This document shows positions 1 to 64,000 of a stretch of 64,000 nt of DNA, one piece after another. The position numbers and the translations under genes were made by a program. This DNA is from a bacterium (GTDB lineage: Bacteria > Patescibacteriota > Microgenomatia > Curtissbacterales > GWA2-41-24), in NCBI GenBank assembly GCA_021813945.1, contig JAKAJD010000002.1, positions 173,936-237,935 of the forward strand, given 5' to 3'. The notes beneath the pieces were generated by a model. It made no database searches. It was not told the DNA's origin and saw nothing but the letters and a program-made list of their open reading frames with translations. Numbering within the stretch: the stretch's first letter is position 1; each line of letters starts with the position of its first letter.

Positions 1-538
1 TTTTATACCATTTCGGGTCAATCAAGCCGGGGTTATTCCAATAATTTTTGCGGTTTCCCTTATCCTTCTACCAACAACTTTCGGCAGATTCTTTGAAAGA
101 TCTCCAAATGTTTTTCTGGCTAATCTTGCTCAAGAGTTGCAGCGCTTATTTTCGCCCGGAAATAACGTTTATAGTGCGGTTTACTTTTTTCTAGTCATAA
201 TTTTTACATATTTTTATACAACTGTTGCTTTCAACACTAAACAAATTTCAGAAATGCTTATGAAACAAGGCGGATTTTTGCCTGGAATCCGTCCTGGATC
301 CCCAACAAAAAAATATCTTGATTATGTATCTTTAAGAGTCACTCTTTTCGGGGCAATCTTTTTGGGAATTATTGCAGTCCTGCCATCTATTGCTCAGCGC
401 TTAACGGGAATCAATAATCTTTTAATTGGCGGTACTGGGATATTAATAGTTGTTGCTGTAATTTTGGAAACCACCAAGCAAGTAGAGTCTCATTTAGTGA
501 TGAGCGATTATGATGCATTTTTGAAAAAAAGAGGTTAA
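1..538 (+). CDS. secY: Preprotein translocase SecY, C-terminal part (5' truncated by window edge)
   Basis: An open frame runs from the window start to the stop at 538. The translation (…FIPFRVNQAGVIPIIFA…LPSIAQRLTGINNLLIGGTGILIVVAVILET…) is a typical SecY C-terminus. It sits directly upstream of adk-map-infA, the conserved operon order. Confidence 0.85.
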   Translation, partial: FIPFRVNQAGVIPIIFAVSLILLPTTFGRFFERSPNVFLANLAQELQRLFSPGNNVYSAVYFFLVIIFTYFYTTVAFNTKQISEMLMKQGGFLPGIRPGSPTKKYLDYVSLRVTLFGAIFLGIIAVLPSIAQRLTGINNLLIGGTGILIVVAVILETTKQVESHLVMSDYDAFLKKRG

Positions 539-539
539 T

Positions 540-1094
540 GTGAAATTTATTTTTTTAGGAGGTCAAGGATCAGGTAAATCAACTCAAGCAAAACTTTTGG
601 CTGATTATCTAAATTTGCCCCTGGTTGAAATGGGTCAAATTTTTCGCGAAAAATCACAAGATCAAGACGAAGAAGGTTTGGCTATTCGCGAACGCTTATC
701 AGCAGGAGAACTCGTTCCAGATAATATCGCAGTCAAAGCCCTAAAGGAAAAGCTCAACAATTCGGAATTTAGAAATGGTTATATTCTAGACGGTTATCCC
801 AGAAATGCTGCTCAACTTGCAGGACTCCAGAAAGATATTGATAAAGTATTTTTTGTAAAAGTTTCAGACGAAGAAGCAATAAAAAGACTTAGTCTCAGGG
901 CGAGATCAGACGACACAAAAGAGGCGCTTGAAAGAAGACTTCAAATTTATCACGAGCAGACAGAACCCTTGCTTGAGCAATTTGAAAAAGACGGAAAACT
1001 TGTCACAATAAACGGCGAACGAGAAATAGAAGAAATTCACAAAGATATCAAAGAAAGAGTTGCAAATTATGAAAAGCAATTGGATCAAAACTGA
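540..1094 (+). CDS. adk: Adenylate kinase
   Basis: GTG start. P-loop GGQGSGKSTQ. The order secY-adk-map is conserved. Confidence 0.9.
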   Translation: MKFIFLGGQGSGKSTQAKLLADYLNLPLVEMGQIFREKSQDQDEEGLAIRERLSAGELVPDNIAVKALKEKLNNSEFRNGYILDGYPRNAAQLAGLQKDIDKVFFVKVSDEEAIKRLSLRARSDDTKEALERRLQIYHEQTEPLLEQFEKDGKLVTINGEREIEEIHKDIKERVANYEKQLDQN

Positions 1095-1824
1095 AAAAGA
1101 AATAGAACTTATGAAAAAATCAGGACAAATTTGTGCCAAAGCATTAAAAAAAGTGCGCGAAAATATCAAACCTGGAGTAACCTGTAAAGAGCTCGATGAT
1201 ATTGCCCGAAAAGAAATAGAAAGGCAAGGAGCAACATCTTCTTTTATGACAGTCGAAGATTACAAATATACTATTTGCACAACAGTCAACGAACAAGTTG
1301 TTCATGCAATCCCAACAGATCGCCCTTTAAAAGATGGTGACATAGTGGGAATAGATATTGGTGCCTTATACAAAGGCTATCATAGCGATCTGGCTTACAC
1401 TCAACCGGTTGGTGCTGTCACGCCTGACACCCAAAATTTCCTCTCAGTAGGTCAGTCAGCTCTCAAATCAGCAATTCAAAAAGCTTTTCCTGGCAATAAA
1501 ATCGGTGATATTTCAGCTGTAATACAGAATTCAATAGAAGGTTCAGGATACGCTGTCGTGAAAGAGTTAACAGGCCATGGAGTCGGGAAAAAACTGCACG
1601 AAGAGCCATTTATTCCATGTTTTGGAAAACCAAATACTGGACCCATAATTTCAGAAAACATGACTTTAGCAGTAGAGGTTATCTACACTGCTGGTTCTGG
1701 TGAAATTGGCCTGGAGTCAGACAATTGGACAATTTCAGCAGCAGATGGTTCTTTAGGGGGTTTATTTGAACAAACTATTTTGACAACAAAATCAGGGCCT
1801 GTAGTGTTGACGCCGTACCTATAA
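1060..1824 (+). CDS. map: Methionine aminopeptidase type I (true start may be the ATG at 1069)
   Basis: The N-terminus IKTEKEIELMKKSGQICAKAL, the metal-ligand region and the HGVG motif match the MetAP-I family. The conserved operon position supports the call. Confidence 0.9.
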   Translation: MQIMKSNWIKTEKEIELMKKSGQICAKALKKVRENIKPGVTCKELDDIARKEIERQGATSSFMTVEDYKYTICTTVNEQVVHAIPTDRPLKDGDIVGIDIGALYKGYHSDLAYTQPVGAVTPDTQNFLSVGQSALKSAIQKAFPGNKIGDISAVIQNSIEGSGYAVVKELTGHGVGKKLHEEPFIPCFGKPNTGPIISENMTLAVEVIYTAGSGEIGLESDNWTISAADGSLGGLFEQTILTTKSGPVVLTPYL

Positions 1825-1850
1825 ATTATGTAAAATAATCGTCTAGATAA

Positions 1851-2093
1851 ATGACAAAATCAGGTGTAATAGAAATTCAAGGAGAAGTCACAGAAGCACT
1901 GCCAAATACAATGTTTAGAGTTAAGGTTTCGCAAGGCCAATTGCCTAATGTTGAAGGTGACACAATTGTGCTTTGTCACCTCTCTGGAAAAATGAGAATT
2001 CATTATGTCAGAATTTTGCCTGGGGATAAAGTTAAACTCGAACTAACGCCTTATGATTTAACCAAAGGAAGGATAACTTATAGGTTAGGATAA
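1851..2093 (+). CDS. infA: Translation initiation factor IF-1
   Basis: 80 aa with an S1-like fold ([22 protein letters not shown]…HLSGKMR). The position before rpmJ is conserved. Confidence 0.9.
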
Positions 2094-2096
2094 AAT

Positions 2097-2210
2097 ATGA
2101 AAGTTCAAGCTAGTGTAAAAAAACGTTGTGTAAATTGTAAAATCGTCAAAAGAAAGGGCATGCTTTATGTCATTTGCATAAATCCACGCCACAAGCAAAG
2201 ACAAGGATAA
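2097..2210 (+). CDS. rpmJ: 50S ribosomal protein L36
   Basis: This 37-aa ORF is absent from the ORF track because it is under 60 aa. Translation [37 protein letters not shown] has the canonical L36 zinc-ribbon sequence. It lies between infA and rpsM. Confidence 0.85.
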
Positions 2211-2212
2211 AA

Positions 2213-2608
2213 ATGGCAAGAATTGCAGGAGTTGATTTACCGAACGAGAAAAGAATAGAGGCATCATTACCTTATATTTTTGGCATTGGTCCGACTTTGG
2301 CCAAAAAGATAATCGTAGCCTGCAATATCGATCCGGAAAAGAGAACAAAAAATTTAACAGAAGACGAGGTTAATAAACTTCAAAAAGAAGTCGAAAATTA
2401 TAAAGTCGAAGGTGATCTAAGAAGGGAAATTCAGGGAAACATCAAGCGCCTTCAAGAAATTGGAACCTATCGAGGTTTGCGGCATTCCAAAGGTCTGCCT
2501 GTCAGGGGTCAGCGTACAAGGGTCAATGCAAGGACCAAAAGGGGTAAACGAATGACAATTGGGACTGTGAGAAAAGAAGTAGTAGCCAAAATGGCAGCAA
2601 CTAAGTAA
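2213..2608 (+). CDS. rpsM: 30S ribosomal protein S13
   Basis: [27 protein letters not shown]… is a canonical S13 N-terminus. The ATG at 2213 is preferred to the upstream in-frame ATG at 2174, which overlaps rpmJ. Confidence 0.9.
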
Positions 2609-2618
2609 ATCCTAATTT

Positions 2619-3008
2619 ATGGCAAAAGTAACCAAAAAAACAAAAAAATCGCAAATCAAAAAAACAAGCCACGCAAAGGCTTATGTTACTGCGACTTTTA
2701 ATAACACCTTAGTGACCCTTACGGATACAAGCGGCCAAACTATTGCTTGGGGTTCCGCAGGTGCTTCTAATTTCAAAGGTGCCAGAAAATCGACTCCATA
2801 TGCTGCAACTACAGTTGTTGAAGGGGTCGCCAAAAAAGCCAAAGAACTTGGTGTTCAAAGCGTGGAAATTTACGTCAAAGGACCCGGGCCGGGCCGGGAC
2901 AGCTCGATTCGGGCTTTCAAAGCGGCTGGCCTAAATATCACCATGATAGCCGATGTTACACCAATTCCGCACAATGGCCCGCGGGCCCAAAAAAGGAGAA
3001 GAGTTTAA
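2619..3008 (+). CDS. rpsK: 30S ribosomal protein S11
   Basis: …AYVTATFNNTLVTLTDTSGQTIAWGSAG…IRAFKAAGLNITMIADVTPIPHNG… is an S11 hallmark sequence. Confidence 0.9.
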   Translation: MAKVTKKTKKSQIKKTSHAKAYVTATFNNTLVTLTDTSGQTIAWGSAGASNFKGARKSTPYAATTVVEGVAKKAKELGVQSVEIYVKGPGPGRDSSIRAFKAAGLNITMIADVTPIPHNGPRAQKRRRV

Positions 3009-3149
3009 TGGGTCTGAAAGAAGCAGCAGTTGCTATTGGCCATGATATCGTAGGACTTATGCTAGGGCATGGAAGCTCAAGAACGGTTGATGCCTATCAA
3101 CTAATGCCTCAAACGGGTAAATTTATTTTCACACAAGGAGAACAAAAAC

Positions 3150-3758
3150 ATGGCTAGATATACCGGACCAAAACACAAATTATGTCGGGCTGAAGGAGTT
3201 GCACTTTGTGGATCTCCAAAATGCCCGGTTATCAGAAAAAACGCCGGTCCTCCCGGTCAACATGGCCAAAAGGGGAGAAGAAAAATATCGGAATACGGAA
3301 CACAACTTAGAGAAAAACAAAAGGTCAAAAGAATGTATGGTGTTTTAGAAAGACAATTCAGAAGATACTACGGCCTTGCTTCTAAAAAGAAAGAAGCCAC
3401 AGGTGAAGCATTATTGGAACTTCTTGAAACAAGGCTTGATAATGCCGTCTACAGGCTAAATTTGGCATCAAGTCGTCAGCAGGCAAGGCAACTGGTTTCG
3501 CATGGCCACGTTTTTGTTAACAATAAAAAGGTGACTATTCCTTCATATAATGTTAAAATTGGCGACATTGTATCGCTTTCTCCAAAAGCAACAAATTTCG
3601 ATTTTATTAAGAAATTACAAGAAGCAACAAAAGAAAGCACAATTCCTGCCTGGCTTGAGAAAAAGGCAACTGTCGGCAAAATTAAATCTAATCCAAAAAG
3701 AGAAGATATAGATGCAGAAGTAAACGAAAGGTTAATTGTAGAATTTTACTCAAGATAG
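3150..3758 (+). CDS. rpsD: 30S ribosomal protein S4
   Basis: MARYTGPKHKLCRAEGVAL…, an S4 N-terminus followed by an S4 RNA-binding domain. Confidence 0.9.
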   Translation: MARYTGPKHKLCRAEGVALCGSPKCPVIRKNAGPPGQHGQKGRRKISEYGTQLREKQKVKRMYGVLERQFRRYYGLASKKKEATGEALLELLETRLDNAVYRLNLASSRQQARQLVSHGHVFVNNKKVTIPSYNVKIGDIVSLSPKATNFDFIKKLQEATKESTIPAWLEKKATVGKIKSNPKREDIDAEVNERLIVEFYSR

Positions 3759-3776
3759 GAGGTGAACTGATAAAAA

Positions 3777-4706
3777 ATGATAGATTTATCTCAAATAGAA
3801 GTTGAAACAGAAAAAGAAACTGACGATTTTGGTAAGTTCACGATAGAGCCGTTAGACCAAGGTTATGGTCACACCATAGGTAACTCCCTAAGACGTGTGC
3901 TATTAAGCTCTTTGACTGGAGCTGCAATAACTCAGGTAAAAATTTCCGGAGTACGTCATCAATTTACCTCAATGGCTGGTATGTCCGAAGATATAGTTGA
4001 ATTTATTCTAAACCTCAAAAAGGTAAGGCTTGTTATCTCTTCAGACAAACCGGTTAAACTAACACTAGATGCCAAAGGTCCTGGCGAAGTTAAAGCCAAG
4101 GATATTGTTCCAAGCGCTGGCTGCGAAATTATTAACAAAGATCTAGTACTTGCTCATTTAGCAGATTCTAAATCCCGACTTTCGGCAACTATAATCGCCG
4201 AAAGTGGTAGAGGTTATTCTCTTGCAGACGAGCGAAAAACTGGCGAGATTGGCGTTATTCCAATCGATGCCAATTTCTCACCTGTTGTCAAAGTTGACTA
4301 CAAAGTAGAAGCAACTCGTATTGGAAGGGTAACTAATTACGACAAGCTGACTCTTGTCATAACAACAGATGGGACCCTTAAGCCATCGGATGCGCTAAAA
4401 GGGGCGGCAAAAATTTTAGTTGATCATTTCTCAACAATTTATTCACCGCAGCCTGTTGTTAAAAAACAAACCGAACAAACAAGTGAGGTTCAGCAAGCAG
4501 CATCAGAAGAGGACCTAAAGGTTTCTCTTGAGGAATTAGATCTTCCAGTTAGGTTAACCAATAGCCTCAAGGCAGGCAAAATAGAAACGATTGGCGATTT
4601 TCTTGCAAGCGACAGAAAAAGCTTGATGAAGATGAAAAATATGGGACCAAAATCAATTGCGATGGTCGAGGAAAAACTTAAAGAGAGGGGAATGCAGGTA
4701 AAGTGA
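3777..4706 (+). CDS. rpoA: DNA-directed RNA polymerase alpha subunit
   Basis: 309 aa. The N-terminal dimerisation domain (FGKFTIEPLDQGYGHTIGNSLRRVLLSS) and the C-terminal alphaCTD are present. The position after rpsD is conserved. Confidence 0.9.
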   Translation: MIDLSQIEVETEKETDDFGKFTIEPLDQGYGHTIGNSLRRVLLSSLTGAAITQVKISGVRHQFTSMAGMSEDIVEFILNLKKVRLVISSDKPVKLTLDAKGPGEVKAKDIVPSAGCEIINKDLVLAHLADSKSRLSATIIAESGRGYSLADERKTGEIGVIPIDANFSPVVKVDYKVEATRIGRVTNYDKLTLVITTDGTLKPSDALKGAAKILVDHFSTIYSPQPVVKKQTEQTSEVQQAASEEDLKVSLEELDLPVRLTNSLKAGKIETIGDFLASDRKSLMKMKNMGPKSIAMVEEKLKERGMQVK

Positions 4707-5194
4707 GACACGCAGTATTTGGCCGAAAGCTTGGAAGGGATATTAATTCCAGAAAAGCTCTTTTGAATAACTTGTCGGGAGCTTTAATTTTAAATGGTTC
4801 TGTAACTACCACTTTGGCAAAAACCAAGTTTGTAAAGCCTTATGTGGAAAAAATGGTTACTTCAGCGAAAGTTGCAAAGCTTGGATCTAGACGCGTTTTG
4901 GCATCAAGCCTGCCAAAAGCTGCCTTTAAAAGACTGACCGAGGAAATTGCGCCTGGCTTTCAAGCAAGAGCCGGTGGTTATACACGTATCATCAAATTAG
5001 CTACAAGGCGGGGTGATGCTGCTGCTATGGCTCGTATTGAATTTCTTGCTTGGGAGAAACCAAAGACATCACCAGCTAAAGCCAAAGCTCAGGTTAAAAA
5101 AGGGAAAGCAGAATTAAAGACGAAAAAAGCCGCTGCCAAAAAATCTCCCAAAAAAGAGCCAAAGAAAAGCTCGGTCAAAAAAGTTAAAAAATGA
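4703..5194 (+). CDS. rplQ: 50S ribosomal protein L17 with a lysine/alanine-rich C-terminal extension
   Basis: GTG start overlapping the rpoA stop. MRHAVFGRKLGRDINSRKALLNNL is L17. The C-terminal ~45 aa are KAKAQVKKGKAELKTKKAAAKKSPKKEPKK…. Confidence 0.85.
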   Translation: MRHAVFGRKLGRDINSRKALLNNLSGALILNGSVTTTLAKTKFVKPYVEKMVTSAKVAKLGSRRVLASSLPKAAFKRLTEEIAPGFQARAGGYTRIIKLATRRGDAAAMARIEFLAWEKPKTSPAKAKAQVKKGKAELKTKKAAAKKSPKKEPKKSSVKKVKK

Positions 5195-5601
5195 AAACTC
5201 TAAAACCAAAAGATATAAAAAGAGAATGGCATCTTATAGACGCTAAGGAAAAAATTCTTGGCAGGCTTTCCACAGAAGTTGCAATGCATTTGATGGGTAA
5301 AAATAAAAGCATTTATTCTCCAAATTTGGACACTGGTGATTTTGTTGTTGTCATAAATGCCCAGAAAGTAGCTCTTTCCGGCAAAAAAGAAAAACAAAAA
5401 AAGTACTATCGCCATTCAGGCTATCCCGGAGGATTATATATGCAAACTGCAGCACAAGTCAGACAACATAAACCGGAAAATTTAATCAGGAATGCGGTTG
5501 AGGGCATGCTTCCTAAAACCAAGATGGGTAAAATCATGCTTAAAAAACTTTATGTTTATCCATCCACGAGCCATCCCTATCAAAGTAAATTCAAAAATTA
5601 A
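5191..5601 (+). CDS. rplM: 50S ribosomal protein L13
   Basis: …WHLIDAKEKILGRLSTEVAMHLMGKNK… is an L13 family sequence. Confidence 0.9.
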   Translation: MKTLKPKDIKREWHLIDAKEKILGRLSTEVAMHLMGKNKSIYSPNLDTGDFVVVINAQKVALSGKKEKQKKYYRHSGYPGGLYMQTAAQVRQHKPENLIRNAVEGMLPKTKMGKIMLKKLYVYPSTSHPYQSKFKN

Positions 5602-5603
5602 AA

Positions 5604-6020
5604 ATGGAAGAAACAAAAACGACCAAATCAAAACCATATATACATGCTGTCGGACGCAGAAAAGAGGCAGTTGCTCGCGTTAGGCTAACAAAGGGTAGGG
5701 GCGAAAATATCATAAATGGGTTGCCTATAGAAAAATATTTTCCATCGGAAGCATCTAAAACAAAATATCTTAAACCCTTTCATCTGACCAAATCGCAAGA
5801 TTTATACTTTGTTTCCGTTAAAGTCGCTGGGTCAGGGAAAAGCAGTCAACTAGATGCAGTTGTCCATGGAATTGCTCGTGCACTTAACGCAGCTAATAGT
5901 GAATTTAGGCAAAATTTAAAACGCGCGGGACTTTTAACTCGCGATCCTCGCGTTAAAGAACGTCGCAAGTATGGCATGGCTCAAAAAGCCCGAAAAGGAA
6001 AACAGAGTCCAAAGCGATAA
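5604..6020 (+). CDS. rpsI: 30S ribosomal protein S9
   Basis: …GRRKEAVARVRL…GSGKSSQLDAVVHGIARAL…KYGMAQKARKGKQSPKR is an S9 hallmark. Confidence 0.9.
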   Translation: MEETKTTKSKPYIHAVGRRKEAVARVRLTKGRGENIINGLPIEKYFPSEASKTKYLKPFHLTKSQDLYFVSVKVAGSGKSSQLDAVVHGIARALNAANSEFRQNLKRAGLLTRDPRVKERRKYGMAQKARKGKQSPKR

Positions 6021-6108
6021 TTATCAGTCCTCAACTATGCTTCATGGCTCTTTTATTACATTAATCCCATTTGAAAATTGTATTTGACTTCTATATAGTC
6101 GTCAGTGC

Positions 6109-7005
6109 ATGAAACTTCCAAAACAAACAGAACAATTGATAAAAAAAAGAAACTCTTTAAGAGAAAAAGGTCTTTTTAAGGAAGCGGATAAAATAAGAGA
6201 AGCTATTTTGTCCCAAGGTTATGAACTTCAAGACAATCATAAAACCAAGATATTTAAAAAAAATTCAAAGCCAAAACCAAAATTTATAATTATTTTCGGT
6301 TCAGGTGAAATATCTCATAACGGCAGAAGAATACATGAACGAGCGTTTTCCCAAATCGGCAAAAAAAATATACAAATTTCGATAATAACTACACCTGCCG
6401 GTTTTCAACCTAACGTAAAGGTGGTTCACGAAGAAATCGCCCAATTTTTTTCCAATCATCTTAAAAACTTTAAACCCCAAATTAATATAATTTACGCAAA
6501 TAATAAAAACTTAGCCAACGATAAAAAAATAATCCAACCATTGGATAAAGCCGATTACATAATGGTTGGACCCGGGAGTCCAACGTATGCGGTTAATAAT
6601 CTAAAAGACACTCTTCTTCTTGAAAAAATTAAAGAAAAAATAAAGCAAGATACGACATTGGCAATCGCATCCGCTGCTGCCATAGCTTTTTCCAAATACT
6701 GTCTTCCAGTTTATGAAATATATAAAGCCGGTCAGCCGCTTCATTGGCAAAAAGGCCTTAATTTTTATGAAAGTTTTATAAAACCAGTAACAGTAGTTCC
6801 TCATTTTAACAATCATGAAGGAGGTTGGAAAACCGACACGTCTTATTGTTACATGGGAAGAGAGAGATTTACTAAACTTTTTAATTCATTACCTAAAGGT
6901 GAAGAAATCTGGGGAATCGATGAACAAACAGCCGTTATTGTCAACCTTAAAGACAAAAAACCACAAATATTTGGAAAGGGAAGGCTTCAGAAATTAATAG
7001 CTTAA
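6109..7005 (+). CDS. Peptidase S51 (dipeptidase E/cyanophycinase)-like protein with an N-terminal helical domain resembling the cysteinyl-tRNA synthetase C-terminal motif
   Basis: Segments YIMVGPGSPTYAV, IASAAAIAF (Ser aligned with the S51 nucleophile in GWSAGA) and VVPHFNNHEGG resemble PepE motifs VGGGNT, GxSAGA and NPHF. The N-terminus LREKGLFKEADKIREAILSQGYELQD resembles the CysRS C-terminal helix. Assignment is from memory only. Confidence 0.45.
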   Translation: MKLPKQTEQLIKKRNSLREKGLFKEADKIREAILSQGYELQDNHKTKIFKKNSKPKPKFIIIFGSGEISHNGRRIHERAFSQIGKKNIQISIITTPAGFQPNVKVVHEEIAQFFSNHLKNFKPQINIIYANNKNLANDKKIIQPLDKADYIMVGPGSPTYAVNNLKDTLLLEKIKEKIKQDTTLAIASAAAIAFSKYCLPVYEIYKAGQPLHWQKGLNFYESFIKPVTVVPHFNNHEGGWKTDTSYCYMGRERFTKLFNSLPKGEEIWGIDEQTAVIVNLKDKKPQIFGKGRLQKLIA

Positions 7006-7260
7006 TTCGGACCTAAAATGACAAACGAAATCCCCACCCATGCGAACATGTCAGCAATCTTTAATTAATCTAGCTTTTTTGTTCGGTCTTTCAAAGCCTC
7101 TCTTCGAATCCTTGCAGATTCGATTGGTGAGAAGGTTAATGGTAGTGGAACTTCCATCCCTTTTAAAATCGGAGTGACCTTGCTGGCTACTCCGTCGGGA
7201 ACAGAAGTGAAAGAGGGTTCTCCCTCTATTCTCCCATCCATGATTAAACCTTAAAAAAAC

Positions 7261-7286
7261 CGCCCGCCATTTCTGGCGACCGTTTT
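7261..7286 (+). terminator. Imperfect GC-rich hairpin (CGCCA-tttc-TGGCG core) followed by a T-run; putative intrinsic terminator
   Basis: Sequence aaaaaaaccgcccgccatttctggcgaccgtttt. It lies ~260 nt downstream of the 6109-7005 CDS. Confidence 0.4.
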
Positions 7287-7349
7287 GAAGATTTTACAGT
7301 GTTAGGTATGTAACTGTCAACAAAAAATAGAGTTGATATAATTTATAAG

Positions 7350-7943
7350 ATGAAGATTAAGTGGAACCAGGTTACTTGGTATTCAAAAACATTAGCTTTG
7401 GCTATGTTCATAATTTTTCCAATACTTGCTTTCTATTTGGGCATTGTTTATCAAAAACAACGCCAAACTATTGCCACCGTTAATTCCCCTCAACGGGCTA
7501 ATGACCTTCTAAACTCACCGAATCCATCTCCAGTGTCCACCCAAATCGTCAACACCAGTAACCAAAATTTAAATAGTGGAATCAACGCCACCTCATATTG
7601 TATTGAAAAAATAGACAAAATTCCTTGTGTCGGCGGTTTAATTGTCAAATCAAAGACTGGTATGGAAATTACAAGACAAATCTCTGGAAAAACCGGCAAG
7701 TTTAAAATTTTTCTAAATCCCGGAAATTACAATCTAGAAGTAATTCCACAAGATACCAACTATACTGTTCTGAGAGCTAACCCGCAATCAATAGTTGTCA
7801 ACGAAAACCAATTTACTTCTGTAGAAGTAACTTATTGGACTGGTTTAAGGTCTTCATCTTCTTATTCGGAAGGTTGCCCAAGCGGTCAAGTAGCTCTGTA
7901 CGAGGGAGGAACTTTTTCAGGCTGCGCAAATCCGAGCCAATAA
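7350..7943 (+). CDS. Hypothetical secreted/membrane-anchored protein (N-terminal TM helix, Cys-containing C-terminal region)
   Basis: 197-aa ORF with a hydrophobic N-terminal segment. A TTGATATAAT-like -10 element lies upstream. No family recognised. Confidence 0.45.
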   Translation: MKIKWNQVTWYSKTLALAMFIIFPILAFYLGIVYQKQRQTIATVNSPQRANDLLNSPNPSPVSTQIVNTSNQNLNSGINATSYCIEKIDKIPCVGGLIVKSKTGMEITRQISGKTGKFKIFLNPGNYNLEVIPQDTNYTVLRANPQSIVVNENQFTSVEVTYWTGLRSSSSYSEGCPSGQVALYEGGTFSGCANPSQ

Positions 7944-7950
7944 CAATCTG

Positions 7951-8021
7951 TCGGGGAGGGGAGAATCGAACTCCCGATACACCACCCCCAGCGGTGTGTG
8001 TTACCACTATACTACTCCCCG
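7951..8021 (-). tRNA. tRNA-Pro (anticodon GGG), 71 nt, CCA not encoded
   Basis: Reverse complement CGGGGAGTAGTATAGTGGTAACACACACCGCTGGGGGTGGTGTATCGGGAGTTCGATTCTCCCCTCCCCGA. It has a 7-bp acceptor stem, U8, a GG-containing D-loop, an anticodon stem CACCG/TGGTG with loop CTGGGGG (anticodon GGG, G37), and T-arm GGGAG-TTCGATT-CTCCC. There is one A•C mismatch in the D-stem. Confidence 0.8.
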
Positions 8022-8229
8022 GCGCATCCTAGAAATGATACCACTACTTTTTCTGAAAGAAAAAGCAAGGTTCTGGGAGAAATTTGCGATAATTCAAATC
8101 CGGGCAAATTTCGAACAGGTCCTTATACTACTCCCCGTCGTCGGAACAAATTATATCAAGCGCAAGTTACAACCTCCAGGGTCAGCCCTTGTTTTTTGAT
8201 TTGATCTATAGTAAAACTACTATGATTTA

Positions 8230-9297
8230 ATGAACACTTCAGACGCCAAAAAACAGGCAATAGCAACAGCAATTTCCCAAATCGAAAAAGCATACGGCAA
8301 AGGATCTATCATGAAAATGGGGGAATCCGTCGGCAAATTTGAAATCGAAGTTGTTCCAACAGGTTGTCTACCAGTAGATGTTGCACTTGGAACCGGTGGC
8401 CTTCCTCGCGGCAGGATAATCGAGATCTTTGGGCCGGAAGCATCCGGTAAAACAACACTCACCCTATCAGCTATCGCTCAAGCCCAAAAAAACGGCGGAA
8501 GCGCAGCGCTTATTGATGCCGAGCATGCGTTAGATCCGGCTTGGGCACAAAAAGTTGGTGTTAATTTAGACGATCTTTTAATCTCTCAACCCGACACTGG
8601 TGAGCAAGCTTTGGAAATTACTGAAACTTTAATTCGGTCCGGGGCAATAGATGTTATCGTCATCGATTCCGTTGCCGCTCTTGTTCCTCGCGCCGAAATC
8701 GAAGGCGAAATGGGCGATTCCATGATGGGTGTTCAAGCTCGTCTTATGTCACAAGCTCTGCGAAAATTAACAGGTGTCATTTCCAAATCCAAAACAGTTG
8801 CTATATTTACAAATCAGCTGCGCGAAAAAATCGGAGTTATGTTTGGTAACCCCGAAACTACTCCCGGCGGCCGAGCTCTCAAATTCTACTCATCAGTCCG
8901 TCTAGATATTAGAAAGATCGACAATATAAAAGAAGGCGACAAAGTCATCGGTTCGCGTCACAGGGTAAAAGTTGTTAAAAACAAAGTTGCTCCCCCATTT
9001 AGAATTGCAGAATTCGACATTATGGGCGAAGAGGGAATTTCTAGAGAAGGCGGGCTTCTAGATGTTGCACTAGAAGCTGGCCTGGTTACCAAAAGCGGAG
9101 CATTTTTTAGGTGGGGCACAAAATTAGTTGGACAAGGTCGAGAAAGTACGAAAGGATATTTTAAAGAGCATAAAAAGGATTATGTCCAACTTGAAAAAGA
9201 AATCTGGACCAAAATAAAAAAAGGTCTTTCCACCACAAAAATTACTAATCACGAATCGGAAGACGAAGAAATTTTAGAAGAAATTGCCGCAGCTTAA
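8230..9297 (+). CDS. recA: Recombinase RecA
   Basis: Walker [12 protein letters not shown]1/L2 regions and 355 aa length. An unmistakable RecA sequence. Confidence 0.95.
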
Positions 9298-9300
9298 AAC

Positions 9301-9957
9301 GTGCCAAGAATAACGGCAATTACTCCTCAAAAAAAGAAAATATCAAGATACAATATTTTTACAGACGACAAATTCGCCTTTGGAATAGAAGCGGAAAATT
9401 TACTGAAAAGAAATCTTAAAATAGGGCAAGAATTAAGCCAAGAAGAAACCAAAAAAATCATCAAAGAAGACAAACTTGGAAGTTTGCTAAATAAATCATT
9501 AAACTTTCTCTCCTTTCGACCTAGAAGCCAAAGCGAAGTAGAAGATTACTTGGCAAAAAAAATTGCAGCTGCAGAGGGCGTTAAATTTTCCGAAGCAAAG
9601 CAGAGTGTAATTATAATCCAAGTAGTAGATAAACTGAAAAATTATAAGTATTTAAATGATTATGAATTTGCCAAATGGCTTGTCGAGTCTAGGCTCACAT
9701 CAAACCCAAAAGGTCCAAAAATTATCGCTATGGAATTAAAAAGAAAAAAAGTTGATCAGGCAATAATCGAGAAAGTTTTAAATTCCCTCCCAAATCAAAA
9801 AGAGCTCGCTCTAAAATCACTCAAAAAAAAGCTAGAAAAATTTAATAAATTGACAAAACTCGACTTCAAGAAAAAGGTTTACATGTACCTAGGCTCAAGA
9901 GGTTTTGATTCTGAAACCATTCGCGAAACAATTGCCTTTTTAGAGAAAAAACGTTAA
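9301..9957 (+). CDS. recX: Regulatory protein RecX
   Basis: Immediately downstream of recA with a GTG start. 218 aa helical repeat protein (…YLNDYEFAKWLVESRL…) typical of RecX. Confidence 0.75.
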   Translation: MPRITAITPQKKKISRYNIFTDDKFAFGIEAENLLKRNLKIGQELSQEETKKIIKEDKLGSLLNKSLNFLSFRPRSQSEVEDYLAKKIAAAEGVKFSEAKQSVIIIQVVDKLKNYKYLNDYEFAKWLVESRLTSNPKGPKIIAMELKRKKVDQAIIEKVLNSLPNQKELALKSLKKKLEKFNKLTKLDFKKKVYMYLGSRGFDSETIRETIAFLEKKR

Positions 9958-10082
9958 AATTCACAGTTAGATAACCAGCGTAGAAGTAAAATTACTTTTG
10001 TTATGAAAAGAAGTATTTTTGGTTTTCTTCAGACAAAAATTATTTAACCCACTCCGGGTTCTTCTTTGTTGGTTTTTCAAGA

Positions 10083-11570
10083 ATGGCATATTACGACGAT
10101 AGAAATAAAAGACATGGCCAAAGCGGCTCTGCAAAGGTAGTTGTCTCAGTTGGCGATAATTCCTCCCAACATGGTTATCAAAGCCGGGACGCCAGGGACA
10201 TAATTCAAGATGCACGGGATGAGGCATTTCGAATCAAAAAAGCCGCAGAAGAAGAAGCGCGCAAAATTCGGCAAGAGTCTTTAGAAATAGAAGAAAGAAT
10301 CGCCCAAAAAGAAGAATCTCTCGACTCAAAGCTCTCGCAAGCATCTAAGCTTGAAGAAAAAATTGAATCTGCCAAAAAAGCTCTCGATCAAAAAGATCAA
10401 GAACTTACAAAAGTCAGATCAGAGCTTATTGAAAAACTTAGCAAGGTTTCTCAATTAACAGCTCAAGAAGCAAAGAAACTTATTCTAGAAAACGTTGAAG
10501 AGCAATTAAAAAGCGAAATTTCAAAAAGAATCAAAGAAGCAGAAGAAACGATTAAGGCAGAGTCAGCCGCAAAAAGCAAGGAAATTATTGTCAATGCCAT
10601 GATCTCGGGCGCCACGGATTGGGTTGCAGAGTATACCGTTTCGACAGTCAAACTTGAATCGGACGATTTGAAAGGAAGAATAATCGGAAAAGAAGGCCGA
10701 AATATCAGGTCCTTCGAGTTGGCAACCGGAGTTGATGTCGAGCTCGATAGCGACATCCAGGGTGAAGTTAGACTCTCCTCTTTTGACCCGGTTCGCCGCG
10801 AAGTTGCCAGAATAGCCTTAGAAGAGTTGGTCAAAGATGCTCGTATCCAACCAACAAGAATCGAACAAATCGTCCAAAAGGTGAAAGGTCATGTTCAATC
10901 GGACATGTCAGAAGCAGGCAAAAAAGCGGCCAACGAACTTGGTCTATACAACCTTCCACAGGAAGCGCTGGACACTTTAGGTCGTCTCAAATTTCGCTAT
11001 TCATACGGGCAAAACCAATTAATTGCAAGCTTGGAAACCGGAAAAATTGCCAAAAAAATCGCCCAGGAAATTGGAGCAAACGAAATTACATGTGCTACAG
11101 GAGGTCTCTTTCACGACATTGGTAAAACCGAGATTGACAAAGAAGGAACCCATGTTCAGCTTGGTGTCCAGCTTGCCAAAAAATGGAATTTCCCTCAGGC
11201 AGTAGTAGATTGTATCGCTCAACATCATGAAGATGAGCCTTTCAGCTCAATAGAATCAATAATCGTTCATGTTGCGGATGCTGTTTCTGGAGCCCGCCCT
11301 GGAGCCCGACACGAGGCTGTCGAGGATTATATAAAACGCCTTTCCGATATAGAAAATGTCGCTACTTCATTTCAAGGTGTCGAAAAGGCTTATGCAATTC
11401 AAGCGGGCAGAGAAGTCAGAGTAATTGTCCAACCGAACATAATAGACGACGAGGGTATCATCACTCTATCCCACGACATAAGACAAAAATTAGAATCGCA
11501 ACTAAATTATCCCGGGCAAATAGTGGTTACTGTTATTCGAGAGACCAGGGCGCAAGATATTGCCAAGTAA
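10083..11570 (+). CDS. rny: Ribonuclease Y (KH + HD domains); the N-terminal transmembrane anchor is not evident
   Basis: Has a coiled-coil region, a KH domain (LKGRIIGKEGRNIRSFELATGVDV) and an HD domain (GGLFHDIGK…QHHEDEP…VHVADAVSGARPG). Confidence 0.85.
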   Translation: MAYYDDRNKRHGQSGSAKVVVSVGDNSSQHGYQSRDARDIIQDARDEAFRIKKAAEEEARKIRQESLEIEERIAQKEESLDSKLSQASKLEEKIESAKKALDQKDQELTKVRSELIEKLSKVSQLTAQEAKKLILENVEEQLKSEISKRIKEAEETIKAESAAKSKEIIVNAMISGATDWVAEYTVSTVKLESDDLKGRIIGKEGRNIRSFELATGVDVELDSDIQGEVRLSSFDPVRREVARIALEELVKDARIQPTRIEQIVQKVKGHVQSDMSEAGKKAANELGLYNLPQEALDTLGRLKFRYSYGQNQLIASLETGKIAKKIAQEIGANEITCATGGLFHDIGKTEIDKEGTHVQLGVQLAKKWNFPQAVVDCIAQHHEDEPFSSIESIIVHVADAVSGARPGARHEAVEDYIKRLSDIENVATSFQGVEKAYAIQAGREVRVIVQPNIIDDEGIITLSHDIRQKLESQLNYPGQIVVTVIRETRAQDIAK

Positions 11571-11598
11571 TTGTCTCCTTGTTATAATAACCCTTCAA

Positions 11599-11871
11599 AT
11601 GACAAAGAAAGAACTTACAGAAAGAGTAGCTAAAAAGGTCGGTTTGACCCGCAAATCGGCGGAACAGACCGTCAATGCTATCTTTGGCATAATTAAGGAG
11701 TCAATGGTAAAAGGTGACAAAGTCGTAATTACCGGCTTTGGAACTTTCAAAGTCAGAAAACGTGCTACACGTGCTGGAAGAAATCCTCAAACAGGTTCAT
11801 CAATAAAAATTGCCGGCCACAAACTTCCTGGATTTACCGCAGGCAAAACCCTTAAACGTCTTATAAAATAA
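11599..11871 (+). CDS. hup: DNA-binding protein HU
   Basis: MTKKELTERVAKKVGLTRKSAEQTVNAIFGIIKESMVKGDKVVITGFGTFKVRKRATRAGRNPQTG… is a classic HU/IHF fold. The start is placed at the internal ATG of the ORF beginning at 11560. Confidence 0.85.
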   Translation: MTKKELTERVAKKVGLTRKSAEQTVNAIFGIIKESMVKGDKVVITGFGTFKVRKRATRAGRNPQTGSSIKIAGHKLPGFTAGKTLKRLIK

Positions 11872-11882
11872 AATCAGAAAAA

Positions 11883-12212
11883 TTAAGCAGCCTTAGGAAG
11901 TTGATTCTTTTTTCTGGCAGCTCGTTTTTCTCGTACTTGCAATATGTATTTGGGCAAAGGTAAATGTCCAGAATTAGAAATGTTAATTATCTTACCAGAA
12001 GAAATTGGTAGTGGCTCAACTTCAATTCCTCCTCCCGACTCCTCATCCTCAACCTCTGCATCGCGCACCTCGGACCTAGTTGCACTTAAGGTTCGCATTA
12101 AGTCTTCAGTTATTTGGTATTGAGCAGAGTCTTTTGGGTTATCAAATACAATCACTTCACCTTTGATTGTTGTGACTGGTGAACCCACGACTCTATCTTT
12201 TCCGTTTCCCAT
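11883..12212 (-). CDS. Hypothetical protein, acidic/Gly-rich, 109 aa
   Basis: ORF with a plausible GAGGAG RBS upstream. Convergent with hup. No family recognised. Confidence 0.35.
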   Translation of the reverse strand: MGNGKDRVVGSPVTTIKGEVIVFDNPKDSAQYQITEDLMRTLSATRSEVRDAEVEDEESGGGIEVEPLPISSGKIINISNSGHLPLPKYILQVREKRAARKKNQLPKAA

Positions 12213-12295
12213 AAAAAAACCGCTCCTCGGCTGGTCGCAATATACAGCTTTTATGCCTGGAAGTCAAACAAAAACCTATGCTAAAATCACAAAAA

Positions 12296-13447
12296 ATGCA
12301 AAATACTTTTTACATCAAAACCTTTGGTTGTCAACAAAACCACGCAGACAGTCAAAGGATTGCAAGCTATTACTTAGCGCGCGGATTTAAAAAAGCAAAA
12401 ACTTCAAAATCTGCTACTGACATTGTCATAAACACATGCATGATCCGCCAATCAGCGGAAGACAGGGTAACGGGTTTGGTAAAAAACATTGCAAAATCTC
12501 GAAAAATCAAACCTAAAATCGTTGTAACAGGTTGTATGGTTGGTATGGCTACAAGAGACGAGACTGGTAAATACATCAAAGCTTTACGGCATCGAATGCC
12601 CGAAGTAGATGAATTTTTGCCGCTCGAAGAGGTAGGTTTCGACTACCCTGCTCTAAGATCCGACGTATCCCACGCTTGGGTCCCAATTTCCAATGGTTGT
12701 AACAACTTTTGCACCTTTTGCGTTGTTCCATTTACCAGAGGAAGAGAAATATCAAGACCATATGAAGGGATAATAAAAGAAATCGTTGATTTAGCTAAAA
12801 AAGGCTGCAAGGAAGTAACACTTCTTGGCCAAAATGTTAATTCATACGGATCAGACCTTATAAAAAATCAGAAAAGCTACAAATTACCAAACGGTAAAAC
12901 TGTGAAACCGGTTATGGTTAAACATTTGGGTAAATATCGAATACCAACACTATTTCCATATCTTTTAGAAGATGTTTGCAAAATTAAAGGGATCAAAACT
13001 GTTAAATTTATATCGTCAAACCCTTGGGATTTTTCAGATGAGCTCATTGCCACAATAGCTAGAAATAAAAAGATAGATCGAAACTTGCACATTGCTGTCC
13101 AATCTGGAGATGATAAAATTCTCAAAAAAATGAATAGGTGGTATACCAGATCTCAATACCAAAATCTCATCAAAAAAATTAAAACTCAAATTCCTAATGC
13201 CCAAATATCTACCGATATAATTGTCGGGTTTCCTGGTGAAAGCGAAAAAGAATTTCAAAACACTGTTAAATTGTCTAAAGCTGCAAATTTTACTTATGCT
13301 TATATTTCAAAATACTCGGACCGTCCCAGCACTGCCGCCCATAAGGCATTAGGTGATGATGTTACACATGCTGAAAAAGACAAACGTTTCCATATTCTAG
13401 ATGATTTAATTAACCATAAAGGAAATAAAAGGACTGCAATACGCTAA
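12296..13447 (+). CDS. miaB: Radical-SAM methylthiotransferase, MiaB/RimO family (short form, the TRAM domain may be absent)
   Basis: N-terminal UPF0004 motif FYIKTFGCQQNHADSQ. Radical SAM CxxxCxxC (CNNFCTFCVVP). The length is ~383 aa counted from the internal ATG. Confidence 0.75.
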   Translation: MQNTFYIKTFGCQQNHADSQRIASYYLARGFKKAKTSKSATDIVINTCMIRQSAEDRVTGLVKNIAKSRKIKPKIVVTGCMVGMATRDETGKYIKALRHRMPEVDEFLPLEEVGFDYPALRSDVSHAWVPISNGCNNFCTFCVVPFTRGREISRPYEGIIKEIVDLAKKGCKEVTLLGQNVNSYGSDLIKNQKSYKLPNGKTVKPVMVKHLGKYRIPTLFPYLLEDVCKIKGIKTVKFISSNPWDFSDELIATIARNKKIDRNLHIAVQSGDDKILKKMNRWYTRSQYQNLIKKIKTQIPNAQISTDIIVGFPGESEKEFQNTVKLSKAANFTYAYISKYSDRPSTAAHKALGDDVTHAEKDKRFHILDDLINHKGNKRTAIR

Positions 13448-13881
13448 TGAAAAATGTAAAAAGAAATTTTAATTTTCCCCAAGTTGGAATAGGTATCATG
13501 ATAAGAAAAAACGGAAAAGTTTTAATGCATCAGCGCAAAAATAGTCATGGATCTGGCGAATATGCGTTTCCAGGAGGACATTTAGAAAAAGGGGAATCTT
13601 TTGCAAATTGCGCCAGGCGAGAAACCAAAGAGGAAGCGGGAATCGAAATTAAAAATATAAAATTCCAATATCTTGCTAACGTAAAAAAATATCGCGATAA
13701 GCACTACGTCCACATCGGTCTAACCGCAGACTGGAGATCTGGCACCCCAAAAAATCTCGAACCTGAAAAAGGAACAGAGTGGTTTTGGGCTGATCCTCAA
13801 AAATTACCAAAGCCTTTATTTGAGATGTGTAAATTGAGCCTAAAATTTCTCAAAACTAAACGCAATTACCTAGATGCATAA
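13447..13881 (+). CDS. Nudix hydrolase
   Basis: Nudix box GGHLEKGESFANCARRETKEEAGIE. Confidence 0.8.
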   Translation: MKNVKRNFNFPQVGIGIMIRKNGKVLMHQRKNSHGSGEYAFPGGHLEKGESFANCARRETKEEAGIEIKNIKFQYLANVKKYRDKHYVHIGLTADWRSGTPKNLEPEKGTEWFWADPQKLPKPLFEMCKLSLKFLKTKRNYLDA

Positions 13882-13894
13882 ATTTTGCAAATTG

Positions 13895-15418
13895 TTATAA
13901 CTTCTCCATATCCTTTTGGGTAAGGTTAAAAATTAACCATGTATACCCGATATTTCCGACTGGTTTTTTATCAAGCCGCCTAAGCCATTCGAAATTTCCG
14001 TATTTCCAAAGATTGTAATTATTGACATCAACGATAATTATCCCAGTCTCTGGAATTTGTGGTTCAACTTTTACATCTGGATGGCTTGCAATATAGCTTT
14101 GCAAAAAAAGATTATTTTGCCCCCAATCTAAGCTCGAATCGACGAAATATTTGTAAGCGTTATTGGGGCCGCCGAAGCCTTCATTAACATATTCTAAGAA
14201 ATGTGGTGCAATCGTTACAGTTTTTATAACGTACCAACAAATTAAAAAAATTAAAACAAAATCAAAAGTTCGGTGCCGCACGACAGATTTCGGCCTGTAA
14301 ATTACAATTTTACTCGCTAGAATGAAAATAAACGGATATATCGGCAAAAGATACCTAAGCCCAATCGCTATGTGATTTACAAAACTCATGTACCAAGTAA
14401 ATATGATAGTAAAGAATAAAAATACTGTTTCGGTTTTAGAACGAATGAACCCTTTTCTTAAGCCAAATATAAAAACAAAGAGAATTAGAATTAAAAGAGG
14501 AAGAGGTGTTTTTATAATAAATGTTGCAGGGAAGACGTACCAAGGCGCCTTAATATATTGCTGTCCCCAAAACCATCCCCACCAGCCCCCGCTAGAAGTT
14601 TTAAATTGAAGATCAAGCCCCATCAAAAACGGTTTTGGAAACAAATACAGGACCAATCTTAAAGGGCTGTTGGATAATAGGGATAAAATAGAGCTTTCAA
14701 AATAATTTGGTATCTGTAATGAGCCATGAAATAAATAGGCAGCATTTAAGATGAAAATTGAGATGGCGAAAGAAATTGCCAAACTTCCGGAAACTTTCAT
14801 AAATTCTTCTTTTTTGGTAACAAATAGTATGTAAACAAGAATAAATGGAAAAAGAACAAGTGCAGTATATTTCGTTAGTAAAGTAAACCCAAGGCATATT
14901 CCAAGAATAATTGCAGCTTTTAGTGTTCTCGTACTTATAAAGTAGGAAAATGAAAAAACCGAAAGTAAAAAGCCGAATGAGCTGATAAAATCAGGGGTGA
15001 TAAATCTACTGTGGGCGAGAATCTCTGGGTTAAACAAAAAAAGTGTTAAGGCCAGAAGTGCTGCCAAAAAGCCGTATATTGACATAGCAATAAAAAAAAC
15101 AGCTAATGCGAAAAAAGGAAAAAGTAGGATTATAGGAAATCTAGCCCAAAAAAGCTGAGAATTTACATCGCCAACAGTAGCATAATTAGAATAAATATTA
15201 GCAAGATAATACATCATTGGAGGATGCAATCTTTCATATACGTCACTCCAATCAGGATTTTTTATTAGATTTCGTGCAGCCGTTATATATTTTATTTCGT
15301 CAATATTTGCTGAAATATACTTCACCTGGTAGAGCTGGATTATTTGCGCTGCAATAATTACAGACAAAACAATAAATATTTTTATCGGCATATAGCTTCT
15401 TAACTTTATTAATTTCAT
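13895..15418 (-). CDS. GT-C fold membrane glycosyltransferase (PMT/ArnT-like, family 39/83-like)
   Basis: 507 aa with ~12 TM helices. N-terminal YITPD-like loop. It is the first of three tandem paralog-like genes. Confidence 0.65.
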   Translation of the reverse strand: MKLIKLRSYMPIKIFIVLSVIIAAQIIQLYQVKYISANIDEIKYITAARNLIKNPDWSDVYERLHPPMMYYLANIYSNYATVGDVNSQLFWARFPIILLFPFFALAVFFIAMSIYGFLAALLALTLFLFNPEILAHSRFITPDFISSFGFLLSVFSFSYFISTRTLKAAIILGICLGFTLLTKYTALVLFPFILVYILFVTKKEEFMKVSGSLAISFAISIFILNAAYLFHGSLQIPNYFESSILSLLSNSPLRLVLYLFPKPFLMGLDLQFKTSSGGWWGWFWGQQYIKAPWYVFPATFIIKTPLPLLILILFVFIFGLRKGFIRSKTETVFLFFTIIFTWYMSFVNHIAIGLRYLLPIYPFIFILASKIVIYRPKSVVRHRTFDFVLIFLICWYVIKTVTIAPHFLEYVNEGFGGPNNAYKYFVDSSLDWGQNNLFLQSYIASHPDVKVEPQIPETGIIIVDVNNYNLWKYGNFEWLRRLDKKPVGNIGYTWLIFNLTQKDMEKL

Positions 15419-15447
15419 AAAATACTAATTAAGGACAATAACTTATG

Positions 15448-16716
15448 TTATCTCCAAGTTGAAAGCCACATGTAGTTGCCAATTGAAGTAGGATCGATTG
15501 GCAACCCAGAAGTAATCGGATAAAAATATAAAAAGCTTAATATAAAAAGTCCAATAATAAAAAGTGAAACAACCATCAGTTTAGTTTTATAAATTTCCTT
15601 GAAGCAATATCCCAGTCCAACTGCCAAAAAAGGAATAGAAGGTAAGTAGTGATAAAAGAATAGAATTCTAGGAGTAAAAATCCAGGGCAGCCAAAAAACA
15701 AAATAACCTAAAAGGATTAATAAAAATTTATCATTTCTTTCCTCAATATATTTTCCAATAATGTATGAAATACCAATTATTCCAACCCAAAGGACCAGTG
15801 GATTTCCTAATGCATATATGAAACCAGCCTTAGGTCCGTACTGCTCATAAGAAAAGTAAACGCCTCGCGCATCGAGTATCCACGGGCAAAAAGTTCTCGG
15901 ACCGTCGAGCCCTTGCGGTACACAAAAAATGGGAGTCGTGCCGTAAGAATGTTTAAGATCATGTCTGTTTTGATACCACCATATTTGTTTATGTAAATCT
16001 ATGAATTGTTGTATAGAATGCCCTTGAATCCAAAACTGTCCGTAAGAGCCAATGTACATAATCGCTGGAATAATGATAAGAAGTCCTAACTTGATATTTA
16101 TCTTTCTTTCTTTTAAATCAAGATAACCAAGGTATAAACCTACGGCCCCTATTGCATATAGCCCTGTCCATTTTGAAGCAACAGCAAGCCCCAAAAATAA
16201 GCTTGTTAAAATCAAGAGATTTAACCTTTTCTCTTTTGCGTACAGGGCAGCAAAAATAAATCCACAAAGGGAGAATAAATCGATAAAAGCATCATTCATT
16301 GTTATTCTGCTCATTACAAAAGTTAAATTCTCAAATGCAATAGTAGTTGCTGCAAATATCGCCGCAATTGGCCCAAACAAAATATATGCTAGTAAAAAAG
16401 TAACCGGAATTATTGCTGTTCCCACAATTACACTTGGAAGCCTCCACCCCAAAGGTTTATCTCCAATAATTTTTATTGATGCTGCCTGAATGAGTTTTGC
16501 TAAAGGTGGATGTAACCAGTCATATGCTGTGCCGGCCTTTGGTGCAGGGGAAAAAGGATCGTAAGGAGCTGGATTATTTTGAGCATAGGCTTCCGCTGTT
16601 ACAGCGTGGTAGACTTCATCAAAATAATAGTGGTTAGGCTCTGTGATTCTATATAATCTAAGGCCAAGAGAAAAGACTGTCAAAAATACAATAAAAATAA
16701 TGGAAATTCTTTTCAT
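15448..16716 (-). CDS. Dolichyl-phosphate-mannose protein mannosyltransferase/ArnT-like glycosyltransferase (GT39/GT83)
   Basis: N-terminal loop motif YYFDEVYHA…DWLHPPLAKL is characteristic of PMT/ArnT. A multi-TM protein. Confidence 0.8.
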   Translation of the reverse strand: MKRISIIFIVFLTVFSLGLRLYRITEPNHYYFDEVYHAVTAEAYAQNNPAPYDPFSPAPKAGTAYDWLHPPLAKLIQAASIKIIGDKPLGWRLPSVIVGTAIIPVTFLLAYILFGPIAAIFAATTIAFENLTFVMSRITMNDAFIDLFSLCGFIFAALYAKEKRLNLLILTSLFLGLAVASKWTGLYAIGAVGLYLGYLDLKERKINIKLGLLIIIPAIMYIGSYGQFWIQGHSIQQFIDLHKQIWWYQNRHDLKHSYGTTPIFCVPQGLDGPRTFCPWILDARGVYFSYEQYGPKAGFIYALGNPLVLWVGIIGISYIIGKYIEERNDKFLLILLGYFVFWLPWIFTPRILFFYHYLPSIPFLAVGLGYCFKEIYKTKLMVVSLFIIGLFILSFLYFYPITSGLPIDPTSIGNYMWLSTWR

Positions 16717-16751
16717 TTTAAATTAATTTTAAACAACAAAATCTCCATTAT

Positions 16752-18503
16752 CTAGTTTAGTTTAAAAATTCGAAAGGAATTATTCTGGAAAACAAGTCGA
16801 TAATTCCTCTCAAAAGCACTCACGTTCGCGTGCCAATCAAAAATAGCGGTTGGATCAACCACAACAAACTTTCCACTATAAGAATCAGCTATAAACTTCC
16901 AGACAACTGGATCAGAGTAAAACATTTTTAAGTCCTGCTCACGCTTTCCGTATTCAATGCCTCTTGTCCAAAGCCAACCTGGATATCCAACTAAAACGGG
17001 TCTTCCTGCAAGCGAGGATACAGGATTTAAATGACTCGAAGAGGTGATAATATTTTGGCCATATGGGAGATCATTTTTTATAAAATCGGCCATTTCAATT
17101 GCATCTGTATTAAAAATTATGGGAAGTTTTTCATTAGGAACTAAAAATCTGGGAATTTGATCGATGAAACCGGAAAAAGTTCCCAGGGTAAAAAACGCAA
17201 AAAACAAAATTGCCCCTAAAATTTTGCTATATTTCAAAAGCCAAACAAAAAAAGCTACAAATATAGGAGCTGCAAAAAACTGAAAATATACCAAAATTTT
17301 GTTATTGTCATAATCCCAAGGCTGGAATCTTACGAGCTGTACCGCCAAAAATAGCGTTGCTCCGCATAACCACCACCAGCCAATACCTTTAAATTGCAAC
17401 TTGAAACTGCGATGCCCGAAAACTATAAGGAATCCACCAATAATAAATATTGGAAGAACCACGCCAAAGTTTAAAATGAGAAAGTTGAAAAAGGGAAGGA
17501 TCGAACCGCCCAAAAATCCGCTTCGGGCATCAAATTTTATCGATCCGATTGTTGGTTCAACCATCCAACCGAGCCTAAATTTCAGAAATGATCCCCCAGA
17601 AATTGCTGACGTGTTCCCTTGGAGTAAATAAATAATTTGCGGTCCTGCGATTAAAAATATTAATGTTCCCAGAATCGCAAGTCTTCGAACTAACTCAGCA
17701 TTTTTCCTAACTATTGCCAAAATTCCCGTAACAGCAAGTATCAACCCCATTGCAATGAAAGTGTGGAAATGGCCTAAAGGGCCGATTCCAACAATAAGCC
17801 CCAAAATTATTGTCTTAATGTTGTTTTTCGGATTGCGTAACCAACTTTCTAAAACTAGCATGAATAGCGCGAAATCAAGTATTCCAAAGAAAAATGACCT
17901 TTGATGAAGTAAAACCAATGAAAGTGGTGCTCCCCATCCAATATTCTGGTTAGGAAATACAGCATCATATCTAGTAATCGTTGAAGCTGTCGTATTAACG
18001 AGATAGTTTATGAATCCTTCGAAACTATGATTTGCGTAAGTACCCAGATAATTTTGAAAATGCCAGTTTGCCCCGAAACCCGATCCGAAAAGAAAAATAA
18101 TAACTGCCAAAACTGCGGCCCAACCAGATTTCAAAAATTTTCTATAAATTAAAAAGGTTATTATTGTCGCAAGTGACATAAAAGTCATTGCAGGAAACTG
18201 CAGGGCAAAATACCATCTTCCGGTAGATTGCAGTATAAACCCGCTTATTAAATTGATTAAGAACGAATACCTCATCCGCTCACCTGTAAAAATTGGTTCG
18301 TTAAAATCGATCTTTTTCTCGAAGGCAAATTTTGAAACCTCAGTCATATGAAAAGGGATATCACCATAACCTGCAGCGGCAGCCCGCATGTTTCCTTGTT
18401 TATCTATCAAGAAGGTTTTTGAAATCAAAAAAAGGTGAAACAATATTACCAAAGATAAAACAAAAAAAGGCCCCCAAGAAATTCTAGAAATTGACCACTT
18501 CAT
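16752..18503 (-). CDS. Large polytopic membrane protein, putative GT-C glycosyltransferase
   Basis: 583 aa with >12 TM segments. Tandem with the two PMT-like genes. Confidence 0.5.
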   Translation of the reverse strand: MKWSISRISWGPFFVLSLVILFHLFLISKTFLIDKQGNMRAAAAGYGDIPFHMTEVSKFAFEKKIDFNEPIFTGERMRYSFLINLISGFILQSTGRWYFALQFPAMTFMSLATIITFLIYRKFLKSGWAAVLAVIIFLFGSGFGANWHFQNYLGTYANHSFEGFINYLVNTTASTITRYDAVFPNQNIGWGAPLSLVLLHQRSFFFGILDFALFMLVLESWLRNPKNNIKTIILGLIVGIGPLGHFHTFIAMGLILAVTGILAIVRKNAELVRRLAILGTLIFLIAGPQIIYLLQGNTSAISGGSFLKFRLGWMVEPTIGSIKFDARSGFLGGSILPFFNFLILNFGVVLPIFIIGGFLIVFGHRSFKLQFKGIGWWWLCGATLFLAVQLVRFQPWDYDNNKILVYFQFFAAPIFVAFFVWLLKYSKILGAILFFAFFTLGTFSGFIDQIPRFLVPNEKLPIIFNTDAIEMADFIKNDLPYGQNIITSSSHLNPVSSLAGRPVLVGYPGWLWTRGIEYGKREQDLKMFYSDPVVWKFIADSYSGKFVVVDPTAIFDWHANVSAFERNYRLVFQNNSFRIFKLN

Positions 18504-18564
18504 ATAAATCCATTATATTCGCTTTGTTCGTGTAATTTCTCGAAAGATTCAGAATCAAATATAA

Positions 18565-19521
18565 GTGAAGAAAACGAAAAAAGATAAACCCAAATTACTT
18601 GTAATTTATGGGCCAACAGTCACAGGCAAAACAGCTCTAGCCATTAAACTGGCCAAAAAATTTAATGGAGAAATCATTTCCGCAGACTCCAGGCAAGTAT
18701 ATAAGGGTTTAGATATCGGAACAGGAAAGGTAAACTTCAGCTCAAAAGTTGAAAAACATCAAGGTTACTGGATTGTAGATGACATAAAAGTTCACGGTTT
18801 CGATGTTTTAAATCCCGGAAAACAATATTCGGTCTCAGAATTTATTGATTACGGATCAAAATCCGTCACAAGCATCACAAAACTTGGCAAGCTACCTATA
18901 TTAGTTGGTGGCACGGGCTTTTATATTAAATCTTTCCTTTATGGTCTTGAATCGCAAGGTATAAGAAAAAACACAAGACTGCGGAATTCTTTAAGTAAAT
19001 TATCTGCCTTACAGCTTTTTGAAAAGTTAAGAAAACTAAATCCGCAAAAGGCAGCTTCATTAAATAGGTCGGACGTCAATAACCCTAGACGCTTAATAAG
19101 GACAATAGAAATCGAAAAATCAACTTCCAAGCAAGCAAACCTTAACACGCAGCGATTTGTAGGAAAGATTAAAATCATTGGTCTTACAGCTCCAAACGAA
19201 TATTTATATAGAAAAGCAGATAAGTGGTTAGAGGATCGGCTGAAAGCCGGCCTGGCTGATGAGATAAAAAAACTTATGGAAACTGTTGATTCCCACTGGC
19301 TTTCGTCTTTAGGTTTGGAATATAAATGGTTAGCGCTTTCTTCTCTAGGGAAGAAAGAAACAGTTGAGGCCATCAAAAGATTGAAAGGTGATATTCACGC
19401 TTACATCAGACGTCAAAAAACATGGTTTAAACAATTCAAAAATATAATGATTTACGACATTTCTAAAAAAGAGGAAACAGAATTGGTTGTGAGAAATATT
19501 GAAAATTTTGTTAAGAATTGA
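18565..19521 (+). CDS. miaA: tRNA dimethylallyltransferase
   Basis: P-loop GPTVTGKTALAI, then …SADSRQVYKGLDIGTGK…. Confidence 0.9.
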   Translation: MKKTKKDKPKLLVIYGPTVTGKTALAIKLAKKFNGEIISADSRQVYKGLDIGTGKVNFSSKVEKHQGYWIVDDIKVHGFDVLNPGKQYSVSEFIDYGSKSVTSITKLGKLPILVGGTGFYIKSFLYGLESQGIRKNTRLRNSLSKLSALQLFEKLRKLNPQKAASLNRSDVNNPRRLIRTIEIEKSTSKQANLNTQRFVGKIKIIGLTAPNEYLYRKADKWLEDRLKAGLADEIKKLMETVDSHWLSSLGLEYKWLALSSLGKKETVEAIKRLKGDIHAYIRRQKTWFKQFKNIMIYDISKKEETELVVRNIENFVKN

Positions 19522-19564
19522 CTGAAATTGCGCTTTTCGGCAAAGCTGAGCTATACTCGATTGG

Positions 19565-20596
19565 ATGGAAAACAAAAACAGGATAGTAAAAATCGAAATT
19601 TCTACAAAAACTATTTTTACTGCGATAGGTATTCTTATTGGACTTTGGCTTCTTGTAAAAATAAGAGAAATCATCATCCTCCTTTTTGTTTCTCTAATTT
19701 TGCTTTCTGCGCTTTCCAGGCCTGTCGATTGGTTAGTTGCAAAAAAAATACCACGACTTTTGTCAGTCATTTTAGTTTACATCGTCATCATCCTTTTAAT
19801 TATTGCTGTAATAGGTATTATTGGTCCTCTTTTGGTAGTCCAAACGACAGAATTTATCCACAGACTTCCCGTTATAATTTCCACCATTAATGAGTTTTTA
19901 GCCTTTAATAAAATTCCGACTCAAAATGTAACTCAGATAGTTGAACAACAGTCCCAAAGATTAGCTGGAGATTTAGTTTCGATAACAACAACGATCGTTT
20001 CTAGTTTTGTTTTAGTAGTAACCATTTTTGTTTTAACTTTTTATTTACTTTTAGAATGGAAAAATTTTCTCAAATTTATCGCTTCACCTTTCAACGGGAA
20101 ACAAGAAAAGAAAACCTTAAATGTCATATCACAAGTAGAAAAGGGATTAGGAAGTTGGGTGAGGGGTCAGCTCACACTCTCTCTTGCAGTTGGTGTACTA
20201 AGTTACATAGGACTGCGCATAATCGGAATTCCTTTTGCCTTACCTCTTGCCTTAATATCCGCACTTTTGGAAATAGTACCAATAATTGGCCCAATTATGG
20301 CAGCCATTCCGGCAATTTTAGTCGGACTTACCATTTCACCCCTAAGCGCATTGGCAGCAGCTGCGGTTTTTTTCTTAGTTCAACAGCTTGAAAACCATTT
20401 GATTGTTCCCGTTATTATGTCTCGCGTAGTTGGTCTTCAACCACCAATCGTTATTATCACACTTTTGATTGGAGCGAAGCTCTATGGCATCGGAGGAGCA
20501 TTCTTGGCAGTGCCATTTGCAATATTGCTTAAAATCATTGTTCAGGAAGTATTAATGAATCGAACTGAACTTAATGAGGAATATAGCGATAAATAA
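19565..20596 (+). CDS. AI-2E family transporter (UPF0118/PerM)
   Basis: 343 aa with 7-8 TM helices in the typical AI-2E arrangement. Confidence 0.75.
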   Translation: MENKNRIVKIEISTKTIFTAIGILIGLWLLVKIREIIILLFVSLILLSALSRPVDWLVAKKIPRLLSVILVYIVIILLIIAVIGIIGPLLVVQTTEFIHRLPVIISTINEFLAFNKIPTQNVTQIVEQQSQRLAGDLVSITTTIVSSFVLVVTIFVLTFYLLLEWKNFLKFIASPFNGKQEKKTLNVISQVEKGLGSWVRGQLTLSLAVGVLSYIGLRIIGIPFALPLALISALLEIVPIIGPIMAAIPAILVGLTISPLSALAAAAVFFLVQQLENHLIVPVIMSRVVGLQPPIVIITLLIGAKLYGIGGAFLAVPFAILLKIIVQEVLMNRTELNEEYSDK

Positions 20597-20599
20597 TAT

Positions 20600-20955
20600 G
20601 CTTCTGGGAAGGGAATAAGCCAGATTCTGTATTAACGATCATCTGTCTCAAAATGACGCTTTGCCACTTTGCCCCGCTTTAGGCGGGATGCCCCTATTTA
20701 GAACCTTCCGGAAACTTGGTTTGCGGTTCATTTCTGGGTTGCAGCAGTCAGGATTGCCCGTTTCACACCTACTCGTCTCTGTTGCTCTCCCAAAAGGTTA
20801 ATTCCCTTCAGGTTTTAAAAGCCGCATATAGGTAAAGCTTTTAAAAACTAGCGCTTACACGTCGGAACTTACGTCCCGTGACTTGTTTCCTGCTGTCTGG
20901 ACTTTCCTCTCCTCGCTATTACAGGTGAAGAGCGACCGTTTTCTTCCCAGAAGCG
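20600..20955 (-). ncRNA. rnpB: RNase P RNA, bacterial type A
   Basis: This ~430-nt stretch has no ORF. The minus-strand reading contains GAGGAAAGTCCAGAC (P4/CR-I GGAAAGUCCGGGC), GCAACAGAGA, AAATAGGGG and ACAGAATCTGGCTTAT (CR-V ACAGAACCCGGCUUA). A 12-bp P1 pairs CGCTTCTGGGAAG (5') with CTTCCCAGAAGC (3'). Confidence 0.85.
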
Positions 20956-21032
20956 AAGCAAATTTTACCAAAAATCAGCATATTTCTCAAGTTAAATTGA
21001 CTATTTGTCAAAAAAGTGCCGATAATATATAA

Positions 21033-21224
21033 ATGGCGAAAAAGGCTAAGACTTTGCTTAAGAAAAATGTACTTTCTAGATCACTTATTGGTCTAACGCT
21101 TGTAATTGCACTAGTTGCAGGCTTTGAAGCTGTAACACAAAATGATTTTACAACCCTAGCCCCGACCCAACTATTTGTCGTTGCGGCTGTTTTCGGAATA
21201 CTCGGCCTCTACACAAAAGAGTAG
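21033..21224 (+). CDS. Small hypothetical membrane protein (63 aa)
   Basis: Single TM-like segment. Weak support. Confidence 0.25.
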   Translation: MAKKAKTLLKKNVLSRSLIGLTLVIALVAGFEAVTQNDFTTLAPTQLFVVAAVFGILGLYTKE

Positions 21225-21280
21225 GACTTGGAATGTCCATCTCTCTAAGGTAAACTTACACTACAAATCTGCTCAAACGT

Positions 21281-21973
21281 ATGCCAAAAAAAATACCTAT
21301 TGTAGTTTTAATTGGCGGAGGTTCAAAATTACCGGCCCTTATTCAAGCAGCAAAAGAAAAGACGAGTAAATTTGAAATAAAACTCGTCGTAAGCCACAAA
21401 GCTTTTTCTCCGGGAATAGAGATTGCCTTAAAAAATAAAATTCCAGCAGTATATTTTAATTTACCAAACTTTAGAAAAAGACTTTTTGCAGGCGACCAAA
21501 AAGGAAAAATTGATTATCAAAAAAACTTAGGCTGGTTCATAAGTCAGGATCAATATGCACCTGAACTTTTGGTTTTTGCTGGTTGGGATTTGATATTGGA
21601 CAGAAACTTCTTCGATTTCTTCAAGTGCAGCTTTGGAAACGGTTTTGCAGCCATAAATCTTCATCCAGCAATTTTACCCAAAAAACAAGAAGGTCAAAAT
21701 ATAAAAATGCCTGATGGTGAAATGACACCAATCATTAAGGGAGAGCAATCAGAGGTTTTACAAGAAGTATTAAAACAAAAACTTTCCTATTTTGGCCCTA
21801 CCGTACATTTTATGGATGCTGAAGGATACGACACTGGTGAAATAGTTGAAAGGGAATTTATAAAAGTTGGAGATGCTAAAACTATTGAAGATCTAAGAAA
21901 AAAGCTTATGCCCGTCGAAGACAGAATTCTCATCTCATCAATAAATAAAGTCATAGATAAATACCTCTTATGA
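21281..21973 (+). CDS. purN: Phosphoribosylglycinamide formyltransferase (with an internal insertion)
   Basis: Formyltransferase motif AINLHPAILP (cf. NIHPSLLP). N-terminal IVVLIGGGSKL. First gene of the pur cluster. Confidence 0.75.
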   Translation: MPKKIPIVVLIGGGSKLPALIQAAKEKTSKFEIKLVVSHKAFSPGIEIALKNKIPAVYFNLPNFRKRLFAGDQKGKIDYQKNLGWFISQDQYAPELLVFAGWDLILDRNFFDFFKCSFGNGFAAINLHPAILPKKQEGQNIKMPDGEMTPIIKGEQSEVLQEVLKQKLSYFGPTVHFMDAEGYDTGEIVEREFIKVGDAKTIEDLRKKLMPVEDRILISSINKVIDKYLL

Positions 21974-23271
21974 TAAAAAAAACCGTTTTGGTAGTAGATG
22001 GCGGCGGCAGGGGATCTGCACTTGTTAAAAAATATTTGCAAAGCAAATCGGTAGGGCAAGTTTTAGCAACCCCGGGTAATGATTTAATGCTTCTTGATAA
22101 AAAAGTCAAAGTTTTTCCAAATGTTAAAACTACGGATGCCCAGAAAATTCTCAAAATCTGCATAGCCGAGAAAGTTAATCTAGTTGATGTAGCACAAGAC
22201 AATGCAGTTGAGGCAGGTGTCACAAATCTCCTTTTAAAAAATCACGTCTATGTTTTTGGCCCGACAAAAGAAGCAGGACAAATCGAATGGGATAAGTCAT
22301 GGTCTAAAAATTTCATGAAAAAATACAAAATTCCGACTGCAAAATTTAATGTTTTCAATTCCGAAAAGGCTGGTATTGACTTCATCAAAAACCAAAAAAA
22401 CTCGAAATGGTATGTAAAAGCATCAGGCCTAGCAGCAGGTAAGGGTGCTATCTTTGCTTCGAATAATAAAGAAGCGGTCAGTGCTATCAAAGAAATAAAA
22501 AATTTCGGTAAGGCAGGGGATACTTACGTTATTGAGCAGTGTTTAGAGGGTGAGGAATTTTCATCATTTGCTGCAGTTTCTGGTCAAAATTTTCTGATTT
22601 TGGGCCACGCCCAAGACCATAAAACGGTTTTCGATAATAATCAGGGACCAAATACCGGAGGGATGGGTTGTTCGTCTCCACCATTGGTAATAACTTCAAA
22701 AATCGAGAAACAAATTACGGATATATTTAAAAAAACAGTTAACGGACTAGTCAAAGAAAAACGGCCATACTTTGGGATTTTATATTTAGGCGGCATTATA
22801 GAAAAAAATGGAAAACTAAAAGTCATTGAATTTAACGCAAGATGGGGTGATCCGGAGGCGCAAGTTATAGTACCTTCATTAAAAAACGATTTTTATGATT
22901 TGGCAAAAAAAGTAATAGAAGGCAATATAAAAAAGATAAAAATCGAAAGGGAAAAGGGTTACAAAGTAGCGGTAGCTGCCGCCTCTAAAGGGTATCCTAA
23001 TGACTACCAAAACGTTATTGGCAAAAAGATTGTGGGTCTTGAAAAAATTCTCAAATTAAAAAACGTTGAAATTTTCGGAGCCGGCGTCAAAAAATTAGGG
23101 AAAAATTTTCTTGCGTCTGGCGGTCGGCTTTTTTATGTTATGGCAACCGGGAAGAATGTTGCAGAAGCTAGAAAAAAAGCCTATAATGCCCTCTCTTTAG
23201 TTTCTATTGCCGGTGGAAATTTGCATTATCGCCGTGATATAGGCTACAGAGATCTTAAAAGAATCGAATGA
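21970..23271 (+). CDS. purD: Phosphoribosylamine-glycine ligase
   Basis: 433-aa ATP-grasp protein with the PurD N/A/C domain order (LVVDGGGRGSAL…). Confidence 0.9.
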   Translation: MIKKTVLVVDGGGRGSALVKKYLQSKSVGQVLATPGNDLMLLDKKVKVFPNVKTTDAQKILKICIAEKVNLVDVAQDNAVEAGVTNLLLKNHVYVFGPTKEAGQIEWDKSWSKNFMKKYKIPTAKFNVFNSEKAGIDFIKNQKNSKWYVKASGLAAGKGAIFASNNKEAVSAIKEIKNFGKAGDTYVIEQCLEGEEFSSFAAVSGQNFLILGHAQDHKTVFDNNQGPNTGGMGCSSPPLVITSKIEKQITDIFKKTVNGLVKEKRPYFGILYLGGIIEKNGKLKVIEFNARWGDPEAQVIVPSLKNDFYDLAKKVIEGNIKKIKIEREKGYKVAVAAASKGYPNDYQNVIGKKIVGLEKILKLKNVEIFGAGVKKLGKNFLASGGRLFYVMATGKNVAEARKKAYNALSLVSIAGGNLHYRRDIGYRDLKRIE

Positions 23272-26096
23272 TTTTTGAAGTTAGGGTTAAATCAAAAGCA
23301 GAAACAGACGCAAAAGGTGAAGCACTTCTTGCGGAAATTAAAAAGACATTAAATATTCACTCAATCGGAAAAATCCAGAGCGCCAAAGTTTATCGCCTCG
23401 AAAATATAAAAAAAGAAGATTTAATAAAATTCTCTAAAATTGCTCTTTACGAAGAAATAGACCAAATAGCAACATACAATAAACCGATTTTTCCAAAAAC
23501 TGCAAAAGTATTGGAAGTTGCCTATAAACCCGGTGTTATGAATCCGGAAGTAGCTTCTATTTTAAAAGTCTCAAACGATTTAAAGATTAAGATAGAAGCC
23601 TGTGATTCTTCTTGGGAATATGCTTTTTTCGGCCCTGTCTCAAAATCTCAAATTGAAAAAATAACTAAAAGGTTGTTGGTCAACGACACAGTTGAAACTT
23701 TAGTCAAGCAGGTTCCCAAAACTTTAAAAATTTCAGGCACTGCTCAAAAAGTTCAAATAATTCCAATCCGTTCATTCAATAATCAGCAACTGATGGATTT
23801 ATCTCGGGACAAATTATTTTTAAATCTTGAAGAGATGAAAGTCATCCAAAGCTATTTTGCGAAAATAAAAAGAGACCCAACTGATTGTGAACTGGAAACT
23901 CTTGCACTTACCTGGTCCGAGCATTGCGGTCACAAAACATTCCGAGCAAAATTAACTATCGACGGCAAACAAAAGGAATCGTTTATTTCTCGCATTAAAA
24001 AAACGGCCAAAAATAATCAAAAATTAATTGTTAGCGCTTTCGATGACAATTCTGGTGTTATAGATTTCTATGATGGCTGGGCGATATCTGGAAAAGTCGA
24101 AACACATAATTCTCCATCTGCAATCGAACCATACGGAGGTGCGATGACAGGTTCCGGCGGCGTATTTCGCGATATTTTGGGAACAGGCCAGGGTGCAAAA
24201 CCGGTTGTCTCAACTGACGTTTTCTGTTTCGCTCCGCCTGATTTGGCCGCCAAAGATCTTCCCCCAGGCTGTCTGCCACCGGAATATTTACTTCGAAAGG
24301 TTGTTTATGGCGTCAGGGATTACGGCAATAGGGTCGGGATTCCAACCAACAACGGATCAATACACTTTCATCAAGACTTTCGTGCCAAACCGACAGTTGC
24401 TGTCGGATCTTTCGGCTTAATAGAAAAATCAAAAGCAAAAAAGGGCAAACCAAAATTGGGCAATTTAATTTTAACTTTAGGTGGTGCAACAGGCCGCGAC
24501 GGAATCCATGGCGCAACATTCGCATCCGGAGAAATGACAGATAGAACAATTAACGTTTCAGGATCTGCAGTCCAAATCGGAAATGCAATTGAAGAAAAGA
24601 GGCTTATCGATGCGATTTTAAGGCTTAAAGAAGAAAATCTTATCTGCGCGATAACGGATTGCGGGGCGGGCGGATATGCATCGGCAATCGGCGAAATGGC
24701 CAAAGAAACTGGAGCTGAAGTTTATCTAGATAAGGTCCCTCTTAAATACACAAATCTTGCCCCATGGGAAATTTTCCTTTCCGAATCGCAGGAACGAATG
24801 GTACTTGCAATTAATCCAAAAGATCTTAAAAAAGTTCAAAAGATTTGTGAAACGTACAATGTTCCAAATAATGTAATCGGGAAGTTTACCTCTAACAAAA
24901 AACTGATTATTTATTATCAAAAACAAATAGTATGCAACTTATCTATGGATTTCCTTCACGACGGCCTTCCTCAACGGAAAATGATTGGTAAAACAAAGTC
25001 AAAATACCAGAATAATAAAATTAGGAAAAATTCAAAACCAATTAATATCGAAAAAATTTGGCAAAAAGTTATGGCTCATGGAAATGTGTGTTCAAAGGAA
25101 CCAATAGTTAGAATGTATGACCATAATGTCCAAGGAACCGCGGCGCTCCATCCTTTTTCCGGCCAAAATTTTGACGGCCCAAACGACGGCGCAGTGATCC
25201 GTCCAATTCTGGCTAAACCTTATGGTCTCATCATCACCCACGGTTTGAATCCGCAGCTCAATTCCATAGACCCTTATTTGGGAAGCGTTTGGGCAATTAT
25301 GGAAGCGGTTGCTAACTTTGTCTCAATCGGAGGAAACCTGAAAGACGCGGCCTTAGTGGATAATTTTATTTGGCCTTTTCCTGACGAGGAATCATTAGCA
25401 GATCTGGATAAATCTGTCGATGCCTGCCTGGATATGGCGAATCTTTTGAAGATGCCATTTGTTTCGGGAAAAGATTCCCTTTCCTCAACTTACAGATACC
25501 CCACGGGCAAAGTATTAAAAATCCCTCCCGTCCTTTTGATTTCTGTTTTTGGAAAAATTCCCGACGTTTCGAAAACAGGAAGTTCCGATTTTAAAAAAGT
25601 CGGATCAACCATAGTTTTAGTTGGTAAAGGAGATTTCGGAAATCTTGGCGGCTCAGCATATTTTGATGCCATAAAATCAGAAAGCAGCAATATTCCAAAA
25701 CCGGATCTCTCATCAGCCACCAAAGTTTTCTCATCAATAACTTCGGGAATCAAATCATCAAAAATTCTTTCATGTCATGACATTTCCGAAGGTGGTTTAG
25801 CAACAGCACTTGCGGAGATGTGCTTCGGCGGAAATTGCGGTGCTGAAATATCAATCAAAGGTTTCAAATATCCAGATCATCAAATATTATTTTCCGAAAC
25901 ACCCGGCACATTTCTAGTCGAAGTGGAAAATGAAAAAGCAGCCAAAAAACTTTTTGCAAAAGTACCTAATACAATTTTAGGCAAAACCATTAAGTCAGAC
26001 ACAATCATAGTTAAAGGCTCAAAAACAATAAAGGTTAGTGCCAGCTCATTAAAAAACTCCTGGCAAAAACCGATGAAAGAGGTGTTTAATGGTTAA
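23268..26096 (+). CDS. purL: Phosphoribosylformylglycinamidine synthase, PurS-PurL fusion
   Basis: 942 aa. The N-terminal ~80 aa (MIFEVRVKSKAETDAKGEALLAEIK…) are a PurS-like ferredoxin fold. The rest is small-type PurL with duplicated AIRS domains (…SHNSPSAIEPYGGAMTGSGGVFRD…). Confidence 0.9.
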   Translation: MIFEVRVKSKAETDAKGEALLAEIKKTLNIHSIGKIQSAKVYRLENIKKEDLIKFSKIALYEEIDQIATYNKPIFPKTAKVLEVAYKPGVMNPEVASILKVSNDLKIKIEACDSSWEYAFFGPVSKSQIEKITKRLLVNDTVETLVKQVPKTLKISGTAQKVQIIPIRSFNNQQLMDLSRDKLFLNLEEMKVIQSYFAKIKRDPTDCELETLALTWSEHCGHKTFRAKLTIDGKQKESFISRIKKTAKNNQKLIVSAFDDNSGVIDFYDGWAISGKVETHNSPSAIEPYGGAMTGSGGVFRDILGTGQGAKPVVSTDVFCFAPPDLAAKDLPPGCLPPEYLLRKVVYGVRDYGNRVGIPTNNGSIHFHQDFRAKPTVAVGSFGLIEKSKAKKGKPKLGNLILTLGGATGRDGIHGATFASGEMTDRTINVSGSAVQIGNAIEEKRLIDAILRLKEENLICAITDCGAGGYASAIGEMAKETGAEVYLDKVPLKYTNLAPWEIFLSESQERMVLAINPKDLKKVQKICETYNVPNNVIGKFTSNKKLIIYYQKQIVCNLSMDFLHDGLPQRKMIGKTKSKYQNNKIRKNSKPINIEKIWQKVMAHGNVCSKEPIVRMYDHNVQGTAALHPFSGQNFDGPNDGAVIRPILAKPYGLIITHGLNPQLNSIDPYLGSVWAIMEAVANFVSIGGNLKDAALVDNFIWPFPDEESLADLDKSVDACLDMANLLKMPFVSGKDSLSSTYRYPTGKVLKIPPVLLISVFGKIPDVSKTGSSDFKKVGSTIVLVGKGDFGNLGGSAYFDAIKSESSNIPKPDLSSATKVFSSITSGIKSSKILSCHDISEGGLATALAEMCFGGNCGAEISIKGFKYPDHQILFSETPGTFLVEVENEKAAKKLFAKVPNTILGKTIKSDTIIVKGSKTIKVSASSLKNSWQKPMKEVFNG

Positions 26097-26862
26097 ACCA
26101 AATGTTTGCATCCTAAGATCCGACGGCGCAAATTGCGACGAAGAACTATATTATGCTTTTGAAAAATTTGGTGCCAAACCCCAACTTGTTCACGTAAACG
26201 AACTTCGCAATAAGTCTAAAAAACTCAAGAATTTCCAAATACTGGCTCTTCCCGGCGGTTTCTCATATGGTGATGATATTGCCAGCGGCAAGGTGTTGGC
26301 AATCGAACTTGTAAGTTTCTTGGGAGAAGAAATCCGAAATTTTGTCGCAAAAAAAGGTTTAGTTTTAGGAATTTGTAACGGTTTTCAAACTTTGGTCAGG
26401 ACGGGTCTTTTGCCATTTAACAATTTTGGCAAAATGGACGTGACTTTAGCCCAAAACGACAGCGGCCATTTTGAATGTCGATGGGTAAAAATTAAAAACG
26501 AAAAAAGCAAATGCGCATTTTTAAATCATAAGGATCCAATCGATATTGCGGTAAATCACGGTGAAGGAAAATTCTATGCTGACCAGAAAACAATCAAAAA
26601 AATCGAAGACGAAAACTTGGTCGTTTTCCGATACATCAACAGTCAAGGCAAACCCACACAAAAATACCCGGAAAATCCTAACGGATCAATTAACGCTATT
26701 GCAGGCGTGTGTGATCCGACTGGTAGAATTCTTGGCATGATGCCACATCCGGAAAAATTTATAAACATCACTCAACACCCAAACTGGCGCCGCCAAAAAT
26801 TCACAAAACCCCACGGGGCATTTATTTTCGAAGATCTGATTTCGTATGCAAAGAAAAATTAA
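26089..26862 (+). CDS. purQ: Phosphoribosylformylglycinamidine synthase glutaminase subunit
   Basis: Class-I GATase with …LALPGGFSYGDD…GICNGFQ…MPHPE…. Confidence 0.9.
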   Translation: MVKPNVCILRSDGANCDEELYYAFEKFGAKPQLVHVNELRNKSKKLKNFQILALPGGFSYGDDIASGKVLAIELVSFLGEEIRNFVAKKGLVLGICNGFQTLVRTGLLPFNNFGKMDVTLAQNDSGHFECRWVKIKNEKSKCAFLNHKDPIDIAVNHGEGKFYADQKTIKKIEDENLVVFRYINSQGKPTQKYPENPNGSINAIAGVCDPTGRILGMMPHPEKFINITQHPNWRRQKFTKPHGAFIFEDLISYAKKN

Positions 26863-27739
26863 TAAACTGAAATCGCTAAAATCTACGCGCTTAATCACGA
26901 TGGAAGCGCTCTATCAGGCGTTGAAAAAAGTTTTAGTAGAAAATAAACCTGTGTCAGAAATAGATTTAAAGAAAGAATGGCTAAAGGAACTTCAAAAAAG
27001 TAGGGAAATATTTAAGAATGGTTGGTATGTTCCTCCACCCAATGGAATTGCAATCATATTTGCTCAAGACAATAAACCCAAAAGAACACAATTTCGCAGC
27101 CTTCGTTTTAAAGAAAATTTTCCTCAAAACAACATATTTCTGGACAAAAACAGAGGCATTATGATTCTCTATGCTTCTCCGGTTAGCAAAAAGACAGGAA
27201 TTATCGGAGATTTTGGACTTACATTATATTTTGGGAGTGCGCCTGAAGTGACAAAGCACATTAAAAATATCTTGAGTATACAAAAAAAAGTTTTTAACTA
27301 TGCAAAGCTAGGTATGTCTTTTTCTACGCTCTACAAATATGCAGACGGGCTTTTTAAGAAAAATAGTTTATCAAACGATTGGTGGCTTAATGTAACTGAT
27401 CCATCCGGTAGAAATATGGGACACACATCTCCTTCAACAGAAAAAGACTGGAGCGACAAAGAATATAAACTTCTAAATAATGCTAATAAAAATTGGAAAA
27501 ATACAGCTACTATGATCAGCAAAAGAAGGATATTTTTTAGCCCAAAAGAAAAATCAGTAATAAAAAAAGGACTTGCATTTTCCATCGAAAGCAGATTAAA
27601 AAAAGTTGGTGATCCGAATTTTCCAGTAGTATGGTTTCACTCTGTGGCAATTTTCCAAAAAAGCGGTAAAAAAGAATTCTTGACAAACTTTGATAAATTA
27701 TTCAAACTGGCTGGGATGAATTACGCGCTTAATTATTAA
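26846..27739 (+). CDS. Hypothetical protein inside the pur operon (possibly a degenerate M24/pita-bread-like protein)
   Basis: 297-aa ORF translationally coupled between purQ and purM. No confident family. There is weak resemblance to the creatinase/prolidase fold (…SGRNMGHTSP…). Confidence 0.4.
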   Translation: MQRKINKLKSLKSTRLITMEALYQALKKVLVENKPVSEIDLKKEWLKELQKSREIFKNGWYVPPPNGIAIIFAQDNKPKRTQFRSLRFKENFPQNNIFLDKNRGIMILYASPVSKKTGIIGDFGLTLYFGSAPEVTKHIKNILSIQKKVFNYAKLGMSFSTLYKYADGLFKKNSLSNDWWLNVTDPSGRNMGHTSPSTEKDWSDKEYKLLNNANKNWKNTATMISKRRIFFSPKEKSVIKKGLAFSIESRLKKVGDPNFPVVWFHSVAIFQKSGKKEFLTNFDKLFKLAGMNYALNY

Positions 27740-27742
27740 AAT

Positions 27743-28837
27743 ATGAAAAAAATTTCTTACAGCAAAGTTGGAGACAACTACGACACAAAAGATCCAATTA
27801 AAAAATTGGCGCAAGTTGCAGCGCGTCAAACGAAAATTAGCGAAGCAGATTTTAAAGAAATAACCGACACTAGAGGAGAATCGGCTTTTGTCTGGCAGCA
27901 AGGAGCGGCTTTAATGGCGTCTGTAGTTGAGGGTTTGGGAACAAAAAATCTCGTTGCAGATGAAATGAGAAAAATAACTGGCAAAACTTATTACGACGTA
28001 ATCGGTTACGATACCGTTGCGACAATTATTAACGACCTGATAACGGTTGGCGCAAAGCCAAGAGTGGTTCACGCATATTGGGCTATTGAAGACAACGGTT
28101 GGCTTCAAGACACTGAAAGGATGACAGATTTTATAAAAGGATGGAAAGATGCCTGTCAGGTTTCGATGGCCGTATGGGGCGGAGGAGAAACGCCAACATT
28201 AAAAGGAATAGTTGAAAAAAACACTGTTGATTTAGGCGGCTCCGCAATCGGCGTTATAAAAAATCCAAAAAATTTAATTACAGATAGAAAACTAAAATCA
28301 GGGGATAGAATTCTACTTTTTAAATCAAACGGTATTAATTGCAATGGTTTGTCGCTTGCTCGGGCAGTTGCCAAAAAACTAAAAAACGGTTACGGTGAAA
28401 AATTATCAAACGGCCAAACGTATGGAGAATCAATTCTCACAAAAACAAATATTTATGCAAAGCTAATACAAGATTTACTCTCAGCCGGTATAGATATTCA
28501 TTACATATCCAATATCACAGGTCACGGACTTAGAAAAATCATGCGGGCTCGCGGTAACTTTACTTATGTAATTGAAAAACTTTTTAACCCTCAGGAAATA
28601 TTTTTATTCATCCAAAAGCACGCAAATTTAACGGATGATGAAATATACCAAACCTTAAATATGGGCCAAGACTATGCAATCTTCATCGACAAAAAAGACG
28701 TCAAAAAAACGCAAGACATAGTCAAAAAAAACAAATTTGAATCAATTGATGCTGGGTATATCGAGTCAGGACCACGTCAAGTAATCATCAAACCCAAAAA
28801 AATTAAATTTTCATCAGAATCACTAGATTTAAGATGA
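27743..28837 (+). CDS. purM: Phosphoribosylformylglycinamidine cyclo-ligase (AIR synthase, PurM family) with an N-terminal extension
   Basis: Motifs EGLGTKNLV, NDLITVGAKP and WGGGETPTLKGIV match PurM GxGTK / DLxxxGAEP / GGETAEMPG. Confidence 0.7.
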   Translation: MKKISYSKVGDNYDTKDPIKKLAQVAARQTKISEADFKEITDTRGESAFVWQQGAALMASVVEGLGTKNLVADEMRKITGKTYYDVIGYDTVATIINDLITVGAKPRVVHAYWAIEDNGWLQDTERMTDFIKGWKDACQVSMAVWGGGETPTLKGIVEKNTVDLGGSAIGVIKNPKNLITDRKLKSGDRILLFKSNGINCNGLSLARAVAKKLKNGYGEKLSNGQTYGESILTKTNIYAKLIQDLLSAGIDIHYISNITGHGLRKIMRARGNFTYVIEKLFNPQEIFLFIQKHANLTDDEIYQTLNMGQDYAIFIDKKDVKKTQDIVKKNKFESIDAGYIESGPRQVIIKPKKIKFSSESLDLR

Positions 28838-29091
28838 GTGAGACATTAATAGAAGAAATAGAGACAATAAAAGAACGTAATAAGAGGGTGGAAAAAGACA
28901 AAGCCTGGGAAACAAGTTGGACGAGAAAAACTGCGATTGCAGTAACAACCTACATTTTAATTACAATTTTTCTAATAATCATCAAGGTCGAAAAACCATT
29001 TCTTTCCGCAATAATACCGGCTATTGCCTATCTCGTTTCAACGGCTTCACTAGGAATCCTCAAAGACTGGTGGCTTAAAAACCAAAAATAA
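28834..29091 (+). CDS. Small hypothetical membrane protein (85 aa, 2 TM)
   Basis: ORF overlapping the purM stop by 4 nt. Hydrophobic core. Confidence 0.3.
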   Translation: MSETLIEEIETIKERNKRVEKDKAWETSWTRKTAIAVTTYILITIFLIIIKVEKPFLSAIIPAIAYLVSTASLGILKDWWLKNQK

Positions 29092-29133
29092 AATTCATTT
29101 GACTTTCGTATTTACTTCGGGTATACCTAGCCC

Positions 29134-30393
29134 ATGGATTTGTTCGACGAAAACCAAAAAGAATTTGCGCCGCTTGCGGACCGTATGCGTCCTAAAAACC
29201 TTGAACAATTCGCAGGGCAAAAACATTTGGTATCACAAGGAAAAATTTTAGAAAAAGCAATCAAAGAAGACAAATTGTTTTCCATGATATTTTGGGGACC
29301 ACCCGGATCTGGAAAAACTACCCTTGCAAGAATCATCGCCTCCGAAACTAAATCCAATTTTGTTCCAATTTCTGCAGTTACATCCAATGTGGCGGAAATT
29401 AAAAAAATTATTCAAAGCGCTCAAGACACTCAAAAGCTACAAAAGCAAAGGACCATTCTCTTTATCGACGAAATCCACCGCTTCAATAAAGCGCAACAGG
29501 ATGTTTTACTTCCTCACGTCGAACGAGGAACAATCACCTTAATCGGCGCGACAACCGAAAATCCCTCATTTGAAGTGATTGGTGCTTTACTTTCAAGGTC
29601 CCGCGTTTTAAAACTAGAATCACTCTCCGAAGAAGATCTCGAAAAAATAATCAAAAGCTCTCTAAAGAATAAAACCGAGGGACTCGGCAAACAAAAAATC
29701 AAAATAGATAAAAAAGCGCTTGATTTTTTAATTTCTCAATCAAACGGAGATGCAAGGTTTGCCCTTAACACTCTCGAAATTGCATCTTCGCAGATTAAGA
29801 GTCAGTCCACTCTAAAAATGGAAAACTTCACAAGCGCTCTCCAAAGGCACACAACTTTTTACGACAAAAAAGGGGATTACCATTACGATACAATTTCTGC
29901 CTACATCAAAAGCATGCGGGCAGGAAAAACTGATGCAGCACTTCATTATTTGGCGCGAATGATTGAAGCAGGAGAGGATCCGGTTTTTATCGCCCGCCGC
30001 ATGGTGATTTTTGCCTCAGAAGACATCGGCAACGCAATGCCCACTGCTTTGGTTATTGCAACTTCTGCAATGCAGGCAGTCCATATGGTTGGCATGCCTG
30101 AATCAACTTTAATTCTTTCACACGTCACGTCATATTTATCGGAAGCCCCAAAAAGTATTGCTTCAACGACCGCAATTTCAAAGGCTCTTTCTGATATCAA
30201 AAATATTCCCCTCGATCCAATCCCTCTGCACTTAAGAAATGCACCGACAAAAATGATGAAAGAAATGGGGTACGGAAAAGGTCATATTCGCTATCCATGG
30301 ATGGACGAAAACAGCGACAAAAAAATTCTGGAATATATGCCAAAAAATCTCATCGGTAAAAAATATTATCAGGATCCAAGAAAGAAAAAATAA
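29134..30393 (+). CDS. rarA: Replication-associated recombination protein A (AAA+ ATPase RarA/MgsA)
   Basis: Walker A FWGPPGSGKTTLARI, Walker B ILFIDEIHRFNK, and the MgsA C-terminal helical domain. Confidence 0.9.
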   Translation: MDLFDENQKEFAPLADRMRPKNLEQFAGQKHLVSQGKILEKAIKEDKLFSMIFWGPPGSGKTTLARIIASETKSNFVPISAVTSNVAEIKKIIQSAQDTQKLQKQRTILFIDEIHRFNKAQQDVLLPHVERGTITLIGATTENPSFEVIGALLSRSRVLKLESLSEEDLEKIIKSSLKNKTEGLGKQKIKIDKKALDFLISQSNGDARFALNTLEIASSQIKSQSTLKMENFTSALQRHTTFYDKKGDYHYDTISAYIKSMRAGKTDAALHYLARMIEAGEDPVFIARRMVIFASEDIGNAMPTALVIATSAMQAVHMVGMPESTLILSHVTSYLSEAPKSIASTTAISKALSDIKNIPLDPIPLHLRNAPTKMMKEMGYGKGHIRYPWMDENSDKKILEYMPKNLIGKKYYQDPRKKK

Positions 30394-30433
30394 TTTTTTT
30401 GCATTTTCTTAAAGTATCCTATATAATTCCACA

Positions 30434-31447
30434 ATGGAGGCCCGAAAAGTCTACAAAATTGCAACACTGGGTTCTCACTCCGCGCTACAAATCTTAAAAG
30501 GCGCAAAAGACGAAGGCTTCAAAACAATTTGCATCGCAATCCCTGATCGAGTTTCTCTTTATTCACGCTTCTCTTTTATTGACAAAATAATAGAAATTAA
30601 AAAATATACCGATTTTCCAAAGATAGAAAATCAACTAATTTCAGAAAATACAATAATTATTCCGCACGGTTCTTTCGTCGCATATTTAGGAGTTGAAAAT
30701 AACAAAAAAATGAAAGTCCCCTATTACGGAAATAAAAAAGTTCTGGATTGGGAGTCCGACAGAAAAATGCAAAGGGAATGGCTTGTAAAAGCTCAAATTC
30801 CTGTTCCAAAAAGGTTTAAAAAAGGTGAAAAAATAGATAGACCGGTTATCGTCAAATCATACGGTGCCGCCGGTGGTAATGGATACTTTTTCGCCAAAAA
30901 TCAAAAAGATTTTGATAAAAGGATAAAGGTCTTCAAACCAAAAGATTTTATAGTTCAGGAATACGTTATTGGAGTTCCACTTTATATACATTATTTTTAC
31001 TCACCAATTTCAAAAAAATTAGAAATTTTATCAATAGATAAACGTTACGAGTCGAACGTCGATTCTTTAGGCAGAATTCCATCACAAAATCAGCAAGGCT
31101 TAGGCATCGAACCGTCATTTGTCGTTGTCGGAAATTCCCCGCTGACTCTCAGGGAATCACTCTTAGCCGAGGCGTTTGAAATGGGAGAAAGAGCAGTCGC
31201 TAAATCACAAGAATTAATTCCCGGCGGACTCTGGGGCCCGTTTTGTCTAGAGACAATAATAACTCCGGAGCAAAAATTTTCAATAATTGAGATTTCCTGT
31301 CGAATTGTAGCCGGAACAAATTTATTTATTAATGGATCACCATATGCTGCCTTATATTGGGATAAAGAAGTGTCAACAGGCCGAAGAATCGCGATGGAAA
31401 TTAAAGAGGCAATTAAAAAAGATCAATTAAGAAAAATCTTAAATTAA
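30434..31447 (+). CDS. purP: 5-formaminoimidazole-4-carboxamide ribonucleotide (FAICAR) synthetase PurP-like, ATP-grasp (archaeal-type)
   Basis: N-terminal IATLGSHSALQIL is the PurP hallmark, with a DUF1246/DUF1297-like organisation. Confidence 0.7.
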   Translation: MEARKVYKIATLGSHSALQILKGAKDEGFKTICIAIPDRVSLYSRFSFIDKIIEIKKYTDFPKIENQLISENTIIIPHGSFVAYLGVENNKKMKVPYYGNKKVLDWESDRKMQREWLVKAQIPVPKRFKKGEKIDRPVIVKSYGAAGGNGYFFAKNQKDFDKRIKVFKPKDFIVQEYVIGVPLYIHYFYSPISKKLEILSIDKRYESNVDSLGRIPSQNQQGLGIEPSFVVVGNSPLTLRESLLAEAFEMGERAVAKSQELIPGGLWGPFCLETIITPEQKFSIIEISCRIVAGTNLFINGSPYAALYWDKEVSTGRRIAMEIKEAIKKDQLRKILN

Positions 31448-31448
31448 C

Positions 31449-32720
31449 ATGGCAAAGTTAAACAAATGGCATGGAACAGCGGCAGTAATAGGGATCGATT
31501 GGGGTGATTCCGGAAAAGGCCGGTTAATTGATGATCTGTCCCAAAATGCGAATGTAATTGCCCGCTTCAACGGTGGTTCAAACACTGGCCACACTGTTTC
31601 AAATAAATTCGGAAAATTTGCGATGCATATAACACCTTCCGGAATTTTTAATCAAAAAGCAACGTGCCTTGTCGGTCGCAACGTTGCGGTCAACCTGGAA
31701 GTGCTAATTCAAGAGCTGGACTCATTCAAAAAAGCCGGTGTTGCTTTTAAAAATTTGGTTATAGATGAGCAAGCGCCTTTGACGATGCCTTGGCATATTT
31801 TACGGGATGGCATCAGGGAAAAAGTCCGTAAATCAAAAATCGGCACAACCGGAAATGGGGTGGGACCTACGTATGCAGACTACACGGAAAGAGTTGGGTT
31901 AAAAGTTATCGATTTATTATCAAGCGATCTAAAAGAAAAAATTTACAATGAAGCCGAAATTCAAAATAAATTTTTTAATCTTAAGATTTCACCAAATGAT
32001 GTATATTCGAAGTTTTCAAAATACTCAAAAGTTATAAAACCTTATGTTGGAAATACAATACAAATCATAAAACAAAATTTACAAAAAAATAAAAACATCC
32101 TTTTTGAAGGTGCCCAAGGCTACTTTTTAGATATCGATGCGGGAACTTACCCATTTGTAACATCGTCAAATCCCGGAGTTGTCGGAATTTGGAGATCTTA
32201 CGATTTACACCCGCAAAATTTAGACCATGTAATAGGAATCACCAAAGCTTACACAACTCGGGTCGGATCTGGTCCAATGCCAACCAAAATGGATGAGAAA
32301 ACTTCCAAACAAATTATCGAAAAAGGTCATGAAGTTGGAACTACAACCGGAAGGATCCGATCTCCCGGTTGGCAAGATTTAGTTCTTTTAAAATACGCGC
32401 ATGAAGCAAACCACCTTACAGCTCTTGCTATAACAAAATTGGATATCCTAAGCGGTCAAAAAAAGATCAAATTAGGCGTCGGGTATAAATTAAACGGCAA
32501 AGAAACAACATACTTGTCTCACAGTTCTGAATTTTTAGAAAACGTTCGGCCAGTTTATGAAGAATTTGAAGGGTGGCAGGAAGATATATCTAACGTTAGA
32601 GAATTTGAAAGGCTTCCTAAGAATGCTAAAAAATATATAGAGGCGATTGAGAAATTCACCAAAATTCCGGTTAAATTCATTTCAGTTGGCCCTAAAAGAG
32701 GTGAAGTAATTTATGTCTAA
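31449..32720 (+). CDS. purA: Adenylosuccinate synthetase
   Basis: GIDWGDSGKGRLID…FNGGSNTGHTV is the canonical PurA N-terminus. Confidence 0.9.
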   Translation: MAKLNKWHGTAAVIGIDWGDSGKGRLIDDLSQNANVIARFNGGSNTGHTVSNKFGKFAMHITPSGIFNQKATCLVGRNVAVNLEVLIQELDSFKKAGVAFKNLVIDEQAPLTMPWHILRDGIREKVRKSKIGTTGNGVGPTYADYTERVGLKVIDLLSSDLKEKIYNEAEIQNKFFNLKISPNDVYSKFSKYSKVIKPYVGNTIQIIKQNLQKNKNILFEGAQGYFLDIDAGTYPFVTSSNPGVVGIWRSYDLHPQNLDHVIGITKAYTTRVGSGPMPTKMDEKTSKQIIEKGHEVGTTTGRIRSPGWQDLVLLKYAHEANHLTALAITKLDILSGQKKIKLGVGYKLNGKETTYLSHSSEFLENVRPVYEEFEGWQEDISNVREFERLPKNAKKYIEAIEKFTKIPVKFISVGPKRGEVIYV

Positions 32721-33807
32721 GCCTAAAGATTACACAATTGCAGTAGTTGGTTCACACAGCGCCCTAGACATCTGTCGAGGAGCAAAGGATTTAGGTTTTA
32801 AAACTTTAGTCGTTGTTGAAAAAGGAAGAGACAAGACTTATGCCCAATATTTTAAAACAGATGGGGAATTGGGATGTGTCGATGAAGTTTTGGAGGTCGA
32901 AAAATTTAAAGATATTTTGGAACCTAAAAATCAGAAAACCTTAAAAGATAAAAATTCAATATTTATTCCTCACCGCTCATTCGAAGTTTATCTTAACGAT
33001 TACGACGCAATAGAAAAAGATTTTAAAGTACCTATGTTTGGCAATAAATATTTGCTCAGAATCGAGGAAAGGTATGTCAAACCAAACCAATATGATTTGT
33101 TAACTGAAGCTAAAATAAAATTCCCGAAGACATTTGATAATCCAAAGGAAATAGATCGTTTGGTTTTGGTAAAAGTCGCAGAACGTGAAAGGAAATTCGA
33201 AAGAGCATTTTTTCTAGCAAGCTCTCCAAAAGATTTTCAGATCGCTTCCGAAATATTAATTTTGGAAGGAAAAATTACAAAGGATGCCCTCGATGTTGCA
33301 GTAATTGAAGAATTTATTTTAGGGGTCCAAATTAATTTTAATTTCTTCTATTCACCTTTTACAAAAAGGGTAGAACTTGCCGGAACGGACACAAGAAGAC
33401 AGACCAACATAGACGGTCTCCTAAGACTTCCCGCTTTTTATCAAACTCAGCTGCAGGAATCAATACAAATCAAATATGAAGAGGCTGGTCACATCGCTGT
33501 AACTACCCTTGAATCAACGCTGGAACCAGCTTTTGAGATGGCAAACCGTTTTGTAGATGCCGCACGAAAATTATATCCTCCCGGAATAATCGGGCCGTTC
33601 GGGCTTCAATCGGTAATTACTGCGGGTCCACCCAAAAAAGAGATTGTGGTTTTCGATGTTTCACCCAGAATGCCTGGATCGCCGGGAATTTTTGCAACAC
33701 CTTATAGCGGTTATTTATATGGGGAGCCGATGAGTATGGGAAAAAGAGTGGCAATGGAAATAAAAAAAGCTATTGACCAAAATTCAATCGATAAAATTAC
33801 GACATGA
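32713..33807 (+). CDS. Second PurP-family ATP-grasp protein (paralog)
   Basis: IAVVGSHSALDICRGAKDLGFKT parallels the first PurP. 364 aa. Confidence 0.65.
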   Translation: MSKPKDYTIAVVGSHSALDICRGAKDLGFKTLVVVEKGRDKTYAQYFKTDGELGCVDEVLEVEKFKDILEPKNQKTLKDKNSIFIPHRSFEVYLNDYDAIEKDFKVPMFGNKYLLRIEERYVKPNQYDLLTEAKIKFPKTFDNPKEIDRLVLVKVAERERKFERAFFLASSPKDFQIASEILILEGKITKDALDVAVIEEFILGVQINFNFFYSPFTKRVELAGTDTRRQTNIDGLLRLPAFYQTQLQESIQIKYEEAGHIAVTTLESTLEPAFEMANRFVDAARKLYPPGIIGPFGLQSVITAGPPKKEIVVFDVSPRMPGSPGIFATPYSGYLYGEPMSMGKRVAMEIKKAIDQNSIDKITT

Positions 33808-35186
33808 AGACAAATTTTGATAATTACCAATCACCTTTTTCCTGGCGTTACGGATCGGACGAAATGCGCCAGCTTTTTTCTGAAGTCAATCGCCGAAAAA
33901 CATGGCGGCAAGTTTGGGTATCGTTAGCAAAGGCTCAAAATAAATTCGGTCTGATTTCTAAAAAAGAATTAAATGACATAATCAAACATCAAAATGTAAT
34001 AGATATCGAAAAAGCGCATCAAATCGAAAGCGAAATAAAACACGATTTAATGGCAGAGGTAAAAACGTATGCTTCACAAGCCAAAATCGGCGGAGGTAAG
34101 ATTCACCTCGGCGCAACTTCCCAAGATATAGAAGACAACGCGGATGCAATTATCTTTAAAGATGCACTCGCGATAATAGAAAAAAACTTAAACAAGCTTC
34201 TTAAAGTTTGGTTACTAAAAATCGACGAAAATAAAGATTTAGTTTGCATGGCCTACACACACCTGCAACCGGCTGAACCGACAACCTTAGGTTATCGGTT
34301 TTCACTATATGCGCAAGATTTACTCATTGATCTGGAATTATTAAATTACATAAAAACTCAAATAAAAGGAAAAGGAACAAAAGGAGCAGTAGGAAATTAC
34401 GCCAGCTATATGTCCCTGTTGGGATCTAAAACCGAAAACATGGAAGAAGCCGTTTTGAAAGATCTCGGCATCGAAGCTTTCGACATTACAGGACAAGTCT
34501 ACCCAAGAAAATTAGATTATTTAGTCTTATGTTTGCTGTCTTCTATCGCACAAAGCCTTTATAAATTCGCTTTCGATTTAAGAATTCTTCAGTCGGCACA
34601 GTTTGGAGAACTGGCGGAACCATTTGCCAAAAAACAAGTCGGTTCATCTGCGATGCCTTTTAAAAGAAATCCTCAGAACTCGGAAAGAATTTGTTCGCTC
34701 GCTCGTTACATTGTCGGTCTATCAAGAACTGCCTGGGACAACGCAGCAAATTCGCTTCTCGAGCGAACGCTCGACGATTCCGCAGCCAAAAGAATAATAA
34801 TTCCAGACAGCTTCTTGGCAACAGACGAAATATTAAAACTTACCTTATATATAGTTTCAGACATGGTAATAAACAAAAAGAACATTGAAAAAAACCTTAA
34901 ATCTTATGGACCATTTTCTGCACTCGAATCAATTCTTTTAAAAAGTGTTAAAAACGGTGCAAACCGACAGGAAATGCATGAAGTCCTCAGGGAGCATTCA
35001 ATGCGTGTCTACGATGAAATGGCTAAAACCGGCGAAAACAAATTGTTCCAGAATTTAAGCTACGATAAGACCATTTTAAAATATTTATCTAAATCTGAAA
35101 TTGATAGTCTCTCAAATTATAAAAAACATATAGGTCTTTCGGAAAAGAAATCAAGATCGATGATTTCAAAAATTAAAAATATTTAA
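33804..35186 (+). CDS. purB: Adenylosuccinate lyase
   Basis: Fumarate-lyase signature GSSAMPFKRNP and …GATSQDIEDNA…. Confidence 0.9.
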   Translation: MKTNFDNYQSPFSWRYGSDEMRQLFSEVNRRKTWRQVWVSLAKAQNKFGLISKKELNDIIKHQNVIDIEKAHQIESEIKHDLMAEVKTYASQAKIGGGKIHLGATSQDIEDNADAIIFKDALAIIEKNLNKLLKVWLLKIDENKDLVCMAYTHLQPAEPTTLGYRFSLYAQDLLIDLELLNYIKTQIKGKGTKGAVGNYASYMSLLGSKTENMEEAVLKDLGIEAFDITGQVYPRKLDYLVLCLLSSIAQSLYKFAFDLRILQSAQFGELAEPFAKKQVGSSAMPFKRNPQNSERICSLARYIVGLSRTAWDNAANSLLERTLDDSAAKRIIIPDSFLATDEILKLTLYIVSDMVINKKNIEKNLKSYGPFSALESILLKSVKNGANRQEMHEVLREHSMRVYDEMAKTGENKLFQNLSYDKTILKYLSKSEIDSLSNYKKHIGLSEKKSRSMISKIKNI

Positions 35187-35291
35187 AATGAAGAAAATAA
35201 TTTTGCCACTTCATAAATATGTAAAAACAATATACAATAGCAAAAATAATCCTGAACGACTTGCCCAAGATAACTGCCCTGTAAACTAAAT

Positions 35292-35834
35292 ATGGCAAAT
35301 CAAAAGAAAGTACGTCCGCAAGTAGGAATAATAATGGGCTCCGATTCGGATCTAGGGGTTATGTCTGATGCGGCAAAAATTTTAGACGAACTTAAGGTTC
35401 CGTATGAAGTATCTGTACTTTCTGCGCACAGAGCACCTTCGGAAACTAATGCTTATTCCGCCTCAGCACAAAAACGGGGTTTAAAGGTGATCATCGCCGG
35501 TGCGGGTGGTGCAGCAGCTTTGCCGGGTGTTGTGGCTTCGCAAACATTGTTACCAGTTGTAGGTGTTCCCATTAAGTCCAAAGCAGTAGAAGGATTAGAC
35601 GCTCTCCTTTCTATAAGTCAAATGCCTCCCGGAATTCCAGTTGCCACAGTTGGTATAGATTCGGCAAAAAATGCCGGAATTTTAGCAGCCGCAATTGTTG
35701 CCTTATCAAACAAAGAAGCAGCTAAAAAATTAGCAAATTACAAAAGCAGTTTAAAAAAACAAGTTCTTGTCAAAAATTCAGCTCTTAAAAAGCTTGGATG
35801 GTCCAAATATTTAAAAGGAAAAAATGCTAGATAA
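35292..35834 (+). CDS. purE: N5-carboxyaminoimidazole ribonucleotide mutase
   Basis: VGIIMGSDSDLGVM…VIIAGAGGAAALPGVVAS is a PurE hallmark. Confidence 0.9.
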   Translation: MANQKKVRPQVGIIMGSDSDLGVMSDAAKILDELKVPYEVSVLSAHRAPSETNAYSASAQKRGLKVIIAGAGGAAALPGVVASQTLLPVVGVPIKSKAVEGLDALLSISQMPPGIPVATVGIDSAKNAGILAAAIVALSNKEAAKKLANYKSSLKKQVLVKNSALKKLGWSKYLKGKNAR

Positions 35835-36795
35835 AAAAATAATACAAAAAAATATTCCTAATGCTATAAAAGCGGTTCCAGTTCGAAACCTTGGTAAAAG
35901 GCAAAGCGGAAAGGTTCGCGATTGGTATAGTAAAAATAATCTTAGAATTCTTATTGCCACGGACAGAATATCGGCTTTCGATAAAGTTTTGGGATTAATC
36001 CCCTTCAGGGGCGCAGTTTTAAACAAACTTTCAGAATTTTGGTTTAACACAACTCGGGATATAGTTTCTAACCACATGATTGGTGTTGTTGATCCAAACG
36101 TTATGTTGGTTTCCGAAGTTCAAGCACTGCCAATAGAAGTTGTAGTCAGAGGTTACATTACCGGTGTTACCGACACATCTCTTTGGAAACAATATAACGA
36201 GGGCAAAAGAACAATTTATGGCATAAAATTTCCCGAGGGCCTTAAAAAAAATCAAAAACTTAAAGCTCCGGTTATTACTCCGACCACAAGAGGAACCGGT
36301 CCGGGTGGGCATGACGAACCGATTACCAAACAAGAAATCATAAAAAAGAAATTAGTACCGCCTGCAATTTACAAGCAAATTGAAAAAGTAGCGATCAAGC
36401 TTTTTGAAAGAGGAACACTAGTTGCAGCAAAAGCCGGTTTTATACTAGCTGATACTAAATATGAATTTGGGATCGACAAAAAAGGTAAATTAATTTTAAT
36501 AGACGAAATCCATACTCCAGACAGCAGCAGGTATTGGCTCAAAAAAACATATGCACCATTAGTTTCCAAAGGTCATGAACCCGAAAATTACGATAAAGAA
36601 TTTATGAGACTTTGGTTTGCAAAAAGCGGTTACACCGGCAAGGGCAAAGCTCCTACAATGCCGGATGATCTAGTTGTTAAAATTTCGCAAAGATACATGG
36701 AAGTATATGAAAGATTAACGGGAGAAAAGTTTGATGTTGATACAAAAATACCTCAGCTTGAAAGGATTATGGAAAGCCTCGAAAAATTGATATAA
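35824..36795 (+). CDS. purC: SAICAR synthetase (long form)
   Basis: …LIATDRISAFDKVLG… with PurC ATP-binding region. Confidence 0.85.
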   Translation: MLDKKIIQKNIPNAIKAVPVRNLGKRQSGKVRDWYSKNNLRILIATDRISAFDKVLGLIPFRGAVLNKLSEFWFNTTRDIVSNHMIGVVDPNVMLVSEVQALPIEVVVRGYITGVTDTSLWKQYNEGKRTIYGIKFPEGLKKNQKLKAPVITPTTRGTGPGGHDEPITKQEIIKKKLVPPAIYKQIEKVAIKLFERGTLVAAKAGFILADTKYEFGIDKKGKLILIDEIHTPDSSRYWLKKTYAPLVSKGHEPENYDKEFMRLWFAKSGYTGKGKAPTMPDDLVVKISQRYMEVYERLTGEKFDVDTKIPQLERIMESLEKLI

Positions 36796-36799
36796 GATT

Positions 36800-38320
36800 A
36801 TGGTCGCAGTTATAAACTTTGGCGGCCAATATGCACATCTTATCGCAAGGCGAATTCGAGAGCTCGGTGTAAAAAGCGAACTTTTCCCCCCAGAAATATC
36901 TATCCAAAAAATAACAGATTTATCTCCAGACGCCATTATTTTTTCTGGAAGTCCATTTTCGGTTTACGATAAAAAAGCACCGCACATCAATCCAAAAATT
37001 TACGAATTGCAAATTCCTATTTTAGGAATCTGCTACGGCCAGCAATTGATTGCCTATCAACTTAACGGCTCCGTTTCGTCACACGACTCAAAGCAGTTTG
37101 GTAAAGAAAATCTAAAAATAGGCAAATCACAATTATTTGAAGGTTTAAAAAAGACTGAAACAGTCTGGTTTTCGCATGGTGACCAAGTGGACAAAATCCC
37201 ATTGGGTTTTACTATTATCGCTTCTTCAAAAAATGCCAAAGTCGCTGGTATTCAAAACCCGACATCCAAAATCTACGGAATTCAGTTCCACCCTGAAGTA
37301 ACCCATACACCTTCCGGGCGAAAAATTCTTAGTAATTTTTTGTTTACGATTGCAAACACCAAAAAAGATTGGGATCTCAAAAAGCAAAAAGATGAAATCA
37401 TAAACAGTTTAAGTCACAAAATAAAATACCATAGAGTCATTATGGCAATTTCTGGGGGCGTCGATTCATTGGTTGCGGCAGCTTTACTCAAAGAGGCGAT
37501 TGGTAATAATCTACATTTGGTTTTTATAGATACAGGGCTTCTTAGAAAAAATGAAGTCTCAGAAGTTCAATCGATTGTAAAAAAAGTTGGTTTTGTAAAC
37601 TTTAAAATATCAAATTCCAGCGAAAGATTTCTATCCGCACTCAAGGGCGTTACAGATCCGGAAGAAAAACGCCAAATTATCGCTAAACATTATTTTGCAA
37701 TTTTTGAAGAAGAAGCTAAGAGGATTAAATCAGTAAAATACCTTGCTCAAGGGACAATTTATCCAGACCGTATCGAATCGGCACAACCAACAAAGCACGC
37801 CGATAAAATTAAAAGTCACCACAATCTAACATTACCAAAAGGTCTCGAGCTTGAAATCGTCGAACCACTTGCCGAGTTTTACAAAGACGAAGTTAGAAAA
37901 ATCGGCGCTATACTTGGTATCAATCAGCAGTTTTTACTTCGTCATCCGTTTCCTGGCCCAGGCCTTGCAATTAGAATTCTCGGAGAGGTTACAAAAGAAC
38001 GATTATCAATACTAAGGGAGGTCGATTATGTATTAATTTCGGAGCTTAGATCAGCAGGTTTATATGATAAGGTAGGGCAAGCTTTTGCAGCCTTGCTTCC
38101 TGTCAAATCAGTCGGTGTCATGGGTGATGCCCGCACCTATTCATATATCGTCAGCTTACGATCAGTCGACACTCAAGATTTTATGACCGCCGATTGGTCA
38201 AAAATCCCATTTTCGGTTTTAGAAAAAATTTCCTCTCGAATCGTCAACGAAGTCCGCGGGGTAAACCGCGTCCTTTATGACATTACTCAAAAGCCTCCAG
38301 CAACGATAGAGTATGAGTAA
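36800..38320 (+). CDS. guaA: GMP synthase (glutamine-hydrolysing)
   Basis: GATase domain (ICYGQQ), PP-loop SGGVDSLVAA, and C-terminal dimerisation domain ending …TIEYE. Confidence 0.95.
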   Translation: MVAVINFGGQYAHLIARRIRELGVKSELFPPEISIQKITDLSPDAIIFSGSPFSVYDKKAPHINPKIYELQIPILGICYGQQLIAYQLNGSVSSHDSKQFGKENLKIGKSQLFEGLKKTETVWFSHGDQVDKIPLGFTIIASSKNAKVAGIQNPTSKIYGIQFHPEVTHTPSGRKILSNFLFTIANTKKDWDLKKQKDEIINSLSHKIKYHRVIMAISGGVDSLVAAALLKEAIGNNLHLVFIDTGLLRKNEVSEVQSIVKKVGFVNFKISNSSERFLSALKGVTDPEEKRQIIAKHYFAIFEEEAKRIKSVKYLAQGTIYPDRIESAQPTKHADKIKSHHNLTLPKGLELEIVEPLAEFYKDEVRKIGAILGINQQFLLRHPFPGPGLAIRILGEVTKERLSILREVDYVLISELRSAGLYDKVGQAFAALLPVKSVGVMGDARTYSYIVSLRSVDTQDFMTADWSKIPFSVLEKISSRIVNEVRGVNRVLYDITQKPPATIEYE

Positions 38321-38876
38321 AAAGGTTAAAAAATTTGTTGTCGTTACTTCTAACAAAAATAAATTAGCCGAAATAAATCAAATTCTTGGGACAAAATACA
38401 AGCTTAGCAAAATAGAAGTTCCCGAAATCCAATCACTCGACTTGGATCAAATAATTACCGAAAAAGCAAAAGCCGCATTTGAAAAAATCAAAAAACCTGT
38501 TCTTGTTGAAGATATCAGTTTTGAAATTCAATCATTAAAGGGTCTTCCAGGCCCATTTGTTAAATTTTTTCTGCAAAGGATTGGCACTGAAGGAACTGTT
38601 AAGTTAGTCGGCAACAAATCAACTAAAACGAAAGTTACAGCAGCACTTGGACTCTACAACGGGTCAAATGTCAAAATTTTCAAAGGTATAGTTTGGGGCA
38701 AATTATCCAAAAATAATAGGGGGGAAGGCGGATTTGGTTTCGATAAAGTTTTTATCCCTAAGGGCTACAAACAAACTTATGCAGAAATGGATCCGAATTT
38801 AAAAAACCAAATTTCCCACCGCGGCAAAGCGCTCCAAAAATTGAAAGAGTTTCTAATCAAGAATGAAAAAAATTAA
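38313..38876 (+). CDS. rdgB: Non-canonical purine NTP pyrophosphatase (Ham1/RdgB/ITPase)
   Basis: …TSNKNKLAEI…FGFDKVFIP…SHRGKAL are Ham1 motifs. Confidence 0.85.
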   Translation: MSKKVKKFVVVTSNKNKLAEINQILGTKYKLSKIEVPEIQSLDLDQIITEKAKAAFEKIKKPVLVEDISFEIQSLKGLPGPFVKFFLQRIGTEGTVKLVGNKSTKTKVTAALGLYNGSNVKIFKGIVWGKLSKNNRGEGGFGFDKVFIPKGYKQTYAEMDPNLKNQISHRGKALQKLKEFLIKNEKN

Positions 38877-39474
38877 GGCCATATTTTTTGACCTAGGCGG
38901 TGTCGTGCTGACTCAATCACTGGAAGCACGATTCGAAGTCATTGCGGAAGTTTTTAAAAAAGAAAAAAAAGATATTGAAGAAATTTTCAAAAAATACAAT
39001 AAGGATTGGACAATCGGTAAGCTTTCAGTAGAAACGTTGGCAAAGCGGTTAATAAAAGAATTTGATATAAAACAATCAACGACTCAAATCTTAAAAAACT
39101 GGAAAAAAGTTTACCAAAACAAAACTCTTCCAAACAAACAACTACTCATCAAAATAGACAATCTAAGAAAAAATTATGATCTTTATCTTTTGACCAACAC
39201 GGTTGATTTGCACCATAGAGTCAATTCTAAGCGCGACATTTTCATCCATTTCAATAAGGTCTTTGCTTCACATATTATCGGCATAAAAAAACCGGAACAA
39301 GACTTTTATATACACGTTCTTAGAGAACTTAAATTAAAGCCGGAAGAATGTGTCTTTGTAGATGACATAAAAGAAAATATCGATGCCGCAAGAGATTTAG
39401 GAATAGATGGAATAATATTTCAAAACAATAATCAGCTATTTAAGGAATTTAAAAAACGGAAAATAGCAATTTAG
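38863..39474 (+). CDS. HAD-superfamily hydrolase
   Basis: Motif I FFDLGGVV (DxG) and a C-terminal VDD motif. Confidence 0.7.
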   Translation: MKKIKAIFFDLGGVVLTQSLEARFEVIAEVFKKEKKDIEEIFKKYNKDWTIGKLSVETLAKRLIKEFDIKQSTTQILKNWKKVYQNKTLPNKQLLIKIDNLRKNYDLYLLTNTVDLHHRVNSKRDIFIHFNKVFASHIIGIKKPEQDFYIHVLRELKLKPEECVFVDDIKENIDAARDLGIDGIIFQNNNQLFKEFKKRKIAI

Positions 39475-40086
39475 CTACTTCTTAAAGACCAGGATTTTGT
39501 AGCCTACAAAATTCCAAAACAGGCTTATAACTGTCGCCAATAGCTTTGCAACATTTGGTCTTAGATTTGGGTTTGCAATAACATGCGGGAAAATATAAGT
39601 AGAAAGAAAATAGACCACAAAAGCATTAATTAAAAGTCCGATAACTGTAACTATTAAAAACGAACCAAAATTTTGCCCCGCCTTTTTCTTGGAAACGAAA
39701 GTAAATTCCCTGTTCCAAAAATAACTGTTTACTGTTGCTACGCTAAAGGAAATAGCTGCGGTAAAAAATATCCCAATTCCTTGAGTCACACCTGTCAAAA
39801 AAATAATCAGATTCAAAATTCCAAAATCAATCGCAGTATTTAAAACTCCAACCAGCATGAATTTGGCAAATTGCCAAACAAGAGGCACAATCTTTCCTAG
39901 AAAATTTCCCACCACAAGGCCTACTACAGCTAAAATTGGCAGGACAATAAAGATAATCGGCCATTCGTATGGCAATTTCGAATCAAGACCAGTATTAATA
40001 AGTGTAGGCACGAGAAAAATTGCAGTTAGAAAACCTGCAACAAGTCCAAGGAGCAAATCCTTATTTTTCATGACAGATAATACCAT
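39475..40086 (-). CDS. GtrA-like membrane protein (polysaccharide synthesis associated)
   Basis: Small polytopic protein with a …FLLVGVLNTAIDFGILNL… GtrA-type first helix. Confidence 0.45.
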   Translation of the reverse strand: MVLSVMKNKDLLLGLVAGFLTAIFLVPTLINTGLDSKLPYEWPIIFIVLPILAVVGLVVGNFLGKIVPLVWQFAKFMLVGVLNTAIDFGILNLIIFLTGVTQGIGIFFTAAISFSVATVNSYFWNREFTFVSKKKAGQNFGSFLIVTVIGLLINAFVVYFLSTYIFPHVIANPNLRPNVAKLLATVISLFWNFVGYKILVFKK

Positions 40087-40147
40087 TGTATATACAAATG
40101 AAAAGAATTTTCAACACAGGCCAATTTCAAAATGCTAACATTACATT

Positions 40148-40936
40148 GTGTCTAGAAAATACAAATTTATCATCCTTATTCTTCTGACAGCCATTATAGT
40201 TACCGTCAGTTTATGGTCGGACGCACTTTTCAGGTCAAATCAAAATCTTTCGGAAAATAAGCAAAACCCTACATTGTTATCAAAAGTAATTGCAGAAAAA
40301 GTAGCATCGTCTTCGGCGCAATCCGCGCTCGAAAATATCGAGCCCCAAAAAGTATCAAGAGTCATAGATGGGGACACAATTGAGCTTGAAAACGGCCAAA
40401 AAGTTCGCTACATTGGCATCAATACTCCCGAAACAGTAGACCCAAGAAAATCTGTCGAGTGCTTCGGTAAAGAAGCTTCACTAAAAAACAAAGAATTGGT
40501 GGAAGGCAAAAATGTTCGATTGGAAAAAGACATTTCGGAAAGGGATAAATATTCCCGTCTTCTGCGATACGTCTACGTTGATGACATCTTCGTAAACGAC
40601 TATCTTGTTCGACAAGGGTTCGCCTATGCAAGTACATTTCCACCAGATGTAAAATATCAAGATCAATTTCAAAAGGCGCAACTAGAGGCACAGCAGCAAA
40701 ATAGGGGTATATGGTCAAATTGTCAGCAAGGTTCATCGGAATCCAACCCTCAAACCACTACTTCAGACTCCAACTGCCAGATAAAGGGTAATATTTCTTC
40801 AAGCGGCGAAAAAATCTATCACCTCCCATCTCAGCGTTATTACAATCAAACAACCATCGATGAATCCAAAGGGGAGAGGTGGTTTTGCACGGAAGACGAA
40901 GCTATTGCGGCTGGCTGGCGAAAATCCAAAATTTGA
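40148..40936 (+). CDS. Secreted thermonuclease (SNase/micrococcal nuclease-like) with a C-terminal Cys-containing extension
   Basis: N-terminal TM/signal. SNase core VIDGDTIEL…RYIGINTPE…RLLRYVY…. Confidence 0.8.
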   Translation: MSRKYKFIILILLTAIIVTVSLWSDALFRSNQNLSENKQNPTLLSKVIAEKVASSSAQSALENIEPQKVSRVIDGDTIELENGQKVRYIGINTPETVDPRKSVECFGKEASLKNKELVEGKNVRLEKDISERDKYSRLLRYVYVDDIFVNDYLVRQGFAYASTFPPDVKYQDQFQKAQLEAQQQNRGIWSNCQQGSSESNPQTTTSDSNCQIKGNISSSGEKIYHLPSQRYYNQTTIDESKGERWFCTEDEAIAAGWRKSKI

Positions 40937-40956
40937 AAAAAGATTGATATAATAAG

Positions 40957-41370
40957 ATGATGTCAAATATTTGGGAAACTTTAAAAAACGAAAAACGCTT
41001 AACACGTCATTATTACGGTGATTTGGTAAGGTTCCTTTTTATGCTGGCGGCCATAATCATGCTAGTTACTTTACCGTTTTTAATCGGTAAATTACCGGTT
41101 CCGCTTTATGCGTCGATTCTGGCGATTTTGGCAATTGGCGTTTTAGCAGGAATCACAAATCCACTCCAAAAATGGATTTCCATTTTAAATGGCGCTATTT
41201 CTTTTGCCGCTCTTTTTGTTTTTGAATATTACGCGGTAAATTCCTTAACAACTTCAGGAGCAGGAAATCTGTATTTTATTACAAATCAGCTCCTGGCTCT
41301 GGTTTTTCTTTTTGCTCTTTACTACAGCATTAAGACAATTCGTGCAATGTACCTCAAAGATAACCCTTAA
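40957..41370 (+). CDS. Hypothetical membrane protein (4 TM)
   Basis: 137-aa hydrophobic ORF. Confidence 0.4.
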   Translation: MMSNIWETLKNEKRLTRHYYGDLVRFLFMLAAIIMLVTLPFLIGKLPVPLYASILAILAIGVLAGITNPLQKWISILNGAISFAALFVFEYYAVNSLTTSGAGNLYFITNQLLALVFLFALYYSIKTIRAMYLKDNP

Positions 41371-42917
41371 TGCTTGCCAAAATCACTTCCGCCGCAGTTG
41401 TTGGCCTAGACGCCGTTCCAATTACTGTTGAGGTGGATATAGCAGCTCAAGGCTTACCATCTTTCACTATCGTCGGTCTCCCGGACAAAGCCGTTGAGGA
41501 ATCAAAAGAGCGTGTTCGTGCTGCCTTAAAAAATTCGGGCGCAGACTTTCCAGCAAAAAGAATTACAGTAAACCTTGCGCCTGCCGATCTTCCAAAAGAA
41601 GGGCCGGCATACGACCTGCCAATTGCCTTAGGAATTTTAATTGCATCCGAGCAACTTAAGGAAACACCGGAAATAAAAAACAGTATCTTCTTGGGCGAAC
41701 TTTCCCTCGACGGTTCACTTCGCAGAATTTGGGGGGTTTTGCCGGCTGCGATTATGGCAAGGGATCAAGCCTTTCAGGAATTATTTATTCCTGAAGATAA
41801 TTTGGAAGAAGCAGCAATTATGAGTAAAATCAAAGTTTACCCGGTCAGAAGTTTAAAGCAAATCTTTGACCATTTTTCAACTTCAATCTTACCCAAAGCT
41901 CAACAAAAATCAATCAAAGCTTCAAAAACCATCAAACAAAATTTTATGAAACAGTACGCGGAAGAATATGATTTTGAAAACATAAAAGGTCAGGAAAGCG
42001 CCAAACGGGCTTTGGAAATTGCAGCAGCAGGTGCTCACAACATTTTAATGAAAGGACCACCAGGTGCCGGCAAAACCTTAATGGCCAGAAGTTTTCCAAC
42101 AATTTTGCCAAAATTAACTTTTGAAGAAAGTTTGGAAGTTACCAAAATTTATTCTGTCGCCAACCTGCTAAACCGCGAAAATCCAATAATTACAAACAGG
42201 CCATTTAGAAGCCCTCACCACACCACAAGCCACATAGGTTTAATCGGTGGCGGCAATGTACCTCATCCTGGTGAAATTTCACTAGCTCACCGCGGTGTCT
42301 TATTTTTGGATGAATTTCCGGAATTTCCAAGGCAAGTTTTGGAAGCGCTTCGCCAACCCATGGAAGACGGCCATGTTACCATTTCGCGTGCCGCAGGACG
42401 AGTGCTTTTCCCGTCACGTTTTACCCTGGTTGCTGCCGCCAACCCTTGTCCATGTGGTTTTTTAGGAGACGAAACTAGATCTTGTGTGTGCTCACCCTCA
42501 ACAATTACACGCTACCAAAAGCGTATTTCTGGCCCAATTCTCGACAGAATCGATATACACATAACAGTTCCGGCAGTCAAAGTTGAAAAATTAACTCAAG
42601 ACCAGAAATCCGAAACTTCAAAAACAATCCAGTCACGGGTTCAAAGAGCTCGCGAAATTCAACTCAAGAGATTTAAAGGTACAAAAATCAAATCAAATTC
42701 TGAAATGAGCTCAAAACTGACAAAGGAATATGCCGCACTCGACGAAGCATCAATCACGCTTCTCAAACAAGCAATTTCAAAACTCAATTTATCAGCACGT
42801 TCCTTCCATAAAGTTGTCAAAATCGCAAGGACCATAGCCGACCTGGAATCATCGGTTAAAATTAAATCAAATCACGTTGCAGAAGCTTTGCAATATAGAC
42901 CTCAACAGGAAAGTTAA
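41370..42917 (+). CDS. comM: Mg-chelatase-like AAA+ ATPase YifB/ComM
   Basis: Lon-like N-terminal domain, Walker A GPPGAGKT, and …VLFLDEFPEF…ISRAAG…AAANPCPCG…. Confidence 0.9.
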   Translation: MLAKITSAAVVGLDAVPITVEVDIAAQGLPSFTIVGLPDKAVEESKERVRAALKNSGADFPAKRITVNLAPADLPKEGPAYDLPIALGILIASEQLKETPEIKNSIFLGELSLDGSLRRIWGVLPAAIMARDQAFQELFIPEDNLEEAAIMSKIKVYPVRSLKQIFDHFSTSILPKAQQKSIKASKTIKQNFMKQYAEEYDFENIKGQESAKRALEIAAAGAHNILMKGPPGAGKTLMARSFPTILPKLTFEESLEVTKIYSVANLLNRENPIITNRPFRSPHHTTSHIGLIGGGNVPHPGEISLAHRGVLFLDEFPEFPRQVLEALRQPMEDGHVTISRAAGRVLFPSRFTLVAAANPCPCGFLGDETRSCVCSPSTITRYQKRISGPILDRIDIHITVPAVKVEKLTQDQKSETSKTIQSRVQRAREIQLKRFKGTKIKSNSEMSSKLTKEYAALDEASITLLKQAISKLNLSARSFHKVVKIARTIADLESSVKIKSNHVAEALQYRPQQES

Positions 42918-42947
42918 TATCAGCGAAATATTTGCTACAATTGCCTT

Positions 42948-43496
42948 GTGAAAAAAAGTTATTTGTTCGCACTTATCATATACTTGTTAGTCTCAATTTT
43001 TTTGCAGTTAAAATTTAATAATATAAAAACCGATATAGGTCAAATAAGACTAATTAGTAATAGTGATTTTTCAAATAGCCTAGCAGAATCAATCAGGTCT
43101 GACACAAATACTAAAACAATTTTAATTACCCGTGCCTTTCATAATAAATTATGGTCTACGGGTGAGGAATTTAGCCTAAACATTGCGAGAGCCCTAGACC
43201 CTTCCTACTTATTTGGATTTAATCAATCGGGAATGTATGAAGAATCTAATAAATATGTTCTTTTATACCCTTTTGAATTTCCTATATTTTTAATATTTTT
43301 GTTTTATTTGGTAAACAACAAAATAAAATACAAAAAAATTTTATTAATCCTTATTACTTTTTCTTTAATTACGATTGGATTACTGGAACCACATTACAGT
43401 TTTATAAAATTTTTTCCTTTGATATTTACACTAAAAATAGGAATATTTTTAGGATTTGTGGAATTACTAAGTGGATTAAAATGGCTAAAAAAATAA
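42948..43496 (+). CDS. Hypothetical membrane protein
   Basis: 182 aa with N- and C-terminal hydrophobic helices. Overlaps the next gene. Confidence 0.4.
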   Translation: MKKSYLFALIIYLLVSIFLQLKFNNIKTDIGQIRLISNSDFSNSLAESIRSDTNTKTILITRAFHNKLWSTGEEFSLNIARALDPSYLFGFNQSGMYEESNKYVLLYPFEFPIFLIFLFYLVNNKIKYKKILLILITFSLITIGLLEPHYSFIKFFPLIFTLKIGIFLGFVELLSGLKWLKK

Positions 43497-45106
43497 TATT
43501 AATTGTATTAATAGTTTTTGGTCTCGTTGTTAGGTTTGCAGCTCTCGGCAAAGTTCCCCAAGGACTTTTTTCTGACGAGGTTGCAATAGGTTTAAACGCC
43601 AAGTTAATTGCTCAAGAAGGATACGACGAATATGGAAGGGACCATCCTTTCGCTTTTGAATCTTTTTCCGATTATAAATTTCCCGGATATATTTACGCCA
43701 CAGCGTTAGCTTATAAATTCTTCGGCTCAACAGTAATAACCGTTAGATTGGCTTCCTTTTTACCTGGCTTAATTACAATTTTTATTATTGGATTAATTGC
43801 AAAAGAGTTATTTCCAAAAACCTTAACTTATTTGTATGCAATGGCATTTTTAACCACTAATCCATTACATATTCAGTATTCATCTATCGCTTACGAAGCC
43901 AATTTTGCACTCATGTTCCTCAGCATATTTCTATTATCAGTCCTCAAAATTGCAAGTAATAAAAATCCTAAAATTTTCTTGCCTCTTGGTGTTTTATCAA
44001 TAATTTTGGGAACGTGGACTTATCATGCAGAAGTCATAATTTTTCCATTGATATCATTATCACTGTTCATACTGTCATTTTTTGTGAGAGGAAAAACTGC
44101 CGATCTTAAGCTACTTAGGTTTTCTACAATAATTTATTTCACTGCTTGTATATTTGCAACCATACCATTTTTAATAAACCATCATATAGATGAAAGACCA
44201 ATTTCTTACTTGATAGGACAAAAAGACATTTTACTAAGACTAAATGAAATAACATCTTCTTTTGTTAGATCTTTTAATTTAGAATTTCTTTTTTTTAGGG
44301 GAGACACTTTTGCTTATAGAAACGGGTTGCAAGAATACGGAATATTTCCATTAGTGTTTTTATTACCGTTGGCATTAGGATTTCTGCTAATAATAAAAAA
44401 TTTTTCCTGGAAAAACTTTCCGCCAATATTTTTATTAAGTATCTTAACTATTACACTATTGCCGTCAGCACTTTCTAGCCCTGTGCCGTATGCAACGCGT
44501 ATATTGCCGTTTCTTATTCCAATAGTTTTAATTGGTTCTTTAGGCACGGCATACTTATTTGACAAGTTATTAAATAATAAAATATCCCAAATTCTACTCC
44601 TATGTATTTTTATTTTTCAGGAACTACTTTTTGTTCATATATTTTTCGTTCATTATGAAAAAACCAGTCGACATGAATTTCCAGGAGTTTCTGTTCAATT
44701 ATCACAGGCTGCTTCTGGACTCATTCAGCAGGACAAAATGGTTTATTTTCTCAACGGTTACTCTTGCTTGCCCTGGGGCAATGATGTTTTGGAGCTTTGG
44801 TACTTTTCTAAGCTTTCCAACAAAAAAATGGTCAACTGGAATTTGCAGTTTAGGTCTCAAAGGATTGAACAAAATAACCATGCAGTAATTTTTGACAGTA
44901 TGAAATCTCCAAAGGCTGAGTTTGCAAACGTAAAAATTAATTTGGATCAGGAAGAAATGGCAACAAGCAACAGCGGCAGCTATCTCATAAGATGCACAAC
45001 TCAGGGACAACTCTATGATCCATCTTCAGAAAAATTGATCCAAAAGTTTTACATGTATCCGGAATATAATTTGTACGAAGTTTATACACTAAGCCAAAAA
45101 TTTTAA
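43481..45106 (+). CDS. ArnT/PMT-like GT-C glycosyltransferase (family 39/83)
   Basis: N-terminal loop …VPQGLFSDEVAIGLNA…. 541 aa, polytopic. Confidence 0.75.
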   Translation: MAKKIILIVLIVFGLVVRFAALGKVPQGLFSDEVAIGLNAKLIAQEGYDEYGRDHPFAFESFSDYKFPGYIYATALAYKFFGSTVITVRLASFLPGLITIFIIGLIAKELFPKTLTYLYAMAFLTTNPLHIQYSSIAYEANFALMFLSIFLLSVLKIASNKNPKIFLPLGVLSIILGTWTYHAEVIIFPLISLSLFILSFFVRGKTADLKLLRFSTIIYFTACIFATIPFLINHHIDERPISYLIGQKDILLRLNEITSSFVRSFNLEFLFFRGDTFAYRNGLQEYGIFPLVFLLPLALGFLLIIKNFSWKNFPPIFLLSILTITLLPSALSSPVPYATRILPFLIPIVLIGSLGTAYLFDKLLNNKISQILLLCIFIFQELLFVHIFFVHYEKTSRHEFPGVSVQLSQAASGLIQQDKMVYFLNGYSCLPWGNDVLELWYFSKLSNKKMVNWNLQFRSQRIEQNNHAVIFDSMKSPKAEFANVKINLDQEEMATSNSGSYLIRCTTQGQLYDPSSEKLIQKFYMYPEYNLYEVYTLSQKF

Positions 45107-45150
45107 ACGATACTTTCATAAAATAAGAGAATTTTTGCTACAATTGGATT

Positions 45151-45777
45151 GTGAGGAAAGTAATATTCTTGTCGATTTCAGTATTAATTGCGTTATCGAT
45201 TTTCTTAGGTATTATTGCAGAAATCATAAGTTTTAGGCTCGTCAAGAAAACGACAGACCAAATCAATCTCGATCTCAACAAAAAATTTCAGCAAATTGTC
45301 AGAATTCCAGCCGTAGTGCCACCCTCCTTTCGAGGATTTTATCAGACCACTTATAGCTGGGAAATGGAAACCCCCCAAAAAGAAGTTATTAAAGTAATCT
45401 TTACCCATGACACGGGTTTTTCTAAATCTCAAAGCACAATTGTCGCCACTTTATCGATGGAACCAGGAGCCGACGCAAGCCTTTTTAATAAAGTCCTCCC
45501 GGCTGTTGTATCAGACAGCCAAGCTCTTTCATCTGCCCAGGATTTCGAACATCCTAACCTCTCCGCAAATAATCAAATTGGCTATAAAAAATTATCTCTT
45601 GACCATTCAGCCAGTGATGCAAGCAAGGTTACACAGATTACTTGGGAATTTGATAAATCCCAGCTGACAGAAGGGGATGAAGTTTTATATAACAAGTTAG
45701 AAAGAATTCCCCAGCCAGTCCTTAAACTTCTATATAGCTTCAAAGAGTTAACGATCAAAGCCTTTTCCGGAAATTGA
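45151..45777 (+). CDS. Hypothetical secreted protein
   Basis: N-terminal TM/signal helix. No family recognised. Confidence 0.4.
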   Translation: MRKVIFLSISVLIALSIFLGIIAEIISFRLVKKTTDQINLDLNKKFQQIVRIPAVVPPSFRGFYQTTYSWEMETPQKEVIKVIFTHDTGFSKSQSTIVATLSMEPGADASLFNKVLPAVVSDSQALSSAQDFEHPNLSANNQIGYKKLSLDHSASDASKVTQITWEFDKSQLTEGDEVLYNKLERIPQPVLKLLYSFKELTIKAFSGN

Positions 45778-45782
45778 AGTAG

Positions 45783-45821
45783 AAAAAACCCCACAACCAT
45801 TTGGTAATTTGGGGTTTTTTC
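45783..45821. terminator. Bidirectional intrinsic terminator hairpin (AAAACCCCA…TGGGGTTTT) flanked by A- and T-runs
   Basis: aaaaaaccccacaaccatttggtaatttggggtttttt lies between convergent genes. Confidence 0.6.
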
Positions 45822-45842
45822 AAATGAAACTCTAAGTTTGAC

Positions 45843-45983
45843 TTAGCCACCAATTTTGAACATTGATGTGCCGCAAACTGGGCATTTGCCCTTAAGAGCA
45901 GGTTTACCATTTTTCATGGTCACTTTTTGAGCGTTTGGGTCATCTCTTTTCTCTCGACATTTAACACAATACATTGTAGCCAT
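45843..45983 (-). CDS. Small zinc-ribbon protein (46 aa, CxxC…CxxC)
   Basis: Not in the ORF track (<60 aa). The minus-strand ORF gives MATMYCVKCREKRDDPNAQKVTMKNGKPALKGKCPVCGTSMFKIGG. A strong RBS AAAGGAGGTGAT precedes the ATG. Confidence 0.6.
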   Translation of the reverse strand: MATMYCVKCREKRDDPNAQKVTMKNGKPALKGKCPVCGTSMFKIGG

Positions 45984-46145
45984 TTTTATTTATCACCTCC
46001 TTTAAGCAGATAGATTCAAGAAGCCTTTGGCGACTTGTTTTACCGAGGCTATTTAGCTTCAGCTAGCTTCAACCATAGCACAAGCTAAAATTCAAAGTCA
46101 AGCGTGCCTAAATTAGGTTGCTTCGTGCCTAAAAATTATAATCAG

Positions 46146-46415
46146 TTAAAAAAATTTGAAGTTTGCCAGTTTCAAGGCTAATTGAAGCCCTATAATGATT
46201 CCTGCAAGGATAGAAATTTTCACAAGCTCCGATCGTACGTATTCATAGCTTTCCGCCAAGCCAAGGGCACTCGATTTAAGGTTTTTGCCTTTCTCATCAT
46301 CAGTTTTAATCGTCTCCACTCGAGCCTCTCTCCTATAGCTCACAAGGCCGCCTTCAATAAAATTCACTCGGCGGCTCGCAGCGGATTGTTTATGTCTTTT
46401 TGTTTTAAACGGCAT
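46146..46415 (-). CDS. Small hypothetical protein with a C-terminal TM anchor
   Basis: An RBS AAGGAAGGTGA lies 6 nt upstream of the ATG. Preferred over the overlapping + strand ORF 46182-46421. Confidence 0.5.
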   Translation of the reverse strand: MPFKTKRHKQSAASRRVNFIEGGLVSYRREARVETIKTDDEKGKNLKSSALGLAESYEYVRSELVKISILAGIIIGLQLALKLANFKFF

Positions 46416-46523
46416 ACTTAAATCACCTTCCTTAATATAATAACATCAAAAAAATTGCAACCGTTGACATTTATAAAGTTCGCATGGTAAAAGAGTGGAG
46501 TACTAAATTTATCCAAAGATGGC

Positions 46524-46991
46524 ATGGACCAATTGACAGTCACTAAATTTGTAATCTTTGGATTAATAATTTGGCTTGCACTTTTAACTTTTTATACCTT
46601 GAAGGTAATTGGCCACTACCGGAAATTAACCCGAGGCGCACAAAATATCGATTTGGGAAAAGTTTTGGAAAATCTTTTTGAAAAACAAGATATTCAAACT
46701 AAAAAACTCAATGAAGTTGCCTCAGTTGTTTCCAAAAACCAGGCGCATTCTCAGGGGCATATCCAAAAATATACACTCATGCGCTTTAACCCGTTTGAAG
46801 ATGCGGGGGGTGACCAAAGTTTTGTAATCGCTCTTTTGGATGGTAAGGACAGCGGAGTTGTGATTTCTTCGCTCCATTCAAGAAACGGAACTAGGGTTTA
46901 TGCTAAAAGCGTGGTCGGCGCAAAAGCAGTAAATCACCAGTTTACAAAAGAGGAGAAGGAAGCAGTCGAAAAAGCAGTAGCAAAAAAATAA
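46524..46991 (+). CDS. DUF4446-like membrane-anchored protein
   Basis: N-terminal TM helix. Motifs RFNPFEDAGGDQSFVIALLD recalled as DUF4446 hallmarks. Confidence 0.5.
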   Translation: MDQLTVTKFVIFGLIIWLALLTFYTLKVIGHYRKLTRGAQNIDLGKVLENLFEKQDIQTKKLNEVASVVSKNQAHSQGHIQKYTLMRFNPFEDAGGDQSFVIALLDGKDSGVVISSLHSRNGTRVYAKSVVGAKAVNHQFTKEEKEAVEKAVAKK

Positions 46992-46994
46992 AAA

Positions 46995-48131
46995 ATGTTA
47001 AACATTCCATCAAGTAAGAAAATTCAGATTTTACTTGGCGCAATTATTCTATACGCTGCATCGGCAGGCGTTTCCTATCTAGCTTTTAATAAATTCCTCA
47101 AAAATCCAATTAATATTCAAACTCCATTTGGCAATTTGTCGGATGTCACATCTGGATCTGAAGAAGGCACCAAAGACCAGCCATGCCCCCTAAACGGTGT
47201 TATGTATACCAAATCGAGGGAAGATCAGTGGTCCAAAAGAAGGCCGCTAGGGATTATGATTGAAAACCATGTTGATGCCAGGCCACAGCTGGGCCTTTCC
47301 CGGGCAGATGTTATTTATGAAGCGGTAGCCGAAGGCGGAATCACCAGATTCCTTGCTATGTATCTGTGCCAAGACGCAGGAGATATTGCACCTGTCAGGT
47401 CTGCAAGAACCTACTATCTCGACTGGCTTTCCGAGTATAATGCGGCTTACGCCCACGTTGGCGGCGCCAACACACCAGGACCGGCAGACGCTCTTGGACA
47501 AATTCGCGATTACAAGATAGACGACATGGACCAGTTCGGCCTTGGCTTTCCAACTTATTGGAGGGGAACCGATAAGCTTGCACCACACAATGTTCATACC
47601 ACCACCCAAAAACTTTGGGCTGCAGCAGAACAAAGAGGCTTCGGTCCAAAAAACGACAAAGGTGTGAGCTGGGATGCTAACTTCACTCAATGGAAATTTA
47701 AAGACGAAGCACCCCTGGAAAAGCGCGGCGATCAAAAGCCAATAGTCGTTCCGTTTTGGGCAGACCAGTCCGATTACACTGTTACATGGAATTATGACAA
47801 AAACTCAAACCTTTACAATAGATTCCATGGCCAAACGGCCCACACAGATCCTCTGACAAAAGAACAGCTTGCTGCCAAAAACGTTATAATCCAGTTTGAA
47901 ACCGAAAGAACTGCAGACGACGGATATCCAGACGGTCACCAACTTTACGGCACGATTGGAAGCGGCAATGCATTAATCTTTCAAGACGGAACTGCAATAA
48001 AAGGGAAATGGATAAAGACCTCGCGAACTGCAAGAACCAAATACGTCGACTCGCAAGGTAAGGAAATACAGCTAAATCGAGGCTTAATCTGGATACAAAC
48101 TATTCAGATTGGCAATAGCGTTACGTACTAA
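46995..48131 (+). CDS. DUF3048 (YerB-like) lipoprotein/secreted protein
   Basis: …LGIMIENHVDARPQLGLSRADVIYEAVAEGGITRFLAMY… resembles DUF3048. Confidence 0.55.
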   Translation: MLNIPSSKKIQILLGAIILYAASAGVSYLAFNKFLKNPINIQTPFGNLSDVTSGSEEGTKDQPCPLNGVMYTKSREDQWSKRRPLGIMIENHVDARPQLGLSRADVIYEAVAEGGITRFLAMYLCQDAGDIAPVRSARTYYLDWLSEYNAAYAHVGGANTPGPADALGQIRDYKIDDMDQFGLGFPTYWRGTDKLAPHNVHTTTQKLWAAAEQRGFGPKNDKGVSWDANFTQWKFKDEAPLEKRGDQKPIVVPFWADQSDYTVTWNYDKNSNLYNRFHGQTAHTDPLTKEQLAAKNVIIQFETERTADDGYPDGHQLYGTIGSGNALIFQDGTAIKGKWIKTSRTARTKYVDSQGKEIQLNRGLIWIQTIQIGNSVTY

Positions 48132-48175
48132 TTCTGCCTGCAAAATCTGCCTAAAGTAATGCCTGCCTAATAAAT

Positions 48176-48754
48176 ATGTTAGTTGATATATTAATTTCAA
48201 AAGTTAGAGTCAAAATCTTTGAACTCTTTTTAGGCAACCCTGGCCAGAGCTATCACGTGCGCGAGATAGTCCGAAGGGTAGATGAAGAAATTAACGCCGT
48301 CCGCCGCGAACTTGCCCGCTTGGAAAAAACGGGATTTCTGGCAAGTGAATGGAGGGCTAACCGCAGATATTACTCAGTCAAACGCGAGTATGTCTTTTTC
48401 TCCGAATTCCTATCCATGGTTAACAAAAGCGTAGGTTTGGGCGGGGCGATAATAAAAAACAAAGCAAAACTCGGAAAAATCAGCTACGCTATGCTTTCCG
48501 GATCTTTTGTTCGCGGCAAGCCCTATACCCAAAACGAAGTGGACCTTTTTGTAGTGGGGACAATCGTTTTGCCGGAACTTTCACAAATCATAAAAGACGA
48601 AGAAGCTAGAAGAAACCGCGAAATAAACTTCACGCCTATGACTGACGAAGAATTTAATTTCCGCAAATCTCGCCGCGACCCGTTTGTTTTAAGTATCCTT
48701 TCAAAACCTCGAGTTATGCTTTTGGGTGACGAAGAAGAAATGGTTAAACTTTAA
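48176..48754 (+). CDS. Winged-helix DNA-binding domain fused to a minimal nucleotidyltransferase (MNT) domain
   Basis: N-terminal wHTH-like (…YHVREIVRRVDEEINAVRRELARLEKTGFL…). The MNT motif is LSGSFVRGKPYTQNEVDLFVVG (GS…ExD). Confidence 0.45.
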   Translation: MLVDILISKVRVKIFELFLGNPGQSYHVREIVRRVDEEINAVRRELARLEKTGFLASEWRANRRYYSVKREYVFFSEFLSMVNKSVGLGGAIIKNKAKLGKISYAMLSGSFVRGKPYTQNEVDLFVVGTIVLPELSQIIKDEEARRNREINFTPMTDEEFNFRKSRRDPFVLSILSKPRVMLLGDEEEMVKL

Positions 48755-48756
48755 AT

Positions 48757-50076
48757 TTGCCCATGTCCAAAAAACCAAGACTGCTTCTTGCCTTAATCAT
48801 TCTTTTGGCTCTTGGAGCCCTTTATCTTGATATCCCCAAATTAACACTTTTTAAAAAAACGATTGTCCATCCCAAAATAAAATTAGGCCAGTACACCAAT
48901 AATCTCGAACCTAAACTCGGTCTCGATTTAGCCGGTGGCGTGCAGCTGACCTTATCTGCTGATATGTCCAATATTGCTCCGGCCGACCAGGCAAATGCCA
49001 TCGAATCCGTCAAAAACATTGTCGAAAACAGAATCAACTCTTTAGGTGTTGCCGAGCCTGTTATCCAAACGGCAAAGACTCCAAGCCAATATCGCCTTAT
49101 AGTAGAAATTCCCGGAATTTCGAATGTCGACGAGGCAGTTTCTCAAGTTAAACAAGCTGCCCATCTCGAATTCAAAATCCTTAAGCCGGAAATACCTGTA
49201 GAATCGACCGCTGCAGCCTACCTCGACAGCTACATCTCATCAGGTCTCACCGGTAGCGATTTAAAAAGGGCAACCCCTCAAGCGAGTAAAGACCCAAACA
49301 CCCCAGGATACGTAGTTAGTTTGGAATTCAACAGCGAAGGAACTAAAAAACTTGCCAAAATCACCCAGGATAACCTGGGAAAACCAATGGCAATGATTTT
49401 GGACAATCGTCCAATTTCTCAGGGTCCGCCGCCTGTGATCCGGGCTGTAATAACCGACGGTAATGCCCAAATTTCCGGAAACTTCGACGCCAAAAGCGCA
49501 AAACAGCTTTCCATCCAACTTAACGCCGGCGCCCTTCCGGTTCCACTAAAGATTGAAAGTCAGAGCCAGGTTGGTCCGACAATCGGATCCGTGGCAATTG
49601 AAAAAAGCATCATTGCCACCATAATCGGTCTTGCTTCCGTTGCTCTTTTTATGATTATCTACTATCGCTTTTTGGGATTTTTCGCAGTCATCGCCCTGGC
49701 AATCTACACCATTTTGGTTTTTGCCATTTTTAAGATTTTTCAGGTTACTCTAACGCTTGCCGGCATTGCCGGTTTTGTTCTTTCAATCGGCATGGCGGTT
49801 GATGCCAACATCTTAATTTTTGAACGCATAAAAGAAGAAAGACGTTGGGGGAAACCAAAACTCGACGCCTTTTTTGCCGGGTTCGACAGGGCCTGGACCT
49901 CCATTCGGGACTCCAATGTTTCCTCGCTTATTACAACTGCCATTCTTTTTAACTTTGGAACAGGTCCTATCCGCGGTTTTGCCCTAACCTTAGCGCTCGG
50001 AATTTTAGTTTCCATGTTTTCGGCAATCACAGTTTCCAGAACACTTTTGCGCTTTTTCTGGGTAGGGAAGATCTAA
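48757..50076 (+). CDS. secD: Protein translocase subunit SecD
   Basis: 439 aa with a periplasmic domain and six C-terminal TM helices. Confidence 0.9.
   Translation: MPMSKKPRLLLALIILLALGALYLDIPKLTLFKKTIVHPKIKLGQYTNNLEPKLGLDLAGGVQLTLSADMSNIAPADQANAIESVKNIVENRINSLGVAEPVIQTAKTPSQYRLIVEIPGISNVDEAVSQVKQAAHLEFKILKPEIPVESTAAAYLDSYISSGLTGSDLKRATPQASKDPNTPGYVVSLEFNSEGTKKLAKITQDNLGKPMAMILDNRPISQGPPPVIRAVITDGNAQISGNFDAKSAKQLSIQLNAGALPVPLKIESQSQVGPTIGSVAIEKSIIATIIGLASVALFMIIYYRFLGFFAVIALAIYTILVFAIFKIFQVTLTLAGIAGFVLSIGMAVDANILIFERIKEERRWGKPKLDAFFAGFDRAWTSIRDSNVSSLITTAILFNFGTGPIRGFALTLALGILVSMFSAITVSRTLLRFFWVGKI

Positions 50077-64000: not shown

Follow-up and report, generated by a model that had tools for sequence, protein, structure and literature searches.

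The 64-kb stretch of DNA analysed here (the window) comes from a small, uncultivated CPR bacterium of Microgenomates type and probably carries its main operon for de novo purine synthesis, one in which a PurP pair, not PurH, would serve the AICAR-to-IMP end of the pathway. The operon is a new bacterial member of a known archaeal PurP system and is useful for the IMP-cyclohydrolase question. Judging by homology, PurD, PurN (10-formyl-THF type), mdPurL with PurQ, PurM, a class I-like PurE, PurC and PurB are predicted to make AICAR, with AMP then formed via PurA and PurB and GMP via GuaA. Nucleotide housekeeping is predicted for RdgB and is the probable role of a HAD phosphatase. The archaeal-type proteins PurP-A and PurP-B would act jointly at the AICAR-to-IMP end, PurP-A being the catalytic ATP-grasp subunit, which would use formate and ATP to formylate AICAR, and PurP-B its obligate partner, the two plausibly forming a hetero-oligomer. 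The final ring closure, to IMP, may be carried out by the pair or by an enzyme encoded elsewhere, or may proceed slowly without an enzyme, and purF, purK and guaB would be encoded elsewhere or bypassed.

Operon layout and host

Sixteen co-directional, mostly overlapping ORFs occupy positions 21281-38876 (Table 1), and their names are backed by Pfam and NCBIfam profile matches. The first-pass annotation had described this 16-gene purine run, and its ORFs, strand and names stand. Its end at rdgB does not, since a 17th ORF, for a HAD phosphatase, overlaps rdgB and carries the run to 39474, where a convergent GtrA-like gene abuts it. HAD genes are also found in related pur clusters (L003, L005, L067, L068). 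Neighbouring genes of the run overlap by 4-17 bp or stand 1-4 bp apart, with three exceptions: orf85/rarA (42 bp), rarA/purP-A (40 bp) and purB/purE (105 bp), the last being the junction at which relatives L059 and L063 carry purK. Gene order is identical or near-identical in other assemblies (L005-L011, L059-L069). ORFs homologous to the 85-aa membrane ORF follow purM in L006, L008, L059, L061, L063 and L067. The rarA gene is a passenger inside the purine operon; the syntenic relatives L059 and L061 are without it.

Table 1. Genes of the purine run, with window coordinates and the matches on which the names rest.
Feature	Coordinates	Strand	Evidence
purN-like GAR formyltransferase, 230 aa, divergent	21281..21973	+	Pfam Formyl_trans_N 1.1e-19
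purD (GAR synthetase)	21970..23271	+	TIGR00877 390 bits vs cut-off 288
mdPurL, FGAM synthetase with PurS-like N-terminal domain, 942 aa	23268..26096	+	TIGR01736 580 bits, residues 186-939
purQ (FGAM synthetase glutaminase subunit)	26089..26862	+	GATase_5 1.4e-80; TIGR01737 203 bits vs cut-off 178
M24x, divergent pita-bread (M24-like) protein	26846..27739	+	weak Pfam M24 match; AF2 model; Foldseek
purM (AIR synthetase), divergent	27743..28837	+	AIRS + AIRS_C domains; TIGR00878 182 bits vs cut-off 236
85-aa predicted membrane ORF (orf85)	28834..29091	+	no family match; conserved after purM in relatives
rarA/mgsA AAA+ ATPase	29134..30393	+	MgsA_C 3.5e-52
PurP-A, cluster I-type PurP, 337 aa	30434..31447	+	PDB 2r84 376 bits, 2r7k 322 bits
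purA (adenylosuccinate synthetase)	31449..32720	+	NF002223 471 bits vs cut-off 402
PurP-B, cluster II-type PurP ('PurP III'), 364 aa	32713..33807	+	PDB 2r7k 241 bits
purB (adenylosuccinate/SAICAR lyase)	33804..35186	+	TIGR00928 400 bits vs cut-off 326
purE, class I-like	35292..35834	+	TIGR01162 199 bits vs cut-off 150
purC (SAICAR synthetase)	35824..36795	+	NF009251 397 bits vs cut-off 371
guaA (GMP synthase, bifunctional)	36800..38320	+	NF000848 704 bits
rdgB/Ham1 non-canonical purine NTP pyrophosphatase	38313..38876	+	Ham1p_like 1e-44
HAD-IA phosphatase, last gene of run, 14 bp overlap with rdgB	38863..39474	+	Pfam Hydrolase + HAD_2

The earlier suspicion of a CPR-like bacterial host is borne out by marker genes in the window (recA, RNase Y, secDF, the bacterial RNase P RNA and a bacterial ribosomal operon) and by the named relatives of the operon genes, which belong to Curtissbacteria, Daviesbacteria and Microgenomates (CPR). 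A de novo purine operon had been thought unusual for such a host. This cannot be upheld within Microgenomates, where the operon is common, because PurP-B has more than 6,800 homologues, the best 120 of which are ~67-100% identical. The PurP pair is widespread in Microgenomates, usually in place of purH. Among the relatives placed, the nearest outside CPR is an archaeal locus (L057) with both PurP types adjacent, which agrees with inter-domain transfer without implying its direction.

Two classes of PurP and their pairing

Both proteins consist of a DUF1246 N-domain and a DUF1297 C-domain (152 and 233 bits in PurP-A, 144 and 211 bits in PurP-B), and both match solved PurP structures (PDB 2r84, E 1.6e-111, for PurP-A; 2r7k, E 2.5e-70, for PurP-B), confirming the initial assignment to the PurP family of ATP-grasp enzymes. 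Assignment to PurT or PurK was rejected, as neither protein clusters with these families. The two share 34% identity. In M. jannaschii numbering, used throughout for PurP residues, both have His27 and Arg314, which contact the formyl group, and Ser94 and Ser266, which contact the AICAR phosphate. Neither protein reaches its NCBIfam equivalog cut-off (410 vs 580 bits for PurP-A, 293 vs 556 for PurP-B); the models were built on archaeal sequences.

By the class criteria of Brown et al. 2011, PurP-A is assigned from its sequence to cluster Ib (PurP II) and PurP-B to cluster II (PurP III). PurP-A has Asn258 and a cluster I loop, GAAGGNG, of standard length and glycine pattern, and is nearer to P. 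furiosus PF1517 (PurP II; 376 bits) than to MJ0136 (322 bits). The two basic residues of its P-loop are replaced by Ala and Asn, giving AGGNG instead of (K/R)GG(K/R)G. PurP-B has His258, a loop (AERERKFERAFF) that is two residues longer and without glycines, and the type-II invariant set R93, E163, R164, N208, Q297, D310 and G317. Its glycine P-loop and GTN320 motif are gone, Gln replaces Glu297 and Asp replaces Glu310, and the ATP-grasp residues K156 and E200 remain. The lower-than-cut-off scores and the P-loop of PurP-A without basic residues both count against the view that the pair stands in for PurH. A local duplication of purP was also considered and rejected, the genes being two ancient archaeal classes that always travel together.

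These features of PurP-B invite a division of labour, in which PurP-A alone would be the formate-dependent FAICAR synthetase and PurP-B the missing IMP cyclohydrolase, a former ATP-grasp enzyme that no longer performs ATP chemistry and whose His258 would activate the carboxamide for ring closure. The idea was raised earlier from archaeal phyletic patterns (Brown et al. 2011, PMC3261824), and a role as IMP cyclohydrolase partner, which may hold, was suggested for the second paralog in the first-pass annotation. In its favour, PurP-B keeps all four formyl and AICAR-phosphate contacts, has an invariant His for the carboxamide-contacting Asn258, and shows the motif losses and the two acidic-residue substitutions just described; an IMP cyclohydrolase was found neither in the window nor in otherwise complete PurP-type clusters. 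We nevertheless consider this reading unlikely: K156 and E200 are retained in PurP-B, two related loci (L058 and L107) keep both paralogs despite a full PurH with an IMPCH domain, Archaeoglobi have the pair together with a PurH2 cyclohydrolase in a phyletic pattern described as 'imperfect' (Brown et al. 2011, PMC3261824), and PF1517, which is of the PurP-A type, showed no FAICAR synthetase activity alone (PMC6486802; PMC3261824).

The reading that we prefer, joint action of the two proteins, is in line with how they occur. The window holds one PurP of each class with purA alone between them. Among 59 metagenome loci found with PurP-B, 46 have both types, the PurPs being adjacent in 33 of these and separated by purA alone in 11, and 11 of the 12 loci with PurP-B only lie on contigs shorter than 4 kb. 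The pairing is obligate. In archaea, PurP II and PurP III occur together in 61 genomes, mostly without PurH, PurV, PurO or PurJ, and a heteromer has been proposed because neither P. furiosus protein alone was active (PMC6486802). Also in favour, S. solfataricus extracts incorporated labelled formate as AICAR (ZMP) was converted to IMP (PMC3261824). Against this reading, cluster Ib and cluster II PurPs have so far shown no activity (PMC6486802; PMC3261824).

The archaeal pair (P. furiosus PF1517/PF0421, Sulfolobales, Thaumarchaeota; cluster Ib + II of Brown et al. 2011) resembles the window pair closely. Its paralogs are likewise ~34% identical, one with Asn258 and a glycine P-loop and the other with His258 and a longer, glycine-free loop, and in both systems the genes are always together, usually adjacent, among pur genes, often by purB and mostly without PurH or PurO. 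The window pair differs in its bacterial (CPR/Microgenomates) host, PurPs having been stated to occur in archaea only (Cruz et al. 2019), in the purA that lies between the genes in this lineage, in the P-loop of PurP-A, which lacks the basic residues, and in sharing its operon with a folate-type PurN. M. jannaschii PurP (MJ0136, PurP I) has fold, family and formyl/AICAR contact residues in common with the window proteins and is the one PurP for which FAICAR synthetase activity, dependent on formate and ATP, has been proven; it is a single gene product partnered by PurO, whereas two paralogs occur here and PurO is absent from the window.

The AICAR-to-IMP end of the pathway

The position of the PurP pair in the pathway is that of bacterial PurH (AICARFT + IMPCH), and sister Patescibacteria clusters (L012, L018, L021, L040) carry purH where the pair sits here. 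PurH is of unrelated fold, depends on 10-formyl-THF and includes a cyclohydrolase domain. No purH was detected in the 64-kb window by Pfam ORF scans and by phmmer with CPR PurH, in accordance with the first-pass annotation. Neither did the window yield purF, purK, guaB, purO/purJ, purT, fhs or folD, nor, by Pfam and phmmer, an IMP cyclohydrolase (MGS/AICARFT_IMPCHas or IMP_cyclohyd domain). The Pfam scan took in 35 of the window ORFs of ≥120 aa, leaving aside overlapping or nested ORFs, positions 59574-60647 and most ORFs shorter than 120 aa.

The genome may hold purH beyond the 64 kb, and the pair could then be a conditional, formate-using alternative to an ordinary purH for times when folate one-carbon units are scarce, comparable to PurT vs PurN. 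Apparent redundancy of a like kind is known in Methanosarcinales (PMC3261824). The window represents 64 kb of a ~976-kb contig, and a full purH does accompany the pair in L058 (Daviesbacteria; adjacent) and L107, so the pair is not always a replacement for purH. Against such a bypass, which we regard as rather improbable, purH is present in only one of the 59 metagenome loci within the fetched flanks of up to 10 kb, and clusters that gather purF, glyA, purA and guaB (L038, L051, L085) are still without it. CPR genomes of ~1 Mb, moreover, seldom keep redundant routes. The order in L085 and L112 is purF-purN-purD-purL-purQ-purPA-purPB-purB-purE-purC..purM, the L038 and L051 clusters also include glyA, purA and guaB, and clusters of these types hold all steps but purK and those of PurH.

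A different substrate for one or both PurPs, such as a PurT-like GAR formylation or a non-purine reaction, is very improbable. Cluster Ib and cluster II PurPs have no proven function, and K. cryptofilum has the pair but not the rest of the pathway (PMC3261824), both of which leave some room for it. Yet GAR formylation is already covered by PurN with an intact catalytic triad, the AICAR-phosphate and formyl contact residues are conserved in both paralogs, and dozens of operons have the pair lying between purQ/purM and purB. The PurT-like role once suggested for the second paralog is unlikely in particular, because PurN is present and PurP-B keeps these contacts while having lost the ATP P-loop.

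Companion enzymes and a purM-linked M24-like protein

In PurN, the catalytic Asn-x-His and Asp align with those of the human GART formyltransferase, INLHPAILP and YDTGEI corresponding to NIHPSLLP and VDAGQI. Asn106, His108 and Asp144 (E. coli numbering) are all present. The protein has an insertion of ~18-20 aa after the HPAILP motif, and its whole-protein TIGR00639 score (82 bits) is below the cut-off of 150. The pathway had been proposed to be folate-independent; this is unsupported, because PurN keeps its catalytic residues and related operons (e.g. L038, L051) carry glyA. With formyl-folate thus available, the obvious reason to avoid PurH is removed.

PurE has the 40s loop SAHR and the 70s loop AGGAAALPG, with Ala for the His of the class I motif. 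Class I PurE (N5-CAIR mutase) is marked by SAHR and AGGAAHLPG, and class II by SAHK and AGRSNGLGP.

The 942-aa PurL had been described as a PurS-PurL fusion. An extra PurS-like N-domain is indeed present, but mdPurL is the better name, the PurS match being weak (residues 82-144, E 0.0014). Models of the large-PurL N-terminal domain align to residues ~13-185, there are ~200 extra N-terminal residues, PurQ is a separate gene, and no PurS match was obtained among the window ORFs scanned. The mdPurL architecture was set out by Brown et al. 2011 for some methanogens, where ~200 extra N-terminal residues replace PurS, PurQ is separate and no purS lies nearby, as here; the window protein differs in its bacterial host and in an N-domain nearer to that of large PurL than to PurS.

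The gene at 26846-27739, initially left as unknown, can now be assigned a fold, that of a divergent M24/pita-bread protein. Its AF2 model (pLDDT 93) matches prolidase, MetAP and creatinase best in Foldseek (TM ~0.55-0.6, 10-14% identity, probability 1.0). M24x is linked to purM across Patescibacteria: in most loci with pur genes its gene adjoins purM, and in four (L013, L015, L018, L045) the two are fused. D122, H193, E248 and R250 are invariant. The dinuclear site of M24 enzymes has five ligands, Asp, Asp, His, Glu and Glu, which we take to be D209, D220, H284, E313 and E327 in P. furiosus prolidase. In a profile alignment, D122 corresponds to D220, E248 to E313 and H265 to E327, Ser111 occupies the position of D209, and an H284 equivalent is presumed. 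The classical dinuclear site is therefore absent, with Ser in place of the first Asp ligand and His in place of the last Glu. M24x thus has the overall fold of M24 hydrolases (MetAP, prolidase, creatinase, the ectoine hydrolase DoeA) and keeps the D220 and E313 equivalents of prolidase, but it is just 10-14% identical to these hydrolases and, unlike them, linked or fused to purM. A normal map gene is also present in the window (1060-1824).

Purine operon and its host

Genes were called from an ORF listing together with Pfam and NCBIfam scans, which confirmed the long co-directional purine operon reported in the first-pass annotation. Its junctions are mostly overlaps of 4-17 bp. The start at 21281 stands, but the proposed end at 38876 does not, because a seventeenth ORF, encoding a HAD-IA phosphatase, overlaps rdgB by 14 bp and carries the run to 39474. 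The arrangement is real and conserved, with the same or nearly the same gene order in independent assemblies (related loci L005-L011 and L059-L069). The 85-residue ORF that overlaps the end of purM has a predicted transmembrane segment and no assigned family; it is kept after purM in L006, L008, L059, L061, L063 and L067. The rarA/mgsA gene in the middle of the operon, which encodes a DNA-replication-associated AAA+ ATPase, is missing from this position in the syntenic loci L059 and L061 and looks split in L008.

Coordinates of features in the window and in related loci (L-numbers)
Feature	Source	Coordinates	Strand
secY-adk-map-rpsM-rpsK-rpsD-rpoA-rplQ-rplM-rpsI	window	137-6020	
map	window	1060-1824	
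Class-A RNase P RNA	window	20600-20950	-
purN-like	window	21281-21973	+
purD	window	21970-23271	+
purL, 942 aa	window	23268-26096	+
purQ	window	26089-26862	+
M24-like (M24x), 297 aa	window	26846-27739	+
purM	window	27743-28837	+
Membrane ORF, 85 aa	window	28834-29091	+
rarA	window	29134-30393	+
First purP (PurP-A)	window	30434-31447	+
purA	window	31449-32720	+
Second purP (PurP-B)	window	32713-33807	+
purB	window	33804-35186	+
purE	window	35292-35834	+
purC	window	35824-36795	+
guaA	window	36800-38320	+
rdgB	window	38313-38876	+
HAD-IA phosphatase	window	38863-39474	+
SAM-I riboswitch	window	53000-53100	+
DUF3800 protein	window	54592-55215	+
DUF3800-IX RNA	window	55215-55286	-
Type I restriction-modification system	window	56760-63772	
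purK	L059	12506-13630	
PurC::PurE fusion	L004	2-1369	
Putative PurC::PurE fusion	L013	6971-8494	
Putative PurC::PurE fusion	L019	7700-9205	
M24x::PurM fusion	L013	9971-11995	
M24x::PurM fusion	L015	1482-3488	
M24x::PurM fusion	L018	9989-11866	
M24x::PurM fusion	L045	9992-11986	
C15 peptidase-like	L012	10866-11534	
ORF between PurP paralogs, 383 aa	L119	6853-8004	

Upstream of purN, the Rfam search for a riboswitch gave only RNase P RNA, on the opposite strand, and promoter and terminator scans performed no better than chance (47 matches versus 50 expected and 16 versus 18 expected, respectively). The RNase P RNA, of the bacterial class A, lies in the 685-bp gap 5' of purN and matches the full model with 77.8 bits (E 1e-23); a default scan misses it, the Rfam gathering score being 100. 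Such a low score agrees with the divergent RNAs of CPR bacteria.

The window is bacterial DNA; besides the run from secY to rpsI, it carries recA, recX, miaB, miaA, secDF and the gene for RNase Y. Its taxonomy rests on the named homologues of the operon proteins, which belong to Candidatus Curtissbacteria, Daviesbacteria, Microgenomates, Roizmanbacteria and Levyibacteriota, in support of the CPR host suspected earlier. A protein 100% identical to PurP-B is recorded on a contig of 975,962 bp, a length usual for CPR genomes. The window also contains a SAM-I riboswitch (56 bits), a DUF3800-IX RNA (60 bits) directly 3' of a DUF3800 protein gene, and a full type I restriction-modification system (hsdM, hsdS, a 357-residue ORF and hsdR).

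Two PurP classes in one operon

Both purP products belong to the PurP family, as had been claimed: each consists of DUF1246 and DUF1297, and their structure matches are the three solved PurPs and nothing else. Scores against P. furiosus PF1517 and M. jannaschii MJ0136 are 376 and 322 bits for PurP-A and 241 and 161 bits for PurP-B, respectively, and the two proteins share 34% identity. In PurP, His27 and Arg314 are universal formyl contacts; clusters Ia and Ib are defined by Asn258 and a (K/R)GG(K/R)G P-loop, and cluster II by His258 and a glycine-free loop that is two residues longer (Brown et al. 2011, PMC3261824). With MJ0136 as the anchor of a MAFFT alignment, PurP-A shows H27, N258, R314 and the loop GAAGGNG, and PurP-B shows H27, H258, R314 and the loop AERERKFERAFF. 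Since these residues fit the published criteria, each of the two ancient classes (PurP II and PurP III in the nomenclature of Cruz et al. 2019) has one member in the operon. Across 61 full-length representatives of the family, proteins of the His258 class lack GxxGGxG and GTN320, retain K156, E200, R228, E265, S266 and R314, and have their own invariant positions (R93, E163, R164, N208, Q297, D310 and G317). Judged from this conservation pattern, the class of PurP-B has a remodelled active site under selection and does not look like a decaying copy.

In archaea, PurP II and PurP III occur together in 61 genomes, mostly without PurH, PurV, PurO and PurJ, and a PurP II/III heterohexamer has been proposed (PMC6486802). 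FAICAR synthetase activity is proven for PurP I (MJ0136) alone; P. furiosus PF1517 and PF0421 were each inactive when assayed, and PF1517 binds ATP and AICAR. No known IMP cyclohydrolase occurs in Crenarchaeota or Pyrococci, and it was speculated, on an imperfect phyletic pattern, that one PurP paralog might be this enzyme (Brown et al. 2011, PMC3261824). According to the survey with the widest coverage (1,403 complete genomes), PurPs are confined to archaea (Cruz et al. 2019), and our literature search with PurP as a whole word and "Candidate Phyla Radiation" found no paper linking the two. The system in the window is a bacterial case of a module known from archaea, whose biochemistry is unsolved: PurP, hitherto taken as a mark of archaea, is found here as a two-paralog module in a compact bacterial operon.

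Distribution of the PurP pair and its relation to purH

The expectation that such an operon would be unusual in a CPR-like genome did not hold within Microgenomates. More than 6,800 homologues of PurP-B exist; the best 120 are approximately 67-100% identical, and those of them with names belong to Microgenomates lineages and are mostly labelled "DUF1297 domain-containing protein". A metagenome scan with PurP-B yielded 59 loci. Both classes are present in 46 of them, with the two genes adjacent (33 loci), separated by purA alone (11 loci) or separated by 0.4-1 kb (2 loci). Twelve loci contain PurP-B only, and eleven of these are on contigs shorter than 4 kb.

No purF, purK, guaB, purH, purO, purT, fhs or folD was found among the larger ORFs scanned in the 64-kb window, in agreement with the earlier statement on purH, and purH lies inside the flanks of a single locus (L107) out of the 59. 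Several PurP-pair clusters are essentially complete save for the PurH steps and purK. The order is purF-purN-purD-purL-purQ-purPA-purPB-purB-purE-purC..purM in L085 and L112, and purL-purQ-purC-purE-purF-glyA-purN-purD-M24x-purM-purPA-purPB-purB-purA-guaB in L038 and L051. In sister Patescibacteria whose clusters lack PurP, the corresponding region contains a canonical purH (L012, L013, L018, L021 and L040). Our view that the pair takes the place of PurH rests chiefly on this pattern. The swap is not absolute: a Daviesbacteria metagenome-assembled genome (L058) has the order purPA-purPB-purH-purB, and together with L107 it led us to reject a strict anticorrelation. L045, a candidate case of PurP-B alone with PurH, proved unusable, as the locus is cut just 5' of purH, at the expected PurP-A site.

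How the pair would reach IMP is a more speculative matter. PurP-A and PurP-B might together convert AICAR to FAICAR and then to IMP, with PurP-B, which has His258 and no P-loop, acting as the IMP cyclohydrolase; we consider this rather unlikely. If true, an ATP-grasp shell would have turned into a cyclase, PurH, PurO and PurJ would all be dispensable, and PurP-B would be the cyclohydrolase "missing" since 2011 from Crenarchaeota, Thaumarchaeota and Pyrococcus. Bacteria of about 1 Mb with tight operons offer a simple setting in which to ask what class II and III PurPs do and which enzyme closes the purine ring without PurH, PurO and PurJ, and this compact context makes the PurP questions more tractable.

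Archaeal and CPR PurPs were compared by signature residues and by context look-ups in two loci, L057 (archaeal, with the same adjacent pair) and L119. The nearest placeable non-CPR representative, P0148, is 51% identical to PurP-B. Its contig is archaeal (family-B polymerase, Pus10, split guaA) and encodes an adjacent His258 and Asn258 pair, whose Asn258 member is 46% identical to PurP-A. The archaeal link suggested by the first-pass annotation is therefore plausible, as is movement of the pair as a unit between the domains, in either direction. Its wide occurrence in Microgenomates adds a case of a metabolic module shared between domains. In L119, from another lineage, the 383-residue ORF between the PurP paralogs has no Pfam match at E<=1 and occupies the place that belongs to purA in the window, which makes this ORF a candidate for one more component of the pathway.

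Other proposals fared less well. PurN is divergent (82 bits versus a cut-off of 150) and contains an insertion, but its Asn-x-His and Asp catalytic residues align to those of the human GART formyltransferase, and relatives have glyA inside the operon. Taken as a whole, the pathway is therefore not independent of folate, and there is no need to assume that one PurP has a PurT-like role. The presumed PurS-PurL fusion is a 942-residue extended PurL, but the PurS match is weak and large-PurL models align from residue 13; its sequence has the architecture of mdPurL (PurL with a PurS-like N-terminal domain), already known in methanogens (Brown et al. 2011, PMC3261824). PurE has the class I-like motifs SAHR and AGGAAALPG, in the second of which Ala takes the place of the 70s-loop His. 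The purB/purE gap is 105 bp (35186-35292) with no adjacent purK, whereas purK lies exactly at this junction in the syntenic loci L059 and L063, so purK was lost or moved in the lineage of the window. Class I PurE without PurK occurs in archaea at high CO2 (Brown et al. 2011, PMC3261824). Relatives also contain gene fusions: PurN::PurD (L058, 632 residues), PurC::PurE (L004, confirmed by Pfam) and, from ORF lengths of about 500 residues, putative PurC::PurE in L013 and L019. The domain order of the PurC::PurE relatives, SAICAR_synt then AIRC, is that of eukaryotic PAICS.

An M24-like protein linked to PurM

The gene between purQ and purM (M24x) represents a family that is small (26 word-indexed homologues). 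Scanning genomes gave 46 loci, most of them in Patescibacteria, with approximately 30% identical relatives in actinomycetes and alphaproteobacteria. M24x adjoins purM in about 25 loci, even in clusters that are otherwise rearranged, and in four related loci the two form one ORF, M24x(4-300)::PurM(300-665). With its linkage or fusion to purM throughout Patescibacteria, M24x is a candidate extra component of the purine pathway.

A single-sequence PDB search gave nothing significant, and a profile search gave only marginal prolidase matches. The AF2 model of M24x is confident (pLDDT 93), and its best Foldseek matches are prolidase, MetAP and creatinase (TM 0.55-0.6, 10-14% identity), which indicates a distant pita-bread fold. 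In a profile alignment with P. furiosus prolidase, D122 (D220 in prolidase) and E248 (E313) are invariant and H265 (E327) nearly so, and Ser111 occupies the first Asp ligand position. From these substitutions we infer that the dinuclear centre has probably been lost; a mononuclear Asp-His-Glu-His site may be retained.

M24x shares clusters with a full purH (L012, L040 and L045), with purK (L017, L018, L028 and L045) and with purF (L038 and L051), and we rejected it as the missing IMP cyclohydrolase, as PurK and as PurF; the window has an ordinary map gene, and M24x was likewise rejected as the housekeeping MetAP. It is present in only two of the 59 PurP-pair loci. Because of this co-occurrence and its absence from most PurP-pair clusters, M24x is not just a replacement for a canonical step. 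Our best guess, held with low confidence, is that it may be a metal-dependent, amidohydrolase-like accessory of AIR synthetase. Alternatively, it could be a peptidase that supplies amino-acid substrates. A C15 pyroglutamyl-peptidase-like gene lies between M24x and purM in L012, L019 and L021. That gene is a second peptidase-like gene in pur operons, seen in Roizmanbacteria-type or related clusters.

Follow-up and report, generated by a model that had tools for sequence, protein, structure and literature searches.

The gene that we call M24X here is a 297-aa open reading frame (ORF) at 26846-27739 on the plus strand of the window, the 64-kb stretch of DNA that was analysed, where it lies between purQ and purM in a cluster of purine synthesis genes. 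The features of the locus are as follows.

21281-38320, plus strand: purine cluster, with purN, purD, purL, purQ, M24X, purM, orf85, rarA, purP-a, purA, purP-b, purB, purE, purC and guaA
26089-26862, plus strand: purQ, directly 5' of M24X in the ORF listing
26846-26862, plus strand: 17-nt overlap of the purQ stop region with the M24X start, giving translational coupling
26846-27739, plus strand: M24X, ATG start, 297 aa, modelled as a pita-bread (M24/creatinase-fold) protein with one domain; its family is small and separate
27740-27745, plus strand: M24X-purM junction, a 3-nt spacer followed by the purM start codon
27743-28837, plus strand: purM (AIR synthetase; Pfam AIRS and AIRS_C, TIGR00878), the conserved partner of M24X

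An earlier note on this DNA had described an ORF that overlaps purQ by 17 nt and ends 3 nt before purM, which the ORF listing and the sequence confirm exactly, and its placement of the ORF inside the purine operon, in the same orientation, is borne out by the gene map of the window. The 17-nt overlap with purQ recurs in two relatives, at 77% and 58% identity (L001 and L009), and in some others the M24X-purM junction is absent, the two genes forming a single ORF there. The purM product scores E 1.9e-53 and 181.8 bits against TIGR00878, under the curated cut-off of 236. Elsewhere in the cluster, purL carries a fused PurS/linker N-terminus, and orf85, after purM, is a small membrane ORF. Another gene caller starts M24X at an in-frame ATG at 26900 (P0001, 279 aa). 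We prefer the ATG at 26846 because residues 6-18 align with the homologues, at least 90% of which have Arg15. An Rfam scan found no riboswitch upstream of the purine operon, and scans for promoters and terminators gave matches no more numerous than in shuffled sequence.

Family, fold and active site of M24X

M24X has no match to a canonical Pur enzyme, as the earlier note had said. In Pfam it reaches only Peptidase_M24 (PF00557), at 19.9 bits where the gathering cut-off is 23, a search of NCBIfam gave no meaningful match, and a search of PDB sequences with the single protein gave a chance match only. A precomputed PF00557 match is present on some of its homologues. A word-indexed search returned 26 relatives (36-100% identity, E 1e-43 to 1e-182), one of them a 'hypothetical protein' of Candidatus Curtissbacteria, and a profile search run exhaustively against 1.84 billion representatives returned 297 representative clusters at E <= 1e-3. 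With only 297 clusters found, the family stands well apart from the very large M24 superfamily. Its main hosts are Patescibacteria (Microgenomates), and its members are publicly labelled 'hypothetical' or 'M24 family metallopeptidase'. The AlphaFold2 model of M24X has a mean pLDDT of 93.3 and a pTM of 0.91. Given this confident model, the close homologues and the profile clusters, M24X is a genuine gene and no chance reading frame. The fold, modelled with confidence, is that of the pita-bread (M24/creatinase) proteins. The earlier note had looked to structure prediction for an assignment; the prediction gave a fold that it had not foreseen, and this assignment holds only at the level of the fold and gives no function.

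To place the metal ligands, we mapped M24X by profile alignment (hhalign, hmmsearch) onto Escherichia coli methionine aminopeptidase (MetAP) and Pyrococcus furiosus prolidase.

27170-27172, plus strand: codon of Tyr109, at MetAP D97 (the first Asp metal ligand) in a global hhalign alignment
27209-27211, plus strand: codon of Asp122, invariant, equivalent of MetAP D108
27422-27424, plus strand: codon of His193, in a GH motif, equivalent of MetAP H171
27587-27589, plus strand: codon of Glu248, in a T-I-E-P-R motif, equivalent of MetAP E204
27638-27640, plus strand: codon of His265, at or beside the last Glu ligand (MetAP E235)

The five-ligand set of M24 enzymes (Asp, Asp, His, Glu, Glu) is thus incomplete, with two of the five replaced, by Tyr109 and His265; the position of MetAP E235 falls on His265 in two alignments and on Phe264 in one. 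Among the 49 family members examined, His265 is found in every one, and position 109 is Tyr or, in a few, Phe. The positions that hhalign places at the MetAP helper histidines H79 and H178 are variable and not His. Taken together, the ligand replacements and the loss of the helper histidines suggest loss of the second metal site, where aminopeptidases hold the N-terminal amine of the substrate; M24X would keep no more than a mononuclear Asp/His/Glu(/His) site. Similarity to the M24 metallopeptidases (MetAP, prolidase, aminopeptidase P) therefore amounts to a weak profile match, E 8e-5 in the case of P. furiosus prolidase, and three ligand positions in common, while the first Asp, the last Glu and the equivalents of H79 and H178 differ. 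A canonical MetAP is encoded in the same window (1069-1824, plus strand; 36% identity across 245 aa in tblastn, E 3e-46). Its alignment shows the full set of five metal ligands together with the two helper histidines, so M24X is not the housekeeping MetAP.

All 49 members keep R15, E38, W60, Y61, P63, P64, R80, R87, Y109, S111, D122, Y128, H193, R228, E248, R250, P260 and H265, apart from changes of R15 to Lys, Y109 to Phe and R250 to Gln, each in a few members. This set, some 20 residues with five Arg among them, is also present in an alignment of 135 sequences, and distant members in non-purine contexts hold it too. Judged from these sequences, it looks like a defined, Arg-rich pocket for a small ligand.

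Association with purM

Loci of the family were gathered by exact-protein look-up, by a scan of GTDB genomes, one for each species (46 loci), and by a metagenome scan (80 loci), and neighbours were labelled by BLAST against the Pur proteins of the window and PurF, PurK, PurH and others. Collapsing at 90% identity left 103 non-redundant loci, of which 78 were informative once those with flanks too short were set aside.

M24X fused to PurM: 4 of 103 loci
PurM the next gene to M24X: 34 of 103 loci
PurM one gene from M24X: 9 of 103 loci
Other pur gene within 2 genes of M24X: 15 of 103 loci
Pur gene farther off in the locus: 3 of 103 loci
No pur gene, flanks of 2.5 kb or more on each side: 13 of 103 loci
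Flanks too short for judgement: 25 of 103 loci

M24X is therefore linked to purine genes in 65 of the 78 informative loci, and in 47 of these 65 PurM is fused to it, adjacent or one gene away. The gene upstream of M24X differs (purQ, purC, purD or purE) and the order is in some loci reversed or convergent. What stays constant is purM, usually the adjacent gene and translationally coupled to M24X. The earlier note had held that orthologues lying mostly outside purine contexts would speak against a role in the pathway. Since the opposite is found, the link to the pathway is favoured. By synteny across divergent genomes and by gene fusion, M24X is a component of the purine gene cluster.

The fusions were checked residue by residue. 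Four loci encode a single ORF of about 665 aa in which M24X comes first and is followed by a complete PurM.

L012, 10001-11998: M24X::PurM fusion ORF
L014, 1488-3491: M24X::PurM fusion ORF
L017, 10001-11868: M24X::PurM fusion ORF
L044, 10001-11989: M24X::PurM fusion ORF

The junction sequence of the M24X::PurM fusion reads '...GMDYMIEPMKKQKISY...'. A protein search with a fusion as query showed that such proteins (P0174-P0181, P0183, P0185-P0187), publicly labelled 'AIR synthase related protein', make up at least 12 distinct clusters at 90% identity, with identities to the query as low as 51% and linkers that differ. We also found a 1004-aa triple fusion, PurC::M24X::PurM (P0182), as well as a PurC::PurM fusion (P0282) and a GNAT::M24X fusion (P0168). 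The AlphaFold2 model of one fusion protein, computed as a monomer, has a pLDDT of 93.4 with both domains confident, and a pTM of 0.66, so that their mutual orientation is not fixed.

In a crude neighbor-joining tree, purM-linked members extend across the whole Patescibacteria part of the family, and enclose a few non-pur subclades. Members on the deepest branches (Actinobacteria, Clostridia, Alphaproteobacteria) lie mostly outside pur clusters, with the exception of Micavibrio, which has the order purL-purQ-M24X. Non-purine contexts are seen in L003, L019, L024, L025 and L030, among others. Neighbours of the distant members include RF2, DapD, a TrmB regulator, HhH-GPD, cyclodipeptide synthase (CDPS), radical SAM, carbamoyltransferase, MazF and LptE proteins, and the Nonomuraea locus is a radical-SAM/carbamoyltransferase/deformylase cluster; we found no common theme among the neighbours of these distant members. 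Only two contigs with M24X are labelled archaeal (L021 and the truncated L051), and both resemble CPR contigs.

To see how M24X relates to the canonical steps, we examined which of them share its clusters. Full-length bifunctional PurH occurs together with M24X in at least eight loci (L011, L012, L017, L020, L039, L044, L078 and L138), with the cyclohydrolase motifs SVxDK, RxK, NLYPF, DxGGP and AAAKN retained. PurK (Pfam PurK_C) is found with it in six (L004, L016, L017, L027, L044 and L138) and PurF in three (L008, L037 and L050), and M24X also co-occurs with PurN and PurP. Two clusters, L138 and L139, share the gene order purQ-purPa-purH-purPb-purB-purK-purE-purC-[...]-purM-corA-phosphorylase, where the bracket holds an EamA gene and M24X in L138 only. 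M24X is absent from L139, a sister cluster with a 72-78% identical PurM, and the L140 cluster likewise lacks it. A search with a fusion query at E <= 1e-60 found about 1,900 PurM relatives, as against about 300 M24X clusters; the PurM-only matches listed are 62-80% identical to the PurM part of the fusion. Given the sister clusters without M24X and its coexistence with the canonical steps, M24X is an optional accessory and no replacement for a missing step, a statement that holds at the level of the cluster, as a copy elsewhere in the genomes of L139 and L140 is possible.

Candidate functions

Creatinase and ectoine hydrolase, the two characterised non-peptidase hydrolases of the pita-bread fold, cleave guanidine or amidine C-N bonds. 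FGAM is an amidine, and AIR is a cyclic amidine that is unstable and rearranges readily (Dimroth-type). Considering this precedent, the amidine nature of both substrate and product of PurM, the apparent loss of the peptide-amine site and the Arg-rich invariant pocket, we propose, tentatively, that M24X is a small-molecule C-N hydrolase acting with PurM at the FGAM/AIR node. The leaning towards a small molecule also takes into account that, purine genes aside, the specific neighbour seen most often is a HAD hydrolase of the beta-phosphoglucomutase family, which frequently sits between M24X and purM. M24X would pair with PurM as a hydrolase of amide or amidine bonds, using a site that is mononuclear or, as in creatinase, free of metal. 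Its substrate would be an anionic, probably phosphoribosyl, compound at this node, and the enzyme may clear or recycle an off-pathway by-product of the labile intermediates, making it an accessory or housecleaning activity and no eleventh obligatory step. A fuller version, possible but rather doubtful, is that many candidate-phyla bacteria have an extra dedicated purine enzyme, a pita-bread hydrolase complexed with AIR synthetase that repairs or recycles an FGAM/AIR by-product formed by rearrangement or faulty cyclisation, or that carries out an ATP-independent reaction beside the PurM step.

Three observations weigh against parts of this proposal. Thirteen loci with sufficient flanks have no purine gene close by, and the invariant residues are retained by distant members from Actinobacteria, Clostridia and Alphaproteobacteria whose contexts are unrelated, so the chemistry need not be specific to purines. 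Recurrent neighbours that act on protein N-termini favour a peptidase, and the monomer model of the fusion predicts no fixed domain interface.

Among the closest known systems is creatinase (EC 3.5.3.3), the C-terminal pita-bread domain of which M24X resembles in having no complete two-metal site. In creatinase, which is metal-independent, the last three ligand positions are occupied by His, Glu and His, a pattern that His193, Glu248 and His265 of M24X would fit in two alignments; a third is shifted by one residue. Identity is only 11%, and M24X differs in keeping Asp122 at the second ligand position, in its own invariant Arg/Tyr set, in its context of purine synthesis instead of creatine degradation, and in having, within its 297 aa, no Pfam match to the Creatinase_N domain. 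Ectoine hydrolase (DoeA/EutD, EC 3.5.4.44) is likewise 11% identical, belongs to an unrelated pathway and has an N-terminal domain of its own that is missing in M24X.

The proposal has two serious rivals. One, which we consider unlikely, is that M24X acts as a specialised peptidase and might, for instance, trim the N-termini of proteins or peptides. It could mature a Pur enzyme such as PurF, which needs an exposed N-terminal Cys, or could free Gly, Gln or Asp from peptides for purines in amino-acid-auxotrophic CPR cells. The fold and the weak sequence similarity to M24 peptidases agree with this, and the PurF of L008 starts with an 8-residue leader ahead of the catalytic Cys. Several recurrent neighbours also favour it: peptide deformylase (Pep_deformylase; L017/L077, L042, L128), a divergent pyroglutamyl-peptidase-like (Peptidase_C15-like) gene between M24X and purM (L011, L018, L020 and others), GNAT acetyltransferase (L035, L084/85, L088, L123, L127, and the fusion P0168), a small aspartyl protease (L005, L128) and the CDPS that adjoins M24X in L036. 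However, M24X has neither helper histidine of the M24 peptidases and only three of their five metal ligands, the organism already has a canonical MetAP, and M24X is linked to purM, not to purF. A 1:1 in-frame fusion with PurM is hard to square with a general peptidase, and the five invariant Arg residues suggest a small anionic substrate.

The other rival, which we rate as improbable to a similar degree, is that M24X is a non-catalytic partner of PurM, a regulatory, ligand-binding pseudo-peptidase that scaffolds PurC and PurM or senses a metabolite. The degenerate metal site, the placement of M24X between PurC and PurM in P0182, the 12 or more clusters of proteins in which it is fused to PurM, and its dispensability in the sister clusters are all consistent with such a role, for which pseudo-peptidases provide precedents. 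These precedents (the Spt16 N-domain, Ebp1/PA2G4 and Arx1) are eukaryotic chromatin and ribosome factors, whereas M24X keeps a strictly invariant polar pocket. Retention of Asp122, His193, Glu248, His265, Tyr109, Tyr128 and the five Arg residues across the family looks like a catalytic site or a tight ligand pocket; moreover, the family persists with the same residues where purM is not nearby, and AlphaFold2 predicts no fixed interface in the fusion (pTM 0.66).

Missing steps and significance

The earlier note had suggested that M24X might supply a missing step, as a non-orthologous IMP cyclohydrolase or as a replacement for PurK or PurF. The window does lack such genes: tblastn found no purH, purK or purF in its 64 kb (with E. 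coli PurH as query, neither domain), and it holds two purP paralogues. The IMP cyclohydrolase of PurP-using archaea is still unidentified (PMC6797443, PMC3261824, PMC6486802), and a third type has long been posited for them (PMC6797443, PMC3261824). The pita-bread fold is known, in ectoine hydrolase, to open and close cyclic amidine rings, chemistry that would fit M24X as the enzyme that completes a PurP-type pathway by converting FAICAR to IMP. We nevertheless regard this as very unlikely. Intact PurH shares clusters with M24X, the presence of M24X is independent of PurP, it is fused to PurM and PurC and not to PurP, and it is missing from L139, where the order purPa-purH-purPb is the same. 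The same active site also occurs in Actinobacteria outside pur clusters, and the only archaeal-labelled contigs are CPR-like. With the known cyclohydrolases, PurH2/PurJ (MGS-like fold) and PurO (Ntn fold), M24X shares just its pathway setting and the reaction type first proposed for it; there is no relation in fold or sequence, and intact PurH2 domains coexist with it. On the strength of co-occurrence and of the M24X-less L139 we reject M24X as a substitute for IMP cyclohydrolase, PurK or PurF. For PurK (as an ATP-independent aid to AIR carboxylation) or PurF, the idea is scarcely credible: most M24X clusters have purE without an adjacent purK, M24X sits among purE, purC and purM, and PurC::M24X::PurM would then span consecutive steps, but bona fide PurK accompanies M24X in six loci and PurF in three, and we know of no precedent for either reaction in a hydrolase fold. 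That the two PurP paralogues jointly replace PurH is only partly tenable, as the PurP pair occupies the PurH slot in L004 and L005, yet purPa, purH and purPb stand together in L078, L138 and L139.

Literature searches found nothing on the M24X family or on pita-bread/M24 proteins in purine clusters, nothing relevant on an IMP cyclohydrolase newly identified since 2019, and nothing relevant on the rearrangement of AIR. The pita-bread fold is known; what is new is the remodelling of its active site and its recruitment to PurM.

For the open question of the long-sought third IMP cyclohydrolase, the M24X family provides a clean negative. PurP has been described as archaea-specific; it is common in Patescibacteria, which matters for reconstructing their metabolism. 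The purine pathway is among the best studied in biochemistry, its enzymes are drug and herbicide targets, and to our knowledge de novo purine synthesis is regarded as a fully enumerated textbook pathway. An extra protein repeatedly kept by PurM, and once joined to both PurM and PurC, suggests that the labile FGAM/AIR step may involve chemistry or quality control that is hidden in model organisms. If the fuller version of our proposal is true, M24X would be the first metabolite-proofreading activity assigned to de novo purine synthesis.

PurP paralogues and the purH position

The purine cluster carries two PurP paralogues, purPa and purPb, both on the plus strand:

30434-31447, plus strand, formate-dependent FAICAR synthetase (DUF1246/DUF1297)
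32713-33807, plus strand, formate-dependent FAICAR synthetase (DUF1246/DUF1297)

The genome is bacterial, from the Patescibacteria; a 2019 survey of complete genomes, in contrast, reported PurP from Archaea alone (PMC6486802). Using tblastn across the window (1-64000), we found no PurH-type (AICARFT/IMPCH), PurK or PurF genes, despite the clustering of the remaining purine pathway genes there. Among the homologous loci in related genomes and metagenomes (numbered with the prefix L), the purP pair occupies the purH slot between purQ and purB in L004 and L005. The pair instead flanks purH, in the order purPa-purH-purPb, in L078, L138 and L139, and L044 has purH together with only the b paralogue. 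In L139, a related Patescibacteria genome, a reverse transcriptase gene (RVT_1) adjoins a bAvd gene approximately 5 kb from the purine cluster (15495-16884), an arrangement that suggests a diversity-generating retroelement.

Other genes and RNA elements in the window

Two further genes lie inside the purine cluster downstream of purM, and a canonical methionine aminopeptidase is encoded elsewhere in the window:

28834-29091, plus strand, 85-amino-acid ORF overlapping the purM stop
29134-30393, plus strand, rarA/mgsA-type gene for an AAA+ recombination-associated ATPase, in the middle of the cluster
1069-1824, plus strand, canonical methionine aminopeptidase

The 85-amino-acid ORF (28834-29091) had no family match, and its small product is predicted to form two hydrophobic helices; it is kept at the equivalent position in L001, L009/L058 and L064. 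The rarA/mgsA-type gene appears to be split or frameshifted in L001, a close relative. The aminopeptidase retains all five of five metal ligands and is 36% identical to E. coli MetAP. Three RNA elements matched Rfam models at gathering score:

53000-53100, plus strand, SAM riboswitch (56.4 bits)
55215-55286, minus strand, DUF3800-IX sRNA motif (60 bits)
7951-8021, minus strand, one tRNA

Upstream of the purine cluster, where an intergenic region of about 685 nucleotides is found (20597-21280), Rfam identified no riboswitch.

Recurrent neighbors of M24X in related loci

In several lineages, a divergent pyroglutamyl-peptidase-like gene is located between purM and the gene for M24X, the pita-bread-fold protein (L011:10881-11537, L018:10138-10539, L020:9386-10042; also L061, L066, L079, L082 and L087). 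Its Peptidase_C15 matches have E-values of 1e-7 to 1e-11, far under the NCBIfam cut-offs. Tandem M24X paralogues of 314 and 295 amino acids precede purM in L084 (688-2994) and L085, in both cases separated by a GNAT acetyltransferase gene; GNAT also adjoins M24X in L035/L127, L088 and L123, and is fused to it in protein P0168. A beta-phosphoglucomutase-family HAD hydrolase recurs in these purine clusters, often immediately after M24X (L009:5003-5668; many others, including L005, L006, L013, L016, L058, L069, L070, L076, L080 and L095), and could be a phosphatase or phosphomutase for ribose phosphate or a ribotide. Separately, a Clostridiales metagenome-assembled genome has a 52-residue M24X-like fragment (38% identity) between purE/purC and purH (L055:10001-10141); this fragment could be what is left of a gene, or the similarity could be due to chance.

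Fusions of purine enzymes

The purL product begins with a PurS-like/linker region of about 180 amino acids, fused to the FGAM synthetase domains, and no separate purS gene was seen:

23268-26096, plus strand, purL (942 amino acids)

Further purine-enzyme fusions, PurE::PurC and PurC::PurM, occur in relatives (L012:6995-8497, L018:7700-9208, L060, L079 and L082; protein P0282), the former resembling eukaryotic PAICS. Together, the PurE::PurC and PurC::PurM fusions suggest that these small genomes have a general tendency to weld pathway enzymes together.
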